Shown here: piece after piece, positions 1 to 64,000 of the stretch
Layout: every line of letters starts with the position of its first letter
Numbering within the stretch: position 1 is the first letter of the stretch
DNA from: an uncultured bacterium
Lineage (GTDB): Bacteria; Krumholzibacteriota; Krumholzibacteriia; LZORAL124-64-63
Reading direction: 5' to 3'
Length of the DNA: 64,000 bases
NCBI GenBank assembly: GCA_963732385.1
Contig: CAVSZB010000006.1
Location: forward strand, 1-64,000
The notes under the pieces: model-generated
The model's database searches: none
What the model saw: only the letters and a program-made list of their open reading frames with translations
Told to the model about the DNA's origin: nothing
Program-made: the position numbers and the translations under genes

Positions 1-432
1 AAACTTCCAGCGTAGAACCGATCCGCAGAGAAGTTGACGGTCGCCCCGGTCTGTGATGGATCGGGGCTGCTGTTTGTGTAGTGGTGACAGTCACTTACGA
101 GGGTGGGAAACGAGGGCGGAAGGGCGGCGGAGAAGAGAGACGCGGAGAGAGTCTTGGGTATCACTCGGTGGGGGCGAAAAGCGTCTCGAAGTCTCCAAAA
201 CGGCGTTTTGGCCATTCTGGTTAACAGCGGACCCCGTTCGGCTGTTAACCCCTGAAACATCAAAGTCGGCGCGACTGGCTTCCCAGGGGGTGCCGCGGGT
301 CTCGAGCGGCGCGGCCAACTATTACTTGCCCCAAGGTGCGGTCGCCGTCAGAGCCGACATCCGATAGGCGAAGCGGCTTGGGGGAAGAAGCGACGACCTC
401 GCCTGGTTACTGGGGCTGCATGACGTCTAGGC

Positions 433-1143
433 TCATCGGTAGGTGCTTTTCACCGCGCCCCACGAAGTCTCCGCAGACGACACGGCGCAATCCTGCACTT
501 CGAAGGACGTCACATACGCCATCCAGCACCCTTCGACCCCGCCGTACACATAGGAGAGGTACCCAATCAAGCGCACAGGCTGTCCCGTGTCAGCGTAGGC
601 GTCCAGCTCGGGGGGCCACGATTCGATTACCACGTGAATTCCGCAGGAGCCAGGACAGGGGATCCCGGGCAACATCAGGCCGCCCCCATGGAACACCGCC
701 GTGTGGGCATAGACGCTGGTGCCCGAGCTGGCGAGAACCCTGTCCGTGCAGGAAATGTAATAGTATTGGTAGCTGGTGCAATCATACAACGTGCAGGGAT
801 CGAGAGGCTGGCGCTGGGCGTCCACGAAGAAGACTCGGTACTCGTAGAACAAGTCCGGCACTGCGGTCGCGTCCACCAGAGTGAAGCGCGCCTGCCCCGA
901 CTCGGGCCGAGCGAGCATTTCGGCGTTCAGCCTCACCTCCGAACCGCACTCCATCAGGGTGCGCCGCTGCACATCAAAGCCAGCCAGCACGGCCGGCGCA
1001 TCCGCGACATCGACCGTGAACGCGACCAGCCGTGCGCCGAACGGCCCCACGACGGCTTCCATGGAGATGGGTTCAGTAGCCTGCACTGGATTCACGCAAA
1101 GTGCGGTCACAACGCCCGCAGCGCAGAACCACCTCAATATCAT
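433..1143 (-). CDS. Secreted hypothetical protein with C-terminal SWGAVKSTYR motif
   Basis: 236-aa ORF with GGAGG RBS, signal peptide-like N-terminus (…LCVNPVQA), Cys-rich body and C-terminus TSWGAVKSTYR resembling two other proteins in the window. Confidence 0.8.
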   Translation of the reverse strand: MILRWFCAAGVVTALCVNPVQATEPISMEAVVGPFGARLVAFTVDVADAPAVLAGFDVQRRTLMECGSEVRLNAEMLARPESGQARFTLVDATAVPDLFYEYRVFFVDAQRQPLDPCTLYDCTSYQYYYISCTDRVLASSGTSVYAHTAVFHGGGLMLPGIPCPGSCGIHVVIESWPPELDAYADTGQPVRLIGYLSYVYGGVEGCWMAYVTSFEVQDCAVSSAETSWGAVKSTYR

Positions 1144-1183
1144 CGCGGCACCTCCACAGTAAGCGGCAAGCCAGGCAGCCCGG

Positions 1184-1349
1184 CGATTGTACTCCCCCCC
1201 CCCCGAATCGACCAGCGCGGGGGGGATATGTCCCGGGAGTTTCCTCCTACTGGGCTCGGGTCGCCGGGGCTCGCCGCAGGCGCGGGATTCGGGGTCCCGT
1301 AGCGAAGTCAGCCTCGGCCCGCAATCCCCCGCTCCGATTCGACTAGCGC
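1184..1349. repeat. Intergenic repeat element, copy A
   Basis: Aligns by eye with 1683-1910; core CCCCGAATCGACCAGCGC near the left end and variant CTCCGATTCGACTAGCGC at the right end. Confidence 0.8.
1186..1214 (-). promoter_or_regulatory. Putative sigma70-type promoter with poly-C(11) tract in the spacer
   Basis: Minus-strand TACAAT at 1191-1186, about 43 nt upstream of the ATG at 1143; TAAAAT at the equivalent position in copy B; -35 weak (TGGTCG). Confidence 0.45.
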
Positions 1350-1350
1350 A

Positions 1351-1626
1351 TCAACCGAACCGTCGGGCCAGAAGGGCAAGAATCGCCAGGACCAGGGCGA
1401 GGTTCATGGCTGTGACGAATTGCCAATACAGATGTCCCGGGCGTCCCTGCTCCTCTGTAGTCAGTTTCTTGTAGCTGCTAACCCAGCGGATCATCTGAAT
1501 CCTCATCAGGAACCAATTGACTGCGATCCCGCGTCGTTGCAGCTCCTGGCCCATGCGACCAGCTGTGATCGCACCGCACACAGCGCAGGCACCGGCCAGT
1601 ACGCCGAGAATCAGAGCCGGGGTCAT
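1351..1626 (-). CDS. Small membrane protein with two hydrophobic segments
   Basis: MTPALILGVLAG… ATG at 1626 preceded by GAAAGAG; hydrophobic N- and C-terminal helices. Confidence 0.7.
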   Translation of the reverse strand: MTPALILGVLAGACAVCGAITAGRMGQELQRRGIAVNWFLMRIQMIRWVSSYKKLTTEEQGRPGHLYWQFVTAMNLALVLAILALLARRFG

Positions 1627-1682
1627 CGTGTGCTCTTTCATTCGGAGACCATAGCCCAGTGGTCGGCCGCTTCGGCCCCGAC

Positions 1683-1910
1683 CGATTTTACTCCCCCCGC
1701 CCCGAATCGACCAGCGCGGGGGGGATCTGTCCCGGGATGTTCCGCCTACCGGACTCGGGCGGCCGGTGCTCCCGCCGCATTTGACCGACCCCAAACCGCC
1801 AGGGGTATCGACCCCTACCTAAACTCCCCGCGGCCCGCGGTCGACGCCGGAAGCAAGGTCCCGTAGGAGGTCGGCGTCTGCCCGAAACCCCCGCCCCGAA
1901 TCGACAGGCT
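1683..1910. repeat. Intergenic repeat element, copy B (about 60-70 bp extra in the middle)
   Basis: 1683-1779 matches 1184-1278; 1857-1905 matches 1293-1343. Confidence 0.8.
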
Positions 1911-2116
1911 CGGTCGCTGGCCGCACAACCGACGGTGGATCGCCACCCTGTGGTCGCCGGTGGAATTGAAGATCCGGCCATCACCGACGTGGCGCTGTGG
2001 TATGATTGCCCTCTCGCCCGGTATCGGCTGCAGCGTATTGGCCTTCCCGCGCCCGGAGGTTCCGGTCGGCTCAGACGCACCACCGCCAGAAGCGCGAAGG
2101 GACTGGAGGAACCGAC

Positions 2117-3463
2117 ATGAGGATCATCCACGTGGCGACGGTCGCCGTTCTGCTGGCCAGCCTGGCCCATTCAGGCGAGGCCCGGGCCGAGCAGTTCCCG
2201 GGCAACGGCCAGATTGGATTTGGCGGTCCGATCGGGAACACTGTCCTGACGATCACGAGAAACGCCGACCAGCTTCTCTTTCGCCTGGATCGCGGTCTCG
2301 CCGTTCCCTTGTCGGAAGTACTCGTGCTCTACTTCGACTCGCGCGACGGAGGCTATCCGGGCACCCAGGATATTGATGATCAGGCGGACGAATCCCGAAG
2401 GGCGATCTCGGGGGACGGTTCTCTTGGCGCATGTGACCTGACCTTCGGTTTCGACGCCGACTTCGCCGTCGCTTTCAGCGCTGACACGGGGGGACTGCTT
2501 TACGAGCTTCAGACCGGCGAGGACCATACACTGATCTTCCGGGCTGTTCTGGGTGGGGCAGCGTCTCTGCCTGACGACCTGGTTTTCGAATTCGCGACGG
2601 ACTGCGCGGACCTTGAACTTGTCCCGGGGGCGGGGTTCGCGTTCGCCGGCACGTACCTCAGCGTCTCGACCGTGTATCGTTCAAACGAGGGCTTTGGCGA
2701 GGGCCTGCCGACGCTGAATCCCGGGACGCCCAGTTCTGTCGCTTTCACGGGCCATTTCGTGATGGCGCCAGCCACCATCGGCTGGTGCAACCTGCAATGG
2801 CCGCCAACGCTGGTCGCGACGGCGGGCGTGGCGAGCGATCTGGTCTACGGGCAGGTGTGGATCGACGATGTGACGAATCTTTCCGGCGCGACGGCAGGGC
2901 TGGACGCTGAATTGGGCTTCGGTCCCGACGGCAGCAATCCGGCGGTGGACCCTTCCCCCTGGCAGTGGGTCCCCGCCGTGTTCCATCTCGACGTCGGCGA
3001 GAACGACGAGGTCTTAGCGCGGCTCACCGTGCCCGCTGCCGGTGTCTACGACTACGCCTATCGCTTTTCGTTCCTGTCGGGACCGTGGCTCTACGGCGAC
3101 CTCAACGGCACCGAGGACGGCTACTCGCCGGCAGAGGCGGGAAGTCTTGTGGCCACGGCGCCGACCGGCGTGCCTGGCGCGCCAGCCGCCCTTCGCCTCC
3201 ACCCCAACCAGCCCAACCCATTCAACCCAAGAACCACCATCCGCTTCGACCTCCCGGTAGCGGGTCAGGCTATACTCTCGATCTACGACCTCGCCGGCCG
3301 CCTCGTTCGGGTCCTCGTCGAGGGGGAACGGGCTGCGGGAGCCTACGAGGCGGTTTGGGACGGAAGGGATGCCACCGGCCGCTCCGCCCCCTCCGGCAGC
3401 TACCTGGCCCGGCTGGTCGCGGGGGGGAAGGTGGAGGTTGTGAGAATGGGGTTGGTGCGCTGA
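2117..3463 (+). CDS. Secreted protein with C-terminal FlgD-Ig/T9SS-like sorting domain
   Basis: GGAGG RBS then ATG 2117; signal peptide (…GEARA); IGWCNLQWP module; tail PNPFNPRTTIRFDLP…WDGRD…SGSYLARL. Confidence 0.85.
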   Translation: MRIIHVATVAVLLASLAHSGEARAEQFPGNGQIGFGGPIGNTVLTITRNADQLLFRLDRGLAVPLSEVLVLYFDSRDGGYPGTQDIDDQADESRRAISGDGSLGACDLTFGFDADFAVAFSADTGGLLYELQTGEDHTLIFRAVLGGAASLPDDLVFEFATDCADLELVPGAGFAFAGTYLSVSTVYRSNEGFGEGLPTLNPGTPSSVAFTGHFVMAPATIGWCNLQWPPTLVATAGVASDLVYGQVWIDDVTNLSGATAGLDAELGFGPDGSNPAVDPSPWQWVPAVFHLDVGENDEVLARLTVPAAGVYDYAYRFSFLSGPWLYGDLNGTEDGYSPAEAGSLVATAPTGVPGAPAALRLHPNQPNPFNPRTTIRFDLPVAGQAILSIYDLAGRLVRVLVEGERAAGAYEAVWDGRDATGRSAPSGSYLARLVAGGKVEVVRMGLVR

Positions 3464-3481
3464 GGGCGCGGAGGAACGAGT

Positions 3482-4490
3482 ATGCGCGCGAGAGCCGCGA
3501 TCATCTCCTGTCTGGTCTGGGCGCTCGTGTTCTGCCCGGCAAGCCAGAGTCTGGCGACCGTCGTCTGCCCCTCTGGCGAGACGCAACAGGGTGTCGATGT
3601 GTCCTGGTGGCAAGGGACCGTGAACTGGGGCCAAGTCGCGGCCTCGGGCGTGACCTTCGCCTTCGCGCGCGTCTCGGATGGTCTGACCGCCGATGGTCGC
3701 TTCGCCAGCAACTACGCGGGGATCAAAACGGCGGGGATGATACGGGGGGCGTACCAGTTCTTTCGGCCCGGGCAGGATGCGCTTGCACAGTCGGATCTCT
3801 TTCTGTCGAGCATCGGCACCATCGGGCCCGGCGACCTTCCGCCGGCCCTCGATGTCGAGATCACAGATGGCATGAGCGCTGTCGCTGTCGGCCAGGCCGT
3901 CGAAACATGGGCGACGGCCATTCAGCAGGCGACGGGGCGCACCCCGCTCATCTTCACCAGCCGCAACTTCTGGGATGACCACGTCATCAGTCCCGACTCT
4001 GCACTCAATCCGCTTTGGATTGCGGCATGGGGCGTTGCTTGTCCCGACACTCCCTCCATTTGGGACAACTGGGTTTTCTGGCAATACAGCGGCGACGGAT
4101 CGGTACCTGGAATCGTCGGCCTGGTCAGCCTGGATGTGTTCAATGGTCCCTTGAGTGAACTTCAGGAACTGGCGGGCATGGCTCCGGTCGGCGTCCCCGG
4201 CGCGCAGGCGACAGTGCCCCGGCTCTACCCCAACCACCCCAACCCCTTCAACCCAAGAACCACCATCCGCTTCGACCTCCCGGCTGCCGGTCAGGTCCGC
4301 CTCGTCGTCTACGACCTCGCCGGTCGACTCGTCCGGGTCCTCGTAGAGGGGGAAGTCTCCGCGGGGAGCCATGAGGCGGTTTGGGATGGGAGGGACGCGA
4401 CGGGCCGGGCACGCACCCTCGGGCACCTACCTGGCCCGGCTGGTCGCGGGGGGGAAGGTGGAGGGGGTGAGGTTGAGTCTTGTGAGGTGA
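3482..4490 (+). CDS. GH25 lysozyme (muramidase) with FlgD-Ig-like C-terminal domain; +1 frameshift near 4412
   Basis: GVDVSWWQG, RGAYQFF, PPALDVE and FWQYS GH25 motifs; removing one base at ~4412 restores APSGTYLARLVAGGKVEGVRLSLVR* (TGA 4488-4490), matching the upstream paralogous tail; as written the ORF runs to 4501. Confidence 0.85.
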
Positions 4491-4574
4491 GCGGGGCGTG
4501 AGGTTTCTCGGGGTGCCGCGGTTTTGGACCGACCGCTGCCGCACTATTGGACCAGCGTTCGCAGGTGCCGGGTT

Positions 4575-4880
4575 TCAGTCCCAGAACGTGGTTGCCGTGC
4601 CCTTCGTCATCGCCTGACTGCACTTCGGACAAGGCCTGCCCTTCTTCCAGGCCGCGACATGCCGTCCCTCACAGCTCGGGCACTTTCCCATATCCTTGTC
4701 GTACTCGGGATCGCCGGTTGGGCCGTCTTTTCCCTCCCGTCCGATCAACACATCCACAAGATCTTGGCAATCTTTGCAGACCATCGTCCGAACGACGGCA
4801 AAGAAGCCAACATCCCTGCCACCCGACACTTCAGCCGAGTAACCGCAATTCGCACAGGTGAACTTGTACCAGGCGCCCAC
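4575..4880 (-). CDS. Small zinc-ribbon-type protein (four CxxC pairs)
   Basis: GTG 4880 after GAGAGGGG; CANC, CKDC, CPSC, CPKC; ends FWD. Confidence 0.75.
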   Translation of the reverse strand: MGAWYKFTCANCGYSAEVSGGRDVGFFAVVRTMVCKDCQDLVDVLIGREGKDGPTGDPEYDKDMGKCPSCEGRHVAAWKKGRPCPKCSQAMTKGTATTFWD

Positions 4881-4970
4881 GTGGTCACCCCTCTCGTCAT
4901 TAAGCTCGGCGCAATCGGTCTGGCCCGGCCCTGCTCCTCGCCCGCCCGCTCGCATGGGGGAGGAGGGAGG

Positions 4971-5480
4971 CTATACAGGTGGCGCTTCGCCACGGGCGGT
5001 TTCTGGCAAGTGCTCTACCTGACCGACTCCGCGCATCCCATGCACCGTCTTCTCGAACCGGTAGTGCTGAAGTGCCGGCATATTCTTCTTCGAGACGTTC
5101 ACGCCGTACTCTGGATAGCTCTTGAGGCCTTCGTAGTCATGGTCGACGAGGAGAGGGCTGGTCTTGAGCCATGCGGTGGCAGGGATCAGGTAGAGGTCAG
5201 GCTCCTTCTTCTCGGTGAGCAGAACCAACGCCAGGTAGAGGTCCTCCCGCAGTGCGAACCTGTCCTTCAGCAGGAACGCATAGCCGCTATCCCGCAGAGA
5301 CTTGACCTGCACCGCGATGAAGGGGCCGTTCTCGTACCGTGCCACGAAATCGATACCGCGGTCGTCGACCTCGGTTCCGTACACCTGGAAGCCGTGCATC
5401 GTCAACTCGATCTTAACGAAATACTCGGCATAGGCACCGACCTGCTGCGTGTTCAGCGCGCTCCAGATGTACTTGGACAT
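4971..5480 (-). CDS. PD-(D/E)XK-type nuclease (DUF4365-like)
   Basis: GAYAEY…EVDDRGIDF…IAVQVKS pattern typical of restriction-endonuclease-fold proteins; ATG 5480 after AGGAAA. Confidence 0.75.
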   Translation of the reverse strand: MSKYIWSALNTQQVGAYAEYFVKIELTMHGFQVYGTEVDDRGIDFVARYENGPFIAVQVKSLRDSGYAFLLKDRFALREDLYLALVLLTEKKEPDLYLIPATAWLKTSPLLVDHDYEGLKSYPEYGVNVSKKNMPALQHYRFEKTVHGMRGVGQVEHLPETARGEAPPV

Positions 5481-5497
5481 TGGCTTTCCTATCGCGG

Positions 5498-5623
5498 CTA
5501 ACGACCGCTCTTGGTCTCCAGATACTTTTTCCTCAGCGCATCCACCGGCACGAGCTTCCCGGCCTGGTCCCGGTAGCGACAGAATTCCCACTCATTGCCG
5601 GCCTGGGGCTTCGCGCCGACGGC
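5498..5623 (-). pseudogene. 3' remnant of a RAMA-domain-like gene truncated by the IS
   Basis: AGNEWEFCRYRDQAGKLVPVDALRKKYL* resembles the NGWxFW…GxLxxIDxLR end of RAMA domains; the similarity stops at the IS boundary. Confidence 0.5.
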
Positions 5624-6933
5624 TGTCCCTACCAAAAACCTCCACGCACCTCGATCTGCAAGCCGGCACCGCCGGATCGTGATTCTCGATCGCATGACAG
5701 GCCCGGTCAAGAGCTTCGATACGCCGACTTGTCAGGCGGCGCGCGCCCTTCGTGCGCCGCCCTCCCGGCTGCCGGGCAGACCCATCCCCCGCGGTGGCTG
5801 GCGCCCATTGCTTCTGCGTCAGGCCGCTTTGCGGAAGTAGCGATGGTGCAGGCCGCGCACCATCGGTTCTGATCGTACTGCACCGCGTTCCGGGGGCTCG
5901 ATCTCGCGGGGGATCGGCGCGTCCTTGTCCAGGCCAAGGTGCGTCCGGACCTCGTGGTAGTACTTGAAGTAATCCCTCAGCACGCGGCGCAGGTGGAGTT
6001 CGTTTAGGATGATCATGTGGTCCAGGCAGTCGTGCTTGATGGTGCCGACCATGCGCTCGCAGTAGCCGTTCTGCCAGGGCGAGCGGCGGGAGATCACCTT
6101 CTGCGTGCTGCCGATCTGCTTGATCGTCGCCGTCACGATGGCGCCGTAGATGCTGTCGCGGTCGCGGATGATGAAGCGGGGGGCGGTGTCGAAGGGGAAG
6201 GCCTGGATCAGTTGCAGGCTGGTCCAGTAGGCGGAGGGGGCGTCGGTCACGTTGAAGTGGATGAGCTTTCTGCGGTCGAGCGACAGGAAGATCAGCACGT
6301 ACAGCGTTCCGAACGTCACGGTCGGGATGGTGAGGAAGTCGATCGCGACGATGTCGGGCAGGTGGTTGCGGATGAAGGTCTGCCAGTTCTGGGAGGGCGG
6401 CTTCCCGCGCTTGATCATGTACTTCGCCACGGTCGCTTCGCTCACGTTGATGCCGAGCATCAGCAGTTCGCCGTGGATGCGGGGGGCGCCCCAGAGCGGA
6501 TTGTCGTGGGACATCCTGCGGATCAGGTCGATGGTCGCGATCGGGATGCCGGGGCGCCCGCCCTTGCCGGCTCGGGATTTCCAGCGCCAGTAGAGGCGCC
6601 AGCCCTTCCGGTGCCAGGCGATCACGGTGGACGGCTTGACGAGGCGCAGCGGTCGGCGCCAGTGGCGCCAGCAGCGGGAGAGCGCGACCCAGAACACCTT
6701 GTCGGCGGTGCGGAGCCGCGGGCGGGCGCCGGAGCGCTCGAGCACGAGGATCTGCTGGCGCAGGGCGAGGTTCTCGATGATCAGGTCGTGCCGCGGGCGG
6801 ACCAGGTCGCGCAGGGTGGCCAGGATGAGGGAAATCATCCGGGGGCTATCGGCAGGTGACGCGAGCGATGTAGCGCCGGCAAGTGACCGCAGCCACCGCG
6901 GGGACAATGCGAACGGAGTTTCTGGTAGGGACA
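5624..6933 (-). mobile_element. Insertion sequence with TGT…ACA ends (rve/DDE, IS481-like)
   Basis: Terminal inverted repeats TGTCCCTACCAAAAAC (5624-5639) and GTTTCTGGTAGGGACA (6918-6933), one mismatch; no target-site duplication. Confidence 0.85.
5819..6838 (-). CDS. Integrase-core (DDE) transposase
   Basis: NPLWGAPRIHGEL helix-turn-helix; catalytic AIDF, IRDRD and SPWQNGYCER motifs. Confidence 0.92.
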   Translation of the reverse strand: MISLILATLRDLVRPRHDLIIENLALRQQILVLERSGARPRLRTADKVFWVALSRCWRHWRRPLRLVKPSTVIAWHRKGWRLYWRWKSRAGKGGRPGIPIATIDLIRRMSHDNPLWGAPRIHGELLMLGINVSEATVAKYMIKRGKPPSQNWQTFIRNHLPDIVAIDFLTIPTVTFGTLYVLIFLSLDRRKLIHFNVTDAPSAYWTSLQLIQAFPFDTAPRFIIRDRDSIYGAIVTATIKQIGSTQKVISRRSPWQNGYCERMVGTIKHDCLDHMIILNELHLRRVLRDYFKYYHEVRTHLGLDKDAPIPREIEPPERGAVRSEPMVRGLHHRYFRKAA

Positions 6934-6950
6934 GCCTGCACAGGCAGGTT

Positions 6951-9900
6951 TCAGGGATTCATGACGGAGGGCCGCAGCCACGACATGAATCTGGCAATGG
7001 TGTCGGCCTTGGATTTTTGAATTGGGGGGCGCAGATACGAAGCATGCAATATTTGGTAAAAGGCGTACTTAACATCCGGCGCCATTACGGGATTATCGCG
7101 AAATATCCTTGTCGCTGTGCTCTCGAGGGTCGCATCATCACCAAGTTTGAGATACGCCATGCACAGGAATATGCCCGCCGATACGGGATTCCCCGTGCTC
7201 AGCAACTCCTCGTTGCCATGTTTCCGGTACCCATCGATCGCACGTTCCAGGATTGGTACGGCGTCAGCCGGCATTCCCCTGGCAACGAGAAGCTTGCCCA
7301 ACTCGAAGGCGGCGGTGGGTGAATCGGGCGCCGCCTCAAAGGCTGCAGCCGTAAATGCTTCCGCCGCAGACCGGTCCCCGCCATAGGACGCCCACTGCGC
7401 CTTCAGTACGGACGCCAAAGCCGTAGCGAAACCGGTGAATAGTGCCCGGTTGGGCAGGCGATGACCAAGCAGCTGTTTGTGGCGTGCGGGCCCCATCGCA
7501 TCCACGCGGTCAGTCAGAAATGAGAGTATGGCCGCCCTTGTCAGCATCGCAAAAAGATGAACTCTCAGAGAATGCCCCGTTATCACGGGGCCCTGGTTGC
7601 GCCCGCCTTCGCTCGTTCGCATTTCTTCGTACAATTCCCTGGCTGCATGGCCCAGCGCGGCTGGCAGCCTGCCGTAGCGGAGCACTCCGTTCACGAGTTG
7701 GGAGAGTTCGTCCCCTGCCTCGACTTCAGACAACGTCCACAAGTCGTTGGCGATACGCCTCCGTTCCGTTTCCGGCATCTGCCACGGCACTGAACAGTAG
7801 TGACAGGCCGAAGAAGCTTCGTCGATCCTTTCCGGACGCGCCTGGGGAAAGTCCACGAAAAGCCGGAGCAGATAGCCGCTAAGGGACTCGAGCGAGGACG
7901 GTCTGCTGGCGAGCCGCAGGGCCCGGACGTCGAAGGTGACCACTGGCGCGGTAAAGAATTCCAGGGTCGGGCTTGAGAATTTTGTGGCCATGTCATCGGT
8001 CGTGCCGAACGACTGATCGGCCTCGCGCACGCCGCCCAGAAGGAACGGCGAATCGTCGGTCAGGGGCTGGTCCGCGTGCGCCAGCAGCGCGCCGGAGGAT
8101 GGCCGGGAGCAGGTGGTCGCCAGCATCAGGCGGTTCGTCGCGACCAATGGCAATACGCGCTCGATGGCCTGGCCCGCGCCCTCGCCGTCAACGCGAACAA
8201 ACGTGGTGCGCAATCCGGCGGACGTGGCAAGCTGCGCCGCCATCTCGTTTCCGGGGACGATGAACTCGACACCATCAGGAACATGCTTTGCCGCCTCGGC
8301 GTAGCAGGCCATCACGTCGGGAAGATCCGGGGCATTGCCGGAGGCGATCAGGGCCACCGTCAGCCGGCTGGGGCTGCGGGTATAGCTGCGTTTGGCGGCC
8401 ACGCCGAGGGGCTTGGCCAGGCTGTCGGCAAATACTATCGAGGAATTCCGGAAAGACCGGTCCCGCAGGAAAGCATCGCTGTCGCTGGGCGCGCTGGCTG
8501 AAGTGCCGGTGCGATGCTTGTCGAATGCCCGCAAATTGATGGCCGCGCAGCGCGCGTCGAGCTCCTGGGGCCGCCATTGGCCGCCGTCAGTCCACATGGC
8601 ATGAGCGCGGAGGCGAAAGGCAGACCATGGCTCACCCTTGATCAGCTTTGAAACCTCAGGCATCAGCGCGGAGACTGCGGGCATTTCATCAAGAGCGTCG
8701 AACAGCGCCCGCACGCCAAACGCGTGGGGCAGGATCCCGGAACTGATGAACAAAAGGCTGTCCGCAACGCTGACGTGCATGGCTTCCTGCAGTGCGTCAC
8801 GTGGCTGAGCGCCGCTGCTGAGCAGGTATCGGATGTAGTGCTCCTCGCACCACGGAACGAGCAGATTTGCGTGGCGCGGCGGAATGACGAGGAAATATGC
8901 CGTGTGCGGGGGCATGCACCTGAGGAAAGTCCCGAGCCGTTCGGCCAGGTGCTCGGTGTCCTGGGCAAAAAGGGCCAGTTCGCGCAGGCCGCTGATTCGA
9001 GCGGGGAAAGCCCACGGTTCGCGCCGAAGATCGAAGTGATCCTGGCGCATGGGTCTGCGCACCGAAGGCAGCCCGGCGATGATGTCATGCCACTGCCTGC
9101 GCGTCGCCTCGAAGCCCCATTGCCGGTCAGAGTGTTGTCGACCGTTCAGTGATAGCTGCTGCCAAAGCGTCGCATCGTCGAGCAGGCGGATGATGGCCTC
9201 AGCGAATTCCGGCGCTGTGTCGGCAATGAGGGCGTGCCGACCGTTCAAGAGATCCATGCCCTCGGCGCCGATGGTCGTGGTGACAACCGGGAGACCGTAG
9301 GCCAGCGCTTCGCCAACTTTGCCCTTCATGCCTGCCCCGTAGCGAAGCGGCGCCACGGAGATCAGGGCTGCGTCGAGGTAGGGCCTGGTATGGGGCACCC
9401 ATCCCGTGACGGACACGCGGTCACAGGCCAGGGAGTAGACCTCGTCATTCGGCGCCGAACCGGCGAGGGTCACGTGGATGGCGGGATGCTGCGCCCAGAC
9501 GAGCGGCATGACCTCGCGTACCAGCCAGACCACGGCATCGACGTTGGGCCGATGGCTGTAGCCTCCGAAGAAGAGGAGCCCCGTCCTGCCGGTTCTGACC
9601 GGACTGGCGTCTTCGGCTGGGTGGACGTTAGTGAGCACGCCGACGTTCGCGTCCGGGACGTGAGCCAATAGGGCGGCTTTGTCCTGATCGGTCACCGCAA
9701 CGGCGGTGTCCGCGTTGCGATAGGTGGCAATCTCGAGGCGGCGGAAACGGTCGAAACCCGAGGCGACCGCAAGGTCCCCCTTGAGCTCGATCTCCCGCCA
9801 TTCACGCAAGAAGACGATGTCCACCGAATCGACGATGAAGGGCAGATCCGGTCGGATCTTCCGGACGATGGGCAGGTAGACCGAGCCCACGTCGGGAAAG

Positions 9901-11009
9901 TAGGCATATACGAAGGCGAATTCGTTGTGCGTGAGGATCGCGCCCAGATCCGCCGACTTCGTATTTGTCGGAATGTAATGGCCAATACCGAACGCCGGCC
10001 AGCGGTCAATGTCGTTCTGGAAGACGGTCATGCCGGCTTCCTCCATGGCGGCGACGTATCGGTTGTGCCCCATGGCATCGATCGCCAGAACGACGATCTG
10101 GTGGGTCTCGCCCAGAACCTGCAGAGCCCGCCAGAGGCGAAGCTCGCCGGAGGCGATGTCGGGCATCACCGGGAACTTGGCAATGACCAGCGCTTTGGGC
10201 TTGCCGTTGGTCAATACATCGAAGTATCCGCGTCGGTGCCTGGTCCGCAGCACCTCGCCCCACTTCTTCAGGAACTTCGACCTGTTGACGGCCTGCCACT
10301 TCTTGGCGCCTTTGGTAATGTCGACGCCGGCGGTTGCACCCTCACGGTGGAACACCGCTGACCGCGGCTCATAAACAACCCGATAACCGGCCTGCCTGAC
10401 CGAAAAGGCGAGATCCGTGTCTTCGTAATAGGCTGGCGCGAAATGCTCGTCGAGCTGTCCGCCCACGGAGTCGAGAGCGTCCCTGCGGATGTATATGCTG
10501 GCCCCCGAACAGTAGTCGACGTCCCGGCGCACGTTGTATTGCGGCAGAGTGGGGTCCTCGCCTTTGCCGATATTGGCGCCCGAGGCGTCCCGGTACACGA
10601 CGGAGCCGGCTTCCTGCAGCACCCCGTTCGGATAGATCAGTTTCGAGCCGACGATGCCGATATCCGGAGCCGAGTACGCCGTATCGGCGAGTGCCTCCAG
10701 CCAGCCGTCGGTCACGAGGGTGTCGTCGTTGAGCAATACCACATCATGATCGGGGTAGCGCCTGAAGACCGCGTTGTTTCCGAGCACGAAGCCTATGTTC
10801 TCTGAATGATGTACGACGTCTATCCGGCCCTTCAGGCTGTCGAGATATTCCCTGGTTCCGTCATGGCTCGCCTGGTTGAAAACGCAGACGCGGTAGTTCG
10901 GGTATTGGCGGTGGGCGAAGATGGACTGCAGGCAGTCTGTAATCAGCTGCCGATGATTCCAGGTAAGAATGGAGACGACCACGGGTCGTCTGTTCAGCGA
11001 CTCTTCCAT
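6951..11009 (-). CDS. Multidomain glycosyltransferase (GT2 + GT4-like + degenerate domains + TPR-like tail)
   Basis: VLLNDDT and YYEDTDL GT2 motifs; HRPNVDA…APLRYGAGMKGKVGEALAYGLPVVTT GT-B motif; helical TPR-like C-terminus. Confidence 0.9.
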   Translation of the reverse strand: MEESLNRRPVVVSILTWNHRQLITDCLQSIFAHRQYPNYRVCVFNQASHDGTREYLDSLKGRIDVVHHSENIGFVLGNNAVFRRYPDHDVVLLNDDTLVTDGWLEALADTAYSAPDIGIVGSKLIYPNGVLQEAGSVVYRDASGANIGKGEDPTLPQYNVRRDVDYCSGASIYIRRDALDSVGGQLDEHFAPAYYEDTDLAFSVRQAGYRVVYEPRSAVFHREGATAGVDITKGAKKWQAVNRSKFLKKWGEVLRTRHRRGYFDVLTNGKPKALVIAKFPVMPDIASGELRLWRALQVLGETHQIVVLAIDAMGHNRYVAAMEEAGMTVFQNDIDRWPAFGIGHYIPTNTKSADLGAILTHNEFAFVYAYFPDVGSVYLPIVRKIRPDLPFIVDSVDIVFLREWREIELKGDLAVASGFDRFRRLEIATYRNADTAVAVTDQDKAALLAHVPDANVGVLTNVHPAEDASPVRTGRTGLLFFGGYSHRPNVDAVVWLVREVMPLVWAQHPAIHVTLAGSAPNDEVYSLACDRVSVTGWVPHTRPYLDAALISVAPLRYGAGMKGKVGEALAYGLPVVTTTIGAEGMDLLNGRHALIADTAPEFAEAIIRLLDDATLWQQLSLNGRQHSDRQWGFEATRRQWHDIIAGLPSVRRPMRQDHFDLRREPWAFPARISGLRELALFAQDTEHLAERLGTFLRCMPPHTAYFLVIPPRHANLLVPWCEEHYIRYLLSSGAQPRDALQEAMHVSVADSLLFISSGILPHAFGVRALFDALDEMPAVSALMPEVSKLIKGEPWSAFRLRAHAMWTDGGQWRPQELDARCAAINLRAFDKHRTGTSASAPSDSDAFLRDRSFRNSSIVFADSLAKPLGVAAKRSYTRSPSRLTVALIASGNAPDLPDVMACYAEAAKHVPDGVEFIVPGNEMAAQLATSAGLRTTFVRVDGEGAGQAIERVLPLVATNRLMLATTCSRPSSGALLAHADQPLTDDSPFLLGGVREADQSFGTTDDMATKFSSPTLEFFTAPVVTFDVRALRLASRPSSLESLSGYLLRLFVDFPQARPERIDEASSACHYCSVPWQMPETERRRIANDLWTLSEVEAGDELSQLVNGVLRYGRLPAALGHAARELYEEMRTSEGGRNQGPVITGHSLRVHLFAMLTRAAILSFLTDRVDAMGPARHKQLLGHRLPNRALFTGFATALASVLKAQWASYGGDRSAAEAFTAAAFEAAPDSPTAAFELGKLLVARGMPADAVPILERAIDGYRKHGNEELLSTGNPVSAGIFLCMAYLKLGDDATLESTATRIFRDNPVMAPDVKYAFYQILHASYLRPPIQKSKADTIARFMSWLRPSVMNP

Positions 11010-11270
11010 CGACCGATCCTCCGGATGCGCGGTCGTAAGCGATGCGAGACGGCGCTGGTCGTGACGGACGGCGGACCCCGGGCCCGCCCGGATGCATCCG
11101 CGTGGCCGGCATCACTTTCAAGCCTGGAAGATGCATAGTCAACCGCACATCCGATGCCGCGTATCGCGGTGAAGCCAGGTCAAAGGCAGGATGTCGTCGA
11201 AGGCGGGTCGCGCCGCAGTTTGCCGATGTCTGCAGAGGCAGGTTGGCCCTGATTGAGCGACTGCTTCCGG

Positions 11271-13103
<1,833 letters not shown>

Positions 13104-13301
13104 AAGGGCCTCCTCAGCGGACCGTGCAGACAGCCTACGGGCAGAACGAGGACACGATTGCTCGCTGACGAACGGCCGCGCCCCAAGAGGTGCGTCCGCA
13201 AGCTCTCATTGCCTAAAATCATCGGCAGCCACGGGCACGAAGTTGAGCGCGAAGAGCCGCATTCCGTCAGGCTGACTCGCGCGGAACCCCCTCGTTTCGT
13301 C

Positions 13302-15167
13302 CTAGCGCACCCGGATCCCCGCCTCACGCAGGAACTGGCTGGGCCTGCGCGCGCTGCAGACGATATCGAGCCGGGAGCGGGCCCGGGTCAGCGCCACGTA
13401 GAAGAGACGGCGCTCGTCTTCGAGCCCCCCCTCGCCGGTCGGATCGCGCCGCAGGGTGCGGGCGAGCGGGAACTGTCCCTGGTCGGCGCCGAAGAGGATG
13501 ACGCGGTCCCACTCGCGCCCTTTGGCGCCGTGGACGGTGTTCAGCTCCACGGCCCCGATGCGGCCCTCCGACACCGCTTCCGGCCCGTACCCGCAGGCCG
13601 TGGCCACCGCGCGCAGGAGATTCCCGGTACGCGCCAGCACGGCGACCTCGCCGGGCGCCGCGCCCCGCAGCAGCTCGGCCACGCAGGCGGCGCCATACGT
13701 CGGGTCCGCCTGCGGCCACACGGCGATCTGTCCCGGCCGCCGCACGCCCGCGTGCAGCGGCTTGCGGAAGCGGCAGCGGTTGTGCCGGATGAGTCGCCGC
13801 GACGCATGGGTGATCGCCCGGCCGCAGCGGTAGTTGCGCACCAGCGGGAAGCGCTCGAGGCCCGGGTAGGTCTGGTCCAGCTCGATGACCCGCTGCACCG
13901 AGGCCCGGCGCCAGGCGTAGATGCACTGGTCCTCGTCGCCCACGCAGAACAACGAGTCGTGGGGTGCAGCCAGCAATCCGACCAGCAGCGCCTGCGCCGG
14001 CTCGATGTCCTGATATTCATCGACCAGCACCCGCTCGAACCGGGCCTGCCAGCGCTCGCGGGCGCGGGCATCGTCCTGCAGCAGCGCGATGGACTCGGCG
14101 ATCAGGTCGTCGAAGTCGTATGTCCGTTCGCGCTGCAGGCGCTGCTGGTACAGCGCGAAGGCCCGGGCCGCAGCGCGCGGGCGAGGCCCCTCGGTCGCCG
14201 CGCGATCCAGGGCGACCTCGGGCCGGATCATCAGGGCCAGCTTGAACAGGCTGACGGCCTCCTGCGCCGCCGCGGCATCGAAGCGGCCACAACCCGGCTC
14301 GGAGGCGGCGGCCAGCGCTGCCAGTTCCTGCCACTGGGCCGGGCCGAGGGTGCCGATCCGCTGCCGCAGGCGCCCCTCCTGCCTGAGGATGTGCAGACCC
14401 AGACCGTGGAAGCTGCGCACGCAGATGCCGTCGATGCCGCCGCCGGCCAGGCGGGAGGCGATTTCGAGGCAGGCGTCGCGGTTGAAGGTCGAGCAGAGAA
14501 TACGGTCGGCCGGCGTGCCGCGGCGCCGCAGCTCGCGCACCCGCTCGATGAGCACGGTGGTCTTGCCGCTGCCGGCCGGCGCGATGACCTGGACGACGCC
14601 GTCACCGGCGCACACGGCCGCGTTCTGTTCCGGATCCAGACGGGTCGCGGGCTGCGGTCGACTGTCGCCGTGCCGCGACAGGCGCCCGGCCAGGTTGTAC
14701 CACCGGGGAGCCGGAACCGGACCGGGCACCGACCGCGGGATCGTGTAGTGCGACACCAGATGGAGCAACCGGTCGAGCGTCCAGGGGCAGTTCCAATCGG
14801 GGTCGATGAACTCGTGCGAAGGCAGGTCGCGCAACTCACGCTCGGCGTGGACCAGCAGGGTACAGCCCAGCCGGAAGGCCGGTTCGATGAGGTAGCCGTG
14901 GATCAGCCGAAGGTCGTCGACCGTCTGACATGGCACTTCCAGCACGGCCAGCCGGGGGTGCTTCGCGTAGAGCGCCAGCAGGCGGGCCGCGGGATTTTTC
15001 AGCGACGAGCGAGTGTTGCCCCGCGGGCGCGCGGCAACCACCGCGGCGGCCAGGCGCCGAAAGCGGATGACGTGGTACCGCTCGCGGCGCAGATCGTCGC
15101 GGCGCGGCGGCGCGGTCACCCACCGCAGCTCGCGGATTCTGTCGCGGCACTCCCTCCGACCGTGCAT
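13302..15167 (-). CDS. UvrD/Rep-family SF1A helicase with N-terminal extension, lacking the 2B subdomain
   Basis: APAGSGKT, VLVDEYQD, VGDEDQCIYAWR, NYR, TVHGAKGREW, ERRLFYVALTRAR; start uncertain (ATG 15167 after AGGAG; frame open to TTG 15455). Confidence 0.9.
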   Translation of the reverse strand: MHGRRECRDRIRELRWVTAPPRRDDLRRERYHVIRFRRLAAAVVAARPRGNTRSSLKNPAARLLALYAKHPRLAVLEVPCQTVDDLRLIHGYLIEPAFRLGCTLLVHAERELRDLPSHEFIDPDWNCPWTLDRLLHLVSHYTIPRSVPGPVPAPRWYNLAGRLSRHGDSRPQPATRLDPEQNAAVCAGDGVVQVIAPAGSGKTTVLIERVRELRRRGTPADRILCSTFNRDACLEIASRLAGGGIDGICVRSFHGLGLHILRQEGRLRQRIGTLGPAQWQELAALAAASEPGCGRFDAAAAQEAVSLFKLALMIRPEVALDRAATEGPRPRAAARAFALYQQRLQRERTYDFDDLIAESIALLQDDARARERWQARFERVLVDEYQDIEPAQALLVGLLAAPHDSLFCVGDEDQCIYAWRRASVQRVIELDQTYPGLERFPLVRNYRCGRAITHASRRLIRHNRCRFRKPLHAGVRRPGQIAVWPQADPTYGAACVAELLRGAAPGEVAVLARTGNLLRAVATACGYGPEAVSEGRIGAVELNTVHGAKGREWDRVILFGADQGQFPLARTLRRDPTGEGGLEDERRLFYVALTRARSRLDIVCSARRPSQFLREAGIRVR

Positions 15168-15348
15168 CCTGGCGCCAGCTCCTGCGATCGTGCCCGCCGG
15201 ACTTGTGCACGGATCGTACCGCTCCTGCTGCCGGTCGCCGCGGGCGCGGGTCGAGCAGTGTCGACAGGGGATCTGGGGCGCGTATTCGCAGGGGTTGCTA
15301 CGGGAGCAAAAAGTGCGCGGCCCGGTTTGATCCGGCGCGGGTCCGAAA

Positions 15349-15454
15349 AACGGTTGCTGCCGTAGCAGTCTCTGCAAGGAAGGGCTCTGCACGCCCTTGC
15401 CATCCTCGCAGAACGGTTGCTGCCGAAGCAGTCTCTGTAAGGAAGGACTCCGCA
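15349..15454. repeat. Two 43-bp direct repeats with 63-bp period
   Basis: 15349-15391 vs 15412-15454, 39/43 identical. Confidence 0.9.
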
Positions 15455-15520
15455 ATCCCCTATCACCTCGACTGAGCGTCGGTGTGCGAGGTGATCGTGG
15501 GTGTCTGGACGGGTGTCCGG

Positions 15521-15553
15521 AAACAAGAAGCCCGGCCTGCGTGGCCGGGCTTC
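15521..15553 (-). terminator. Intrinsic terminator after the decarboxylase
   Basis: 11-bp stem GAAGCCCGGCC/GGCCGGGCTTC followed on the minus strand by TTGTTT. Confidence 0.75.
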
Positions 15554-15600
15554 CCGTTCTTCCGCGCGGCGCACCGCCGCACGATCAATAGCAGGCCGTG

Positions 15601-16941
15601 TCAGAGTTTGACGATGTCGATCAGGTAGTCACCGCCCAAAACGATGCGGTGCCACTCGCCGATCGTTTCGCCCGGGATCAGCAGGGGCCAGCCCGGGGGG
15701 CAGCTGGCGATCAGTTCGGCCGCGGTCCGGCCCTGGGCCGCCGCCACCTCGACGCGCTCGCGCGGCGCCAGGTGGGCCTCGCGGGGCGTCATCGCCATGA
15801 GGGGGGCGTTCATGCCGTGGCTCGCGCGCGGCAGGAAGCCGGGAGAGGCCGTCAGCTGCGGCTTCACCTGGCGGCACGCCCGCTCGAAACGCTTCAGATC
15901 GGCGAGCGTGTTAAGGAACGAGAAGATGAACAGCACGCCGTTGGCGTCGTGGAACTCGTGGTCCACGCCCGCCTCGTAGAACCAGCGCGCGAGCTGGTCG
16001 GAAGCGACGTAATCGGTTGTCAGGAAGAATTTCAGCGGATCCTGCACCGGCACCCCTTCGGGCACGTGGTAGCGGATCAGGCCGTCGCCGTTATGCTGGC
16101 GGCGCTTCACACCGGACAGCTCGTCGACGAGACGGGCGATCTGCACCGCGGTCTCGGGTGCGAAGAGCCGGTCGATCGCCTTCTCGACGCTCAGCATCAG
16201 CAGGTTGCTGACCGTGGTCGTCTCGATCAGGTCGAGGCCCTGGCTCATCTCGCGCGCGGTCAGACGCGAAGCGACCGGCAGGTGCACGAGCGCCGTCTGC
16301 ACGAGCGCGCCGGCATACTTGTGCAGGCTGTGCAGCACGATATCGACGTCGAAATTGAGCGCCGAAACCGGCAGCACCGGGCTGGCCACCCAGTGGGTGC
16401 CGTGGCTCTCGTCGACGACGATCTCGAGGTCGTGGCGTCGGCAGACCTCCACGCAGGCCGGCAGATCGACGCTCCACCCCTCGAAGGTCGGGTTGGTGAA
16501 GATGATCGCCGTGGGCCGGTCTGGTCCGGCGGCGGCGAGCCGCGCTTCGAGTTCCTCGGGCGTGACGACGGCGCCCGCCGGCCGGATGAAGTCCACGCCC
16601 AGGCCGCTCAGGATCAGTCCATTGACCATCGATTTGTGGCAGTTGCGCACGATGTAGACGCTCTTGTGCCGGCGCGCGAGCGCCAGCACCGAGGCGAGAC
16701 ATCCGGACGTAGTGCCGCTCGTCAGGCAGATCGTCTGCTTGGTGCCGTAGAGCGCTGCGATCCGTGCCTCGAACGCCTTCAGGTCGCGCCGCGTGAAGTA
16801 TTTCACGTCGCGCGCCACGAGCGTTGCGGGCAGGAGCCGCTTCTCCATGCTGCGGCCCTGGTGGGCCGGCGTGTGCAGGTGCAGGCTCACCACGGGTCGC
16901 TGGTCGATCATTTCCGCGAAGGAGGCGTGGAGCTTAGCCAT
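15601..16941 (-). CDS. PLP-dependent Orn/Lys/Arg decarboxylase family protein
   Basis: HTPAHQG, SGTTSG, RNCHKS, TNPTFEG, VDESHG, HSLHK (PLP lysine), PPGWPLLIPGE C-terminal domain. Confidence 0.9.
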   Translation of the reverse strand: MAKLHASFAEMIDQRPVVSLHLHTPAHQGRSMEKRLLPATLVARDVKYFTRRDLKAFEARIAALYGTKQTICLTSGTTSGCLASVLALARRHKSVYIVRNCHKSMVNGLILSGLGVDFIRPAGAVVTPEELEARLAAAGPDRPTAIIFTNPTFEGWSVDLPACVEVCRRHDLEIVVDESHGTHWVASPVLPVSALNFDVDIVLHSLHKYAGALVQTALVHLPVASRLTAREMSQGLDLIETTTVSNLLMLSVEKAIDRLFAPETAVQIARLVDELSGVKRRQHNGDGLIRYHVPEGVPVQDPLKFFLTTDYVASDQLARWFYEAGVDHEFHDANGVLFIFSFLNTLADLKRFERACRQVKPQLTASPGFLPRASHGMNAPLMAMTPREAHLAPRERVEVAAAQGRTAAELIASCPPGWPLLIPGETIGEWHRIVLGGDYLIDIVKL

Positions 16942-18244
16942 AGTATTTCGCCTCCAGGGGGGCGATCGGGCGCGCGATCTGATCGAGGGCGATCCCGGCG
17001 CGAATCGCCAGCAGGACCCCGGCCGCCTCGGGATAGCTCTTCACCCGGATGATGCCGGGGTGATCGGCCAGGCCGAGGTCCGCGGGGGAGGTCCCGAAGG
17101 CGGTCCGGTTGTTCTCGATGAGGATCACCGGCACGCCCCGCTCCAGGCAGAGGAAGAATGGCAGCCCCCCGACCGCGGTGGCCGGCAGCACCATGGCCGC
17201 CAGGTCCTCGGTCGAGATGACGCCGGGGTCGCACGACGGCCCGCCGCTGCGCGGCTGCGGCCGCGGCGAGCGGTGCAGCCCCTTGAGCACCGACCCGATA
17301 TAGGTGGACGAGATCAGCTCCGACGCGTCCCGCGGATCGCCGAGGGTGCCGAGCATCGCGTTGGCGACGTCGCCCAGCAGCGGCCCATGCGTGATCGGCA
17401 GCGGGAAGAAGGTCGTCATGGTGTGCGTCAGGATCGCCTCGGCGCCACCCCACGGGTTCGGGATGTCCTGCTGTTTGTAGTAGCGCTGACGCAGGGAGTC
17501 ATCCATCAGCAGTTCGCTGGCGATGCAGATCGCCTCCGCCGACTCGGCCAGCTTCTCGATGCCCGTGAAGCAGGACTCGAGGTCTCCAAACTCACCGGTG
17601 GCCTGGCCATACTCCGAGAACACGCAGGTGATTTCAAACGGCTTGCGCGCGACGAGCACCTGCGAAATCGGCAGACCCCCGACCGTCCGCATCGCCTCGA
17701 TGCAGTTGATCGTATTGTGCAGGAACTTTTCCTCGGCCGGCGTGCCGACCAGCACCGCGATCTCCCGCGGCGGCACGTCCTGCAGGTCAAGATTGCCCAA
17801 CAGGAAGTGACAAAACAAGTTGCCCTCGAGGCAGCGCACCTTCGGCCCGGCGTGATACAGGTCGGCGGCGGTGATGGCGTTCGGGTTCGTGAGCACCAGG
17901 TCGGCCGCCTCGGCCAGCAGGTTCGTCACGGGCACGCCGTCGCCGCAAAAGCCGCCGAACTCCGCCCGCACGCCCGTGGGCACGATATGCCCCACAACGA
18001 AGCGCGCGCGGCGTTTTCCGACCGACGTATTCGGTTTCAGCAGGGAGCCCCAGACCTGTCGGCGATGGGTGGCGACGGAACTGGCCTCGAACCAGAGCCT
18101 GTCACCGTCGGCCTTGACCACGATGACCCGGACCGGCACATGACCCTCGGGGATCGACTTCGAAAGTTCCTCACCAATGCGGGTCCAGGACCGTTCTTTG
18201 GGAGGGAGCTTGACCACGCTTACGTGGCTGGAGACAGTGGCCAT
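16934..18244 (-). CDS. DUF3326-like protein
   Basis: IVPTGVRAEFGGFCGDG, LTNPNAITAA, NPWGGAEAILTH, DPRDASE, GLHRSP motifs recalled for DUF3326; AAAGGAG RBS before ATG 18244; 8-nt overlap with the next gene. Confidence 0.75.
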   Translation of the reverse strand: MATVSSHVSVVKLPPKERSWTRIGEELSKSIPEGHVPVRVIVVKADGDRLWFEASSVATHRRQVWGSLLKPNTSVGKRRARFVVGHIVPTGVRAEFGGFCGDGVPVTNLLAEAADLVLTNPNAITAADLYHAGPKVRCLEGNLFCHFLLGNLDLQDVPPREIAVLVGTPAEEKFLHNTINCIEAMRTVGGLPISQVLVARKPFEITCVFSEYGQATGEFGDLESCFTGIEKLAESAEAICIASELLMDDSLRQRYYKQQDIPNPWGGAEAILTHTMTTFFPLPITHGPLLGDVANAMLGTLGDPRDASELISSTYIGSVLKGLHRSPRPQPRSGGPSCDPGVISTEDLAAMVLPATAVGGLPFFLCLERGVPVILIENNRTAFGTSPADLGLADHPGIIRVKSYPEAAGVLLAIRAGIALDQIARPIAPLEAKYYG

Positions 18245-18581
18245 CGGACTCCTTTGATCGGGTTGTGCGTTGACCTCATCATCCCGCCCTGCGGGCGGAC
18301 GAATGGCGCCATACAATATGCAGACTAACCGGCACCGCCCAATATTATTTTCATCGCCCGGGAATTTTCTTCCCTGAGCGGAAAGTGGCGGCCGTGGCAG
18401 ATCGGCGGCGGTCGCGACCGACCCTGCCGCCGCCCCCGCCAGCGTCATCGCCGCCCGCCGGCGACGGCTCGACACTACGCCGCGCCGGCGCTACCCTGCC
18501 CTGTGCGGAGGTGGGTCGCCGCCAGCCGGGACCCGGAGTCTGATGCCGCAGTTCATTCCCGATCGCGAGGAGAGACCAGCC

Positions 18582-19091
18582 ATGGCCGAGATCACGCTCA
18601 AAGGAAACAAAATCCACACCGCCGGCGCGCTGCCGGCCCGGGGCGCTGTCGCGCCCGATTTCAAGCTGACCCGCGGCGATCTGAGCGACGTGTCGCTGCA
18701 GGATTTCGTCGGGAAGAAGCTGGTGCTGAACATCGTGCCGAGTCTCGACACCGGGGTCTGCGCGGCGTCGGCGCGCCGCTTCAACCAGGAGGCGACGGGG
18801 CTGGGCGGCGCGCTCGTCCTGACGATCAGCAACGACCTGCCGTTCGCCCAGGGCCGATTCTGCGAGGCCGAGGGGATCAAAGACGTCGTGATGCTGTCGC
18901 AGCTGCGGGACCGCGCCTTCGGCCGGGCTTACGGCGTGGAGATCGTGGACGGCCCGCTGGCGGGGTTGCTGTCGCGCGCCGTGGTGGTGCTCGACGCGGC
19001 GCACAAGGTCGTCCACACCGAGCAGGTGCCGGAAATCGCCCAGGAGCCCGACTACGCGCAGGCGCTGGCGGCGGTGAAAGCACTGGCGTGA
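18582..19091 (+). CDS. tpx: Thiol peroxidase (atypical 2-Cys peroxiredoxin)
   Basis: PSLDTGVCAAS, DLPFAQGRFC, EQVPEIAQEPDY. Confidence 0.95.
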   Translation: MAEITLKGNKIHTAGALPARGAVAPDFKLTRGDLSDVSLQDFVGKKLVLNIVPSLDTGVCAASARRFNQEATGLGGALVLTISNDLPFAQGRFCEAEGIKDVVMLSQLRDRAFGRAYGVEIVDGPLAGLLSRAVVVLDAAHKVVHTEQVPEIAQEPDYAQALAAVKALA

Positions 19092-19233
19092 CGGCGGCGT
19101 GCAACCGGCCGCGGATCCGCCGCGTATGACGATGGTTCGCAGCGGTCCTCCCGACGGCCTGACCACCCCCAGGGGGTCGGGCCGTTTCCCCGTTCGAACC
19201 GCGTTCCACCACTCCAACGTGAGGAGGAGCAGC

Positions 19234-22200
19234 ATGCAGCGCTTTCCGGTCGTGTGCGTCCTGCTGGCCGCCCTGGCGGCTGCAATACCCGCGCCTGCGT
19301 TCGCGGCGCCGGCGGCCGCCGCCGATCCGCAGGCCGGCTACCTGAGGTACCCCGACATCCACGGCGCCACGGTGGTCTTCGGCGCCGAGTCGGATCTCTG
19401 GCTTACCTCGGACCGCGGCGGCCCGAGCCGCCGGCTCACCAGCCACGCGGGGCAGGAGATCCTGCCGAGCTTCTCGCCGGACGGGAGGTGGATCGCCTTC
19501 ACCGGGGAGTACGACGGCAACCGCGACGTCTACGTCGTGCCGGTCGCCGGGGGCGAGCCGCGCCGTCTTACCTGGCACCCCGACGCCGACGACGTGGTCG
19601 GCTGGACCCCCGACGGCGCCCGGGTGATCTTCCGCAGCGGGCGGGAGCTGCCGATCGGCCGCTGGGAGCTGTTCACGGTGCCGGCGGCGGGCGGGCAGGA
19701 GGAGAAGCTGCCGCTGGGCTGGGCGGCGCGTATCGACATGGATCCGGTTTCGGGCCTGTGGGCGTTCAACCGCAACAGCAACGAGGGACGCACCTGGAAG
19801 CGCTACCGCGGCGGCACGGTGCAGGACATCTGGGTCGGCGACCCGGTCCGGGCCGACTGGCGCCGGCTCACGACCGCCAACGTGCTCGAGGCCTGCCCGA
19901 TGTGGCACGGCGGGCGGATCTGGTTCCTGAGCGATCAGGGCGGGACCACGAACATCTGGTCGATGAAGCCTGACGGCTCCGACCGGAAGCGCCACACCAG
20001 CCTCTCGCCCTGGGACGCCCGGCAGCCCGGCATGGGCCCGGACGGGCGGATCGTCTACATGCTGGCCGGCGACATCCACCTCTTCGACCCGGCCGACGGC
20101 TCCGAGCGGCGGCTGCCGATCGAACTGCCGGGCGACCGCGTGCTGACGCGCGTCCGCTACCCGGACCCGGCGCAGTACACGACCGGCCTCGATCTGTCGC
20201 CGGACGGCTCGCGCCTCGCCGTGGTCACGCGCGGGGAGATCTTCTCGGTGCCGGTGAAGGAGGGGGTCACGCTGCCGGTGACGCGCGGCAGCGGCGCCCG
20301 CGAAAACTGGGCCGGCTTCGATCCCAAAGGTGAGCGCCTGGTCTATGTGACCGACCCGACGGGCGAGGAGGAGATCCGCACGATCGACGCCTGGGGCCGT
20401 GGCGAGCCGGTCACGGTGAAGCCGGCCGGCGCGACCGGCTGGCACTTCCCGCCCCGCTGGTCGCCCGACGGCAAGTGGATCGCCTTCGCCGACCAGACGC
20501 AGACGCTTTACATCATGCCGGCCGCGGGCGGCGCGCCCAAAGCGGTCGATCACAGCGATCAGGCGGAGATCCGCGAATACGTCTGGAGCCCCGACGGGCG
20601 CTGGCTGGCCTACACGAAGATGCTGCCCACCGAGTATGGCTCGATCCTCATTTACGACACCCGTGAGGGGAAGAACACCGCAGTCAGCGGGCCATTCACG
20701 AGCGACTCCTCGCCCGCCTGGGACCCCGACGGCCGCTACCTCTTCTTCCTGAGCGACCGCACCACCAACCCGGTGCTCGACACCCGCGACTGGAACAACA
20801 TCGAGGTGCGCACGAGCAAGCCGTACGCCGTGCTGCTGCGGCCCGACGTGCCGAATCCGCTGGCGAAGCTCGAGGGGCTGCCGCCGCTGCCGGGCGCCGC
20901 GCAGGCGGCCGACAAGGCGAAAGAGGAGAAGAAGGCGAAAGAGGAGAAGAAGAAGGGCGCCGCCAGTACAGGTGAGGAGATCAAGCCGGTCGAGATCGAG
21001 CTCGTCGGCCTGGCCTCGCGCGTGGTGGAGCTGCCGGCGCCGCCGGCGCGCTACAGCGAGCTCGCCGCGACCGCGAAGAAGGTGTTCTGGGTCTCGTCGC
21101 CGATCAAGGGGATGGTCGAGCAGCCGGGCATGTTCGACGAGGCCGGTCCCGAGAACACGTTGATGGCGTTCGATCTGGAGAAGAAGAAGACCGAGCCGTT
21201 CGCCGAGGGGATCACATCGTACCTTCTGCAGCCGAAGGCCGGCAAGATCGTGCTGCTGAAGGGTCCGGGCGAGGTGTACGTCGTCGGCGCCGACGCGGCG
21301 CCGGGCGCGGATCTGGCGGAGTCGAAGGTCGCGCTCGACGGCATCGTGCTCGAACTCGACCCGCGCCAGGAGTGGCGCCAGATGTACTTCGAGGCGTGGC
21401 GCATCCAGCGGGACTTCTACTGGGACGCCGGCATGGCGGGTCTCGACTGGCCGGCGATCCGTGACCAGTACGCCGCCCTGCTGCCTCGGCTGTCGAGCCG
21501 CGGGGACCTGACCGACCTGATCGGCGAACTGCTCGGCGAGCTGAACACGTCGCACACCTACGTCTGGGGGGGCGATCCGGGCGTGCGTCCGGCCCGCGTG
21601 GGGGTCGGACTGCTCGGCGCCGATCTGGTCCTGGATCAGGGGGCCTGGAAGGTGGCGCGTATCCTGCGCGGCGATCCGGCGGACAACGTCGTCTCGCCGC
21701 TGCTCGTGCCCGGCGTCGGCGTGAAGGAGGGGGAGTGGATCCTGGCGGTCAACCACCAGGCTCTGCCGACCGACCGGCCGTGGCACGCCGCCTTCGCCGA
21801 CCTGGCCGGCAAGACCGTCGTGCTGACCGTCAACGGCAAGCCGACGGTCGCGGGGGCGCGCGAGGTCGCCGTGACGCCGCAGCCGAGCGACCACAAGTTG
21901 CGCTATGTGGACTGGGTGCGCGGCAACCGCGAATACGTCGCCGGCAAGACCGGCGGCAGGATCGGCTACGTGCATATCCCCGACATGTGGACCGACGGCC
22001 TGGTCGCCTTCAACACCTGGTTCTATCCGCAGCTCGACAAGGAGGGGATGGTGGTCGACGCGCGCTGGAACGGCGGCGGCGCCGTCTCTTCGATGCTTGT
22101 GGAGCGCCTGGGCCGGCGCGTGCTGATGTACGACCGGCAGCGCGGGGGGGCGGTCTCGAGCTATCCCTACCGGACGCTGAAGGGGCCGTTCGTCGTCCTG

Positions 22201-22584
22201 ACCAACGAGTTCGCCGGCTCCGACGGCGACATCTTCCCCGCCGCCGTGCAGTACGCGAAGCTCGCCCCGGTGATCGGCATGCGCTCGTGGGGCGGCGTGA
22301 ACGGCATCCGTGGTGACAAGCAGACGGTCGACGGCGGCCTGGTCACGCAGCCGGAGTTCGCGCTCTGGGATCCGGTGGCGGGCTGGGGCATAGAGAATCG
22401 TGGCGTCGTGCCCGACATCGAGGTGCAGAACCGGCCGCAGGAACTGGCGAAAGGGGTGGACGCGCAACTCGACCGCGGCATTGCCGAGGTGCTGAAGCTG
22501 CACGCCGCCCATCCGCCTTTCAAGCCGGTGTTCGGTCCGGTGCCGGACAAGAGCCGCAAGGCGTACGAGCGGGCCGAGAAGTAG
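19234..22584 (+). CDS. Tricorn protease homolog (S41) with signal peptide
   Basis: GYLRYPDIHG, PD40 repeats, ELNTSH, PDZ, GYVHIPDM, AGSDGD catalytic Ser, SWGG. Confidence 0.95.
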   Translation: MQRFPVVCVLLAALAAAIPAPAFAAPAAAADPQAGYLRYPDIHGATVVFGAESDLWLTSDRGGPSRRLTSHAGQEILPSFSPDGRWIAFTGEYDGNRDVYVVPVAGGEPRRLTWHPDADDVVGWTPDGARVIFRSGRELPIGRWELFTVPAAGGQEEKLPLGWAARIDMDPVSGLWAFNRNSNEGRTWKRYRGGTVQDIWVGDPVRADWRRLTTANVLEACPMWHGGRIWFLSDQGGTTNIWSMKPDGSDRKRHTSLSPWDARQPGMGPDGRIVYMLAGDIHLFDPADGSERRLPIELPGDRVLTRVRYPDPAQYTTGLDLSPDGSRLAVVTRGEIFSVPVKEGVTLPVTRGSGARENWAGFDPKGERLVYVTDPTGEEEIRTIDAWGRGEPVTVKPAGATGWHFPPRWSPDGKWIAFADQTQTLYIMPAAGGAPKAVDHSDQAEIREYVWSPDGRWLAYTKMLPTEYGSILIYDTREGKNTAVSGPFTSDSSPAWDPDGRYLFFLSDRTTNPVLDTRDWNNIEVRTSKPYAVLLRPDVPNPLAKLEGLPPLPGAAQAADKAKEEKKAKEEKKKGAASTGEEIKPVEIELVGLASRVVELPAPPARYSELAATAKKVFWVSSPIKGMVEQPGMFDEAGPENTLMAFDLEKKKTEPFAEGITSYLLQPKAGKIVLLKGPGEVYVVGADAAPGADLAESKVALDGIVLELDPRQEWRQMYFEAWRIQRDFYWDAGMAGLDWPAIRDQYAALLPRLSSRGDLTDLIGELLGELNTSHTYVWGGDPGVRPARVGVGLLGADLVLDQGAWKVARILRGDPADNVVSPLLVPGVGVKEGEWILAVNHQALPTDRPWHAAFADLAGKTVVLTVNGKPTVAGAREVAVTPQPSDHKLRYVDWVRGNREYVAGKTGGRIGYVHIPDMWTDGLVAFNTWFYPQLDKEGMVVDARWNGGGAVSSMLVERLGRRVLMYDRQRGGAVSSYPYRTLKGPFVVLTNEFAGSDGDIFPAAVQYAKLAPVIGMRSWGGVNGIRGDKQTVDGGLVTQPEFALWDPVAGWGIENRGVVPDIEVQNRPQELAKGVDAQLDRGIAEVLKLHAAHPPFKPVFGPVPDKSRKAYERAEK

Positions 22585-22608
22585 CCCGCGGGCCCCCATG
22601 GCTCGGCA

Positions 22609-22639
22609 CGGACGGCGCCGGCGACCCCGGCGCCGTCCG
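22609..22639. terminator. GC-rich hairpin after the tricorn gene
   Basis: 13-bp perfect stem CGGACGGCGCCGG/CCGGCGCCGTCCG; no U-tract. Confidence 0.45.
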
Positions 22640-22751
22640 CGTGTCGTCAGGCGGCGGTTGTGGCGGCCGGCCGCGTTCCCTTATGATTCCGGCGGAGGTT
22701 CGCCGTGATCGTGTCTCCGGCCGTTGGCCGCCCCTTGCGCGCGGCCCGCGC

Positions 22752-24044
22752 ATGACCCGCCGCGCCGTCAACGCCTGGTGTCTTTACGACTGGGCGAACT
22801 CCGCCTTCGCCACCACGGTGATGGCGGCGTTCTTTCCCCCGTTCTACCGCGCGCTCGCCCTGCGCGCCGGCCTCGCCGACGCCGACGCCACCGCGGCCTG
22901 GGGTTACACCACCGCGGCGGCGCTCCTGGGCGCCGCGCTGCTGGGCCCGCTGCTCGGCGCGGTGGCCGACCACACCGGCGGCCGCAAGCGCTGGACGGCC
23001 GGCTTCGCCGCGCTCGGCATCCTCGCCACCGCCAGCTTCGCGCTCCTGCAACCGGGACAGTGGCGCCTGGCGACCGCGCTGTTCATCCTGGCCAACATCG
23101 GCTTCTCCGGCTCGATCGTCTTCTACGAGTCGTTGCTGCCGTACGTGGCGTCACGTGAAGAGATGGACCGGGTCTCGGCCCGCGGCTACGCGCTCGGCTA
23201 CGTGGGGGGCGGACTGCTGCTGGCGATCAACGTCGTCTGGCTGGCGAAGCCGGGCCTGTTCGGTTTCGCCGACCAGGCCGGGGCGGTGCGCGCGGCGTTC
23301 GTCAGCGTGGCCGTCTGGTGGGCTCTCTTCACGATCCCATTTTTGCGCGGCGTGCCCGAGCCGCCTGCCGTGCGTCTGGCGGGCGAGCCGGCCGGGGCGT
23401 TGCGCGCCGGCCTGATGCGCCTCGCCGCCACCGCGCGCGAATTGCGTCGCTACCGTCAGTTGAGTCTGTTCCTGGTCGCCTTCTGGATCTACAACGACGG
23501 CATCGGCACCATCATCAAGATGGCCACCGCCTACGGCGACGAAATCGGTATCGGCCTCGCCGACATGTCGGGCGCCCTGCTCCTGACGCAGTTCGTGGGG
23601 GTGCCGTGCTCGCTGCTGTTCGGACGTCTGGCCGGCCGCATTGGCGCCAAAGCGTCGATCCTGATCGCCCTGGGCGTGTATGTGATCATCGCTGCCGGCG
23701 GCTGGTTCATGCGCACCCCGACGCACTTCTACGCATTGGCCATCCTGGTCGGCACCGTCCAGGGGGGCAGTCAGTCGCTCAGCCGCTCGCTGTTCGGCGC
23801 CATGACCCCGCGCCACCGCGCCGCCGAATTCTTCGGCTTCTTCAGCACCAGTTCGAAGCTGGCAGGCATCGCCGGCCCGGTCGTTTTCGGCGCCGTGGCC
23901 CAATCCACCGGCGGCAGCCGCCTGGCGATCGTTTCGCTGGTGGTGTTCTTCCTCGTCGGCGGGGCGCTGCTGACGCGGGTGGACCCCGCAGAGGGGGCGC
24001 GGGTGGCGCGGGAGGCGGAGGCGTTTACGGCTTCACGGCCGTGA
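22752..24044 (+). CDS. MFS transporter, UMF1/ATG22-like
   Basis: AWCLYDWANSAF, FYESLLP, YNDGIGT, QSLSRSLF. Confidence 0.9.
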   Translation: MTRRAVNAWCLYDWANSAFATTVMAAFFPPFYRALALRAGLADADATAAWGYTTAAALLGAALLGPLLGAVADHTGGRKRWTAGFAALGILATASFALLQPGQWRLATALFILANIGFSGSIVFYESLLPYVASREEMDRVSARGYALGYVGGGLLLAINVVWLAKPGLFGFADQAGAVRAAFVSVAVWWALFTIPFLRGVPEPPAVRLAGEPAGALRAGLMRLAATARELRRYRQLSLFLVAFWIYNDGIGTIIKMATAYGDEIGIGLADMSGALLLTQFVGVPCSLLFGRLAGRIGAKASILIALGVYVIIAAGGWFMRTPTHFYALAILVGTVQGGSQSLSRSLFGAMTPRHRAAEFFGFFSTSSKLAGIAGPVVFGAVAQSTGGSRLAIVSLVVFFLVGGALLTRVDPAEGARVAREAEAFTASRP

Positions 24045-25194
24045 TGGCCGCCGAGACGATCCACGCCTCGGCGTCGGTGCCGGGGGCCCAGTCGCGGATG
24101 AAGGTGCGGCTCTGCTCGCGCGGCTCGACGCGGACGTTCAGGAAACCGGCGGCGGCGAGTTGCTGCCCGATCTCGGTGATCGTGGCGGCGCCGCCGATGC
24201 AGGCGCAGTGGAGGGCGGGGTCGTCGCGCAGGGCGGGGGGGAGCGGTGCGCTGGTGACGATGTCGGCAATGGCGATGCGGCCGCCGGGGCGCAGCACGCG
24301 CAGCGCCTCGCGCCAGACGGCCGGCTTGTCGGGGGAAAGATTCACCACGCAGTTGGAGATCACCACGTCGACGCTGGAGTCGGCCAGCGGCAGGTGCTCG
24401 ATTTCCCCAAGGCGGAACTCCACGTTGTCGGCGCCGGCGGCGCGGGCGTTGGCGCGCGCCCGGGTGACCATGTCGGGGGTCATGTCGACGCCGATGACCC
24501 GGCCGTTCGGGCCGACCTGACGGGCGGCGAGGAAGCTGTCGAGGCCGGCGCCGCTGCCGAGATCGAGCACCGTCTCGCCCGGCTGCAGCGCGGCGATCGC
24601 CTGCGGATTGCCGCAGCCGAGACCGAGGTCGGCGGCGGCCGGCGCGGCGGCGAGCTCTGCGCCGGTGTAGCCGAGGCGCGTCGACACGACCGACACGATT
24701 CCGTCGGGGGCGCCGCAGCAGGAGCCGGCGGTCGCGGGGGCGCAGCCGCAGCCCGAGGTCCCGTCGCGCGCGATGGCGCCATAGCGATCGCGCACTTCGG
24801 CGCGGATGTCGTCGGGCTGGCGTTCGGTCATCGTCGGTCCTCCTGTGTTCGTCGGCGGGTCGCCCGCGGCAGCTCCGGACGGCAGGAGGACGTCGGCGAG
24901 GGCCGACACGGCGTCCGGATCGATCCAGCAGTCGATGTGCCGGCCGCGGCGCGCGGTGCGGACCAGGCCGGCCAGTTGCAGTTCCCGCAGGTGGTGCGAT
25001 ACCGTCGAGGGGGCGAGCGTCAATCCTGTGCCCAGTTCGCCCGCGCAGGCACCGGCCGCCGGCTCCGCCGTGAAGACAGTGCCAGGGGCACAGCAGGCGA
25101 CGAGGCGCTGGAACATCCGCAGCCGATGAGGGTGGGCGAGCGCCTTGAAGCCGGCGGCAATCTGCTGGGCGTCCATTGTTCTATTATTCGACAT
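24025..25194 (-). CDS. arsM: ArsR-family regulator fused in frame to arsenite methyltransferase (ArsM part starts at internal ATG 24831)
   Basis: N-terminal FKALAHPHRL…STVSHHLREL; C-terminal GLGCGNP, VLDLGSGAG, ISNCVVNLSPDK; no stop between; ACAGGAGGA before ATG 24831. Confidence 0.9.
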   Translation of the reverse strand: MSNNRTMDAQQIAAGFKALAHPHRLRMFQRLVACCAPGTVFTAEPAAGACAGELGTGLTLAPSTVSHHLRELQLAGLVRTARRGRHIDCWIDPDAVSALADVLLPSGAAAGDPPTNTGGPTMTERQPDDIRAEVRDRYGAIARDGTSGCGCAPATAGSCCGAPDGIVSVVSTRLGYTGAELAAAPAAADLGLGCGNPQAIAALQPGETVLDLGSGAGLDSFLAARQVGPNGRVIGVDMTPDMVTRARANARAAGADNVEFRLGEIEHLPLADSSVDVVISNCVVNLSPDKPAVWREALRVLRPGGRIAIADIVTSAPLPPALRDDPALHCACIGGAATITEIGQQLAAAGFLNVRVEPREQSRTFIRDWAPGTDAEAWIVSAAITAVKP

Positions 25195-25207
25195 ATTTCG
25201 AATTATA
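25186..25207 (-). promoter_or_regulatory. Putative ArsR operator and -10 box
   Basis: Inverted repeat ATTCGA-N6-TCGAAT (25186-25203) over the start codon; minus-strand TATAAT at 25207-25202. Confidence 0.7.
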
Positions 25208-25238
25208 TACTCCTTCCTCCTAATGCGCTACCAGGGAG

Positions 25239-25281
25239 TTGACGTTTCTCTGAAATTGTGTTTAACTAAACGTTCAATTAA
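25239..25281 (+). promoter_or_regulatory. Promoter and putative TetR operator
   Basis: TTGACG at 25239; imperfect palindrome TTAACTAAAC|GTTCAATTAA (25262-25281, 8/10) over the -10 region. Confidence 0.65.
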
Positions 25282-25305
25282 GTAACGGTCCAGATCGGGA
25301 GACCT

Positions 25306-25974
25306 ATGACGACCCTGCACCAGGCGCCCCGCCGTCACGACACCGTCGCCACCCGCGCGGCGCTCGTGCGCGCCGCCCTGCCGCTGTTCGCGGAACGGGG
25401 GTTCGCCGGCACGACAGTGGAGGCCATCGCCGGCGCGGCGGGGGTGAACAAGGCGCTGATCAACTACCACTTCGGGGGGAAACAGGGTCTGTTCACCGCC
25501 ATCCTGGGCGAGATTCTCAGCGTGGCCGAGTCGCGCATGAATCCCCTGGCCGTCGGTGATCGACCGGCCGACCAGCGCCTGCGGGATTTCGTGCGGGTCT
25601 GGGCGGAAACCGCCGCGGAGACCCCGGAGTTTCCGGTCATCATGATGCGGGAATTGATCGCGGGGGGGCAGCATCTCGAGGCGGGGTTCTTCGCGCGCAT
25701 CGTGGCCATCTTCGGCACGGTTCGCGACATCATCGCCGACGGCGTGCGTGACGGGCAGTTCCGCCCCGTCGATCCGCTGCTGACCCATCTCACCCTGGTC
25801 GGCAGTCTGATGTTCTTCTTCGCCACGGAGCCGGCCCGCGAACGGTTGTTCGAACTGGGACAACCACCGGCGGCGCGTCCCACGCGCGAGGGATTCGTGC
25901 GTCACATCGAGGAACTGATCACGGTGGGGCTGGCCCCGTCCGCGGGCGACCGGCCGAGCGGCGCCGCCGTCTGA
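25306..25974 (+). CDS. TetR/AcrR-family regulator (CecR-like context)
   Basis: LFAERGFAGTTVEAIAGAAGVNKALINYHFGGKQGL HTH. Confidence 0.95.
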   Translation: MTTLHQAPRRHDTVATRAALVRAALPLFAERGFAGTTVEAIAGAAGVNKALINYHFGGKQGLFTAILGEILSVAESRMNPLAVGDRPADQRLRDFVRVWAETAAETPEFPVIMMRELIAGGQHLEAGFFARIVAIFGTVRDIIADGVRDGQFRPVDPLLTHLTLVGSLMFFFATEPARERLFELGQPPAARPTREGFVRHIEELITVGLAPSAGDRPSGAAV

Positions 25975-25997
25975 TGACGGCCGGCGCGAGGAGTGAA

Positions 25998-27008
25998 ATG
26001 AAGCGTTTGCGCATCATCGGTCCGCGGTCGCGCGCCATCCTCGCGTGGCTGTCCCTGTTGGTCCTGCCCGCGGCCGCCGGTTGTGGCGCGCGTCGCGACG
26101 CGAACCTGATCGTGGCCGCGGGGCACATCGAGGCGACGGAGGTGCAGGTCGCCACGAAGGTGGCCGGCACGGTCGCCGCACTCGAGGCGCAGGAGGGGGA
26201 CCGGGTCGCGGCCGGGGCCCGCATCGCCCGCATCGACACGGTAGATCTGGCGCTGACGCGCCGCGCCGCCCGGGCCGAGCGCGATCTGGCCGACGCCAAC
26301 CTGCGTCTGCGTCTGACCGGCTCGCGGCGTGAAGACGTGGCCGAGGCGGCGGCCGCCGTGGCGAAGGCCGAATCGGACTTCGCCACGGCCGAGAAGGACC
26401 TGGCCCGCTTCCAGGGGCTGCAGGACGCCGGCAGCGGCACGGAGCGCTCGCTCGACGACGCCCGCAACCGTCGCGCATCGGCGACCGCCGCGCTCGAGGT
26501 GGCCCGGCAGCGGCTGCTCCGGCTGCGCGCCGGCTTCCGCGTGGAGGAGATCGATGCGGCGCGCGCCCAGGCTGACGCGGCGGCGGCGCGCGTGGCGCAG
26601 CTCGACCAGCAGATCGCAGACGCCGTCATCGTCAGCCCCGTGGCCGGCACGCTCACCGCCCGCCCGGTGGAGCAGGGGGAACTGCTCGGTCCCGGCGCCG
26701 TCGTGGCGGTCGTGACCGATCTGGATCACGCCTGGCTCACCGCCTGGGTGCCGGAGCCCGATCTGGGGCGGCTGCAGCTGGGGCAGGAGGCCGACGTGGT
26801 CACCGACGGCGGCGAGCGGCGAACCGGCCGGGTGACCTTCCTGGCGACGCAGGCGGAGTTCACGCCCAGGAACGTCCAGACGCGCGACGAGCGGGTGAAG
26901 CTGGTCTACAAGGTGAAGATCACGCTCGACAACGGCGACGGCCTGTTCAAGCCCGGCATGCCGGCCGAGGCGCGGCTGCACACGGCGGCCGCCCGGGGGA
27001 AATCGTGA
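25998..27008 (+). CDS. HlyD-family membrane fusion protein (YbhG-like)
   Basis: GHIEATEV, coiled coil, AEFTPRNVQT…LVYKVK, KPGMPAE. Confidence 0.92.
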   Translation: MKRLRIIGPRSRAILAWLSLLVLPAAAGCGARRDANLIVAAGHIEATEVQVATKVAGTVAALEAQEGDRVAAGARIARIDTVDLALTRRAARAERDLADANLRLRLTGSRREDVAEAAAAVAKAESDFATAEKDLARFQGLQDAGSGTERSLDDARNRRASATAALEVARQRLLRLRAGFRVEEIDAARAQADAAAARVAQLDQQIADAVIVSPVAGTLTARPVEQGELLGPGAVVAVVTDLDHAWLTAWVPEPDLGRLQLGQEADVVTDGGERRTGRVTFLATQAEFTPRNVQTRDERVKLVYKVKITLDNGDGLFKPGMPAEARLHTAAARGKS

Positions 27009-27778
27009 CCACCGGCGACGAACGGCCCCTGGTCGTGGACGGCCTGGTCCGGCGCTACGGCGCCACGGTCGCGGTGGACGACTTGTCGTTCACCGTGCGG
27101 CGCGGCGAGATGTTCGGGTTGATCGGGCCCGACGGCGCCGGCAAGACCACCACGCTGCGCGTGGCGCTGGGCATCATCACGGCGCACGGCGGCAGCGTCC
27201 GTACCTGCGGGCTCGACCCCGCGCGGCAGGGGCGCGAACTGGCCGGTCGCGTCGGCTACCTGTCGCAGCGCTTCAGCCTGTACGGCGACCTGACCGTCGA
27301 CGAGAACGTGGCCTTCTTCGCCGAGGTGCACGGCGTGCGCGAGTGGCGTCCGCGCCGCGAGGAGCTGCTTGACCTGGTGCGGATGACCCCGTTCCGCGCG
27401 CGGCTGGCGGATCGGCTGTCGGGCGGCATGAAGCAGAAGCTGGCGCTGGTCTGCACGCTGATCCACACGCCGGAATTGCTCGTGCTCGACGAGCCGACGA
27501 CCGGTGTAGACCCGGTGTCGCGTCGCGACTTCTGGAAACTGCTTGCGCGCCTGCAGCGCGACGGTCTGACGATCGTGATGACCACGCCCTACCTGGACGA
27601 GGCGGAGCGGTGCCAGCGGGTGGCGCTCATGGACCGCGGGCGGCTGCTGGCCCTCGACGCGCCCGATGCTCTGCGCGCCGCGCAGGGCGCGGCCGCCGGG
27701 GCATCGCTGGAAGACGTGTATGTGGCGCGAGTGCTTGCGGCCGAGGCCGCGCACGACGTTGCCGGGGAGGTTGCCTGA
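27005..27778 (+). CDS. ABC transporter ATP-binding protein
   Basis: GPDGAGKTT, LSGGMKQK, LDEPTTGVDP. Confidence 0.95.
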   Translation: MTTGDERPLVVDGLVRRYGATVAVDDLSFTVRRGEMFGLIGPDGAGKTTTLRVALGIITAHGGSVRTCGLDPARQGRELAGRVGYLSQRFSLYGDLTVDENVAFFAEVHGVREWRPRREELLDLVRMTPFRARLADRLSGGMKQKLALVCTLIHTPELLVLDEPTTGVDPVSRRDFWKLLARLQRDGLTIVMTTPYLDEAERCQRVALMDRGRLLALDAPDALRAAQGAAAGASLEDVYVARVLAAEAAHDVAGEVA

Positions 27779-29172
27779 TGTGCCGTCCATGCCCGCGCCC
27801 ACGGCGTCTGCGTACCGTACTGGTCCTGCTGGGCGCGCTGGCGGCGGGGGCATCCGTCGCCGTCCCGTCGCGCGCCGACGCGACGCCCGCAGTGGCCGCG
27901 CCCGAGACCCTGCGCCTGACGCTCGACGAGGCGGTCGCCCGCGCGCGGGCCGCGGCGCCGCGCCTGCGCGAATTGCAGGCGCTGTCCGCCGCCGCCGCCG
28001 CCGACGCCCGCGCCGCGCGCGCGGCGCGCCTGCCCACGCTCGACCTGCGGGGCGGCTACAGCCGCTGGTCGGACGTTCCGGAACTGACGCTCGCGCTGCC
28101 TGGCCTGCCGCCCCGCACGCTGTTTCCGAACCTGCCCGACAACTGGACCGGCCGCGCCTCGCTGGCGCTGCCGCTGTGGACCGGCGGGCGTCTGGGGGCG
28201 GCGGCGCGGGCCACGGAGTGGCAGCAGGAGGCGGCGGCGCGCGACGCCGACACTGGCGAGGCGGCGCTCGTCCTCGAGACGGTGGCGGCCTACTGGGATC
28301 TCGCCGTGGCGCGCCAGCGCGAGAACGTGTTCGGCGCGGCCATCGCGGCCTACTCGGCGCACGCCGCCGACGTGGGCAACCGGCAGAAGTTCGGCATGGC
28401 CGCGAGCCACGAACTCCTGGCGGTCGAGGTCGAGCGCGATCGCGCCGAGCTGGCGCGTCTGCGCGCCACTGGCGACGCGGAAATCGCTCAGGCCGATCTG
28501 GCCCGCCTGCTCGGCCTGTCGGCGGAGCAGCCGCTGCTGGCCGCCGATCCGCTGCCGGCGCCGGGCGGTGACGCCGCGGATGAAGAGCTCGCGCCGCTGG
28601 TGGCGGGTGCTCTTGCCGCACGACCGGAGCGCGCGGCGCTGGTGGCCCGCGCCGCGGCCGCGCAGGCGCTGGTCGGCGTGGCGCGCGCCGGACGGCTGCC
28701 GCAGGTCGCGCTCACGGCCGGCTATGACTACAGCAATCCCAACCGGCGCATCCTGCCGCCCGTCGGGGAGTTCGCCGATACCTGGGACGTGGGGGTGAGC
28801 CTCGCGCTGAACGTTTTCGACGGCGGCCGGGTCGCGGCCGGGGCGTCTGCCGCCCGCGCGCGCGCCACGGCGGCGCAGGCGCGTCTGGACGACCTCGACC
28901 GGCGGATCCGGCTGGAGGTCACCACGCGGCGGCTCGATCTGCGCGTCGCCCGGGCCGCGGCGGTGGTGGCGGCGCGTGCTCTGAGGTCGGCCACCGAGAG
29001 TCATCGCGTGGCTGCTGATCGCTACCGCGAGGGGCTGATCCCGTCTTCGGAACTGCTCGACGCGGAGACATCCCTTCTGCGGGCCGGCCTCGAGCAGGCG
29101 GAGGCGCTGGCGTACGTGAGGCTGGCCGTGGCCGCATTCGACCGCGCGGCGGGACGCACGGGAGGGCGATAG
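27778..29172 (+). CDS. TolC-family outer membrane protein
   Basis: TGATG coupling; LPTLDL…LPLWTGG and LPQVAL…VFDGG repeats; RYREG. Confidence 0.9.
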   Translation: MCRPCPRPRRLRTVLVLLGALAAGASVAVPSRADATPAVAAPETLRLTLDEAVARARAAAPRLRELQALSAAAAADARAARAARLPTLDLRGGYSRWSDVPELTLALPGLPPRTLFPNLPDNWTGRASLALPLWTGGRLGAAARATEWQQEAAARDADTGEAALVLETVAAYWDLAVARQRENVFGAAIAAYSAHAADVGNRQKFGMAASHELLAVEVERDRAELARLRATGDAEIAQADLARLLGLSAEQPLLAADPLPAPGGDAADEELAPLVAGALAARPERAALVARAAAAQALVGVARAGRLPQVALTAGYDYSNPNRRILPPVGEFADTWDVGVSLALNVFDGGRVAAGASAARARATAAQARLDDLDRRIRLEVTTRRLDLRVARAAAVVAARALRSATESHRVAADRYREGLIPSSELLDAETSLLRAGLEQAEALAYVRLAVAAFDRAAGRTGGR

Positions 29173-29176
29173 CATC

Positions 29177-30139
29177 GTGTCCGCCGCCGTCGAAATCCAC
29201 GGACTGACGAAGAAATTCGGGAGCTTCACCGCCCTCGCCGACCTCACGCTGACCGTGGCGCGGGGCGAGGTGTTCGGGTTCCTGGGCAGCAACGGCGCCG
29301 GCAAGACGACCGCCATCCGCGTGATGTGCGGCCTGCTGCGCCCCACGTCGGGCGAGGCCCGGGTGCTCGACGTGGATGTCGTGGCCGATCCCGAGGCGGT
29401 GAAGCGGCGCCTCGGCTACATGAGCCAGCGCTTCAGCCTCTACGAGGATCTGAGCGTCAGCCAGAACCTGCGTTTCTACGGCGGCGTGTACGGCCTGCGC
29501 GGCGAGGCGTGGCGGGAGCGCGAGGCGTGGGCGCTGGAGATGGCCGACCTGCGTGGCAAGGAGAACCTGGTCACGGGGTCGTTGCCGGGCGGCTGGAAGC
29601 AGCGCCTCGCCCTGGCCTGCGCGGTCATGCACCGGCCGGAAATACTGTTCCTCGATGAGCCGACGAGCGGCGTCGATCCGCTGTCGCGTCGCCGATTCTG
29701 GCGGCTCATCAAGGAGATGGCGGCGGAGGGGGTGACTGTCTTCGTCACCACCCACTATCTCGACGAGGCGGAGCAGTGCGACCGTCTCGCCCTGATGCAC
29801 GCGGGCCGTCTGGTGGCGCTCGGCACGGTGGCAGAACTGAAGGCGGTGTTCGTCGGCGCCACGATGCTGGAGGTGTCGTGCCCTCGCACCGTGGAGGCGC
29901 TGGAGGCGCTGGGCGGCCAGCCGTGGGCGCGCGAGACGGCGGTGTTCGGCAATCGCGTGCACGTCCTCGTGGACGACGGGGAAGAGGGGCGCCGGCGGGT
30001 GCGGACCCTGCTCGAGGGGGCCGGCAACGGGCCGGTCACGGTCGAGCCGATCGCGCCGTCGCTCGAGCACGTCTTCATCCACCACGTCGAACGGGCGGAC
30101 AGCCTCGCGGCGGCGGCGGAGCGGGGGGGCGCGGCGTGA
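29177..30139 (+). CDS. ABC transporter ATP-binding protein
   Basis: GSNGAGKTT, LPGGWKQR, LDEPTSGVDP, TTHYLDEAE. Confidence 0.95.
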   Translation: MSAAVEIHGLTKKFGSFTALADLTLTVARGEVFGFLGSNGAGKTTAIRVMCGLLRPTSGEARVLDVDVVADPEAVKRRLGYMSQRFSLYEDLSVSQNLRFYGGVYGLRGEAWREREAWALEMADLRGKENLVTGSLPGGWKQRLALACAVMHRPEILFLDEPTSGVDPLSRRRFWRLIKEMAAEGVTVFVTTHYLDEAEQCDRLALMHAGRLVALGTVAELKAVFVGATMLEVSCPRTVEALEALGGQPWARETAVFGNRVHVLVDDGEEGRRRVRTLLEGAGNGPVTVEPIAPSLEHVFIHHVERADSLAAAAERGGAA

Positions 30140-31257
30140 GGAAACTGCGCGCGATCGCCCTGAAGGAACTGAAGCAGGTGCTGCGCGACCCGCTGTCGCT
30201 CACCATGTTGCTCGGCCTGCCGGCGTTCATGCTCATCCTGTACGGCTACGCGATCAGCTTCGATGTCGAGCACGTGCCGCTCGCCGTGCAGGACCGCTCG
30301 CCGGGGGCGGCCGGCCGCGCCGTGGTCGACGCGCTCGTCACTTCCCGCCAGTTCGATGTGGTGGCGGTTCTGCCGGTCGACGCCGATCTGGCGCAGGTGT
30401 TCACGCGGCGCCTGGCACGGGCGGTCCTGGTCGTGCCGGAGGCGTTCGGACGCGATCTGGCGGCGGGTCGCGAGGCGCGGGTGCAGCTGCTGGTCGATGG
30501 CACCGACGCCAATACCGCCTCCGCCCTGCTGGCGAACCTGAACGCCACCCTGGCGCAGCTCAACGCGACTGTACGGACCGCAGCGCTCGGCCTGCCGGGC
30601 GGTGGCGAGGTCGGTATCGCGTTCGCGCCGCGCGTCTGGTACAACCCCGAGCTGCGCTCCAGCCACTTCCTCGTGCCGGGCCTGATCGGCTTCATCATGA
30701 TGCTGACGGCGGTGTTGTCGACCGCGTTGTCGGTCGTGCGCGAGAAGGAGCGCGGCACCATGGAGCAGTTGCGCGTGGCGCCGCTGCGCGCGGCGCACCT
30801 GATCGTCGGCAAGACGCTGCCCTATCTCGGCATCTCGCTGCTGGCGACCGTCATCATCCTGGCGGCCGCGCGGCTGTTGTTCGGGGTGGAGGTGCGGGGA
30901 TCGTACTTCGACCTGCTCATCGCCACGCTCATCTACCTGTTCGGCGCGCTCGGGTGGGGATTGCTGGTGTCCACCCTGGCCGATTCGCAGGCGGCCGCCT
31001 TCCAGATCGGCATCATCACCTCAATGCTGCCGGCGATGTTCCTGTCGGGCTTCATCTTCCCGATCCGCAACATGCCGCCAGCGCTCGAATTCGTGTCGCA
31101 CGTCGTGCCGGCGCGCTACTACCTGGTCGTGCTGCGGGGCATCATCCTGAAGGGGGCGGGGCTCGGTCCATACTGGCAGCAGATGGTCGGCCTGTGTGTC
31201 TATGCGGTGGTCGTGCTGGGGCTCGCCTCGGCGCGGCTGTCCCGCCGGGAGGCATGA
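30136..31257 (+). CDS. ABC-2 permease (YbhS-like)
   Basis: KELKQVLRD, WYNPEL, REKERGTMEQL, LSGFIFPI. Confidence 0.93.
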   Translation: MRKLRAIALKELKQVLRDPLSLTMLLGLPAFMLILYGYAISFDVEHVPLAVQDRSPGAAGRAVVDALVTSRQFDVVAVLPVDADLAQVFTRRLARAVLVVPEAFGRDLAAGREARVQLLVDGTDANTASALLANLNATLAQLNATVRTAALGLPGGGEVGIAFAPRVWYNPELRSSHFLVPGLIGFIMMLTAVLSTALSVVREKERGTMEQLRVAPLRAAHLIVGKTLPYLGISLLATVIILAAARLLFGVEVRGSYFDLLIATLIYLFGALGWGLLVSTLADSQAAAFQIGIITSMLPAMFLSGFIFPIRNMPPALEFVSHVVPARYYLVVLRGIILKGAGLGPYWQQMVGLCVYAVVVLGLASARLSRREA

Positions 31258-32423
31258 CCGTGCAAATTTTGCTGCGGATCATCATCAAGGAGTTCCAGCA
31301 ACTGCGGCGCGACCGCCGGATGGTGCCGATGGTCCTGGTGGCGCCTCTGGTGCAGTTGATCGCCCTGGGCTTCGCCGCCAACCGCGACGTGCGCGACGTG
31401 CCGCTGCTGCTGGTGGACCAGGATCGCACCGCCGAGAGCCGCGATCTGGTCGACCGTTTCACCGCCTCCGGGCACTTCGTGCTGGTGGGGGAGGAGCCGG
31501 CCGCCGCGGGGATCGACCGCTGGCTGGAGGCGGGGCGGGCCGATGTGGCGCTGGTCATCGGCGCCGGCTTCGGCGATGACGTGGCGGCCGGGCGCGCGCC
31601 GCGGGTGCAGGCGATCGCCGACGGCAGCGACGCCGCATCGGCCACGGTCGGACTTGGCTACGCGGCCGCCATCGTGGCGGCGCGGGGGGCCGAACTGGCG
31701 CAGGAGCGCCCGGTGAAGCTGGCGCGCGAGGCGGCGGCGCGCGGGCGTCCGCTGCTGGCCGCGCCCCGACCGCCGGGGCGAATCACGGCGGAGCCGCGGG
31801 TGTGGTACAACCCCGACCTGAAGAGCCGCTGGTTCTACATTCCGGCCGTGCTCGCCATGGTGCTGATGGTCATGACGATGATCCTCTCTTCGATGGCCGT
31901 GGCGCGGGAGAAGGAGATCGGCACCATCGAGCAGATCAGCGTCACGCCGATCCGGTCGTGGCAGTTCATCGCCGGCAAACTGCTGCCGTTCTACGCCATC
32001 GGCTTCATCGACACCCTGCTGGTCTGCGGCGTGATGACGCTCGGGTTCGGGGTGCCGATGCGCGGGTCGTTTCCGCTGCTGGTGCTGCTGACCATGGTGT
32101 TCCTGCTCACGACGCTCGGCCTCGGCCTGATGGTGTCGTCGTTTGCGCGCACGCAGCAGCAGGCGATGATGAGCTCGTCGTTCATGCTGATGGTGCCGAT
32201 GATCTACCTGTCGGGGCTGATGTTCCCGATCGAGAACATGCCGCGGGCCATCCAGCTGGTCACCTACGCGGTGCCGCTGCGCTATTACGCCATCATCCTG
32301 CGCGGCGTTCTCCTGCAGGGGGCCGGTCTGGCGGACCTGTGGCGGGAGTCGCTCATCCTGTTGCTGTTCGGCGTCGGCGTGCTCGGCATCGCCTCGGCGC
32401 GCTTCCGCAAGCGGCTGGACTGA
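31254..32423 (+). CDS. ABC-2 permease (YbhR-like)
   Basis: KEFQQLRRD, WYNPDL, REKEIGTIEQ, FRKRLD. Confidence 0.93.
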   Translation: MTVQILLRIIIKEFQQLRRDRRMVPMVLVAPLVQLIALGFAANRDVRDVPLLLVDQDRTAESRDLVDRFTASGHFVLVGEEPAAAGIDRWLEAGRADVALVIGAGFGDDVAAGRAPRVQAIADGSDAASATVGLGYAAAIVAARGAELAQERPVKLAREAAARGRPLLAAPRPPGRITAEPRVWYNPDLKSRWFYIPAVLAMVLMVMTMILSSMAVAREKEIGTIEQISVTPIRSWQFIAGKLLPFYAIGFIDTLLVCGVMTLGFGVPMRGSFPLLVLLTMVFLLTTLGLGLMVSSFARTQQQAMMSSSFMLMVPMIYLSGLMFPIENMPRAIQLVTYAVPLRYYAIILRGVLLQGAGLADLWRESLILLLFGVGVLGIASARFRKRLD

Positions 32424-32537
32424 GACGCGCCGGGGCGAACCGGCGGCCCGCAATAATATCGCTTCACCCGAGGGACCGCGACGGCGATAATCCGGGGGGC
32501 GATCCTGCCCGAAATTCCCCTGGCGAAGCCGGAGACC

Positions 32538-33002
32538 ATGAAGGCCGAGTACATCAACCCGTTCCTCGAGAGCGTCGAGTTGCTGTTCACCAACATGCTC
32601 GGTTGCGCGGCCACGCGGGGGCAGCTTGGCACTTCGCGCGGATCGACCACCCGCCATGAAGTGACGGCCATCATCGGCATGAGCGGTCCGGCGCGCGGCA
32701 CGGTCTCGATCTCCTTCCCGGCCGCCACCGCCGCCGCCATGGTGGGGCGCCTGATGGGCGCCGATGCCGTGGAGAGCGACGAGATTCTCATCGACGGGGT
32801 GTCGGAACTGGTCAACATCGTGGCGGGCGGCGCCAAATCGAAGCTCTCCGCCGACACCGGCACGGTCATCGACCTGAGCCTGCCCACGGTGATCCGCGGC
32901 AAGGATTTCCAGTTCCAGGGCCCCTCGCAGGCGGTCTGGCTCGACATTCCGTTCGCCTCGGAACTGGGCGAATTCTGCGTACGGGTGACGTTCGCGCAGT
33001 AG
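32538..33002 (+). CDS. cheX: CheX-family phosphatase
   Basis: MKAEYINPF, IIGMSG…G, ELVNIVAG (ExxN), LSLPTVIRG. Confidence 0.88.
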   Translation: MKAEYINPFLESVELLFTNMLGCAATRGQLGTSRGSTTRHEVTAIIGMSGPARGTVSISFPAATAAAMVGRLMGADAVESDEILIDGVSELVNIVAGGAKSKLSADTGTVIDLSLPTVIRGKDFQFQGPSQAVWLDIPFASELGEFCVRVTFAQ

Positions 33003-33023
33003 CAGGACGCGCGTCGAGGCTGT

Positions 33024-33977
33024 TCAGTCGCGCCAGGGCAGCCGCGACAGTTCCACGTTGCCTCCCGACAGGATGATGCCGATCCGCCGGCCGGCCAGGT
33101 CGGCGGTCCCCTCCCGCAGCGCGGCCAGCGCCACGGCGGACGACGGCTCCACGACCAGCTTCATCCGTTCCCAGATCAGGCGCATGGCCGCCGCGATCTC
33201 CTCCTCGCTCACCGTGACGATCCGCTCGACGCGTCGCCGGATGATGGCGAAGGTCAGGTCGCCGAGCGAAGTGAGCAGACCGTCGGCCATGGTGCGGGGA
33301 TCGACCGACGGCACGATACGTCCCTCCCGCAGCGAGCGGCAGGCGTCGTCGGCGCCGGCCGGTTCGGCGCCGAGGATCCGCGTGCGCGAGGCCGTTCCCT
33401 CCGCCGCCAGCGCCGTCCCGCTCAGCAGTCCGCCGCCGCCCACCGGCGCCACGAGCAGGTCGAGATCGGGCACCTCGGCGAGCAGTTCGAGCGCGGCGGT
33501 GCCCTGGCCGGCGATGACCCGCGGGTCGTTGTAGGGATGGACGAAGGCGGCGCCCGTTTCCGCCACCACTTCCGCCAGCGTCGCCTCGCGCGCCGCGAGG
33601 GTGGGCGCGCAGAAGCGGATGATTCCGCCGTAGCCGGCCACCGCCTCCCGCTTCACGTTCGGCGCGTTGTCCGGCATCACGATGTACGCCGGCGCGCCGC
33701 GCAGGCGCGCCGCCAGCGCCAGCGCCGCGGCGTGGTTGCCGGAGGAGTGGGTGGCCACGCCGGCGCGCCACGCGGCATCCGGCAGCGCCATCACGGCGTT
33801 GCAGGCGCCGCGGAACTTGAAGGCGCCCACCTTCTGAAAATTCTCGCACTTGAAGAACAGCCGGGCGCCGACGAGCCGGTCGAGCGTGGCGCAGGTGAAG
33901 ACCGGCGTGAGGTGCGCAAACGGGCGGATCCGCTCGGCGGCCTCCAGAACGTCGGCGTGGACGGGGGGTGGGCACAT
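33024..33977 (-). CDS. PLP-dependent Ser/Thr dehydratase / serine racemase family
   Basis: KCENFQKVGAFKFRGA, SSGNHA, PVGGGGL, EPSSA, SGGN. Confidence 0.93.
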   Translation of the reverse strand: MCPPPVHADVLEAAERIRPFAHLTPVFTCATLDRLVGARLFFKCENFQKVGAFKFRGACNAVMALPDAAWRAGVATHSSGNHAAALALAARLRGAPAYIVMPDNAPNVKREAVAGYGGIIRFCAPTLAAREATLAEVVAETGAAFVHPYNDPRVIAGQGTAALELLAEVPDLDLLVAPVGGGGLLSGTALAAEGTASRTRILGAEPAGADDACRSLREGRIVPSVDPRTMADGLLTSLGDLTFAIIRRRVERIVTVSEEEIAAAMRLIWERMKLVVEPSSAVALAALREGTADLAGRRIGIILSGGNVELSRLPWRD

Positions 33978-34079
33978 GGGATCGACTCCGGGAAAGAGGA
34001 GGGCAGCATGGCCTGCGGATGCTAGGATAGCCGGCGCGACGCCTCCCGTCATGTCCAACGGCGCGTCGCCGGGGGGATG

Positions 34080-36083
34080 ATGCCGGAACTGCCCATCCTG
34101 CGGGATCTTGTCGCGGTGCTGGCGGTCTCTTTGGCCGTCGTTTTCGCGCTGCGTCGGGTGCGCGTGCCGACGGTCGCCGCCCTGCTGCTGGCCGGCGTGC
34201 TGCTGGGGCCGGGGGGGCTCGGACTGGTGCGTGACCGCCACAGTCTCGAGACCGTGGCCGAGGTCGGCGTGGCGCTGCTGCTGTTCACGATCGGCCTGAA
34301 ACTGTCCCTGCGGGACCTGCTCGCCCTGCGCGGTCTGGTGTTCGGCGCCGGAGGGCTGCAGGTCGCCCTGAGCGTGGCCGCCGGCGCTGTTGCGGCGGTG
34401 ATGAGCGGCTATCCGTCCGGGCAGGCCATCTTCTTCGGCTGTCTGCTGGCCATGAGTTCCACCGCCATCGTGCTGCGCCTGCTCGACGAGCGGGGCGAGA
34501 CCGGCGCGCCGCACGGGCGCTTCGCCCTGAGCGTGCTGGTCTTCCAGGACCTTGCGGTGGTGCCGATGATGCTGGCCCTGCCTCTGCTGGCCGGGACGGC
34601 GGGCGCGAGCTGGGGTCGCGCCGCGACGACGGTGCTCGGCTCGCTGGCGATGGTGGCCGGCATCGTCGTCTGCGCGCGCTTCCTCTTCCCGCGTTTTCTC
34701 GGCCTGATCGTGCGGGCCCGCAGCCGGGAACTGTTCACGCTGGCCACGCTGCTGGTGGTGCTCGGCACCGCCTGGCTCGGCAGCCGGGTGGGCGTATCGC
34801 TGGCCCTGGGCGCGTTCCTGGCCGGCCTGGTCGTGGCCGATTCCGACTACGCGCAGCAGATGCTGGCGGAGATGGTGCCGCTGCGGGATGCGTTCGGCAG
34901 CCTGTTCTTCGTGTCGGTCGGCATGTTGCTGGATCCCTCGCTCTGGTGGCGCGAACCGTTGGCCACGGCAGGGTTGGGTGTGGCCGTCGTTTTGGGCAAG
35001 GCGGCGATCGTCGGGGCGGCGGCGCTGGCTTTCGGGCTCGGGCCGCGCGTGGCGGTGCTGGCCGGGCTCGGCCTGGCGCAGATCGGCGAGTTCTCGTTCA
35101 TCCTGGCGCGCGCCGGCGCGGGGCACGGGCTGATCGGGGGGGAGATCTACCAGCGCTTCCTCGCCGTCTCGGTGCTGTCGATGGTGACGACGCCGTTCGC
35201 GGCGCTGCTGGCCGCGCGGCTCGCGCCGGGTATCGACCGGGTCGGCTGGCTGCGCGCGCTGGTGGCGCGCGGCGACCGGACGTTCCGCCTCGGCGGAACC
35301 CGGTTCGGGGAGGCGGTCGCCGCGGTGACCGATCATGTCGTGGTGGTCGGCTACGGGGTGAACGGCCGCAACGTGGCGCGCGTGCTCCGCCGGCTCGAAG
35401 TGCCGTGCGTGGTGCTGGAACTGAACCCGGTCGGCGTGCGGACCGCACGCGCCGCCGGCGAGACGGCGCTCTACGGCGATGCCACGAGCGTCGACGTGCT
35501 CGCGCGGGCCGGCATCGAGCGGGCGCGCGTGCTCGTGGTGGCGATCGCCGACGCCCCCTCCTCCCGCCAGGTGGTGGCGGTGGCGCGCCGTGCGGCGCCG
35601 CGCCTGAAGATCCTGGTCCGGACGCGCTACCTCGGCGAGGTCGAGCCGCTCTACCGTCTCGGCGCGGACGAGGTCGTGCCGGAGGAGTTCGAGACGTCGC
35701 TCGAACTGGCCGGCGCCGCCATGTCCGCCTACGGCGCCCCCTCGCGGGTGATCGAGCGGGAGAAGGCGCGGATCCGCGAGGAGCGCTACGATCTGCTCTC
35801 CGCCGGCGGTCGCGTGATCCGCCCGCAGGCGTCGCTCTTTTCGCTGCTCGGCGCGGCCGACCTGTCGGAGGTGGCGGTGTCGGCCGGCGGTCCCGCCGAC
35901 GGCATCACGCTGCGGGCGCTCGACCTGCGCGGGCGGGCCGGCGCTTCCGTGGTGGCGATCGAACGGGAGGGGGCGGTCACCGGCAATCCGGCGCCCGACG
36001 ATCGTCTGGCGGCCGGAGACGTGGTCTACCTGTGGGGACAGCCGGAGCAGGTCGCGGCGGCGCGGGCGCTACTTGCGCCGTGA
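34080..36083 (+). CDS. CPA2 cation:proton antiporter with TrkA-N and TrkA-C domains (Kef-like)
   Basis: SSTAIV, FQDL, LAQIGEFSF, VGYGVNG Rossmann motif, C-terminal RCK_C; ATG at 34077 or 34080. Confidence 0.93.
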   Translation: MPELPILRDLVAVLAVSLAVVFALRRVRVPTVAALLLAGVLLGPGGLGLVRDRHSLETVAEVGVALLLFTIGLKLSLRDLLALRGLVFGAGGLQVALSVAAGAVAAVMSGYPSGQAIFFGCLLAMSSTAIVLRLLDERGETGAPHGRFALSVLVFQDLAVVPMMLALPLLAGTAGASWGRAATTVLGSLAMVAGIVVCARFLFPRFLGLIVRARSRELFTLATLLVVLGTAWLGSRVGVSLALGAFLAGLVVADSDYAQQMLAEMVPLRDAFGSLFFVSVGMLLDPSLWWREPLATAGLGVAVVLGKAAIVGAAALAFGLGPRVAVLAGLGLAQIGEFSFILARAGAGHGLIGGEIYQRFLAVSVLSMVTTPFAALLAARLAPGIDRVGWLRALVARGDRTFRLGGTRFGEAVAAVTDHVVVVGYGVNGRNVARVLRRLEVPCVVLELNPVGVRTARAAGETALYGDATSVDVLARAGIERARVLVVAIADAPSSRQVVAVARRAAPRLKILVRTRYLGEVEPLYRLGADEVVPEEFETSLELAGAAMSAYGAPSRVIEREKARIREERYDLLSAGGRVIRPQASLFSLLGAADLSEVAVSAGGPADGITLRALDLRGRAGASVVAIEREGAVTGNPAPDDRLAAGDVVYLWGQPEQVAAARALLAP

Positions 36084-37025
36084 GGTATAGAGCGAAGCGC
36101 CGATGCCGGCTGCGATCAGCGCCGCGATGACGATCAGCGACACGTGGTTCGGGATCGGCCAGCGGTGGGACACGAGCATCTTCACGCCGATGTAGGCCAG
36201 CATCGCGACCAGGGCGTGCCTCAGGTAGTGGAAGCGATCGTGCAGGCTCGCGAGCACGAAGTACAGCGTGCGCAGACCGAGGATCGCGAAGACGTTCGAG
36301 GTGAAAACGATGAAGGGGTCGCGCGTCACCGCGAAAATGGCCGGGATCGAGTCCACCGCGAACACCACGTCGGAGCTCTCCACGATCATCAACGCCACGA
36401 ACATCGGCGTCAGCGCACGGCGGCCCTGCCTAATGGTGAAGAAATTGTGGCCGTCGAGCTCGGATGTCACCGGATAGAAACGACGCGCCAGACGCACGAA
36501 CGGGTTGCGGTCGGGGTGGATCTCTTCATGATCCGTCAGCATCATCTTGACGGCGGTGGCGAGCAGGATGCCGCCGAAGACGTAGGTCACCCACTCGAAG
36601 CGCGCGATCAGCGCGGCGCCGAGCCCGATCATCACGCCGCGCAGCACGAGCGCGCCGAGGATGCCCCAGAACAGCACCCGGTGCTGGTACTTCAGCGGAA
36701 TGCCGAAATAGGCGAACACGAGCGCGATCACGAAGACGTTGTCGAGCGAGAGCGATTTCTCGATCAGGTAGCCGGTCAAAAACTGCAGCGCCGCCTCCCG
36801 TCCGGTGGCGAGCAGGTGTTCGCCGGCGCCGAAGCCGAGCCAGTGGTGCTCGTAGAGGAAGTAGACGAAGACGTTGAAGGCGAGGGCCGCGGCAATGTAG
36901 CCGGCCGACCAGAGGAGTGCTTCGCGGATTCCGATCACCCGGTCCCGGCGGTGGAAGATGCCGAGGTCCAGGGCCAGGATGCCGGCCACCAGCAGCAGGA
37001 AACCGATCCAGACGAGTGTCGCCAC
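36069..37025 (-). CDS. TerC/Alx-family membrane protein
   Basis: EKSLSLDNVFV, QHRVLFWGILGA, DVVFAVDSIPA, SNVFAILGLR; GTG 37025 after GGAAAGGA. Confidence 0.93.
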   Translation of the reverse strand: MATLVWIGFLLLVAGILALDLGIFHRRDRVIGIREALLWSAGYIAAALAFNVFVYFLYEHHWLGFGAGEHLLATGREAALQFLTGYLIEKSLSLDNVFVIALVFAYFGIPLKYQHRVLFWGILGALVLRGVMIGLGAALIARFEWVTYVFGGILLATAVKMMLTDHEEIHPDRNPFVRLARRFYPVTSELDGHNFFTIRQGRRALTPMFVALMIVESSDVVFAVDSIPAIFAVTRDPFIVFTSNVFAILGLRTLYFVLASLHDRFHYLRHALVAMLAYIGVKMLVSHRWPIPNHVSLIVIAALIAAGIGASLYTSRRK

Positions 37026-37385
37026 GCGGTCCTTTCCATGGCCGGGTCGGCCGGCAACGACTAAGATAGGACATTTCAAGGTGGTTGCAACGAGCGCCTT
37101 GTCGGCGGGGGCGGGCCGGATCCTTCTTGCAGGGCCGCTGGTTTTGGCGGTACAATCCCTGTATGGGGTTTTGGAAACGGCGGTCCTGTCCTGAGGGGGC
37201 CGCCGCTTTTTCATGCCAGGCGTGCCGAGAGGGGGGATGGGCAGACGCGCCGCCGCGTGCTACGTTCCGCCCGCCGGACTCGGCGGTCGCTCACGCAATT
37301 CTCATCGGGTGCTCATATTGCCGCCACGCCTCCGGAATACCGTTGCCGGACCGCCTCCTTCGGGCGGGAAGGGAGCGTGAGGCGC

Positions 37386-38075
37386 ATGAATCGCGAAACC
37401 ATCCTGGTGATCGAGGATGAAGGCGACATCCTCGATCTGATCACGGTCAACCTGACTCGCGAAGGCTTTCGCGTGTTAGGTGCCGCGTCCGGCGAGGAGG
37501 GACTCGCGCTTGCGCGCGAGGAGGCGCCCGATCTGATCGTGCTCGACCTAATGCTGCCCGGCCTGGACGGCCTGCAGGTTTGCCGGGCGTTGCGCGCCGA
37601 TCCCAGCACGCGCGCGCTGCCGGTGCTGATCCTCACGGCGCGGGGCGAGGAGGCCGACATCGTGGCCGGCCTCGAGACCGGCGCCGACGACTACGTGACC
37701 AAGCCGTTCAGCCCGAAAGTGCTCGTCGCGCGCGTGCGCTCGGTGATGCGCCGGCGCGTCGCGGCCCCCGGGGTCGAGGGAGACGTTCTGCGGGTGCGCG
37801 ACCTGGTCATCCACCCCGGACGCCACGCCGTGCTGGCCGGCGAGCGGCCGATCGACCTCACTGCCACCGAGTTCCGCCTGTTGCACTTCCTGGCCCGCCG
37901 TCCCGGCTGGGTCTTCACGCGAAACCAGATCGTGCAGGCGGTGCGCGGCGACGGCTACCCGGTGACCGAACGCTCGGTCGATGTCCAGATCTACGGCCTG
38001 CGCCGCAAACTGGGCGAGGCGGACGATTACGTGGAGACCGTGCGCGGCGTCGGCTACCGCTTCAAGGACGATTGA
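37386..38075 (+). CDS. phoB: PhoB/PhoP response regulator
   Basis: Receiver DLMLP, GADDYVTKPF, winged helix ETVRGVGYRF; adjacent to the pst operon. Confidence 0.85.
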   Translation: MNRETILVIEDEGDILDLITVNLTREGFRVLGAASGEEGLALAREEAPDLIVLDLMLPGLDGLQVCRALRADPSTRALPVLILTARGEEADIVAGLETGADDYVTKPFSPKVLVARVRSVMRRRVAAPGVEGDVLRVRDLVIHPGRHAVLAGERPIDLTATEFRLLHFLARRPGWVFTRNQIVQAVRGDGYPVTERSVDVQIYGLRRKLGEADDYVETVRGVGYRFKDD

Positions 38076-39862
38076 TGCGCCGGCGAAACCTCTTCTGGCA
38101 CCTCTTTCCCGCCTGCCTGGCCCTCTCGCTCGCGGCGCTGCTCGCCTGCGGCGCCGTCGCCTCCTGGCACTACCGCCGCGCGGCGCTGGCCGCCGCCACC
38201 TCCGGACTCGAGACGGAGGCGCGACGGCTAGAGTCGCGGCTGGCGGGACGCCTCGCGCCCGAGCAGGCGGCGTTCGTGGACAGTCTCTGCAAGGCGCTCG
38301 GTCGCGGCGTGCCGCTGCGCCTGACCGTGATTCTGCCCGACGGCGTGGTGCTGGGCGATTCGGAGGAGGATCCCCGCGTCATGGCCGGACATGGCGATCG
38401 TCCGGAAATCAGGGCGGCGCTGGCCGGTCGCGTGGGCGTCGCCTCCCGGGCGAGCCCGTCCCAGAGTCGCAACCTGCTCTATGTGGCGGTGCCGTCGCGG
38501 GACCGGCCGGTGAGCGACGGCGTGGCGGGGGCAGTGCGCGCGGCGTTGCCGCTGACCGCCGTGGACGCGCCGGTGCGCGCGTTCGCGCGGCGGATCGCGC
38601 TGCTTTGGCTGCTCGTGGCGGCGCTGGCGGCGTTGACGGCGGCGTGGCTGGCGCGAGGGCTGGCGCGGCCGTTGGCGGTCCTGCGGCAGGGAGTGGAGCG
38701 TCTGGCGGAGGGGCAGCCGGGGGCCCGCACGGCGCGCGCCGGCCCCGACGAGATCGCGGATCTGGCCACGGCCCTGAACCGGATGGCCGCCGCTCTCGAT
38801 GCCCGGCTCGATACGGCCGGCCGGCAGCACAGCGAGCGCGAAGCCGTGCTGGCCAGCATGATGGAGGGGGTGCTGGCGGTCGATGAGCAGGAACGGGTGA
38901 TCGAGCTGAACCAGGCGGCCGCCCGCCTGCTGCGGGTCGAGATCCCACGGACGCTCGGCCGCCCCCTCGGCGAGGTGACCCGCAACGCGGACCTGCGGCG
39001 CTTCGTCAGTGGCGTGCTGACGGCGCGCTCGCCGCAGGAGGGCGAGTTCCGCCTCGACGATCCGGCGCGCGCCGGCAGCGAGCGCGTCATGCAGGCGCAT
39101 GGTACCGTGCTGCGCGACGAAACGGGACGCGGCATCGGCGCCCTGGTCGTTTTCAATGACGTTACGCGGTTGCGCCGGCTGGAGATCGTGCGACGGGAGT
39201 TCGTGGCCAATGTATCGCACGAATTGAAGACGCCCATCACCGCGATCAAGGGTTTCCTGGAAACCCTGCTCGAGGGGGGGGCGAAGGATCGCGGGGAGAC
39301 GTTGCGCTTCCTGGAGGTCGTGGCCCGGCAGGCCGATCGGCTCAACGCCATCATCGAGGATCTGCTGACGCTCTCACGGCTCGAACAGGAGGAGGCGGGA
39401 GCGCAGGTCGAACTTGCGGTTACGGCTGTGCAGGGCTCGCTGCAGACGGCCCTGCAGGCGTGCGAGCCGCTTGCCCGCGAGCGGGGGATTCCTCTCACGC
39501 TCGACTGCGCGCCCGACCTGGTCGTGCGTCTCAATGGCGCCCTGCTCGAACAGGCGGTCATCAATCTCGTCAACAACGCACTCAAGTACAGCGAGGCGGG
39601 TCACCCTGTTGCGGTGTCGGCGGCGCGCTCGGATGCCGGGCTGGAGATCCGCGTGGCGGACGGCGGCTGCGGCATCGCGCGCGAGCACCTGCCGCGGTTG
39701 TTCGAGCGTTTCTACCGCGTGGACCGCGGGCGCAGCCGGCGGCAGGGAGGCACCGGCCTCGGCCTCGCCATCGTGAAGCACATCGTGAAGGTCCATGGCG
39801 GGACCGTCGGGGTGGAGAGCGCCCCGGGCGAAGGCAGCACGTTTACCATCGTAATCCCGTAA
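38075..39862 (+). CDS. phoR: PhoR sensor kinase (HAMP, PAS, HisKA, HATPase)
   Basis: RREFVANVSHELKTP, NALKYS, LFERFYRVD, GGTGLGL. Confidence 0.88.
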   Translation: MRRRNLFWHLFPACLALSLAALLACGAVASWHYRRAALAAATSGLETEARRLESRLAGRLAPEQAAFVDSLCKALGRGVPLRLTVILPDGVVLGDSEEDPRVMAGHGDRPEIRAALAGRVGVASRASPSQSRNLLYVAVPSRDRPVSDGVAGAVRAALPLTAVDAPVRAFARRIALLWLLVAALAALTAAWLARGLARPLAVLRQGVERLAEGQPGARTARAGPDEIADLATALNRMAAALDARLDTAGRQHSEREAVLASMMEGVLAVDEQERVIELNQAAARLLRVEIPRTLGRPLGEVTRNADLRRFVSGVLTARSPQEGEFRLDDPARAGSERVMQAHGTVLRDETGRGIGALVVFNDVTRLRRLEIVRREFVANVSHELKTPITAIKGFLETLLEGGAKDRGETLRFLEVVARQADRLNAIIEDLLTLSRLEQEEAGAQVELAVTAVQGSLQTALQACEPLARERGIPLTLDCAPDLVVRLNGALLEQAVINLVNNALKYSEAGHPVAVSAARSDAGLEIRVADGGCGIAREHLPRLFERFYRVDRGRSRRQGGTGLGLAIVKHIVKVHGGTVGVESAPGEGSTFTIVIP

Positions 39863-39889
39863 AATGTTGTGCTGGAATTATTTAATCTC

Positions 39890-39928
39890 CTTAACGGAAT
39901 CCTAACACGCGCCTAATCTCTACTGAAA
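39890..39928 (+). promoter_or_regulatory. Putative Pho boxes (11-bp periodic direct repeats)
   Basis: CTTAAC 39890, CCTAAC 39901, CCTAAT 39912, CTGAAA 39923 in an AT-rich patch upstream of the porin-pst operon. Confidence 0.65.
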
Positions 39929-40008
39929 CTTCGCGTTCTACCGTGTCGACGCTGGCCCGTCGGGGGTAGAGCGCGCCAGGCGCAACAGAACAAGGCAGGA
40001 GGATCCCC

Positions 40009-41256
40009 ATGAATCTGACGAGTGTGCGACTGAAAATCATGATGATCGTGTTCGCCGTATCGCTGGCGCTGATCAACGGTGGCGCGCGCGCGGCAGAGGA
40101 GAATCCTCTGGACGGCCCGAAGGTGAGCGGCGAGGCGTACATCGACTGGAGCCGGTACGACGTCCAGGATGCCACCTCGAACGAATTCTCGCTCAAGCGC
40201 GGCTACGTCACGGTCACGAAGAAGGCGAATCCCTGGCTGAGCTTCCGGTACACCCTCGACGTCAAGCAGGCCTCCTCCAGCGCGACCGTCAGCCAGGAAA
40301 CTGAAGATGAGCCGATCACCGTCACGCCGGCCAACGCGCTCGACGGCAACTACGTCTTCCGCACCAAGTACCTGTTCGCGGAGATGATTCTCGGCGACGC
40401 CGGCTTCCTGTCGGACGTGCGGGCGCGCGTCGGTATGCAGCATGTCGGGCCGGACGACTTCGAGCAGAGCCTGAATCCATACCGTGCGCAGGACCGCAAC
40501 TGGCTCGAGCGCGGCGGGCTGTTCGGCACGGCCGATCTCGGCGTCGGCCTCAACGGCGCCTTCGGCGGCAAGCTCGCGGACGCGAAGGCGAAGACCGGCA
40601 GCAGCAAGTACGACGGCCGGCTCGGCTCCTTCCAGATCGCCCTGACCAACGGCAGCAACTACGACAAGGCGGAGAAGAACGAGAACAAGCTGTTCAGCGG
40701 CCGCGTCAGCGTGCGGCCGGCGGCCGCGGCGGCGCCCGGCCTGCAGTTCACGGCGGCCGGCGCCTTCGGCAAGGACAACACGCTCGACGGCCCGGATGCG
40801 GCCGGCGTCGACTTCAACTTCCTGATGGGGATGGTGAGCTGGCAGTCGCCGATGTTCACCGCCTACGGCCAGTACGTCACTTCGGAGAACAACCAGGCGG
40901 GCAGCTACGCGTTCGGCAGCGGCGTGGCGCGCCAGGGACTGCAGGGGCAGTCCTGGTCGGCCTTCGCCTCGGTCCGGTTGCCCGACGCCGGCAGTCGCTG
41001 GGCTCTGTTCGGACGCACCAGCCATGTGGACCCCGACGCCGATGACGATGTGACGACCGCCGACGAGAAGACCGGGCTGACCCTGCTCACGGGGGGCGTC
41101 TCCTGTGAGATCGCGAAGGGCAACATGTTCATCGCCGCCTTCGAGAACACCAGCTACGACCCCTACGCCAACGTGCTCGGCAAGGCGCCGACCGCGGCCC
41201 GGCGTGATCTGAAGGACGATCAGCGCCTCCAGCTTGTCTACAGGCTGGAATTCTAG
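40009..41256 (+). CDS. Outer membrane porin, probably phosphate-related
   Basis: Signal peptide, amphipathic beta strands, FSLKRGYVT, terminal YRLEF beta-signal; heads the pst operon. Confidence 0.8.
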   Translation: MNLTSVRLKIMMIVFAVSLALINGGARAAEENPLDGPKVSGEAYIDWSRYDVQDATSNEFSLKRGYVTVTKKANPWLSFRYTLDVKQASSSATVSQETEDEPITVTPANALDGNYVFRTKYLFAEMILGDAGFLSDVRARVGMQHVGPDDFEQSLNPYRAQDRNWLERGGLFGTADLGVGLNGAFGGKLADAKAKTGSSKYDGRLGSFQIALTNGSNYDKAEKNENKLFSGRVSVRPAAAAAPGLQFTAAGAFGKDNTLDGPDAAGVDFNFLMGMVSWQSPMFTAYGQYVTSENNQAGSYAFGSGVARQGLQGQSWSAFASVRLPDAGSRWALFGRTSHVDPDADDDVTTADEKTGLTLLTGGVSCEIAKGNMFIAAFENTSYDPYANVLGKAPTAARRDLKDDQRLQLVYRLEF

Positions 41257-41293
41257 GATCTGCCGCAGCCCTCTGCGGAGAGAGGTGGTTCCG

Positions 41294-42289
41294 ATGTCCC
41301 GCAAGCTCCCCGCCGTCCTGTGCCTGACGCTCGCTCTCACGGCCGCTGTGTTCGTGGCGCCGGCGGCGGCCCAGACGGCGGTCGACGCGAAGCTGCCCGC
41401 CTACAAGCCGGTGGAGGGGGTGTCCGGCGGCCTCAAGAGCATCGGGTCGGACACCATGAACAACCTGATGACCCTCTGGGCGGAAGGCTTCCGGACGTTC
41501 TATCCGAACGTCCAGATCGAGATCGAAGGGAAGGGTTCGTCGACGGCCCCGCCGGCCCTGATCTCCGGCACGGCCGCCTTCGGGCCGATGAGCCGGCCGA
41601 TGAAGGCGGCGGAGAGCGACGAATTCGAGCGGCAGTTCGGCTACAAGCCGACCGCCATGGGCACGAGCATCGACATGCTCGCGGTGTACGTGCACAAGGA
41701 CAATCCGCTGCCGGGGCTCACGCTGGCGCAGGTGGACGCCATCTTCTCCCAGACCCGGCGGGCGGGATATGCCACCGAAATCCGCACCTGGGGCGAAACC
41801 GGTCTGACCGGCGCCTGGGCCGCGCTGCCGATCAGCCTGTACGGCCGCAATTCGGCGTCGGGAACCTACGGCTTCTTCAAGGAGCATGTGCTCGCCAAAG
41901 GCGACTACAAGGCGTCGGTGAAGGAGCAGCCCGGCAGCTCGGCCGTGGTCAACGGTGTGGCCAACGACAGGGCCGGCATCGGCTACAGCGGCATCGGCTA
42001 CCGGACCGCGGACGTGCGGGCGGTCCCGCTGGCCCTCGACGCCGACTCGCCGCTGGTGCCTGCGGAACCGGAGCATGCCTACACCGGAGACTATCCCCTG
42101 TCGCGGTTCCTCTACGTCTACGTGAACGTGAAGCCGGGCGCGGCGCTCGATCCGTTGCGCCGCGAATTCGCCCGCTACGTTTTCAGCCGCCAGGGGCAGG
42201 AGGTCGTCGTGAAGGACGGCTACTATCCGGTCACGGCGGAGATGGCGCGGGGCGCGCTGCGCGCCGTCGGCATCGAGACCGGTTTCTAG
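41294..42289 (+). CDS. pstS: Phosphate-binding protein
   Basis: GSDTM, GKGSSTA, MSR, GRNSASGTY, YPLSRFLY. Confidence 0.95.
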   Translation: MSRKLPAVLCLTLALTAAVFVAPAAAQTAVDAKLPAYKPVEGVSGGLKSIGSDTMNNLMTLWAEGFRTFYPNVQIEIEGKGSSTAPPALISGTAAFGPMSRPMKAAESDEFERQFGYKPTAMGTSIDMLAVYVHKDNPLPGLTLAQVDAIFSQTRRAGYATEIRTWGETGLTGAWAALPISLYGRNSASGTYGFFKEHVLAKGDYKASVKEQPGSSAVVNGVANDRAGIGYSGIGYRTADVRAVPLALDADSPLVPAEPEHAYTGDYPLSRFLYVYVNVKPGAALDPLRREFARYVFSRQGQEVVVKDGYYPVTAEMARGALRAVGIETGF

Positions 42290-42361
42290 CGCCTCGCGGC
42301 GCGTTTTCCCCGGCTGGCGGCGGCGTGTCGCCGCCGCCAGCCTTTCCGCTCTGGAGGTGCT

Positions 42362-44827
42362 GTGCCCGCGACCGGCAGTTTTACGGGACGCTCCCGTCGC
42401 CGGACCACGAGCCGACGCGTGGTCGTGGCGGACCGCTTGGCGCGCGGCCTGATCACCGTGGGCGGCATCGCGACCATCGCGCAGGTGCTGACCGTGATGG
42501 TCTTCCTGCTCTGGGTCGCGCTGCCGCTGCTGCGCAGTGGGCGGCTCGACCGCGAGCGGACGCTGCCGGCCGCGTCGGCCGGACCGGCGCCGCTGCACTT
42601 CCTGCTGGACGAGGGGGTGCTGACCGGACGGGCCGTGACGCCGGACGGCCGTCTGTACACCTTCGGGCTCGACGACGGCGGCGCCCGCGGCGCGCGGGAC
42701 CTGTTTCCGGACCAGGAGCTGACGGCGTCCGCCTTTCCCGTCCAGGGCGGCGTGGCCGCCTTCGGCTTCGCCGACGGCAGTGTCCGGCTGGCCACGCTCG
42801 AGGCGGGCGGCGAGGCCGGCGTCGTGCCGCGGGAAGAGCTGCTGCCGCCGGGCGGCGCCGCCGTGCGACGGCTTGGCGTCGCGGCCACCCAGGGTGGCCC
42901 GGTACTAGCCGTGCTGACCGCCGACGGTCGTCTCGCGCGACTCGCCGTGCGCGAGCGGCGCAATCTTCTGACCGGGGCGGTCACGTACCAGCCGAGCGCC
43001 GCGGATCTGCCGTATGTGGCGGGACCGGCCGGCGAACCGGACCGGCTGTTCGTCACCGGCGATGGCCGCAGCGTACTGGCAGTCTGGCGCGACGGCACGC
43101 TGCAGCGTTTCGCCGCGGGGCCGGACGGGGTGCCGGTGCGCGCGGAAACGGACGATCTGACGCCCGACGGCGCCCCCCTGACCGCGCTCGCCTTCATGAA
43201 CGGCGGCGTCACGCTGGTGACCGGAGATGCTCGCGGCATCCTGCGGGCCTGGTTCCTGGTGAAGCCGGACAAGGCGGCTACGCCGGACGGCGCGGTGCTG
43301 GCGATGGCGCACGAACTTCACGGGCCGCGCGCCGCCGTCACCGCGCTCGGCGTCTCCTCGCGCGGGCGGTTGTTCGCCGCCGGTTTCGCCGATGGCGTCG
43401 TGCGGGTCTTCCACGTGACGAGCGGTCGCCGTGTCGCCACGGCGCGCCTCGCCTCCGGGGGCGCGGTCACGGCGGTTGCGCTGGCGCCCAAGGACGACGC
43501 GCTGCTGGCCGCCGACGCGACCGGCATCGCGCTGTGGCATCTGGAGGCCCGGCACCCCGAGGCGTCGCTCGCCGTGTTCTTCAAGCCGATCTGGTACGAA
43601 GGCTATGCGCGGCCGGCGCACGTCTGGCAGTCTTCGAGCGCCACCGACGAATCGGAACTGAAGTTCGGGCTGTGGCCGCTGGTCTTCGGCACGCTCAAGG
43701 CGACCCTCTTTTCGCTGCTCTTCGGAGTGCCGCTGGCGCTGCTGGCGGCGATCTTCACGAGCGAGTTCCTGTCGCCCGCCGTGAAGGCAGGCGTCAAACC
43801 GACAATCGAGCTGATGGCGAGTCTGCCGAGCGTGGTGCTCGGCTTCCTGGCGGCGATCGTGATCGCCCCCTTCACGGAACGCTTCGTGCCGTCGATCGTG
43901 TGCGGATTCGTGACGGTGCCGGCAGCCGGCCTGACGGGCGCCCTGCTCTGGCAGCTGTTGCCGCACGGGGCCGCCGTCCGCCTGGAGCGCTGGCGTTTCC
44001 TGCCGCTGGCGCTGGCCCTGCCGGCGGGCCTCGCGGCCGCAGTGCCGCTGGGCCCCGCCGTGGAGCGTCTGCTGTTCGCGGGGGACCTGAAGCGCTGGCT
44101 CGACGGGCAGGTCGGCGGTCCGGTCGGCGGCTGGATCCCGCTGCTGTTGCCGGCGGCGGCGGTGGCGGTCGCACTGGCGCTGACGCGGCTGGCCGGACCG
44201 TGGCGGCTTCGCTATCGGGACTGGAGCCGTTCCCGGTCCGGTCTCGCGGAACTGCTGCTCACCCTCCTGGCTGGTCTGGCGGCGCTGGCGCTGGCGGTCT
44301 GCGCGGCCTGCCTGCTGGGCGGGTTGGGGCTCGATCCGCGCGGACATGTCATCGGCACCTACGTGCAGCGCAACGCGCTGGTCGTCGGCTTCGTGATGGG
44401 GTTCGCCATCATTCCGATCATCTACACGATCGCCGAGGACGCGCTGTCGAGCGTGCCGGAGCATCTGCGCGCCGCCTCGCTCGGTGCCGGCGCAACGCCG
44501 TGGCAGACGGCGGTGCGCATCGTCGTGCCCACGGCGATGAGCGGCCTGTTCTCCGCCGTGATGATCGGCCTCGGGCGCGCCGTCGGCGAGACGATGATCG
44601 TGCTGATGGCCGCTGGCAACACGCCCATCCTGGAATGGAATATCTTCAACGGCTTCCGCACCCTTTCGGCCAACATCGCCGTGGAGATGCCCGAGGCCGT
44701 GCGCGACAGCACGCACTACCGGATCCTTTTCCTGTCGGCGCTGGTGCTGTTCGTCATGACCTTCGCTCTCAACACCGTGGCCGAGATCGTGCGCCAGCGC
44801 TTCCGCAGGCGGGCGTTCGAGCTGTGA
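42362..44827 (+). CDS. pstC: Phosphate permease PstC with large beta-propeller-like insert
   Basis: PLVFGTLK, ELMASLPSVVLG, GRAVGETMIVLMAAGN. Confidence 0.92.
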   Translation: MPATGSFTGRSRRRTTSRRVVVADRLARGLITVGGIATIAQVLTVMVFLLWVALPLLRSGRLDRERTLPAASAGPAPLHFLLDEGVLTGRAVTPDGRLYTFGLDDGGARGARDLFPDQELTASAFPVQGGVAAFGFADGSVRLATLEAGGEAGVVPREELLPPGGAAVRRLGVAATQGGPVLAVLTADGRLARLAVRERRNLLTGAVTYQPSAADLPYVAGPAGEPDRLFVTGDGRSVLAVWRDGTLQRFAAGPDGVPVRAETDDLTPDGAPLTALAFMNGGVTLVTGDARGILRAWFLVKPDKAATPDGAVLAMAHELHGPRAAVTALGVSSRGRLFAAGFADGVVRVFHVTSGRRVATARLASGGAVTAVALAPKDDALLAADATGIALWHLEARHPEASLAVFFKPIWYEGYARPAHVWQSSSATDESELKFGLWPLVFGTLKATLFSLLFGVPLALLAAIFTSEFLSPAVKAGVKPTIELMASLPSVVLGFLAAIVIAPFTERFVPSIVCGFVTVPAAGLTGALLWQLLPHGAAVRLERWRFLPLALALPAGLAAAVPLGPAVERLLFAGDLKRWLDGQVGGPVGGWIPLLLPAAAVAVALALTRLAGPWRLRYRDWSRSRSGLAELLLTLLAGLAALALAVCAACLLGGLGLDPRGHVIGTYVQRNALVVGFVMGFAIIPIIYTIAEDALSSVPEHLRAASLGAGATPWQTAVRIVVPTAMSGLFSAVMIGLGRAVGETMIVLMAAGNTPILEWNIFNGFRTLSANIAVEMPEAVRDSTHYRILFLSALVLFVMTFALNTVAEIVRQRFRRRAFEL

Positions 44828-44837
44828 GGAGAGGGAC

Positions 44838-46586
44838 GTGAGCAGCAGGCAGCCCAGGAGCGCCATCGCGGCCGCGGGGCCGCCCGGCGACCGGTCCGCG
44901 CCGGGCGCATCGTCGCCGCGGCGCGCCCGCCGCGACCGGTCGGGCGATGCGCGCCGCGGCGGCACGCTGCTGGCGCGCGGCGAGCCGCAGGTGTGGCTCA
45001 CCGGCGGCGCCCTGGTGACCTGTCTTGCCATGATTCTCGCGCTGCTCGGGCTCGTTCTGGCGCAGGGTCTGGGCAGCTTCCGGGTCCGGCCGGTCGTGCG
45101 CCTGGAAACGACGGCGGGCGCGGTGCTGGGCGAGGTGACCCGGGTGGAGCGCCACCGGCCCGCTGGTGGCGAGCCGGAGACCACGGCGCGCCGCCGGCTC
45201 CTGCGCCTGGGCAATTTCGAACTGACCGGTGAGCACTTCCGCTGGGTGGAGGACGGGATCGTCATCGCGGAAACGCGGCCGCCGTGGGCGCTCGTGGTGG
45301 AACGCACCGCCTGGGGCCGCTTCTACGGCGAACTGCGCGGCCTGGATGTCGCAGGGGAGCCATCCGTGACCGATCCGGCCGCCGCCTGGCGCCGGCTGCC
45401 GGCGCTGCTGGCCGAGGTCGGCCGGCGGCGCGACGCGCGCCGGCGCCTGGAAACCCACGACATCGGGGCGGTGAACCGGCGCATCGAGCGGGCCCGGCTG
45501 CAGGCCCGGACGGCCGAACTGCGTCGGGGCGCGGAGTCGCCGGCCTGGCGCGAGGCGCAGGCCGCCCTGGCGCGGGCGGAGACGGCCGGAGCAGCGGACT
45601 TCGCGCGGATCCGTGCCCGGATCGAGGAGCTCGACGCCCGGAACGCCGCCTTCTCGCTGCTGGTCGCGACCGCAGACGGCGTCGAGCGGCGTCTGCCGCT
45701 GGCGGACATCGTGCGGGTCTGCCCGCCGAACCGGCTCGGCGCGCCGGGGCGGCTGCGGGTATATCTGTCGCGCTGGAGCGAGTTCCTGAGCGCCGGCCCG
45801 CGCGAGGCGAACAGCGAGGGAGGGGTGTTCCCCGCCATCTTCGGCACCGTGGTGATGACCCTCCTGATGTCGCTGGCCGTCCTGCCGCTGGGCGTCCTCG
45901 CCGCGCTCTACCTGCGCGAGTACGCGAAGGGGGGGGCGGTGGTGAGCGCGGTGCGCATCGCCGTCAACAACCTGGCCGGCGTGCCGAGCATCGTCTTCGG
46001 CGTGTTCGGCCTCGGCTTCTTCTGCTACATCCTGGGCGGGGGGATCGACCGCCTGCTCTTCCCGGCGCGGCTTCCCACGCCGACGTTCGGCACCGGTGGC
46101 GTCCTCTGGGCCTCGCTCACGCTGGCGCTGCTGACGCTGCCGGTGGTGATCGTGGCCACGGAGGAGGCGCTGGCGGCGGTGCCCGGTTCGATGCGCGAGG
46201 GGTCCTACGCCTGCGGCGCGAGCAAGTGGCAGACGATCCGGCGCATCGTGCTGCCGCGCGCGCTGCCGGGCATCATGACCGGCATGATCCTCGCCATGGC
46301 GCGCGGCGCGGGCGAGGTGGCGCCGCTGATGCTGGTGGGGGCGGTCAAGCTGGCGCCGGAACTGCCGCTCGACGGCGTCTGGCCGTTCGTCCATGCGCAG
46401 CGCAGCTTCATGCATCTCGGCTTCCATGTCTACGATCTCGGCTTCCAGAGCCAGAACAGCGAAGCGGCCCGGCCGATGGTGTTCACGACCACGCTGTTGC
46501 TGATCGCCCTCATCGGCACGCTCAACGTGGGGGCCGTCCTGTTGCGCCGCCGCCTGCGTCGGCGTTTCCTGGTCAGCCAGTTCTAG
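44838..46586 (+). CDS. pstA: Phosphate permease PstA (long form)
   Basis: PREANSEGGVFPAIFGT, NLAGVPSIVFG, ARGAGEVAP. Confidence 0.92.
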   Translation: MSSRQPRSAIAAAGPPGDRSAPGASSPRRARRDRSGDARRGGTLLARGEPQVWLTGGALVTCLAMILALLGLVLAQGLGSFRVRPVVRLETTAGAVLGEVTRVERHRPAGGEPETTARRRLLRLGNFELTGEHFRWVEDGIVIAETRPPWALVVERTAWGRFYGELRGLDVAGEPSVTDPAAAWRRLPALLAEVGRRRDARRRLETHDIGAVNRRIERARLQARTAELRRGAESPAWREAQAALARAETAGAADFARIRARIEELDARNAAFSLLVATADGVERRLPLADIVRVCPPNRLGAPGRLRVYLSRWSEFLSAGPREANSEGGVFPAIFGTVVMTLLMSLAVLPLGVLAALYLREYAKGGAVVSAVRIAVNNLAGVPSIVFGVFGLGFFCYILGGGIDRLLFPARLPTPTFGTGGVLWASLTLALLTLPVVIVATEEALAAVPGSMREGSYACGASKWQTIRRIVLPRALPGIMTGMILAMARGAGEVAPLMLVGAVKLAPELPLDGVWPFVHAQRSFMHLGFHVYDLGFQSQNSEAARPMVFTTTLLLIALIGTLNVGAVLLRRRLRRRFLVSQF

Positions 46587-46673
46587 CTGGAGGCGGCCGG
46601 CATGCCGGGATACTCTCGACCCGCAGCAGTTCCCGCCGGCGTCATCGGCGCCGGTGGACCGGAGGTTTCCGTG

Positions 46674-47552
46674 ATGAGCGATGCCAGACCGCCGAGCCCC
46701 GCACCTGCTCCCGCAGCAGTCCCGGCGGGCGGCCGGCTGGAAGCCGCGGCGCGCGGGGAGAACGTGCCCGCGGTCGTTCACGAGAGCGTTGCCCGCGAGA
46801 CCGCGGTGCTCGAGGTGGATCGCTTTTGCCTCTGGTACGGCGCCAAGCAGGCGCTCTTCGACGTCTCCCTCGCCGTGCCGCGCGGCCAGGTGACCGCCCT
46901 GATCGGACCATCGGGCTGCGGCAAGTCGACGTTGCTGCGCTCGGTCAACCGACTCAACGACCTGCTGCCGGGAGTCCGCGTGGCGGGCGACATGCGACTG
47001 AGCGGAGACTCCATCTACGCCGCAGCAGTCGATGTGATCGAGCTGCGCAAGCGCATGGGGATGGTGTTTCAGAAGTCGAACCCCTTTCCGATGAGCGTCT
47101 ACGAGAATGTCGTCTATTCGCTGCGGATCGACGGTGAGCGCGACCGGCGCGTTCTCGACGAGGTGTGCGAGCGCAGTCTGCGGGGCGCCGCGCTGTGGGA
47201 CGAGGTGAAGGACCGGCTGAACGAGAGCGGGCTCGGCCTGTCGGGTGGCCAGCAGCAGCGACTGTGCATCGCCCGCGCGATCGCGGCCGAGCCGGAAGTG
47301 CTGCTGATGGACGAGCCGTGCTCCGCGCTCGATCCCCTGGCGACGGCCCGGATCGAGGAGCTGATGGCCGAGTTGAAGGGCGACTACACGATCCTTATCG
47401 TGACGCACAACATGCAGCAGGCGTCGCGCGCCAGCGATTACACGGCCTTCATGTACCTTGGCCGTCTGATCGAGCACGGTCGCACGGCCGACCTGTTCAC
47501 GAATCCGCGCCTGCGTGAGACCGAGGACTACATCAGCGGCCGCTTCGGCTAG
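46674..47552 (+). CDS. pstB: Phosphate ABC ATPase
   Basis: [38 protein letters not shown]; start uncertain (46602-46674). Confidence 0.95.
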
Positions 47553-47595
47553 GCCGCGCCGCGGCAGCGCCCGGCGGAGGGGAGGACCGTCGCAC

Positions 47596-48273
47596 ATGCC
47601 CAGACATCTGCAGATCGAGACCGATCACATGAAGCAGCGCCTGCTCGACATCGGTGGGGTCGTAGAGGAGGCGTTCCGGCTGGCTGTGCGCGCGGTGACG
47701 GAGCGCGACGCGGCCCTGGCCAGGCGCGTCCTCGACGCGCATGACGTGGTGGATCGCCTTGAGGTCGAGCTGGAGGAAGAGTGTCTGAAGGTGCTCGCCC
47801 TCTACCAGCCGGTGGCGAGCGATCTGCGGTTCATCGTGGCGGTGCTCAAGATCAACAACGACCTCGAGCGGATCGGCGACCTGGCCGAGAACGTGGCGGC
47901 GCGCGCCCTCGCCATCGCCGATGCGACCGGGCTGGAGATTCCCTACGACTTCTCCGGCATGGCCGAGAGCGCGCGGCAGATGCTGCACGGCAGTCTCGAT
48001 GCGCTGTGCGATCTCGACGCCGCGGCCGCCCGTCGCGTCTGCGCCGACGACGACCGCGTGGACACGATCAACCGCGACATGTACCGCCGCATCAAGGACG
48101 CCATCCAGGCTCGTCCCGACCGCATCGACACCCTCCTGCACCTGTTGTCTGCCTCGCGCTATGTCGAGCGCATTGCTGACCACGCGACTAACATCGCCGA
48201 GGACGTCATCTACATGCTCGAGGGGGGCATCGTGCGGCACGGGCTGCAGGAGAAACGGGGCGGCGCGCCCTGA
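47596..48273 (+). CDS. phoU: Phosphate signalling protein
   Basis: QPVASDLR, DLERIGD, ERIADHATNIAE. Confidence 0.95.
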   Translation: MPRHLQIETDHMKQRLLDIGGVVEEAFRLAVRAVTERDAALARRVLDAHDVVDRLEVELEEECLKVLALYQPVASDLRFIVAVLKINNDLERIGDLAENVAARALAIADATGLEIPYDFSGMAESARQMLHGSLDALCDLDAAAARRVCADDDRVDTINRDMYRRIKDAIQARPDRIDTLLHLLSASRYVERIADHATNIAEDVIYMLEGGIVRHGLQEKRGGAP

Positions 48274-48317
48274 ACGGTCCCTCCGGGGGGCCGGTCGGGC
48301 GCGCCGCTGCGTGCGGG

Positions 48318-49223
48318 CTAGCGTTCCAGCAGGAAGACGTCGCCGCTGAAGGTCGTCACGTCCACGCGGGTTTCGGCGTCGCCGAGCGTGAACTTCAGTT
48401 CGCGCCCCGGCGCGTAGCGGCTGGTGCGCTTGCCGCGGGGGCCGAAGGCGTTGTCGATCTCGCCGCTGAAGGTCGTGATCGAGAAGTCGCCAGCCGGCTT
48501 GCTGCCCAAGGCGAGCGAGATGTCGCCGCTGTGGGTTTCGGCCTTCAGGGTGGCTTTGGGCGACAGGGCGCCGGTGAAGTGCAACTCGCCCGACACGGAG
48601 TTGAAGCGCAGGCGATCGACCGCGCCCGAGGTTTTCAACGCGACGTCACCGCTGACGGTGGAGAGCTCGATTTCGCCGCGCGCTCCCTCGACCGTGATGT
48701 CTCCACTGACCGATTCGGCCGCGACATCGGCGCTCGACGCTTCGATCACGATCATCCCGCTGACGGTCTGGGCGGTGATTTCGCGGGCGGCGCCGCGCGC
48801 CGTGATGTCGCCGCTGATGGCGTGCAGATCGAGCAGGCCCGTGACATCGGTCACCTCGACCTCGGCGCTCACCGCTTCGACCTCGACCCGGCTCCCTCTC
48901 GGCACGCGGATTCTCAGTTCGGACCCCTCGACGTGGCGCGCGTGGCGCGGGAGGATCACCTCCACGACGGTGCGCCGGCCCTCGCTGGTGAAGTCGAGCC
49001 TCTCCGCGCCGTCGCCGAGCGTGCCGGTTACGGTGACCTTCGCTTCTGCCCACCCTTCCACGATGATGCTGCCAGCGAGGTTCTTGATCGTCACGGTGCC
49101 GTCAGGCGTGGCCGGCAGGCTGCGGTCGATGTCTTCCTGTGCCTGTCCGCAGGCGGTGATCGCGGTCAAGACGACCAGGGCGGCGGCGGTCAGGGTCAGG
49201 CGGTTGCGGGTTCCGCGGGGCAT
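48318..49223 (-). CDS. DUF4097-like beta-strand repeat protein
   Basis: Signal peptide; many (T/S)VSGD(I/V) repeats. Confidence 0.85.
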   Translation of the reverse strand: MPRGTRNRLTLTAAALVVLTAITACGQAQEDIDRSLPATPDGTVTIKNLAGSIIVEGWAEAKVTVTGTLGDGAERLDFTSEGRRTVVEVILPRHARHVEGSELRIRVPRGSRVEVEAVSAEVEVTDVTGLLDLHAISGDITARGAAREITAQTVSGMIVIEASSADVAAESVSGDITVEGARGEIELSTVSGDVALKTSGAVDRLRFNSVSGELHFTGALSPKATLKAETHSGDISLALGSKPAGDFSITTFSGEIDNAFGPRGKRTSRYAPGRELKFTLGDAETRVDVTTFSGDVFLLER

Positions 49224-49274
49224 GGGTCGCTCCTTTCACTCGGACCGGAACGGGCATCGTCCGGTCCCGTTGAT

Positions 49275-50033
49275 TCAGGCCAGCGCGCGCGTCGTCTGCA
49301 GCGTCGCGCGGCGCAGAAGATCGATTCGTCCGGCGTACCCGCTGACGAGCAGGCGCGTCAGCAGCGGGTTGCCCGGTTCGTTTTCCAGGGCGGCGCGCGT
49401 TTCCGCAAGCGCCGCATCGATGGTCCGGAGGCCGCGCAGGATCCCCGCGCCGTCGGCCGCCGAATCGACGGAGTCCGACTCCACGCCACGCAGCGCCGCC
49501 AGATATTCGTCCTGGGCCTGGCTGCTGCCCGATTCCAGGTCGCGCAGGGTGGCGGCCAGGAGCAAATCGGTCGCCACGGGCGCGGTCGGTGCCGCGGCGT
49601 TCGCACGGGGCGCGGCGCGGCCGGCGTCGCGGTCCGGAGCCCGCATCACCAGCAGCAGTGCGAGGCAGGCCGCGGCGGCGAGCCAGCCGGACCAGGCCCA
49701 GCCGGGGCGGAAGTCGCGGCGGGCGGTGGCTTTGCGGGGCAGGTTCCCGCCGGTTGAGGCGGGCGAGGGAGCGGTGCGTCCGGGCTGTTCGCGCGTTGTC
49801 ACCCCGTCGTCGCGGAGCCGGACCGCGATGCCGTCCCACAGATCGCGCGCCGGTTCAAGGGCCGGCGGCAGCGCCGCCGCGCCGCGCAGCAGCGCGCGCA
49901 ACGCCTCCGCATCGCGACGGCAGTCGGCGCACTGCTCCAGATGTTGCGCCACCTCGGCGGCGTGCGCGGGGGCCAAAAGGCCGTCGATCCAGTCGTCCAG
50001 CCGGGCCCTCAGGTTCTCATTCTGGCAACTCAT
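49275..50033 (-). CDS. Zinc-finger (zf-HC2) anti-sigma factor
   Basis: HLEQCADC, one TM helix, 4-nt overlap with the sigma gene. Confidence 0.85.
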   Translation of the reverse strand: MSCQNENLRARLDDWIDGLLAPAHAAEVAQHLEQCADCRRDAEALRALLRGAAALPPALEPARDLWDGIAVRLRDDGVTTREQPGRTAPSPASTGGNLPRKATARRDFRPGWAWSGWLAAAACLALLLVMRAPDRDAGRAAPRANAAAPTAPVATDLLLAATLRDLESGSSQAQDEYLAALRGVESDSVDSAADGAGILRGLRTIDAALAETRAALENEPGNPLLTRLLVSGYAGRIDLLRRATLQTTRALA

Positions 50034-50632
50034 GCCAACTCCTCCCGCAGCAGTCGCCGGGCGCGGTGCAGCTGCGCCTTGCTCGTTCCGACCGCCAACC
50101 CGGTCAGGGCGGCGATCTCCTCGTGCCGGTAGCCCTGTACGTCGAAGAGCACGAACACCAGCCGTGCGCCGGCCGGCAGCGCGGCGATGGCCCGCTCGAG
50201 ATCGAGCGTCGTGCCGGGAGGCGCCTCGCGACCGGGGGCATCCACCAGGCTGAGATCCTCCATCATCACCACGCGGCCGTTGCGCCGCGCCTCCGCGCGC
50301 ATCTCCTCCACCACGACGTTGACGGCCAGCCGGTGCAGCCAGGTGGAAAAGGCGCTGCGCCCCGCGAACGAGGCGAGCTTGCGCCAGGCCCGCACGAATA
50401 CGTCCTGGGTGAGGGCCTCCGCGCGCGGCACGTCACCGGCCAGGCGCAGACAGAGCGCGTACACCCGGCCGACGTGCAGACGGTAGAGTCGTTCGAAGGC
50501 CGCGGAGTCTCCCGCCTGCGCGGCGCGCACCAGCGCCGCGACCGCGAGCGGCTCCGGGCCGCAGGCTGACGTCGGAATCGGCTGAGCGACGTCCCGCGCG
50601 GGGGGCTCTGGCTGTTGCTGTGCGGCGTTCAC
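50030..50632 (-). CDS. ECF sigma factor
   Basis: AFERLY, DVFVRAW, FSTWLHRLAVN, EEIA…GTSKAQLHRAR. Confidence 0.93.
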   Translation of the reverse strand: MNAAQQQPEPPARDVAQPIPTSACGPEPLAVAALVRAAQAGDSAAFERLYRLHVGRVYALCLRLAGDVPRAEALTQDVFVRAWRKLASFAGRSAFSTWLHRLAVNVVVEEMRAEARRNGRVVMMEDLSLVDAPGREAPPGTTLDLERAIAALPAGARLVFVLFDVQGYRHEEIAALTGLAVGTSKAQLHRARRLLREELA

Positions 50633-50794
50633 GGGGATTTCGCACCTTCGCCGGGGTTCTGTGCCGTTCTCAAGTGAAGCTATGACGGTCGCGGTGGGAC
50701 AAAGGTTTGACCTGGATTGAGGTTCAGCAGCGCCGTATCCCTGACGCGACCTCGCGCGCGGCGGGATAAAGAGGCCTAATTCACTTCTTTGCAG

Positions 50795-51949
50795 CTACTT
50801 ATGGCTGGTGTCGTCGTCCGCGGGCTCCCGCTTCCGGGGCCCGCTCTCGCCGCCGCCCAGCCAGCCCCGCCGGCGGAACCAGATCAACAGCCCGATGGCC
50901 GTGATGACCATGGCGGTGAGCGCGAGCGGATAACCGAAGCGCCAGCGGAGCTCCGGCATGTTCCAGGGCGAGGAGTCGGGCGCGAAATTCATGCCCCAGA
51001 TCCCGGCCGCGAAGGTGAGGGGGATGAAGATCGTGGAGATGATCGTCAGCACCTTCATGATCTCGTTCATGCGATTGCTGACGCTCGACAGGTAGACTTC
51101 GAGCAGACTGGCGACGATCTCACGATACGTCTCGAGCAGGTCGATGATCTGCACGGCGTGGTCGTAGCAGTCGCGCAGGTAGAGGCGGGTCTCGTCGCCT
51201 ACGAGCGGGTCGGTGTCGCGGCTGAGCGCGCCGAGCATCTCGCGCATCGGCCAGATGCCGCGTCGTACGTTGAGCAGGCTGCGGCGGATGGCATGCAGCG
51301 AGACCACGGCCCCGCGCCCCGGCCGCTCCATGATTGCGAGCTCCATGTCCTCGAGCTGTTCGCCCAGCGCCTCGATGACCGGAAAGTTGCTGTCCACCCC
51401 GGCATCGATCAGCGCATAGGCCAGGTAGTCGGGCCCGGTCGCGCGCAGCCGCCCCTTCCCGCCGCGAATCCGCTCGCGCACCGGCGCGAAAGCGTCGCCC
51501 GGCCGCTCCTGGAACGTGAGCACGAAATTACGCCCCAGAAACAGGCTGACCTGCTCCGACTCGAGTCCTTCCGCTCCCGGATTCGGCAGTCGCAGCACGA
51601 TGTAGATATGGTCCGCGTAGTGTTCGACCTTGGGCCGCTGATGGATGTGCACCACATCCTCCAGCGCCAACCGGTGCAGCCCGAACAGCGTCCCCAGCCG
51701 CCCCACCAGCTCCGCATCCCCCAGCCCGTCCACATTCACCCAGACCACCGGCCACCGTGCCAGCGCTCTTTGCACCGTCTCCGCATCCGCTTCGGCAATC
51801 TCCAGATGCTCGTCGGGCCCGTACGCGAACATACTTACGCTCGGACGCAACGCATCGGCCGGCGGCGTGAGCTGCCCCGGCGAGGTGCCGGGCACGGCCC
51901 GCCGCGGCTGATTACGACGTCGGCGCGTGCGGCTCGTCCTGGCGCTCAT
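50795..51949 (-). CDS. corA: Magnesium/cobalt transporter
   Basis: LHRLALED…QRPKVE, MNEIMKVLT, GIWGMNF…MPEL. Confidence 0.95.
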   Translation of the reverse strand: MSARTSRTRRRRNQPRRAVPGTSPGQLTPPADALRPSVSMFAYGPDEHLEIAEADAETVQRALARWPVVWVNVDGLGDAELVGRLGTLFGLHRLALEDVVHIHQRPKVEHYADHIYIVLRLPNPGAEGLESEQVSLFLGRNFVLTFQERPGDAFAPVRERIRGGKGRLRATGPDYLAYALIDAGVDSNFPVIEALGEQLEDMELAIMERPGRGAVVSLHAIRRSLLNVRRGIWPMREMLGALSRDTDPLVGDETRLYLRDCYDHAVQIIDLLETYREIVASLLEVYLSSVSNRMNEIMKVLTIISTIFIPLTFAAGIWGMNFAPDSSPWNMPELRWRFGYPLALTAMVITAIGLLIWFRRRGWLGGGESGPRKREPADDDTSHK

Positions 51950-52519
51950 GCTCAACCTCCGGAAGCAGCTCTGGTCCGCCCTCGAACTGCCCGTGAATAC
52001 ATATCGCGGCGCCGCGCCGGTCAAGCGTTGACGCCCGAGTCTACGGCACCGCAGACGGGCTGAACACACCCGCGAGCACTCCTGCCGCAGATTTTCGGGT
52101 CGGCGGGCAATCCGGTCAGAATGGCGTCAACTCAGGCGGGAGCCGGCGGTGGTCGTGAAGGAGAGAGGGGCGAAGGAGTGGGCCGGGGCAGGCCGGGCAG
52201 GTCTTGGTCAGGAATGTTGAAGGAATGGCCTGCCCCGGGCTGATGGCGACGGCCGTGGTGGAGGCCCCATCGCCACGAGGCAATTCAACAGACGGTCGGT
52301 TTCGCTGTTCCCGAAAAATGCGGCTGGCAGCCTAACTCTGGGGGCTGTACAAACAACGGGGGGAAGGTCAATTCCGGCGCCCAGGCGTGACTCGCTGTTA
52401 CAATCGAGCATCGAGTAGTCGTGGAATGAAGTCGCATGGCTCGACGCATGGGGCCGACTCCCGCCGCAGCATCCGACAGACGCTCATGCCGCCGCGCCCG
52501 CGCCGAAACGAGGTACCGA

Positions 52520-53233
52520 ATGAAGAAGCTGATCATAGCCGTCGTCGTCGCTGCAGCCCTGATCGCGGTCTTCGCGTTTTTTCTGCTCTCCAACCTCAAC
52601 TCCATCGTCGCCAAGGCCATCGAGAAGGGCGGTGGCGATGTGACCCGGACCAGCGTCGGCGTTTCCGGCGTGGACATTTCGCTGCGCGAGGGGCGGGGGT
52701 CGATCGGGGGTCTGCGGGTGGCCAGCCCCGACGGCTACCAGGAGCGCACGGCGTTCTCGCTCGACGATATTACCGTCGACATCGACGTGAAGAGCGTCCG
52801 CCAGGATCCCATCGTCCTCGACGAAATCCGCATCCGGGCCCCGATCGTCAACGCCGAGCTGACGAAGACCGGCGCCTCCAACATCGACGAGTTGCGCAAA
52901 CGGGCGCAGGCCTACACGTCACGGATGGCGTCGCAGGGAAGCAGCAAGCGGATCCGGATCGAGCGCTTCGTGTTCGAGAAAGGCCGCGTCGAGGTCGACG
53001 CCTCCGCGCTCGGGCTGGGCAAGCGCACGCTGGTGCTGCCCGAAATCCGCCTGACCGACGTGGGCGGGCGAAACGGCGCGCCGCCGGACGAGATCGCCAA
53101 GATCATCCTGACGACCGTGGCCGGCAGGGTGGCTTCCGAAATCGCCAGCTCCGAGCTCGACCGGCTGATGAAGGATAAGCTGGGGGGCTCGATCACCGAC
53201 AAAGCGAAGGGGTTGCTGGAAAAGATCCGGTAG
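52520..53233 (+). CDS. AsmA-like/DUF748-like protein
   Basis: N-terminal anchor MKKLIIAVVV…, beta-rich body with SNIDEL. Confidence 0.65.
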   Translation: MKKLIIAVVVAAALIAVFAFFLLSNLNSIVAKAIEKGGGDVTRTSVGVSGVDISLREGRGSIGGLRVASPDGYQERTAFSLDDITVDIDVKSVRQDPIVLDEIRIRAPIVNAELTKTGASNIDELRKRAQAYTSRMASQGSSKRIRIERFVFEKGRVEVDASALGLGKRTLVLPEIRLTDVGGRNGAPPDEIAKIILTTVAGRVASEIASSELDRLMKDKLGGSITDKAKGLLEKIR

Positions 53234-53312
53234 TTGTTGAACGCGGCCCCGGATTATTCTCACCTTCGCCGCCGATGCGGGCGTTTGTGAGTAACCAGTC
53301 CCGCCTCCGGAA

Positions 53313-53756
53313 CTAGCGAGCGAACAGGAGATTGAGCGTCGCCTGGTCCGGCGTGCCGTCCTCGTTGAAGTCGTATTCGACGGAGGCGCCGCTGAGCCCC
53401 AGGCTGTCTTCGGAAAACGCGACGTCGAATTGCCACGAGAACAGCATTCCCTGTGGCGTCAGGCTCAGTACGTCGCTGCTCAGGGTCCACGTTCCATCCG
53501 TCGTGCGCTCTGCTTCGGCGAAAGGCGCGACGACGAGCCGAAATGTTTCATTGTCGTTGAGGGTGAGCGTGCCGGTTCCTCCGAGCGCGACAAGATCGAC
53601 GGCGGCGCCCGCGGGAATGCTCACGAACTCGACCTTGGTGGCGTTCCAGACGCCCGTGATCTGCTCCGGCTGCGGACCGGTGGATTTGTCCTCGCTGCAT
53701 CCGACCATCACGCAGAGCAGAATTGCCGCCGTCACGATTCGCCAGCTCGTTCGCAT
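53313..53756 (-). CDS. Lipoprotein with lipocalin-like domain
   Basis: Lipobox MVGC; ITGVW and GTWTL motifs; GGGGAGG RBS. Confidence 0.78.
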   Translation of the reverse strand: MRTSWRIVTAAILLCVMVGCSEDKSTGPQPEQITGVWNATKVEFVSIPAGAAVDLVALGGTGTLTLNDNETFRLVVAPFAEAERTTDGTWTLSSDVLSLTPQGMLFSWQFDVAFSEDSLGLSGASVEYDFNEDGTPDQATLNLLFAR

Positions 53757-53813
53757 GTCGGCCTCCCCGCTCAGGAATTGCTTCCCGGCGATCTGGGCTA
53801 TACCCCGAGTCCG

Positions 53814-53841
53814 CTCCTCTGCCCCGAATAGACCAGCGCGG
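53814..53841. repeat. Isolated core of the 1184/1683 repeat family
   Basis: CTCCTCTGCCCCGAATAGACCAGCGCGG vs CTCCCCCCGCCCCGAATCGACCAGCGCGG. Confidence 0.65.
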
Positions 53842-54026
53842 TGGTTCGCCTTTGAGCGGCGGTCGCCCTGAGCACGCGGCTCAGACCCTATGGAGTGACC
53901 GGCCCCCCTGTCGTACCGTCGTCACCGTCGTTCTGGTGGTTGGCGATGGCGACCGGGTGGCAAGCACCGCAGTCGCGGGTTAGCGCCTTTCGGCGCCAGA
54001 GCCGCATACGACGAAGGGAGCCGGCC

Positions 54027-55091
54027 ATGGCCAGTATAACCTACGTGGGGCTGGATGTGCACAAGCGGACGATCGCGGTGGCGCTGCGCCGCCCGGGGAC
54101 CGACGAAGTGGTCGAGTGGCAGGTCGCCCACGAGCCGACGGCCGTGCGGCGACTGATCCGCAAGCTCAAGGCGCACGCCCCGGTGGCCTGCGCCTACGAG
54201 GCGGCCGAGATCCCCTGCCTGGTCGCCGCCCCGTCCCTGATCCCGGTCCGCTGCGGCGACCGCATCAAGACCGATCACCGCGACGCCCGCAAGCTGGCCC
54301 AGTTGTTCCAGGCCGGGCTCCTGACGGCGGTGCACCCGCCGACAGAAGACGAGGAGGCGGTCCGCGACCTGTGCCGCTGCCGCGAGGACGCGCAACTGGA
54401 TCTGGTGCGGGCCCGGCACCGGTTGGGCAAGTTCCTGCTGCGCCGCAGCTTGAGCTTCCATGACGGCTACCTCTGGTCCCAGCGTCATCGCACTTGGATG
54501 CACGGCTTGACGTTCGCGCGGGCCGCCGACCAGGTCGTCTTCGAGGACTACCTGCTGGCGGTCGAGCAGCAGGAGGCCCGAGTCGCCGCGCTGGACGAGC
54601 AGTTGGCCGCCGTCGCGGATCAGGAGCCGTTCCGTGCGCCGGTGGTGGCCCACCTGCGCTGCTTCCGCGGCATCGACACGGTCACCGCCGTAAGCCTGGT
54701 CGCGGAGCTGCACGATGTGCGGCGCTTCGCGTCGGCTCCCGCCCTCATGGCCTATCTCGGGCTGGTCCCCAGCGAGCACAGCAGCGGCGAGCATCGTCGG
54801 TGCGGCGGCATCACCAAGACCGGCAATCGCCACGTGCGGCGCCTGCTGATCGAGACCGCCTGGCACTACCGGCACAAGCCTACGGTGGGGGTGAAACTGG
54901 TCAAGCGCCGGCACGGCCAGCCGCCCGTGGTCATCGCCCGCGCCGACCGGGCGCAGCAGCGCCTGTGCAGGCAATACCGGTGCATGGTCGCCAAAGGCAA
55001 GCATCACAACACGATCGTCGTGGCCATCGCCCGCATGCTGGTTGGATATCTGTGGGAGACGCTGCGCACTGCGCAGCCTGTCGAAGCCTGA
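54027..55091 (+). CDS. IS110 DEDD transposase/recombinase, probably damaged by an in-frame deletion
   Basis: YVGLDVHK, YEA, KTDHRDA, GLVPSEHSSG, ITKTGN; the segment normally following YEA looks missing. Confidence 0.9.
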   Translation: MASITYVGLDVHKRTIAVALRRPGTDEVVEWQVAHEPTAVRRLIRKLKAHAPVACAYEAAEIPCLVAAPSLIPVRCGDRIKTDHRDARKLAQLFQAGLLTAVHPPTEDEEAVRDLCRCREDAQLDLVRARHRLGKFLLRRSLSFHDGYLWSQRHRTWMHGLTFARAADQVVFEDYLLAVEQQEARVAALDEQLAAVADQEPFRAPVVAHLRCFRGIDTVTAVSLVAELHDVRRFASAPALMAYLGLVPSEHSSGEHRRCGGITKTGNRHVRRLLIETAWHYRHKPTVGVKLVKRRHGQPPVVIARADRAQQRLCRQYRCMVAKGKHHNTIVVAIARMLVGYLWETLRTAQPVEA

Positions 55092-55109
55092 ACAAACGGA
55101 ACGGTCCGA

Positions 55110-55320
55110 CGGTCGGAGACGGCGGATGAACGCAGGCACGATCCGGAGAATCCGCGTTATCGGTGTGCGACTGGGCCATTGGGTCCAGACTCACGATCTC
55201 AGAGTGCGGTCCCTCCCGACGGAGCACGGTCATGCGGCTCGGCGCCGGCTTGCCGGCGCAACCCGCGTATATCAGAGTGACTCGTCGTCGAAGCGACCTG
55301 CCTCGTCCGCCGCCTCCGGA
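55110..55320 (+). ncRNA. Putative bridge RNA (seekRNA) of the IS1111-type element
   Basis: Two hairpin-centred loops; flanks TATCGGTG (55158-65) and CTCAG (55198-202) match the target, GGTC (55228-31) and ATATCAGA (55269-76) match the circle junction; boundaries approximate. Confidence 0.7.
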
Positions 55321-55396
55321 TGTCGGAACCGGGAAAAGACAAGAGAACGGCCGCCTCCCCGCAGGAAAGCGGCCCTTGACACAGGGTCACTCCATA

Positions 55397-56071
55397 TCAG
55401 CGATAGAGGGACTTAACCGCGCTCCAGCTGACCGCTTCGACGGGCACCAGCGTGCCGTTGACAGTGAAAACCGGCGAGTTCGGGCCGGCGGGCAGCGGTC
55501 GCAGGCCGAGCACTCCGTAACAGGGGCTGTCGACGAACAGGCTGTCGAAGTAGTAATACAATGTCGGCAGCCCGTCGTCCGTCCCGCCGTTGGCTCCGAC
55601 ACCCATGCCGATCGCAGCGGGAGCATTGTCCAGCGCCATGAGGCCAACGCGCATCAGGCAGCGGTCGATCAGGCAGGTGGTGGATGACGGCCAGAGCATG
55701 TTGTTATAGGAGTAGCGCGCATCGATGTCAGGATTCGTGTTCGGGAAAAATACGCCGCACAGTCCGCCCAGTGATGTATCGAAGTTGATGATCCAGAGAT
55801 TAGCGGGAATCTCGATATGGCACAGCAGCTGCATCTGGTAGTACATAAGAAACATCGGATGTCCGACCGCCGCGGGCAGGTCCGAGACCGGGCGATCAAG
55901 GAGCAGATACAGCCAGAACGGCTCATAGGGCGCGATTGTGAGCCGACTTGCGTTTCCGTCCTCGTCTGCGTAGAGCCCGACGGAGATTTCGCTCACTTGC
56001 GCCAGGCCCAAAGCCGCGGCGCCCGCGACCGCAACGGCCAACATTGCCGCACAAAGCCACCTGAACTTCAT
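55397..56071 (-). CDS. Secreted hypothetical protein with C-terminal SWSAVKSLYR motif
   Basis: GGAGG RBS, signal peptide MKFRWLCAAML…, SVGLYADEDG; stop codon coincides with the IS right junction. Confidence 0.82.
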   Translation of the reverse strand: MKFRWLCAAMLAVAVAGAAALGLAQVSEISVGLYADEDGNASRLTIAPYEPFWLYLLLDRPVSDLPAAVGHPMFLMYYQMQLLCHIEIPANLWIINFDTSLGGLCGVFFPNTNPDIDARYSYNNMLWPSSTTCLIDRCLMRVGLMALDNAPAAIGMGVGANGGTDDGLPTLYYYFDSLFVDSPCYGVLGLRPLPAGPNSPVFTVNGTLVPVEAVSWSAVKSLYR

Positions 56072-56348
56072 GGCGCCTCCCGCCGCAATCGTCGCCCCAC
56101 TTGCAGACCGAAGCGTCACCCTGAGTGTAGGGGGTTGGTTCTGACGCGGCAAGTACTCGGCCGCGCCCCGGCGGGTTCATGCCGCAGTCGGCCGGTATCA
56201 TGATGCTGCACAGCGACTTCAGGACTCCCGAGGCCTTTTTCTTGTCCCTGATGCTCGGGCTCGGTAAGCTGCGGCGGCCCCGGACGACGCACGAATTCTC
56301 GTGAGGAGCCGGAAAGGAATCCGTTCCCCCTTGCAGGAGGATTCGCTC

Positions 56349-57494
56349 ATGCGCCCGATCTCTTCGCCTCGCCCTCGCCGGGCCGCGCAAACCCTGGTCC
56401 CTGCCCTGGTCCTGACGTTGGTTGTTTCGGTCACGCCCTTTCCTGTGTACGCGACGGAGCCGGTGGAGACGAAGATCTGGGGCCGCAGCTCGCTGTTGAT
56501 CGCCTACGACACGGCGGACCTGCGCGCCGGGCTCGATTTCGGCAGTTACGTGACCGCGGACGGTCAGGATCGCGTCAATTTCAATCCGCGCGACACCCGC
56601 CTGGGTCTGTCGGCCACCCAGACCAAAGGGGCCTGGACCTACAGGAGCGTCTTCGAGATGGACTTCTACGGCGACAACGCCGGCAACAATCTGCTGCCGC
56701 GCCTGCGTCTCGGATTCGTGGATGTCTCCCACAGCGGCGGTTTCGCCCTGCGCGCCGGACAGGACTGGATCCCGATCGCCCAGCAGAACCCCGGCACGCT
56801 CGACTTCGGGGTGCTGGCCTGGGGCGGCAATCTCTGGTGGCGCGTGCCGCAGGTGACCGTGCGCCAGAAGACCGGCGATCTGGAGTTCCTCGCCGGGATG
56901 ATGAAGCACCGCAACTCGAGCACCCAGGAGGCCGAGGAGCAGATGCCGTGGTTCCTGGGCCGGCTGGCGTGGACCGGCCTGAGCGACGGCAAGGGCCTGC
57001 TGGCGATCGGCGTCGGCGGCCGCAGCAACTCCCTGACGGATACGGTCGATGACGCACCGTTCAACACCGACTACAAAGCCTGGCTCGTGTGCGGTGAATG
57101 GAAGCTGCCCCTCGGCCCGCGCCTCACGCTCAACGGCGAGGCCTGGACCGGCAAGGGGCTCGGCCGGGAATTCGTCCGCTACGATCTGGACTACAACCGG
57201 CAGGTCCGCCGTTCGATCAATGCGCAAGGCGGCTTCGTCAGTGCGGCCGTGGATCTCGGCCGCGGTCTGCAGGCCAACCTCGGTGGCGGCATCGACGATC
57301 CCGAGGACGACGACCTGGCCGGCGCCACCACCGTCATCTTCACGCAGAACACCGTACTGTTCGGGAATCTTAAGTGGCAGGCCACGGAGCACTTCGGAGC
57401 CGGCTTCGAGGTCATGAACTTCACGACCGAGACCGGTCCTGATGACGAGCTCGACGGCCAGCGCTTCACCATGGGGACCTGGTTCGTGTTCTGA
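56349..57494 (+). CDS. Outer membrane porin (DcaP-like)
   Basis: Signal peptide, RDTRLG, FEMDFYG, PRLRLGF, AGQDW, RVPQ, terminal WFVF. Confidence 0.8.
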   Translation: MRPISSPRPRRAAQTLVPALVLTLVVSVTPFPVYATEPVETKIWGRSSLLIAYDTADLRAGLDFGSYVTADGQDRVNFNPRDTRLGLSATQTKGAWTYRSVFEMDFYGDNAGNNLLPRLRLGFVDVSHSGGFALRAGQDWIPIAQQNPGTLDFGVLAWGGNLWWRVPQVTVRQKTGDLEFLAGMMKHRNSSTQEAEEQMPWFLGRLAWTGLSDGKGLLAIGVGGRSNSLTDTVDDAPFNTDYKAWLVCGEWKLPLGPRLTLNGEAWTGKGLGREFVRYDLDYNRQVRRSINAQGGFVSAAVDLGRGLQANLGGGIDDPEDDDLAGATTVIFTQNTVLFGNLKWQATEHFGAGFEVMNFTTETGPDDELDGQRFTMGTWFVF

Positions 57495-57561
57495 GCGCGG
57501 AAACGGACGGGGCGCGCGGACCAGACGCCGGCGCCCCGGATCTTCCGCCGTGGAGGCAGCG

Positions 57562-57906
57562 GTGATCGGTCCGTTCTCGGCGGAGCGCCGCCTGCGGCGG
57601 GAATTGACGACCGTGCAGGCGATGATCGGCCTGTATTGCCGCGCGCACCATGGCGGCGGGACCGGGCCGTGCGCGGAGTGCCACGAACTGCTGCGGTATG
57701 CCGGGCAGCGCATCGAGCGCTGCCCGTTCGGCGTCGGCAAGCCGACCTGCGTCGACTGCCCGGTGCACTGCTACGTGCCCGCGATGCGGGAGCGGATCCG
57801 CGTGGTCATGCGCTACGCCGGGCCGCGCATGGTGTGGCGCCATCCGATCCTCGCGCTGTTCCATATCCTCGACGGCCGCCGGTCGGCGCCGTCGCTCAAA
57901 CGCTGA
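57562..57906 (+). CDS. YgbA-family protein
   Basis: MIGLYCRAHH, CAEC, CPF…KPTCVDCPVHCY, MRYAGPRM…HP. Confidence 0.88.
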   Translation: MIGPFSAERRLRRELTTVQAMIGLYCRAHHGGGTGPCAECHELLRYAGQRIERCPFGVGKPTCVDCPVHCYVPAMRERIRVVMRYAGPRMVWRHPILALFHILDGRRSAPSLKR

Positions 57907-57951
57907 TCGTGAGCCGGTCCGCATCGCTCCCGGTGGTCAGGTGCGGCTCCG

Positions 57952-60516
57952 CTACCACGGTCCGAGCCACGGCTCAGGCAGGCCGTCGGGCGGGGTGAGC
58001 AGCAGCGGGCGGCCCGGCTGCGCCGCGATCCCCTGGAGGTACAGATCGGCGGGGCCCGGCAGGGTCGCCGCGGCGGCTGCGTCGGCGGCGACCGCGTCGG
58101 GCGTGTCGTCGCCGCCCAGAACCCGCGCCAGCCAGGCCGCTCCGGTCGCCAGACCGGGCAGCGACGGCCCCAGCTTCGGCAACTCCACGAGGCGTCGCGC
58201 CGGGAATTCGCTCAGGACCACCTCGTCGCCGGGGCGGATGCCGGCCAGGTCGCGCGCCAGGGCGATGGCGTCGGAGAGGCCGCCCTGCGCGTCGCAGAGA
58301 CCGCGCGCGATGGCGTCGTCGCCCATCCAGACCCGGCCGCCGCCCAGCTCGCGCACCCGCGCTTCGGGCAGGCCGCGCGCGGTGGCCACCTTGCCGACGA
58401 ACTGGTCGTACATGCCGAGGATGTACCCCTTCACGAGGGCCAGCTCGCAGTCGTCGAGCGGACGGGTGGGGATCGACAGGCCGAGCAGCGGCGGGCGCAG
58501 GCCCGAGAACAGGTCGGCGTGGGCGCCGCGCTGCACGCCGTCGGCGCGCATGCCGAGCCTGTCGCCGAGGCCGTCGTCCCAGAACCAGCCCGAGATGACG
58601 CCGATCGAGCCGGTCACGGTGAGCGGGGTCGTCAGCAGACGACTGCCGCCCAGGCTGATCCAGTAGCCGCCCGAGGCCGCCACGTCGCCCTGGCTGATGA
58701 CGACCGGCTTGCCCGCCGCGACCAGCCTGGCCACCGCTTCGGCGATCAGGTCGCTCGGCTGCGGATCGCCGCCGGGCGAATCGGGGCGCAGCACGACCGC
58801 CTTCACGTTGCGGTCGTGCACGAGGCGGCGCAGGTGGGCCGAGGTGGCGCGGCCGCGGATGCCGGAATCCATGGCGCATTCGCCCACGGCGAACACCACG
58901 GCGACCTCGGCCGGGCGGCCCCAGCGCTCGTCGGGCAACTGCTCGGGCGGCGGAGAGGACGGCGTCGTCCAGCGCCCGTGCCGTTTTTGCTGCACCCACT
59001 CCTCGACATCGGCCCAGCGGCCGAGCTCGTCGGCAAGGCCGGCATCGCGCGCGGCGACGGCGTCGAGCAGCACGCGCGTGTCGACGAGGCTGTCGAAGGC
59101 GGCCGGCGCAAGGCGGCGCGAGGCGCAGGCCCCGTCGCGCAAGGTCTCGTAGGCGACATCGATCAGGCGCTGGCGCTGCTCGCGCTCGCATTCGCTCATC
59201 TCGTCGCGGGCGAACACCTCGACGGCGCTCTTGCACGGCATGAAGCGCAGTTCCTGGAATCCGACGCCGAGTTTGGTGAGCGTGCCGCGTACGTAGGTGC
59301 GGCGGGAGGCGAAGCCGGGCAGGGTGACGCTGCCCTGTGGATCGAGAATGAGACGGTCGCCGGCGGTGGCCAGCCAGGTGTCGAGCATGCCGAGGTTGTC
59401 GGCGTGGATGACGATCTCCTTGCCGGCGGCGCGCAGTTCGCCCAGCTTGCGGCGCAGCTCCCAGGCGAGCGACGGGCGTGGGCGCAGGCCGGCCAGGTTG
59501 AGCGCGACCCCGTCGATGTCGGGCGCGTCGCGCAGGCGGTCGAGGTGGCGCGCGAGGTCGAGCCAGGCCACGCGCGAGTCGTCGAACCAGCGATACTTCT
59601 GGTAGGTGAGGACCCGGTGTTCGAGGTTCACCGCGGCCCAGCGCGGGCGGCGGTCGGGGCGCAGGGCGGCCGGCACCGCCAGGCTGCGTTGAGGGGCGGC
59701 CGCGCGCACGAGGAATGCGGTGCCGGTGGCGTGGCCCCCGCGATCGTACGCGGGCAGGGCGTGGTATGCGGTGCCGCCGAGCGTCACGCCGGCCGTGAGC
59801 GTGAAGCGGAAGTCGTCGGTGTCGTCGGTTTCGCGCAGGCGGGCGCCCAGATGCAGGCCGGCCAGGGGACGGAATTCCACTCCGGCGCCCCAGCGGCCGG
59901 CGTCCGGATCCTCCCCGTGGCGCAGCGTGAAGTCGCCGAACAGCGTGAGCGCGGGGGTGCCGAACGGACGCACGCCCAGATCGGCCGTCGCCTGACGCGC
60001 CGCCGACTCCAGCGAGGCGACTCCGGCCAGGCCCCAGGAGACGGCGCGGCCCGGCCGGCCGATCAGACCCAGGGCGAGCGCCTGGTCGTGCCGTTGTCCG
60101 TCGTTGCCGCCGCTCGACCAGCGGTAGGCGAGGCCGGCGTGCGCGCGCCGGTCGCCGCGGGCGAGGCCGAACTGCCAGTCGGTGAGACGGGTCGTGCCGC
60201 CCGGCACCGGCAGAACGCGGCTGTCGAGCGCGAAACCGACGTTGCGTCCGAACGACAGGCCCCAGTTGTCGAGCCCGTTGTGGCCCAGATGGCGATCGTT
60301 CCACCAGAGAGCGAACTCGGCGCGACCGGCCGCGGCCCAGGCGGCCGGGTTGGCGAAGGCCGCCGGTGCGCCGGCCGTCACGCTGGGGCTCTGCGGAAGC
60401 CACTCCATGCCGTCGGCGTAGTCCATGAGCCGGTCTGCGGACTGGGCCGCGGCCGGACCACCGGCCAGGACGAGCGAAAGCGCGGCGAGCAGGGCGGCAA
60501 GGGGCGCGTGGCGCAT
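57952..60516 (-). CDS. sppA: SppA (S49) peptidase with N-terminal beta-barrel-like domain
   Basis: Signal peptide; ANPAA followed by beta strands; CKSAVE, DSPGG, AASGGYW, TGSIGV, GGRVWMG. Confidence 0.85.
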   Translation of the reverse strand: MRHAPLAALLAALSLVLAGGPAAAQSADRLMDYADGMEWLPQSPSVTAGAPAAFANPAAWAAAGRAEFALWWNDRHLGHNGLDNWGLSFGRNVGFALDSRVLPVPGGTTRLTDWQFGLARGDRRAHAGLAYRWSSGGNDGQRHDQALALGLIGRPGRAVSWGLAGVASLESAARQATADLGVRPFGTPALTLFGDFTLRHGEDPDAGRWGAGVEFRPLAGLHLGARLRETDDTDDFRFTLTAGVTLGGTAYHALPAYDRGGHATGTAFLVRAAAPQRSLAVPAALRPDRRPRWAAVNLEHRVLTYQKYRWFDDSRVAWLDLARHLDRLRDAPDIDGVALNLAGLRPRPSLAWELRRKLGELRAAGKEIVIHADNLGMLDTWLATAGDRLILDPQGSVTLPGFASRRTYVRGTLTKLGVGFQELRFMPCKSAVEVFARDEMSECEREQRQRLIDVAYETLRDGACASRRLAPAAFDSLVDTRVLLDAVAARDAGLADELGRWADVEEWVQQKRHGRWTTPSSPPPEQLPDERWGRPAEVAVVFAVGECAMDSGIRGRATSAHLRRLVHDRNVKAVVLRPDSPGGDPQPSDLIAEAVARLVAAGKPVVISQGDVAASGGYWISLGGSRLLTTPLTVTGSIGVISGWFWDDGLGDRLGMRADGVQRGAHADLFSGLRPPLLGLSIPTRPLDDCELALVKGYILGMYDQFVGKVATARGLPEARVRELGGGRVWMGDDAIARGLCDAQGGLSDAIALARDLAGIRPGDEVVLSEFPARRLVELPKLGPSLPGLATGAAWLARVLGGDDTPDAVAADAAAAATLPGPADLYLQGIAAQPGRPLLLTPPDGLPEPWLGPW

Positions 60517-60616
60517 GGATGACCTCCGGACACGGGGGATGCACGACGTCGCGATGTTACCGTATCATGGCGGGGTCGCCAACCGGCGCGTGGCGCTGTT
60601 CAGGCAGGAGGTCGGC

Positions 60617-61570
60617 ATGTCGGATTCCGCTCCCACGGCACTCGTCTGCGAGGAGGTGTACCTGTGCCACGATACCGGGGCCGGCCACCCCGAACGGCCC
60701 GCGCGCCTGCTGGCCATTCTGGAAGCGCTGGCGGCGGCCGGTCTCGACGAGTGCCTGGCCCATCTCGACGCTCGTCCCGCCACCGACGACGACCTGACCC
60801 TCGTGCACACGCCCGCCTACGTGGACCTGGTCACGCGGGAGTGCCAGACCTCCGAGCCGGTGCAACTCAGCACCGGCGACGCCACCATCGGTCCCGGCAG
60901 CGACCGCGTGGCGCGCCTGGCCGTCGGCGGGGTGCTGGCCGCCTGCGACGCGGTGCAGGCCGGCGGCGCCCGCAACGCTTTCTGCGCCGTGCGTCCCCCG
61001 GGTCACCACGCCTTGCCGGACGCCGGCATGGGTTTCTGCATCTTCAACCACGTGGCGATCGCGGCACGACACCTGCAGCGCCGTCGCGGCTTGGCGCGCG
61101 TACTGGTGGCCGACTTCGACTGCCACCACGGCAACGGCACCGAGGAGACATTTTACGCCGACCCCACGGTCTTCACCTTCAGTTGCCACGACCGCCACGC
61201 CTTTCCCCGGACCGGGCTGCCGGAGCGGCGCGGGATCGGCGCGGGTGAGGGGTTCAATCTGAACGTCGCCCTGCGCGCGGGGGCCACCGACGACGATCTG
61301 CTTGCGGCGCACGAGCAGATTCTGGTCCCCGCCGCGCGCGCGTTCGCCCCCGACTTCCTGCTCGTGGCCGCCGGCTTCGACGGCCACGTGAGCGATCCGC
61401 TCGGCAATCTGGCGCTGACCGAGCGCGGTTTTGCGGCAGTGGGGCGCCTGCTGCGTAAACTCGCCGAAGAACTGTGCGGCGGGCGGGCGGTGGCCGTGCT
61501 CGAAGGGGGCTACGATCGGCGCGCGCTCGGCGCGAGCGTGGTCGCCTTCCTGGAGGAGTGGAGCCGCTGA
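60617..61570 (+). CDS. Histone deacetylase-family amidohydrolase
   Basis: HPERPARL, RPPGHHA, GFCIFN, DFDCHHGNGT, AGFD, LEGGY. Confidence 0.95.
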   Translation: MSDSAPTALVCEEVYLCHDTGAGHPERPARLLAILEALAAAGLDECLAHLDARPATDDDLTLVHTPAYVDLVTRECQTSEPVQLSTGDATIGPGSDRVARLAVGGVLAACDAVQAGGARNAFCAVRPPGHHALPDAGMGFCIFNHVAIAARHLQRRRGLARVLVADFDCHHGNGTEETFYADPTVFTFSCHDRHAFPRTGLPERRGIGAGEGFNLNVALRAGATDDDLLAAHEQILVPAARAFAPDFLLVAAGFDGHVSDPLGNLALTERGFAAVGRLLRKLAEELCGGRAVAVLEGGYDRRALGASVVAFLEEWSR

Positions 61571-61625
61571 TGACAGGCGAGGGGCGCTCGGGCGGGCGCC
61601 CCCTTCCTGTCCGTGAACCGCGGCG

Positions 61626-62558
61626 TCAGCGGTACGTACGCTTGACCCCGCCCCACGAGGCGCCATCGATCGGTGTCGGATCGCTGTCGGTCACGACCCA
61701 GGCGCCGGGGTTCCAGGATGCGACGCCCGTCTGCGTGCCGAACGTCGTCATAATGCAGCGGTACGGCTCGATGTTGGCCTCGAGCAGCAGGCCGTCGGGA
61801 TCGGTGGACTGCGCGTAGTAGCCGATCCAGCGCGGCTGGCCAACGCCGACCGCGAACTGGGCCGCGCCGAGGATTTCGACCAGCGGCACGTCGCCCACGG
61901 AGAGGCGGCCCACCAGCGCCCGGACCTCGTCCGCCACGGCCCAGCGCCAGCCGGGGTGGGCGGTCAGCCAGATCGCGATCTCCGCGCGCGTCAGGCCGAC
62001 GAACTGCGCGGGGTCGGACCAGTAGAGCCCCGTGGCCTGGTCCAGGAAGTACTGCCCCGCGCTGCCCGCGTTCTGCAGGCGCGGCTGCGTCGTCGGATCG
62101 CCGGCGTTGACGAACCAGCCGCCCGGATTCCACGTCGCCACGCCGCTCTGAGAGCCGGGATCGACGAGCACGGCGTTGTCCTCGGACTGGATGAGCCACC
62201 CGTCGGGGACGAGGCCGGCGTAGTAGCCGATCCAGCGCGGCCAGTCGGAGCCGACGGTCCACTGCCGGGGACCCATGACGTCTTCGAGGCTCGAACCGGA
62301 CGGGGCCGTGCTGCCGGCGAGGGCGTCGATCTGCGCGCTCGAGGCCCAGGTCCAGCCCGTGGAGTTGTTGACGATGAAGACGTCGAGCTGATCGCGCTCC
62401 GCTTCGGTCAGAATGTCCGGATCGCACCACGTCAGGCCCGAGGCGGGATCGTAGAAGAATTCGCCGTGGGCGCCGCGATCGGCGAGCTCGGCGGCGCCGC
62501 CGACGGCGGCGCCCGCCAGCAGGATCGCAGCGGCGATCGTCAGGGCACGCAGCAACAT
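61626..62558 (-). CDS. Secreted protein with two tandem domains and C-terminal SWGGVKRTYR motif
   Basis: AAGGAG RBS, signal peptide, duplicated DxxxGLxWxDP…GWxWA…PRWIGYYA…WNPG. Confidence 0.85.
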   Translation of the reverse strand: MLLRALTIAAAILLAGAAVGGAAELADRGAHGEFFYDPASGLTWCDPDILTEAERDQLDVFIVNNSTGWTWASSAQIDALAGSTAPSGSSLEDVMGPRQWTVGSDWPRWIGYYAGLVPDGWLIQSEDNAVLVDPGSQSGVATWNPGGWFVNAGDPTTQPRLQNAGSAGQYFLDQATGLYWSDPAQFVGLTRAEIAIWLTAHPGWRWAVADEVRALVGRLSVGDVPLVEILGAAQFAVGVGQPRWIGYYAQSTDPDGLLLEANIEPYRCIMTTFGTQTGVASWNPGAWVVTDSDPTPIDGASWGGVKRTYR

Positions 62559-62709
62559 GGCCGGAGCTCCTTCTCGGTATCGGGTGGGCAGGCAAAACGC
62601 TGAACGGGCAGGTTCATAGCACGGGCGCGGCGATGAATCAATGACCGAGCTTGGGCGTGGATGCCCGCTACGGCTCCCTCGCCCGGGACGTTAAGACTCC
62701 GATTTGATG

Positions 62710-62733
62710 AGGGGCGCCCCGACGGGCGCCCCT
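62710..62733. terminator. GC-rich hairpin downstream of the PDZ gene
   Basis: AGGGGCGCCC/GGGCGCCCCT stem; a similar hairpin lies at 61580-61605. Confidence 0.5.
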
Positions 62734-62768
62734 TCCGGATGAAGCGAAATGGGTGGGATGAACGGGGG

Positions 62769-63899
62769 TCAGCGCTTGCGGCTCATCTCCTCGCGCAGGC
62801 GCTCGACCTCCACGCGCAGCTCCTGCAACTCCTTGCGCAGCGCCTGGGTGCTGCCGCCCTGCTCCGCCTCGGGGGCGAAGCGGCGGATGATGATCTTGCG
62901 TTCGCCATCTCCGGCCTCTTCATCCTCGATGGCCGTTTCGTCCTCGCAGGGGCCGGAAAACTTGTGGATGTACACGTTGTCGGGGTCGCCATCCCGGAAC
63001 ATGCGCTTCAGGGTGCGGGGCTGCCGGTCGCGGGGCGGGTCGCCGAGCGTTACTTCGAACGTGCGCTCGGCATGATCGCGCAAAACGGTGACGCTGAGCT
63101 TGTCGCCCGGCTCGGCCTTGCGCAGGGCGCTCCGCACGTCATCGGGACCGCTGAGGGCGCGATCGTTCGCGCGCAGGATCACGTCGCCCGCCTCGATGCC
63201 GGCCCGCGCGGCCGGGGAGTCATCGATGACCTCGTTGACCAGGACCCCCTCGCCTTCGGGGGCGCCGAAGTAGCGGCCGAGCTGTTCCGTCAGAACACCC
63301 ATCTGTACGCCGAGGAAGGCAAACGGTTCGTCGCCCATGGTCCACATCATGGGAGACTGTTCGCCGTCGCCCTCGCCGCGGTGCATGAAGATCATCCGGT
63401 CGCCCAGACCCTTGTGCAGGGCTTCGAGACCGGGGGCGAAGCCGGCGGCCGGTGTTTTGCGGCTGCCGAGCTTCACCTTGATGGTCTTCTTCTCTCCCTC
63501 GCGAATGACGACGACCGGCACCCGGTTGCCCGGTTTCGCGCCGCGGACGGCGCTGGTCAGCTCGCCGGCGTCGCGCACGCGCAGGCCATCGAACCTGACG
63601 ATGACGTCGCCATCGAGCAGGCCGGCGGCGGCGGCCGGCGAGTCTTCGATGACCCGGTTCACCAGCGCCCCCTCGCCGTTGCGCAGGTCGAGGGCCTTCG
63701 CCATTTCCGCGTCGACATCCTGCAGTTCGACGCCGAGCCAGGCCTGGTGCGGGATTGCCGGTGGTTCGGGGCCCTCCGGCGGGGCCGGGGGGGCGGTGTG
63801 GCGGGGCGCGGCGGCGGCTCCGCTGGCCATGGCGAGCGTCAACAGGCCCGCGATCGCCAGAACGGCCGGCAGCGCGCCGGTCATGATCCTCCTGCGCAT
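62769..63899 (-). CDS. Secreted tandem-PDZ protein without a protease domain
   Basis: Signal peptide; WLGV…SPAAAAGL..GDVI and FLGV…SPAARAGI.AGDVI; C-terminal coiled coil. Confidence 0.9.
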   Translation of the reverse strand: MRRRIMTGALPAVLAIAGLLTLAMASGAAAAPRHTAPPAPPEGPEPPAIPHQAWLGVELQDVDAEMAKALDLRNGEGALVNRVIEDSPAAAAGLLDGDVIVRFDGLRVRDAGELTSAVRGAKPGNRVPVVVIREGEKKTIKVKLGSRKTPAAGFAPGLEALHKGLGDRMIFMHRGEGDGEQSPMMWTMGDEPFAFLGVQMGVLTEQLGRYFGAPEGEGVLVNEVIDDSPAARAGIEAGDVILRANDRALSGPDDVRSALRKAEPGDKLSVTVLRDHAERTFEVTLGDPPRDRQPRTLKRMFRDGDPDNVYIHKFSGPCEDETAIEDEEAGDGERKIIIRRFAPEAEQGGSTQALRKELQELRVEVERLREEMSRKR

Positions 63900-64000
63900 G
63901 ATGGACTCCTCTCAAAGGGAAGGCGACCGTCGGGGGGTGGGAAGTCAAACCCCGGCCGACGGACCGGGGTTCCCATAAACCGGTCGCGCTGCCGACGCCT

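Follow-up and report, generated by a model that had tools for sequence, protein, structure and literature searches.

A short C-terminal tail on small exported proteins of Krumholzibacteriota as a candidate export or docking signal of T9SS-like systems

Introduction

Three proteins encoded in a 64,000-nucleotide stretch of an uncultured Krumholzibacteriota genome (the window) end in the same short motif, which a first-pass annotation had proposed to be a sorting tag. The locus thus raises the question of whether this tail is a signal at all and, if so, which envelope machinery reads it. Type IX secretion system (T9SS) signals are held to be folded β-domains, and T9SS export is held to need the GldLM/PorLM motor.

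Results

Window proteins and their tails

The three ORFs lie on the minus strand at 433..1143, 55397..56071 and 61626..62558 (236, 224 and 310 aa), and their ends are exactly as first quoted. Each starts with a hydrophobic, signal-peptide-like N-terminus, as judged by a hydropathy heuristic and not by SignalP, and pairwise BLAST aligned only their tails (best E 0.002–0.013); the earlier description of exported proteins with dissimilar bodies, as opposed to full-length homologs, therefore holds. The 433..1143 protein belongs to no family and has an identical copy in the same assembly (C5:403398-404108) and a single relative found, 97% alike; its tag covers the last 16 codons and the stop (433..483, minus strand), with a profile score of 35.4 bits. 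The 55397..56071 protein is likewise without a family, its nearest Atlas clusters being hypothetical proteins of Krumholzibacteriota, and its tag of the same length (55397..55447, minus strand) scores 41.3 bits. In the predicted structure of the 61626..62558 protein, two copies of a domain of about 130 residues are followed by a loose linker and the tag, predicted as a helix at residues 302–309. PDB sequence and fold searches with this protein returned nothing at E 0.001, leaving its domain without a PDB fold match. The tag (61626..61676, minus strand, last 16 codons and stop), assigned from the profile and from relatives, is retained in 38/38 full-length relatives, and its lysine is invariant in all 37 that could be aligned. 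Relatives about 90% alike are present in two metatranscriptome assemblies, where presence is no measure of expression.

On the plus strand, family matches identified an exported protein with an intact FlgD-Ig/T9SS type-A-like C-terminal domain (2117..3463) and, together with the ORFs, a GH25 lysozyme-like protein whose corresponding domain is frameshifted near 4400–4420 (3482..4501). The proposed coexistence of the tag with FlgD-Ig tails is thus confirmed at both loci and extends genome-wide, to about 85 such cargo proteins (87 matches). The median length is 234 aa for tag proteins versus 738 aa for type-A-like cargo.

The tail is terminal and enriched on signal-peptide proteins

The consensus tail, [VT][PA][TV]Exx[ST]W[GS]x[VI]KxL[YF]R-stop, is predicted to form a short helix (AlphaFold2 models it as helical in two families) and ends 21 ORFs of the genome, 20 of them distinct, which almost without exception encode small proteins with a signal peptide; tag proteins span 101–443 aa. 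Among 55,644 six-frame ORFs, a regular expression matched 23 times; 21 of these matches fell within four residues of the stop, a zone that makes up only 4.1% of the positions searched; one of the 21 is the end of a β-barrel and a false positive. A profile derived from 114 tails that occur in other genomes, with four columns set by hand, scored at least 24.5 bits near the stop in 19 of 2,998 called genes (next best 4.2), picked up two uncalled ORFs and one further protein with a signal peptide whose tail lies 21 residues before its end, and exceeded 12 bits at only 3 of 1,041,223 internal positions. By the hydropathy heuristic, 17 of the 18 true tag genes encode a signal peptide, versus 724 of 2,741 other genes; the eighteenth is frameshifted, with its signal peptide in the upstream frame. 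The predicted enrichment at the ends of signal-peptide proteins is borne out by these counts. Among the bodies of tagged proteins, 52/64 had no Pfam match, and the remainder comprise LTD, DUF7450/7451, DUF4114, LamG and β-helix proteins. As the first-pass annotation had supposed, the motif is not assigned to a known pathway: no Pfam or NCBIfam model covers the tail, and no published description was found in a literature search that covered mainly freely accessible papers.

Of the 151 genomes from the window's phylum, 150 have the tail; the 151 together give more than 2,777 pattern matches versus 21 for the reversed pattern, and the strict matches of a single genome reach 76. A few matches occur in records placed by their titles outside FCB (L060, L089, L127, L138 and L154); three GTDB pattern matches (L065, L075 and L102) were removed before counting as probable chance matches. 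Shared ancestry or a chance motif, to which three paralogous tag proteins of this genome (one an exact duplicate) might point, is refuted by the terminal and reversed-pattern counts and sits ill with the unrelated window bodies.

A single-copy FN3-like protein carries a near-invariant form of the tail

A near-invariant tail also ends one protein of about 130 residues, consisting of a signal peptide and an FN3-like domain and encoded in single copy. Of 201 Bacteroidota genomes, 75 encode it, the cultured Rosettibacter primus among them; it also occurs in Melioribacter-titled records and in 70 of 71 genomes of a second phylum. Similar WGxxK ends had been noted in the first-pass annotation for uncultured FCB-related MAGs; with R. 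primus, a named cultured species, the tag extends beyond such MAGs. W, G, I, K and F are the same in all 56 of these proteins compared across phyla, and in that set the mean majority-residue frequency is 0.92 in the tail versus 0.50 in the body, which we report as sequence-based evidence for selection on the tail.

The single-copy protein was not found in the window's genome nor in 101 genomes of its phylum, so its link to the window tags rests on motif identity; profile comparison with the body of the 433..1143 protein gave a probability of 5%, which is not significant. PDB sequence and fold searches with the small protein returned generic FN3 matches. In a library search with its profile, most of the 150 matches returned (127) were long multi-FN3 proteins; all 23 short matches were tailed and none of the long ones. 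No T9SS gene adjoined the single-copy gene at the 9, 28 and 18 loci inspected, and nothing was conserved across phyla: the neighbors were housekeeping, MATE, Maf, SpoIID and patatin-Omp85 genes, with a DUF4159-DUF4175-patatin/Omp85 block upstream at 6/10 loci of one phylum only (DUF4159 itself in four).

The tail replaces established sorting signals on two body families

In P0043, a one-domain relative of the 61626..62558 protein, the repeat body ends at the same residue and continues into a PEP-CTERM signal (18.1 bits, cut-off 16). At 13 distinct loci, a type-A-like domain comes directly after the FN3-like body known from the single-copy protein. Since two body families exchange the tail for PEP-CTERM or a type-A domain, we report these swaps as sequence evidence that the tail is portable. 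The linker ahead of it has an invariant P294 and T295 in 34/37 relatives of the 61626..62558 protein, and [ST][SGAN][VIT] precedes the tail in 47/56 single-copy proteins; in sequence, it may resemble the PT/GI cleavage consensus of T9SS cargo (PMC11969387). A linker profile applied to type-A linkers scored above positions elsewhere (p=3e-11) and not above their own shuffles (p=0.075).

Comparison with known C-terminal signals

The tail shares several features with the T9SS type A C-terminal domain (CTD; TIGR04183/PF18962, here FlgD_ig-like PF13860): a position at the extreme C-terminus of Sec-exported proteins, the same preceding FN3-like domain, a basic last residue, and a host with SprA, PorU-like and PorV-like genes; the linker, too, may be akin to the PT/GI consensus. 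Type A CTDs, however, span 43–100 residues with motifs B, D and E and form a 3–7-stranded β-sheet, in contrast to a predicted helix of about 16 residues, and TIGR04183, PF18962 and PF13860 gave no match to the tail, with motif B/D missing. Even the short CTDs of Prevotella intermedia have 43–55 residues (PMC11969387), and known CTDs depend on β-strands plus a loop (PMC11285876, PMC11969387), elements beyond what a helix can provide; this weakens a T9SS reading, and length, predicted helix and absent model matches rule out the tail as a type A CTD. The type B CTD/PorP-SprF pairs (PMC12618676) offer a precedent for a further class of C-terminal signal that is recognized by a barrel of its own. 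Type B signals are domains, often encoded beside their shuttle, whereas the tag genes lie dispersed and do not adjoin a cognate barrel.

PEP-CTERM and exosortase-related signals (TIGR02595, IPTL-CTERM PF18203, GlyGly-CTERM, LPxTG) are likewise short portable tails on small non-enzymatic exported proteins, and PEP-CTERM is interchangeable with the tail on one body family. These signals carry a transmembrane helix and a basic cluster; the tail has neither, the highest 15-residue hydropathy over 19 genes being 1.05, and a transmembrane-type CTERM signal is thereby ruled out. The portable tag of about 16 residues, without a transmembrane helix, was thus recognized correctly in the first-pass annotation as fitting neither these signals nor a folded T9SS CTD.

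Co-occurrence with SprA

Phylogenetic profiling for envelope genes, as had been suggested, showed that all genomes with the single-copy tailed protein are SprA-positive (75/75 in Bacteroidota and 70 in the second phylum). The protein occurs in 75 of 162 SprA-positive versus 0 of 39 SprA-negative Bacteroidota genomes; in the second phylum, SprA is present in 71/71 genomes. The 39 SprA-negative genomes are all of 1.8–3.1 Mb in size and turn up in the sample at regular intervals; they therefore probably form one clade, representing about one independent loss. The tailed protein is found in 74 of 113 SprA+/GldM- genomes versus 1 of 49 GldM+ genomes, a contrast that is one clade against the rest. 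Among the 39 SprA+/GldM- genomes without the tailed protein, only G170 has an ortholog, with the G and K lost.

The window's genome encodes SprA (452 bits, cut-off 200), a PorU-like protein just under the cut-off (416 versus 420 bits) whose gene adjoins a PorV-family gene, a second PorU-like protein directly downstream of a tag gene, and five PorV-family barrels above cut-off. GldM and GldN had no match in this 95.8% complete genome; motor absence is read from these two genes, and the GldN control matched nowhere. A PorV2-like barrel (NF052325) was rejected as tail reader: its profile is mismatched, with presence in many tail-negative genomes and no detection at E 1e-30 in 9/75 tail-positive ones. 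A minimal carrier genome, G310, has only three PorV-family barrels. When PorV and the tailed single-copy protein from G151 were co-folded (alignments with 50 and 56 rows), the uncontrolled score was 0.21 against a mark of 0.32, which speaks neither for nor against binding.

Discussion

Proposed role and alternatives

The genome co-occurrence narrows our reading toward a T9SS-like system: we propose, with a probability of roughly 0.55, that the tail is an export or docking signal of systems with SprA, a PorU-like sortase and PorV-like barrels and without the GldLM motor. The N-terminal signal peptide would direct Sec export; the body would then fold, and the loose Pro/Thr/Val-rich linker may free the last ~10 residues as an amphipathic helix, one face of which is predicted to present W, V/I, L and Y/F, next to the fixed G and K. 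A putative conserved envelope protein of the SprA system could bind this helix and export the protein or hold it on the machinery or surface, and, speculatively, a C25 sortase might cleave in the linker by analogy with type-A cargo. In several phyla one FN3-like protein of about 130 residues has the tail; in Krumholzibacteriota, Eisenbacteria and their kin, tens of exported proteins, small and non-enzymatic, bear it alongside type-A-like cargo of larger size. Against this reading stand the probable single-clade basis of the SprA and GldM contrasts, the 39 SprA+/GldM- genomes without the tailed protein, the lack of T9SS neighbors of its gene, its absence from the searched genomes of the window's phylum, the linker-profile score no better than shuffles, and the matches in records titled outside FCB.

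The strongest alternative, which we consider unlikely, is docking independent of T9SS, with the helix binding a conserved periplasmic or surface scaffold or copies of itself, in the manner of dockerins or SLH motifs, and the SprA match reflecting shared FCB envelope ancestry. It would accommodate the dependence of the SprA co-occurrence on about one loss event, the lack of T9SS gene neighbors and the small, mostly family-less tagged bodies. Moreover, the phylum without SprA also lacks BamG/BamH and SusCD (PMC12611786); the SprA profile is thus common to further envelope machines. It is opposed by the tail taking the place of true sorting signals, with no change of position, on two body families, and by the putative cleavage-site-like linker before the tail of the single-copy protein.

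Less probable still is a lipid or LPS anchor, in which an amphipathic cationic helix inserts into a membrane leaflet with no protein reader. One hydrophobic face with basic residues on the predicted helix, and the missing transmembrane segment, agree with such an anchor; five residues invariant in every single-copy protein are more than it needs, the mean hydrophobic moment is barely higher at the helical than at the strand angle (0.49 vs 0.46), and an acidic residue is frequent four positions ahead of W (42% E).

The VP-x-E start of the tail recalls PEP-CTERM/IPTL-CTERM-type signals, and a degenerate exosortase signal that has lost its transmembrane helix could explain the swap in P0043 and, as a lead only, an Atlas cluster with 40% IPTL-CTERM members (score 0.83). 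This route is largely refuted and very improbable, as exosortase, PEP-CTERM-type ends and transmembrane segment are all missing: no PEP-CTERM or IPTL-type end occurs among the called genes of this genome and no exosortase exceeds the cut-off, the best PF09721 match (19.8 bits, cut-off 25.7) being a multi-pass protein read as a glycosyltransferase.

Implications

Returning to the T9SS-like reading, a bolder version, which we regard as possible and rather doubtful, is that the single-copy FN3 and tail protein is a core subunit of an ancestral motor-less T9SS across FCB phyla, possibly energized by TonB-ExbBD, with its tail as the part that docks onto the translocon or onto a shuttle. From this docking peptide, Krumholzibacteriota and Eisenbacteria would then have derived a third type of T9SS signal: a helix of 10 residues by which small proteins, tens of them, reach the surface with no folded CTD. 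The single-copy carrier in cultured R. primus makes the question open to experiment, unlike cases known only from MAGs. If true, a conserved helical peptide tied to motor-less SprA systems would add a new class to the sorting or docking signals of bacteria, serve as a marker for the surface proteomes of several uncultured phyla and offer a minimal tag for engineering.

Tail anatomy and census in the window's genome

Three minus-strand ORFs of the window (433..1143, 55397..56071 and 61626..62558) carry the C-terminal ends quoted in the first-pass annotation, and pairwise comparison bore out its claim of unrelated bodies, only the last 10–23 residues being common to them. Pfam and NCBIfam searches returned no family of weight for any of the three. 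The tail follows the consensus [VT][PA][TV]Exx[ST]W[GS]x[VI]KxL[YF]R-stop, and every example is too weakly hydrophobic for a membrane span, in agreement with the earlier observation that no transmembrane helix is present. In AlphaFold2 models of two unrelated carriers, a loose linker leads into a helix formed by the last 8–11 residues, modelled with moderate confidence (pLDDT roughly 58–73). The 55397 tag gene has an IS110-family transposase (54027-55091) just beyond its 3' end.

Tagged proteins are small, with a median length of 234 aa in the window's genome and a span of 101–443 aa in other genomes (56 complete ORFs); cargo with a T9SS type-A-like C-terminal domain (CTD), here in its FlgD-Ig form, has a median of 738 aa in the window's genome (68 called proteins). 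No Pfam match was obtained for 52 of 64 tagged bodies; the remainder matched lamin-tail, DUF7450/7451, DUF4114, LamG, beta-helix, SGL, ThuA-like and CBM_4_9 models, five of these matches exceeding the cut-off. A possible lipobox occurs in 3 of 56 tagged proteins.

A regular expression was run on 55,644 six-frame ORFs of the 3.82 Mb assembly (95.8% complete). It gave 23 matches, 21 of them within 4 residues of the stop codon, a zone holding 4.1% of positions; one of the 21 proved to be a beta-barrel end and was excluded. From 114 tails found in other genomes we derived a 17-column profile, filling in manually the four columns that the search pattern had held constant. The profile scored 19 of 2,998 called genes at 24.5–45.3 bits (next-best gene, 4.2) and further recovered two ORFs missed by gene calling, together with a signal-peptide protein whose tail lies 21 residues before its end. 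The terminal tags total 21; contig C5 carries a second copy of the 433 gene, which leaves 20 distinct ones. Genes and signal peptides were called with our own scripts and heuristic, not Prodigal or SignalP; by this heuristic the proposed signal-peptide enrichment is evident (17 of 18 true tag genes against 724 of 2,741 others), and the lone exception is a frameshifted gene whose signal peptide is encoded in the frame upstream. The C-terminus of a lipoprotein-like ORF (G000:C1:11924-12817) resembles the tag except that R replaces K, and it falls outside the profile's top terminal scores.

Window positions 2-1279 and 5623-6934 have copies on C5 at 403260-404538 (98% identical, including an identical 433 protein) and 400618-401929 (94% identical), which represent either a recent duplication or an assembly repeat.

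Portability and linker

The tail is kept in all 38 full-length relatives of the 61626 protein (41 relatives in all), and one relative, P0043, has a single 61626-type domain that ends at the same residue and is followed by a PEP-CTERM instead. The second body family with a swapped C-terminal signal is the FN3-like domain of the single-copy carrier described below, which at 13 distinct loci, and also in Atlas structure matches, runs straight on into a type-A-like domain.

According to PMC11969387, T9SS cargo is cleaved preferentially at PT/GI. In the linker of the 61626 family one P is invariant, and the next residue is T in 34 of 37 sequences; [ST][SGAN][VIT] immediately precedes the tail in 47 of 56 single-copy carriers. 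A tag-linker profile gave the 60 type-A linkers of the window's genome higher scores than other positions, though no higher than shuffled versions of those linkers (p=0.075); the likeness may be one of composition only.

A single-copy carrier co-occurring with SprA

Among the GTDB loci listed, eleven encode one family, represented in Rosettibacter primus and in records under the titles Melioribacter and Kapaibacterium and consisting of a signal peptide, one FN3-like domain and the tail. Majority frequency is 0.92 in the tail versus 0.50 in the body, and the W, G, I, K and F of the tail are invariant in 56 of 56 carriers. The carrier was not found in the window's genome or in 101 genomes from the same phylum; what connects it to the window's tags is thus the shared motif.

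Among 201 sampled Bacteroidota genomes, the carrier is present in 75, nearly always as one copy; all 75 encode the T9SS pore SprA, and the carrier is missing from all 39 SprA-negative genomes. It occurs in 74 of 113 SprA-positive genomes lacking the motor component GldM and in 1 of 49 with GldM over cut-off. In the phylum of comparison genome G153, SprA is encoded by all 71 genomes and the carrier by 70 of them, each with a single copy. These counts overstate the case: the SprA-negative genomes are probably one clade, because their sizes all fall within 1.8–3.1 Mb and they reappear at regular intervals through the sample. Chlorobiota are described in PMC12611786 as lacking SprA and likewise BamG/BamH and SusCD.

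No ortholog was detected in the other 39 SprA-positive, GldM-negative genomes except G170 (L189:1438-1896), whose tail retains the W and the hydrophobic spacing and has lost the G and K; it is a natural variant for mapping the face of the tail engaged in its putative binding. As 113 of the 162 SprA-positive Bacteroidota genomes had no GldM over cut-off, it seems that, outside one clade, SprA systems commonly do without the canonical motor.

T9SS-like machinery of the window's genome

The window's genome encodes SprA (452 bits, cut-off 200), a PorU-like C25 protein (416 bits against a cut-off of 420) adjoining a PorV-family gene, five PorV-family barrels over cut-off and weak PorZ-like matches. 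The reported coexistence with FlgD-Ig tails holds genome-wide, with 87 FlgD-Ig matches. A second PorU-like C25 gene sits directly downstream of a frameshifted tag gene on the same strand (G000:C7:868702-869500, L020), the only tag gene seen adjoining T9SS machinery. Within the window, the FlgD-Ig domain of a GH25 lysozyme-like cargo (3482-4501) is frameshifted near 4400-4420; frameshifts elsewhere in the assembly suggest base-count errors.

A search covering GldM and GldN found neither, the GldN control being uninformative. For this reason, an apparent minus-strand operon at G000:C7:708384-719703 (L013:384-11703) may supply energy to the T9SS-like system in another way. It encodes a TonB-dependent-receptor-like barrel, a PorZ-like protein with an atypical CTD, a PorV-family barrel, a GWxTD protein, ExbB, two ExbD-like proteins and TonB; its first four genes are matched in the same order in comparison genome G310 (L202). 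Two further loci are type-B-like cargo/shuttle pairs with atypical CTDs: a 2,694-aa DUF11-repeat protein adjoining a PorV-family/TPR fusion (G000:C8:357009-367039, L017) and an LTD protein adjoining PorP-like and BamG-like barrels (G000:C8:110801-117947, L018).

Candidate function and range

At the level of sequence, the tail is an independent, portable terminal peptide of Sec-exported proteins under strong purifying selection, co-occurring with SprA systems mostly without GldM. We favor, at a probability of roughly 0.55, a reading in which a conserved envelope protein of the SprA system would bind the tail helix and then route or hold the tagged protein. Docking or self-assembly through the tail independently of T9SS is a distinctly less probable alternative; no T9SS genes were found among the neighbors of the single-copy carrier gene at the loci examined. 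A lipid anchor is unlikely, and a degenerate exosortase signal is very improbable, the window's genome having yielded no exosortase or PEP-CTERM proteins. An artefact is scarcely credible: the pattern W[GSAT]x[VILM]Kxx[YF][RKHQNS]-stop, searched in DNA, occurred in all but one of the 151 genomes searched in the window's phylum; its matches exceeded 2,777 in total (up to 76 in one genome), compared with 21 for the reversed pattern.

Relatives of the window proteins are labelled Krumholzibacteria in their source records. A GTDB-wide pattern scan gave at least 128 loci; among the matches listed, titles were mostly Krumholzibacteria, Eisenbacteria, Latescibacteria and unnamed MAGs, with Ignavibacteria-group records and a few outside FCB by title alone.

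LPxTG, GlyGly-CTERM, IPTL-CTERM, dockerin and SLH motifs were compared by their generally known features. The tail would work like a C-terminal sorting signal; as the first-pass annotation proposed, it belongs to neither the transmembrane CTERM families nor the T9SS type A CTD family, having no membrane span, no beta-domain and no match to type A models. The literature search found no description of the motif; the comparison drew on PMC11969387, PMC12618676, PMC12611786, PMC11285876 and PMC11495043. Together, our results indicate that the tag is real, widespread and uncatalogued, and that it is probably tied to motor-less T9SS-like systems.

What the first reader, a model, noticed from the sequence alone, without database searches (positions are those of the whole stretch)
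53870..55420. IS1111-type element whose bridge-RNA guides match the Tyr-Arg-stop end of a sorting-motif gene
Seen: the reconstructed empty site is GCGGC-TCAG-CGATAG. Its minus strand reads TAT CGC TGA G, the final Y-R-stop of the SWSAVKSLYR gene, which the insertion leaves intact. In the 3' non-coding end, TATCGGTG (55158-65; 7/8 to TATCGCTG) and CTCAG (55198-202; complementary to CTGAG) flank one hairpin. GGTC (55228-31) and ATATCAGA (55269-76) flank a second hairpin and match the predicted circle junction CCATATCAGACCC. Established: IS110/IS1111 recombinases use a non-coding RNA with target- and donor-binding loops, and IS1111 members often target repeated sequences. Inference: this element may use the conserved 3' end of a large secreted-protein gene family as a multicopy safe harbour. 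The other two motif genes end TAC CGA TGA and TAC CGC TGA, near matches that are unoccupied. The guide matches are short and only one insertion is visible.
Basis: partly seen in the sequence, partly recalled or inferred. Interest (0 to 1): 0.85.

Follow-up and report, generated by a model that had tools for sequence, protein, structure and literature searches.

The report
RNA-guided jumping gene targeting stop codons
This is a (now defective) copy of an RNA-guided insertion sequence whose relatives always land exactly on the stop codon of one family of secreted-protein genes, replacing the stop and adding a terminator so the host gene stays intact.

Summary
Window 53885-55398 is a 1.5-kb IS1111-type (IS110-family) insertion sequence. 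It is bounded by a 2-bp core AG (53883-84 and 55399-400) and has 12-bp subterminal inverted repeats and a 307-nt non-coding region downstream of the transposase gene. A same-genus genome holds the exact empty site, CTC-AG-CGATAG.

Ten further full-length copies at 72-81% identity occur in five other genomes of the same bacterial family. All 11 of 11 sit with their right end on the Tyr/Phe-Arg-stop of different genes ending xWGxxKxL(Y/F)R. With a flank-blind search for the right-end box, 26 of 29 distinct flanks are such gene ends.

The 3' region folds into two internal loops, and this fold is supported by covariation. The loop sequences track the stop type (TGA or TAG) and the Tyr/Phe codon. 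In more distant relatives they track entirely different targets and donor ends.

After insertion the stop always reads TGA. A terminator-like hairpin in the element faces the host gene.

The window copy has a 39-bp in-frame deletion in the catalytic domain and is probably inactive. No RNA or biochemical evidence exists.

It is a new variant of a known kind, of moderate to high interest.

The parts
53883..53884 (+). Left copy of the 2-bp core AG (CT on the gene strand)
   Evidence: Present once in the empty site of G015. All 11 full copies have AG here.
53885..54026 (+). Left end, 142 nt non-coding, holding the left subterminal inverted repeat TATGGAGTGACC at 53889-53900
   Evidence: Alignments with relatives start at 53883 in 10 of 10 full copies. 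Unitigs of other metagenomes end at 53881.
54027..55091 (+). IS110-family DEDD transposase gene, 354 aa, with a 39-bp (13-codon) in-frame deletion at an 8-bp direct repeat (54197-54204). The deletion removes the stretch after YEA of the RuvC-like domain.
   Evidence: Pfam: DEDD_Tnp_IS110 matches only profile positions 92-150 of 155, plus Transposase_20. The intact 366-aa relative L005 matches 1-150 of 155 and NCBIfam transpos_IS110 at 251.7 bits. Protein alignment. Contigs of runs X2-X4 carry 31 extra letters plus the repeated 8-mer at this place.
55132..55301 (+). Predicted bridge/seek RNA in the 3' non-coding region, closed by GCAGG (55132-36) pairing with CCTGC (55297-301)
   Evidence: RNAalifold and pair counts on 13 relatives: 93.4% of cells paired, 10 of 43 pairs with compensatory change, slid controls 27-42% paired.
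55157..55167 (+). Target loop, 5' strand (TTATCGGTGTG). It has the same sequence as the gene strand TATCG-CT-G at the Tyr-Arg-stop.
   Evidence: 7 of 8 positions match its own target. The column tracks TGA versus TAG stops and TAT/TAC/TTC codons in relatives.
55198..55204 (+). Target loop, 3' strand (CTCAGAG). It has the same sequence as the top strand CTC-AG of the target.
   Evidence: TCAG in elements at TGA stops, CTAG in elements at TAG stops, TTAG/GTAG/TAAG in distant relatives whose left flanks end that way.
55228..55231 (+). Donor loop, 5' strand (GGTC). It matches the bottom strand of the left end (GGGT-C).
   Evidence: GGTC goes with left ends starting AG-ACCC or AG-ACCA; TGTC goes with left ends starting AG-ACAA.
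55269..55276 (+). Donor loop, 3' strand (ATATCAGA). It equals the predicted circle junction ...ATATC-AG-A...
   Evidence: Invariant in the focal clade. It becomes ATAGCAGA where the right end is ..CCATAGC (L056) and ATCTCAG where the right end is ..CCATCTC (L072-L080).
55339..55374 (-). Terminator-like hairpin (55374-55349) with a T-rich tail, oriented for the host gene's transcript
   Evidence: It is the only terminator-like site found in 53700-55600. It folds as an 11-bp stem and is conserved in all focal copies and in the solo remnants.
55385..55398 (+). Right subterminal inverted repeat GGTCACTCCATA (55385-96) plus the terminal TC
   Evidence: Four copies in G002 are identical up to ...CCATATC and diverge immediately after it.
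55399..55400 (+). Right copy of the core AG
55397..56152 (-). Target gene: 251-aa predicted secreted protein ending SWSAVKSLYR. Its stop TGA (55399-55397) is now built from the core T plus GA of the element.
   Evidence: The ORF is unchanged relative to the empty-site ortholog in G015, whose native stop is also TGA.

Best explanation
This is an IS1111-type member of the IS110 family. A DEDD recombinase is guided by a structured RNA of about 170 nt transcribed from the 3' non-coding region.

How targeting works. One internal loop of the RNA carries two short guides that read both strands of the target TA(Y)/TTC-CG(C/G)-T-(AG/GA). That sequence is the last Tyr/Phe and Arg codons plus the stop codon of genes ending xWGxxKxL(Y/F)R. 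A second loop reads the joined ends of the excised circle (..CCATATC-AG-ACCC..). Exchange takes place at the dinucleotide AG. On the gene strand this is CT, the third base of the Arg codon plus the T of the stop.

What insertion does to the gene. The element always enters with its right end against the gene. The stop is rebuilt as TGA whatever it was before, no amino acid changes, and a hairpin in the element's right end can terminate the host transcript.

Longer-term outcome. Because the C-terminal motif is shared by many otherwise unrelated secreted proteins (about 17 in this genome), the lineage has many tolerated landing sites. Decayed copies leave the box, hairpin and TGA behind as the gene's 3' end.

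Status of each step:
- Shown by sequence comparison: the boundaries, the empty site, the target class, the covariation of loops with targets and ends, the stop conversion, and the remnants.
- Inferred: that the RNA is made and guides the enzyme, that the hairpin terminates transcription, and that the motif is a sorting tag.
- The window copy itself carries a 13-codon deletion in the catalytic domain and is probably immobile on its own.
For: Boundaries and empty site.

Family assignment:
- Pfam and NCBIfam hits.
- 12-bp subterminal repeats.
- 307-nt non-coding region downstream of the transposase gene against 142 nt upstream.
- The GL-P----SG motif (GLVPSEHSSG), a feature described for IS1111 transposases in PMC11187229, section 6 (read).

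Target class:
- 11 of 11 full copies at motif-gene ends, all in different genes.
- 26 of 29 distinct flanks of the flank-blind box GGTCACTCCNDDT are motif ends. The 3 others are two left ends read in reverse and one different IS whose own guide CCGGGCTA matches its own target 8 of 8.
- Contig ends in run X2 give further junctions with ..VKNTYR- and ..VKSLYR-type ends.

Structure: 93.4% of cells paired, 10 of 43 pairs compensatory, 0-1 of 500 shuffles reach the observed values, slid controls 27-42% paired.

Guide and target covariation:
- Stop type. In the focal clade all 11 full copies fit: TG/TCAG in the 2 elements at TGA stops (L001, L005) and TA/CTAG in the 9 at TAG stops.
- Own-target identity over 8 nt is 5-8 in the focal clade and 8 of 8 in L007, L058, L059 and L060.
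- L072 versus L073-75: AGGTTCTA versus AGGCCCTA, with targets AACCT versus GGCCT.

Donor covariation.

Stop conversion: the G016 ortholog reads TTC CGC TAG followed by its own terminator, while G000 and G015 read TTC CGC TGA followed by the right-end box.

Mechanistic precedent: seekRNA and bridge RNA in the right end of IS1111 elements. Sources are PMC11187229 (abstract and sections 6, 9, 13 read) and PMC11208160 (passages on IS1111 read).
Against: - No RNA evidence and no biochemical evidence exists.
- Rfam has no family hit in 53500-55800. The only match is a sub-threshold leader motif at E 0.14.
- The single-sequence fold is no more stable than shuffles (z -0.43).
- Guides cover only about 9-10 nt. 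The first core position of guide 1 is G in the window element while its target has C. Several focal elements match their target at only 5-6 of 8 positions.
- Two relatives (L062, L081) could not be put in register (2 of 8), and single insertions L061, L069 and L080 match their guides poorly.
- The excess at gene ends may reflect loss of harmful insertions rather than recognition of gene context.
- In the window the insertion lies between two same-strand genes and may be polar on the downstream one.
- Most copies carry frameshifts. These may be decay or long-read sequencing errors.
Confidence: 0.88

Rival explanations
1. Sequence-only targeting followed by selection. The element recognises nothing but a 9-10-nt word. 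Copies survive at motif-gene stops only because insertions into the many other matching sites, mostly inside genes, are lost. On this view there is no adaptation to the gene family.
For: The guides do not extend into the Lys/Leu codons. Two exact TATCGCTGAG sites exist elsewhere in G000 and are unoccupied. Relatives in other phyla sit at stop codons of unrelated genes.
Against: Guides in lineages from 50% to 81% identity keep tracking this same gene-family end through TGA/TAG and Tyr/Phe variants. The right end carries a stop-restoring TC and a hairpin facing the gene in those lineages whose right end abuts a gene. The hairpin is absent in the Solirubrobacterales relatives, whose left end abuts the gene. 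This rival differs from the main reading in emphasis rather than in mechanism.
Confidence: 0.3
2. The box-plus-hairpin module next to the gene is the native 3' untranslated region of this gene family. The insertion sequence lies beyond it, so its true right end would be near 55306-55340.
For: The last 80-110 nt of the 'element' recur next to two other motif genes in this genome without any transposase and next to many in other genomes. The hairpin's T-run is on the gene strand.
Against: The empty site in G015 lacks the module entirely. Four copies in G002 are identical through the module and diverge exactly after ..CCATATC. The left end carries the matching inverted repeat. Remnant lengths form a series of 178, 109, 86 and about 75 nt. 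The G016 ortholog of a module-bearing gene has TAG plus its own different spacer and terminator.
Confidence: 0.03
3. The solo right-end modules are not decay products. They are small parasitic modules moved on their own by the transposase, as the ssr9 module of ISPpu9 is.
For: PMC12288879 (abstract read) reports circles holding the small-RNA module alone and solo copies in the genome. Here the solos have a rather uniform left limit just past the hairpin's A/G-rich run.
Against: The solos lack any left-end repeat (one search finds only one in G000). Intermediate remnant lengths exist. Their left flanks do not end in the CT/TC that a guided insertion would leave. An alternative is deletion between the element's hairpin and a native terminator with the same stem. 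The G016 ortholog's native terminator reads GGCCGCCTCC...GGAGGCGGCC. That alternative is itself only an inference.
Confidence: 0.12

Closest known systems
IS1111-family insertion sequences with a seekRNA (ISEc11, ISPa11, ISKpn4, ISPst6; Siddiquee et al. 2024, PMC11187229)
   Same: - A DEDD transposase with the GL-P----SG motif.
- Subterminal inverted repeats.
- A long non-coding region downstream of the transposase gene.
- Two short segments in the RNA that match the two strands of the target and overlap at the crossover.
- A different, specific target for each lineage.
   Different: The target here is the coding end plus stop codon of a family of secreted-protein genes. It is not a REP element, an attC site or a transposon end. 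The element rebuilds the stop codon and carries a hairpin facing the host gene. The transposase is 366 aa, against 330-350 aa quoted for the family. No experimental data exist.
IS621 / IS110-group bridge RNA (Durrant et al. 2024, PMC11208160)
   Same: A two-loop RNA (target-binding and donor-binding) with a 2-nt core shared by donor and target. The core is CT, as here on the gene strand. The paper predicts bridge RNAs in the right end of 93.0% of IS1111 elements (passage read).
   Different: In IS621 the RNA lies in the left end and the inverted repeats are very short. No Rfam model matched the RNA here.
IS900 of Mycobacterium avium subsp. paratuberculosis (IS110 family)
   Same: An IS110-family element reported to aim at a gene-expression signal, in one orientation relative to the gene.
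   Different: IS900 is reported to target translation initiation signals, not stops. I saw this only as the title of Doran et al. 1997 in the reference list of PMC8141618. Further details of that work are recalled, not read.
ISPpu9 and its ssr9 module (PMC12288879)
   Same: An IS110-family element whose 3' small-RNA module also occurs as solo copies in the genome.
   Different: There the solos are reported as products of independent circle formation (abstract read). Here the solos hold only the last 60-180 nt, without the guide loops, and look like deletion remnants.

Membership tests
IS110 family (DEDD RNA-guided transposases) | Transposase with DEDD_Tnp_IS110 (PF01548) and Transposase_20 (PF02371) domains | tested here: met
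   Window copy: PF02371 at 1.4e-21, and PF01548 matching only profile positions 92-150 of 155 because of the deletion. Intact relative L005: both domains, PF01548 positions 1-150 of 155. NCBIfam transpos_IS110 251.7 bits against a cut-off of 140.
IS1111 group | Subterminal inverted repeats of 7-17 bp | tested here: met
   A 12-bp perfect repeat TATGGAGTGACC lies at 53889-53900 and 55385-55396, 4 and 2 bp inside the cores. It is conserved in all 11 copies. The length range is taken from PMC11208160.
IS1111 group | The longer non-coding region lies downstream of the transposase gene | tested here: met
   307 nt downstream (55092-55398) against 142 nt upstream (53885-54026). Criterion from PMC11187229, section 6.
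IS1111 group | GL-P----S(t)G motif in the C-terminal domain | tested here: met
   GLVPSEHSSG is present in the window ORF and in L005 and L033.
IS1111 group | Transposase clusters with IS1111 transposases in a phylogeny; length 330-350 aa | not tested
   No tree with ISfinder references was built. The intact length of 366 aa is slightly above the quoted range.
seekRNA / bridge RNA systems | A non-coding RNA with loops that match both strands of the target and of the donor | tested here: met
   Computational only. Loop positions and covariation with targets and ends.
seekRNA / bridge RNA systems | The RNA is expressed, binds the transposase and is required for transposition | not testable with these tools
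   No run on record as RNA holds the stretch.
C-terminal protein-sorting signal (target gene family) | A shared C-terminal tag on otherwise unrelated secreted proteins | tested here: inconclusive
   17 ORFs in G000 end in W..xK..(Y/F)R and 15 have signal-peptide-like N-termini by a simple pattern. For several pairs only the last 16-37 residues align. One carries a choice-of-anchor W domain and one an LTD domain. No family model or paper for the tag was found. Its function is untested.

The most novel reading that the evidence does not exclude
A lineage of RNA-guided insertion sequences has specialised, across at least two candidate-phylum-level groups, on the stop codon of one C-terminal-tag gene family. 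Its right end acts as a replacement 3' end for the gene (stop plus terminator). Its hairpin resembles host terminators closely enough that the element body is later lost by hairpin-to-hairpin deletion. As a result, a sizeable share of these secreted-protein genes now end in element-derived stops and terminators.

More broadly, the whole clade may use TAG/TAA-containing targets to find stop codons in GC-rich genomes. Vicinamibacterales relatives lie at stops in 3 of 3 sites and Solirubrobacterales relatives in 5 of 7.
Probability: 0.35. Interest if true: 0.72.

Novelty: new variant of a known kind. Interest (0 to 1): 0.62.

Why it matters
Bridge and seek RNA recombinases are a young field. Natural targets described so far are repeats such as REP elements, attC sites and transposon ends. 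I base that on PMC11187229 and PMC11208160 as read. A search for IS1111 with 'stop codon' and 'target site' returned 7 papers, of which 6 were listed. Judged from titles and abstract starts only, none reports a coding-end target.

Here comparative genomics alone gives a clean natural experiment:
- dozens of independent insertions
- an exact empty site
- guide changes that follow TGA/TAG and Tyr/Phe codon changes.

It shows how a short programmable guide can be tuned to a protein-motif-constrained sequence so that a mobile element gains many harmless landing sites. It also shows that such an element can carry the parts (stop and terminator) needed to leave the host gene working. The set of natural guide-target pairs is directly usable for testing recognition rules of the little-studied IS1111 branch.

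Tried and rejected
- Rfam scan of 53500-55800 (E up to 1): only a sub-threshold ribosomal-leader match inside the transposase gene, no bridge-RNA family.
- Single-sequence folding of 55133-55310: not more stable than shuffles (z -0.43). The hairpin region gave z -0.83.
- Exact-match test of targets against whole 3' regions: self mean 5.8 against non-self mean 4.3. This is a weak separation because guide 1 often mismatches the first core base. I replaced it with in-register comparison on the alignment.
- L062 and L081 guides could not be put in register with their targets (2 of 8).
- Junction promoter: the conserved TTGACA (55376-81) has no -10-like hexamer at 16-18 nt, either in the linear copy or in the predicted circle junction (read by eye). 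The consensus scan found only one promoter-like site, on the minus strand inside the gene.
- Sequencing runs: no RNA holder listed. The runs laid were contigs only, so they say nothing about expression.
- Pfam and NCBIfam gave no family for the C-terminal tag.
- A paper search for Krumholzibacteriota with 'C-terminal' and 'sorting' found nothing.
- One search's count of 33 gene ends used a filter that required a [YFW][RK] end. It is therefore biased, and I replaced it with the flank-blind count.
- The family search scored at most 4 candidates per genome, so copy numbers are lower bounds.
- I did not test how many of the 187 word matches in G000 lie inside genes, because no gene caller was available.
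Full report
**What is in the window.** Between 53883 and 55400 lies a 1.5-kb insertion sequence. Its parts, left to right:
- a 142-nt left end
- an ORF at 54027-55091 for an IS110-family DEDD transposase
- a 307-nt non-coding right end.

Pfam finds Transposase_20 at 1.4e-21, while DEDD_Tnp_IS110 matches only profile positions 92-150 of 155. Twelve-base perfect inverted repeats (TATGGAGTGACC) lie 4 and 2 bp inside the ends. On the minus strand, directly against the right end, a 251-aa ORF ends ...SWSAVKSLYR, TAT CGC TGA.

**Boundaries and empty site.** In a same-genus genome (G015) the left flank (window 53316-53882) and the right flank (55401-56199) are adjacent, with two bases between them. 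The sequence reads ...acgcggCTCAGCGATAGAGGG....

Ten further full-length copies were found among 91 genomes of the same family (at most 4 candidates were scored per genome, so counts are lower bounds). They are 72-81% identical to the window element and lie in G086 (1), G001 (3), G002 (4), G058 (1) and G042 (1). Their alignments all start at window 53883 and run to 55402 or beyond.

The left junctions read CT-AG-ACCC in 9 copies and TC-AG-ACCC in 2. The right junctions read ..CCATATC-AG-CGG.. in 8 and ..CCATATC-AC-CGG.. in 3. The shared core is therefore AG (CT on the gene strand). The TC before the right core belongs to the element.

Four copies in G002 are identical up to ..CCATATC and diverge immediately afterwards. 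The hairpin-bearing right end therefore moves with the element.

In contigs of other metagenomes a 92-95% identical relative forms a stand-alone 1555-nt unitig ending at 53881 and 55399.

**State of the window copy.** Intact relatives encode 366 aa (L005, L033). The window ORF lacks 13 residues after YEA in the RuvC-like domain. Contigs of three runs carry 31 extra letters plus a second copy of the 8-mer 54197-54204 at this point. This amounts to a 39-bp deletion between 8-bp direct repeats. The intact relative matches DEDD_Tnp_IS110 over positions 1-150 of 155 and NCBIfam transpos_IS110 at 251.7 bits. The window copy is thus probably unable to move by itself. Only this one full copy is present in its genome. 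Seven of the other ten copies show frameshifts, which could be decay or long-read sequencing error.

**Where the relatives sit.** All 11 of 11 full copies have their right end on the stop codon of a different gene whose product ends in the pattern W/F/Y-x-x-x-K-x-x-(Y/F)-R. Examples are DWGSVKSLYR, TWGDVKALFR and SFGALKAMFR. The same holds for:
- the internally deleted copies L009, L011 and L015
- a relative with 61% protein identity in a record titled Ca. Eisenbacteria (L058, ..SWGQLKARFR)
- a relative with 50% identity in a Ca. Krumholzibacteriia record (L082..GVKALYR).

To avoid a biased count I searched all family loci for the right-end box GGTCACTCCNDDT with no condition on the flank. Of 29 distinct flanks, 26 are such gene ends. 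The other three are two left ends read in reverse (L010, L028) and the right end of a different element in L028. That element has other guides, and its CCGGGCTA equals its own target 8 of 8. Loose ends of contigs in run X2 add junctions with further ends of this type.

In G000 the word T[AT][TC]CG[CG]T(GA|AG) occurs 187 times, and only 11 of these are at motif-gene ends. Occupancy of such ends alone is therefore not what the word itself predicts. Whether the excess reflects additional recognition or loss of harmful insertions was not tested.

**The RNA.** An alignment of the 3' regions of 13 elements (8 of the focal clade, plus L058, L056, L059, L062 and L081) gives a consensus with a closing stem and two stem / internal-loop / hairpin units.

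For my 43-pair version of this structure:
- 93.4% of cells pair.
- 10 pairs show changes on both sides.
- 0 of 500 shuffles reach the observed pairing or covariation score, and 1 of 500 reaches the number of compensatory pairs.
- Sliding the 3' partners by 1-3 columns drops pairing to 27-42%.

The shuffle control is not a probability for related sequences, and the structure was partly derived from these same sequences. The window sequence taken alone does not fold better than shuffles (z -0.43), and Rfam has no matching family.

**Guides and targets.** The 5' strand of loop 1 (window 55157-67, TTATCGGTGTG) has the sequence of the gene strand TATCG-CT-G. The 3' strand (55198-204, CTCAGAG) has that of the opposite strand CTC-AG.
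- Stop type. Across the focal clade the two strands read ..TG / TCAG in the 2 full copies at TGA stops (L001, L005). The LE-truncated copy L009 (also fetched as L079) carries the same TG / TCAG guides, but its original stop cannot be read because its left flank is lost. The strands read ..TA / CTAG in the nine full copies at TAG stops. All 11 full copies therefore fit.
- Codon. TATCG, TACCG and TTCCG in the guide go with TAT, TAC and TTC codons in L001, L009, L004, L005, L007 and L058. They do not in the G002 copies, L008, L033 or L037.
- Identity to the element's own target over 8 nt is 5-8 in this clade.
- Distant relatives have other targets and matching guides:
  - GCTAGCTA in L059 and L060 (8 of 8)
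  - GTACACTA against CTACACTA in L056 (7 of 8)
  - GGGGCTA in L063
  - AGGTTCTA in L072 against AGGCCCTA in the nearly identical L073 and L075, whose right flanks are AACCT and GGCCT.
- Exceptions. L062 and L081 could not be put in register. L061, L069 and L080 match poorly.

**Guides and donor ends.** ATATCAGA (55269-76) equals the predicted junction ..ATATC-AG-A... It becomes ATAGCAGA in L056, whose right end is ..CCATAGC, and ATCTCAG in L072-L080, whose right end is ..CCATCTC. GGTC (55228-31) goes with left ends starting AG-ACCC or AG-ACCA, and TGTC with AG-ACAA.

This is the architecture described for IS1111 seekRNAs and predicted for IS1111 bridge RNAs (PMC11187229, sections 6, 9 and 13 read; PMC11208160, passages read).

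**What insertion does to the gene.** The crossover lies between the Arg codon's last base and the stop codon's T, and the element ends in ..TC. The stop therefore reads TGA after insertion whatever it was before. In one search, whose filter kept only Y/F/W-R/K ends, 32 of the 33 occupied ends listed read TGA and one reads TAA. Reconstructed pre-insertion stops are TAG in 9 and TGA in 2 of the 11 full copies.

A direct case comes from one orthologous gene. In G016 it ends TTC CGC TAG, followed by its own spacer and terminator. In G000 and G015 it ends TTC CGC TGA, followed by the right-end box and hairpin.

Twenty-odd bases inside the right end lies a hairpin at 55349-55374 with a T-rich tail on the gene strand. 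It is the only terminator-like site in 53700-55600. The hairpin is present in the focal clade, L058, L056 and L082. It is not evident in the Solirubrobacterales relatives, whose left end, not right end, abuts a gene (read by eye).

The insertion is not necessarily free of cost. Here it separates the motif gene from a same-strand lipocalin-like gene (53313-53756), which in the empty site lies about 125 nt downstream.

**Remnants.** Two other motif genes in this genome (C4:12188 and C5:377576) and many in other genomes carry only the last 60-180 nt of the right end (TGA, box, hairpin) and no transposase. Remnant lengths form a series of 178, 109, 109, 86, 82 and many of about 75 nt, and internally deleted copies also exist (L009, L011, L015). 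I read the remnants as decay products kept because they now supply the gene's stop and terminator.

Their rather uniform left limit, just beyond the hairpin, might be explained by deletion between the element's hairpin and a similar native terminator. The native terminator of the G016 ortholog has the stem GGCCGCCTCC...GGAGGCGGCC. This is an inference only. Independent movement of the module, as reported for ssr9 of ISPpu9 (PMC12288879, abstract), is not excluded.

**The target family.** G000 has 17 ORFs ending in the motif. Fifteen of them have signal-peptide-like N-termini by a simple pattern. Most share no detectable similarity beyond the last 16-37 residues. One has a choice-of-anchor W domain, one an LTD domain, and the rest have no Pfam family. 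This fits a C-terminal sorting tag, but nothing here tests that function, and I found no description of the tag.

**Verdict.** The mechanism class is known. The target is new as far as my reading and one search go: a protein-motif-constrained coding end plus its stop codon. So are the stop-restoring, terminator-bearing right end and the trail of remnants.

Noticed in passing
L006, L034, L035 (G002) and L082; At the 4 of 4 insertions whose target has CGG before the stop (core AC rather than AG on the element's strand), the left junction carries the donor's AG and the right junction keeps the target's AC. A symmetric two-strand exchange followed by random segregation would give mixed outcomes. 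This hints that one strand's information wins.
   Followed up: no
window 55376-55381, and the same place in L056, L059, L063, L066, L072, L082: TTGACA, or TTGACT in L082, sits just inside the right inverted repeat. It is kept in relatives from records of five differently named phyla. No -10-like hexamer lies at a normal distance in the linear copy or the predicted circle, so it may be a protein- or RNA-contact element rather than a promoter.
   Followed up: partly
L059-L061 (Vicinamibacterales record), L072-L080 (Solirubrobacterales records); More distant relatives also sit at stop codons of long open frames of unrelated genes. In 3 of 3 Vicinamibacterales sites the right end faces the gene. 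In 5 of 7 Solirubrobacterales sites the left end faces the gene and the TAG is built from a T plus the AG core. Targets containing TAG or TAA may steer the whole clade to gene ends in GC-rich genomes. Open frames are long by chance at this GC content, so this is a weak count.
   Followed up: partly
L014 = G015:C11:176985-180081, positions 1501-1597: A solo 97-nt left end, 99% identical to the window element's left end, preceded by ..GTT-AG. Nothing of the rest of the element follows it. The same element variant was therefore recently present elsewhere in the genus.
   Followed up: partly
L028 = G027:C166, element about 1.48 kb: A second, different IS1111-type element in the same bacterial family. 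It has the same inverted-repeat box but another transposase sequence and another target (..CCGGG-CT-AG), and its loop matches that target 8 of 8.
   Followed up: partly
window 53922-55139, minus strand: A 405-codon open frame runs antisense through almost the whole element. At 69% GC this is probably a composition artefact. IS900 is described as having an antisense ORF (hed) without its own start signals (PMC8141618, passage read).
   Followed up: no
window 433-1350 (minus strand) and G000:C5:402804-404108: Two motif genes (..ETSWGAVKSTYR) are 92% identical over 302 residues and have identical downstream DNA. One lies at the very start of the window's contig. This is either a recent duplication or an assembly repeat at a contig edge.
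   Followed up: no
G000:C7:1435754 and G000:C5:213011: Two further motif genes are followed by sequences that look like strongly decayed right-end remnants: TAG-TATTTTTGGTGACC..hairpin and TGA-TCATTGC..hairpin. If they are real remnants, about 5 of 17 motif genes in this genome bear traces of the element.
   Followed up: no
window 53313-53756, minus strand: A lipocalin-like (Lipocalin_4, below Pfam's cut-off) lipoprotein-type gene lies downstream of the target gene on the same strand. The element, with its terminator, now lies between the two genes.
   Followed up: no
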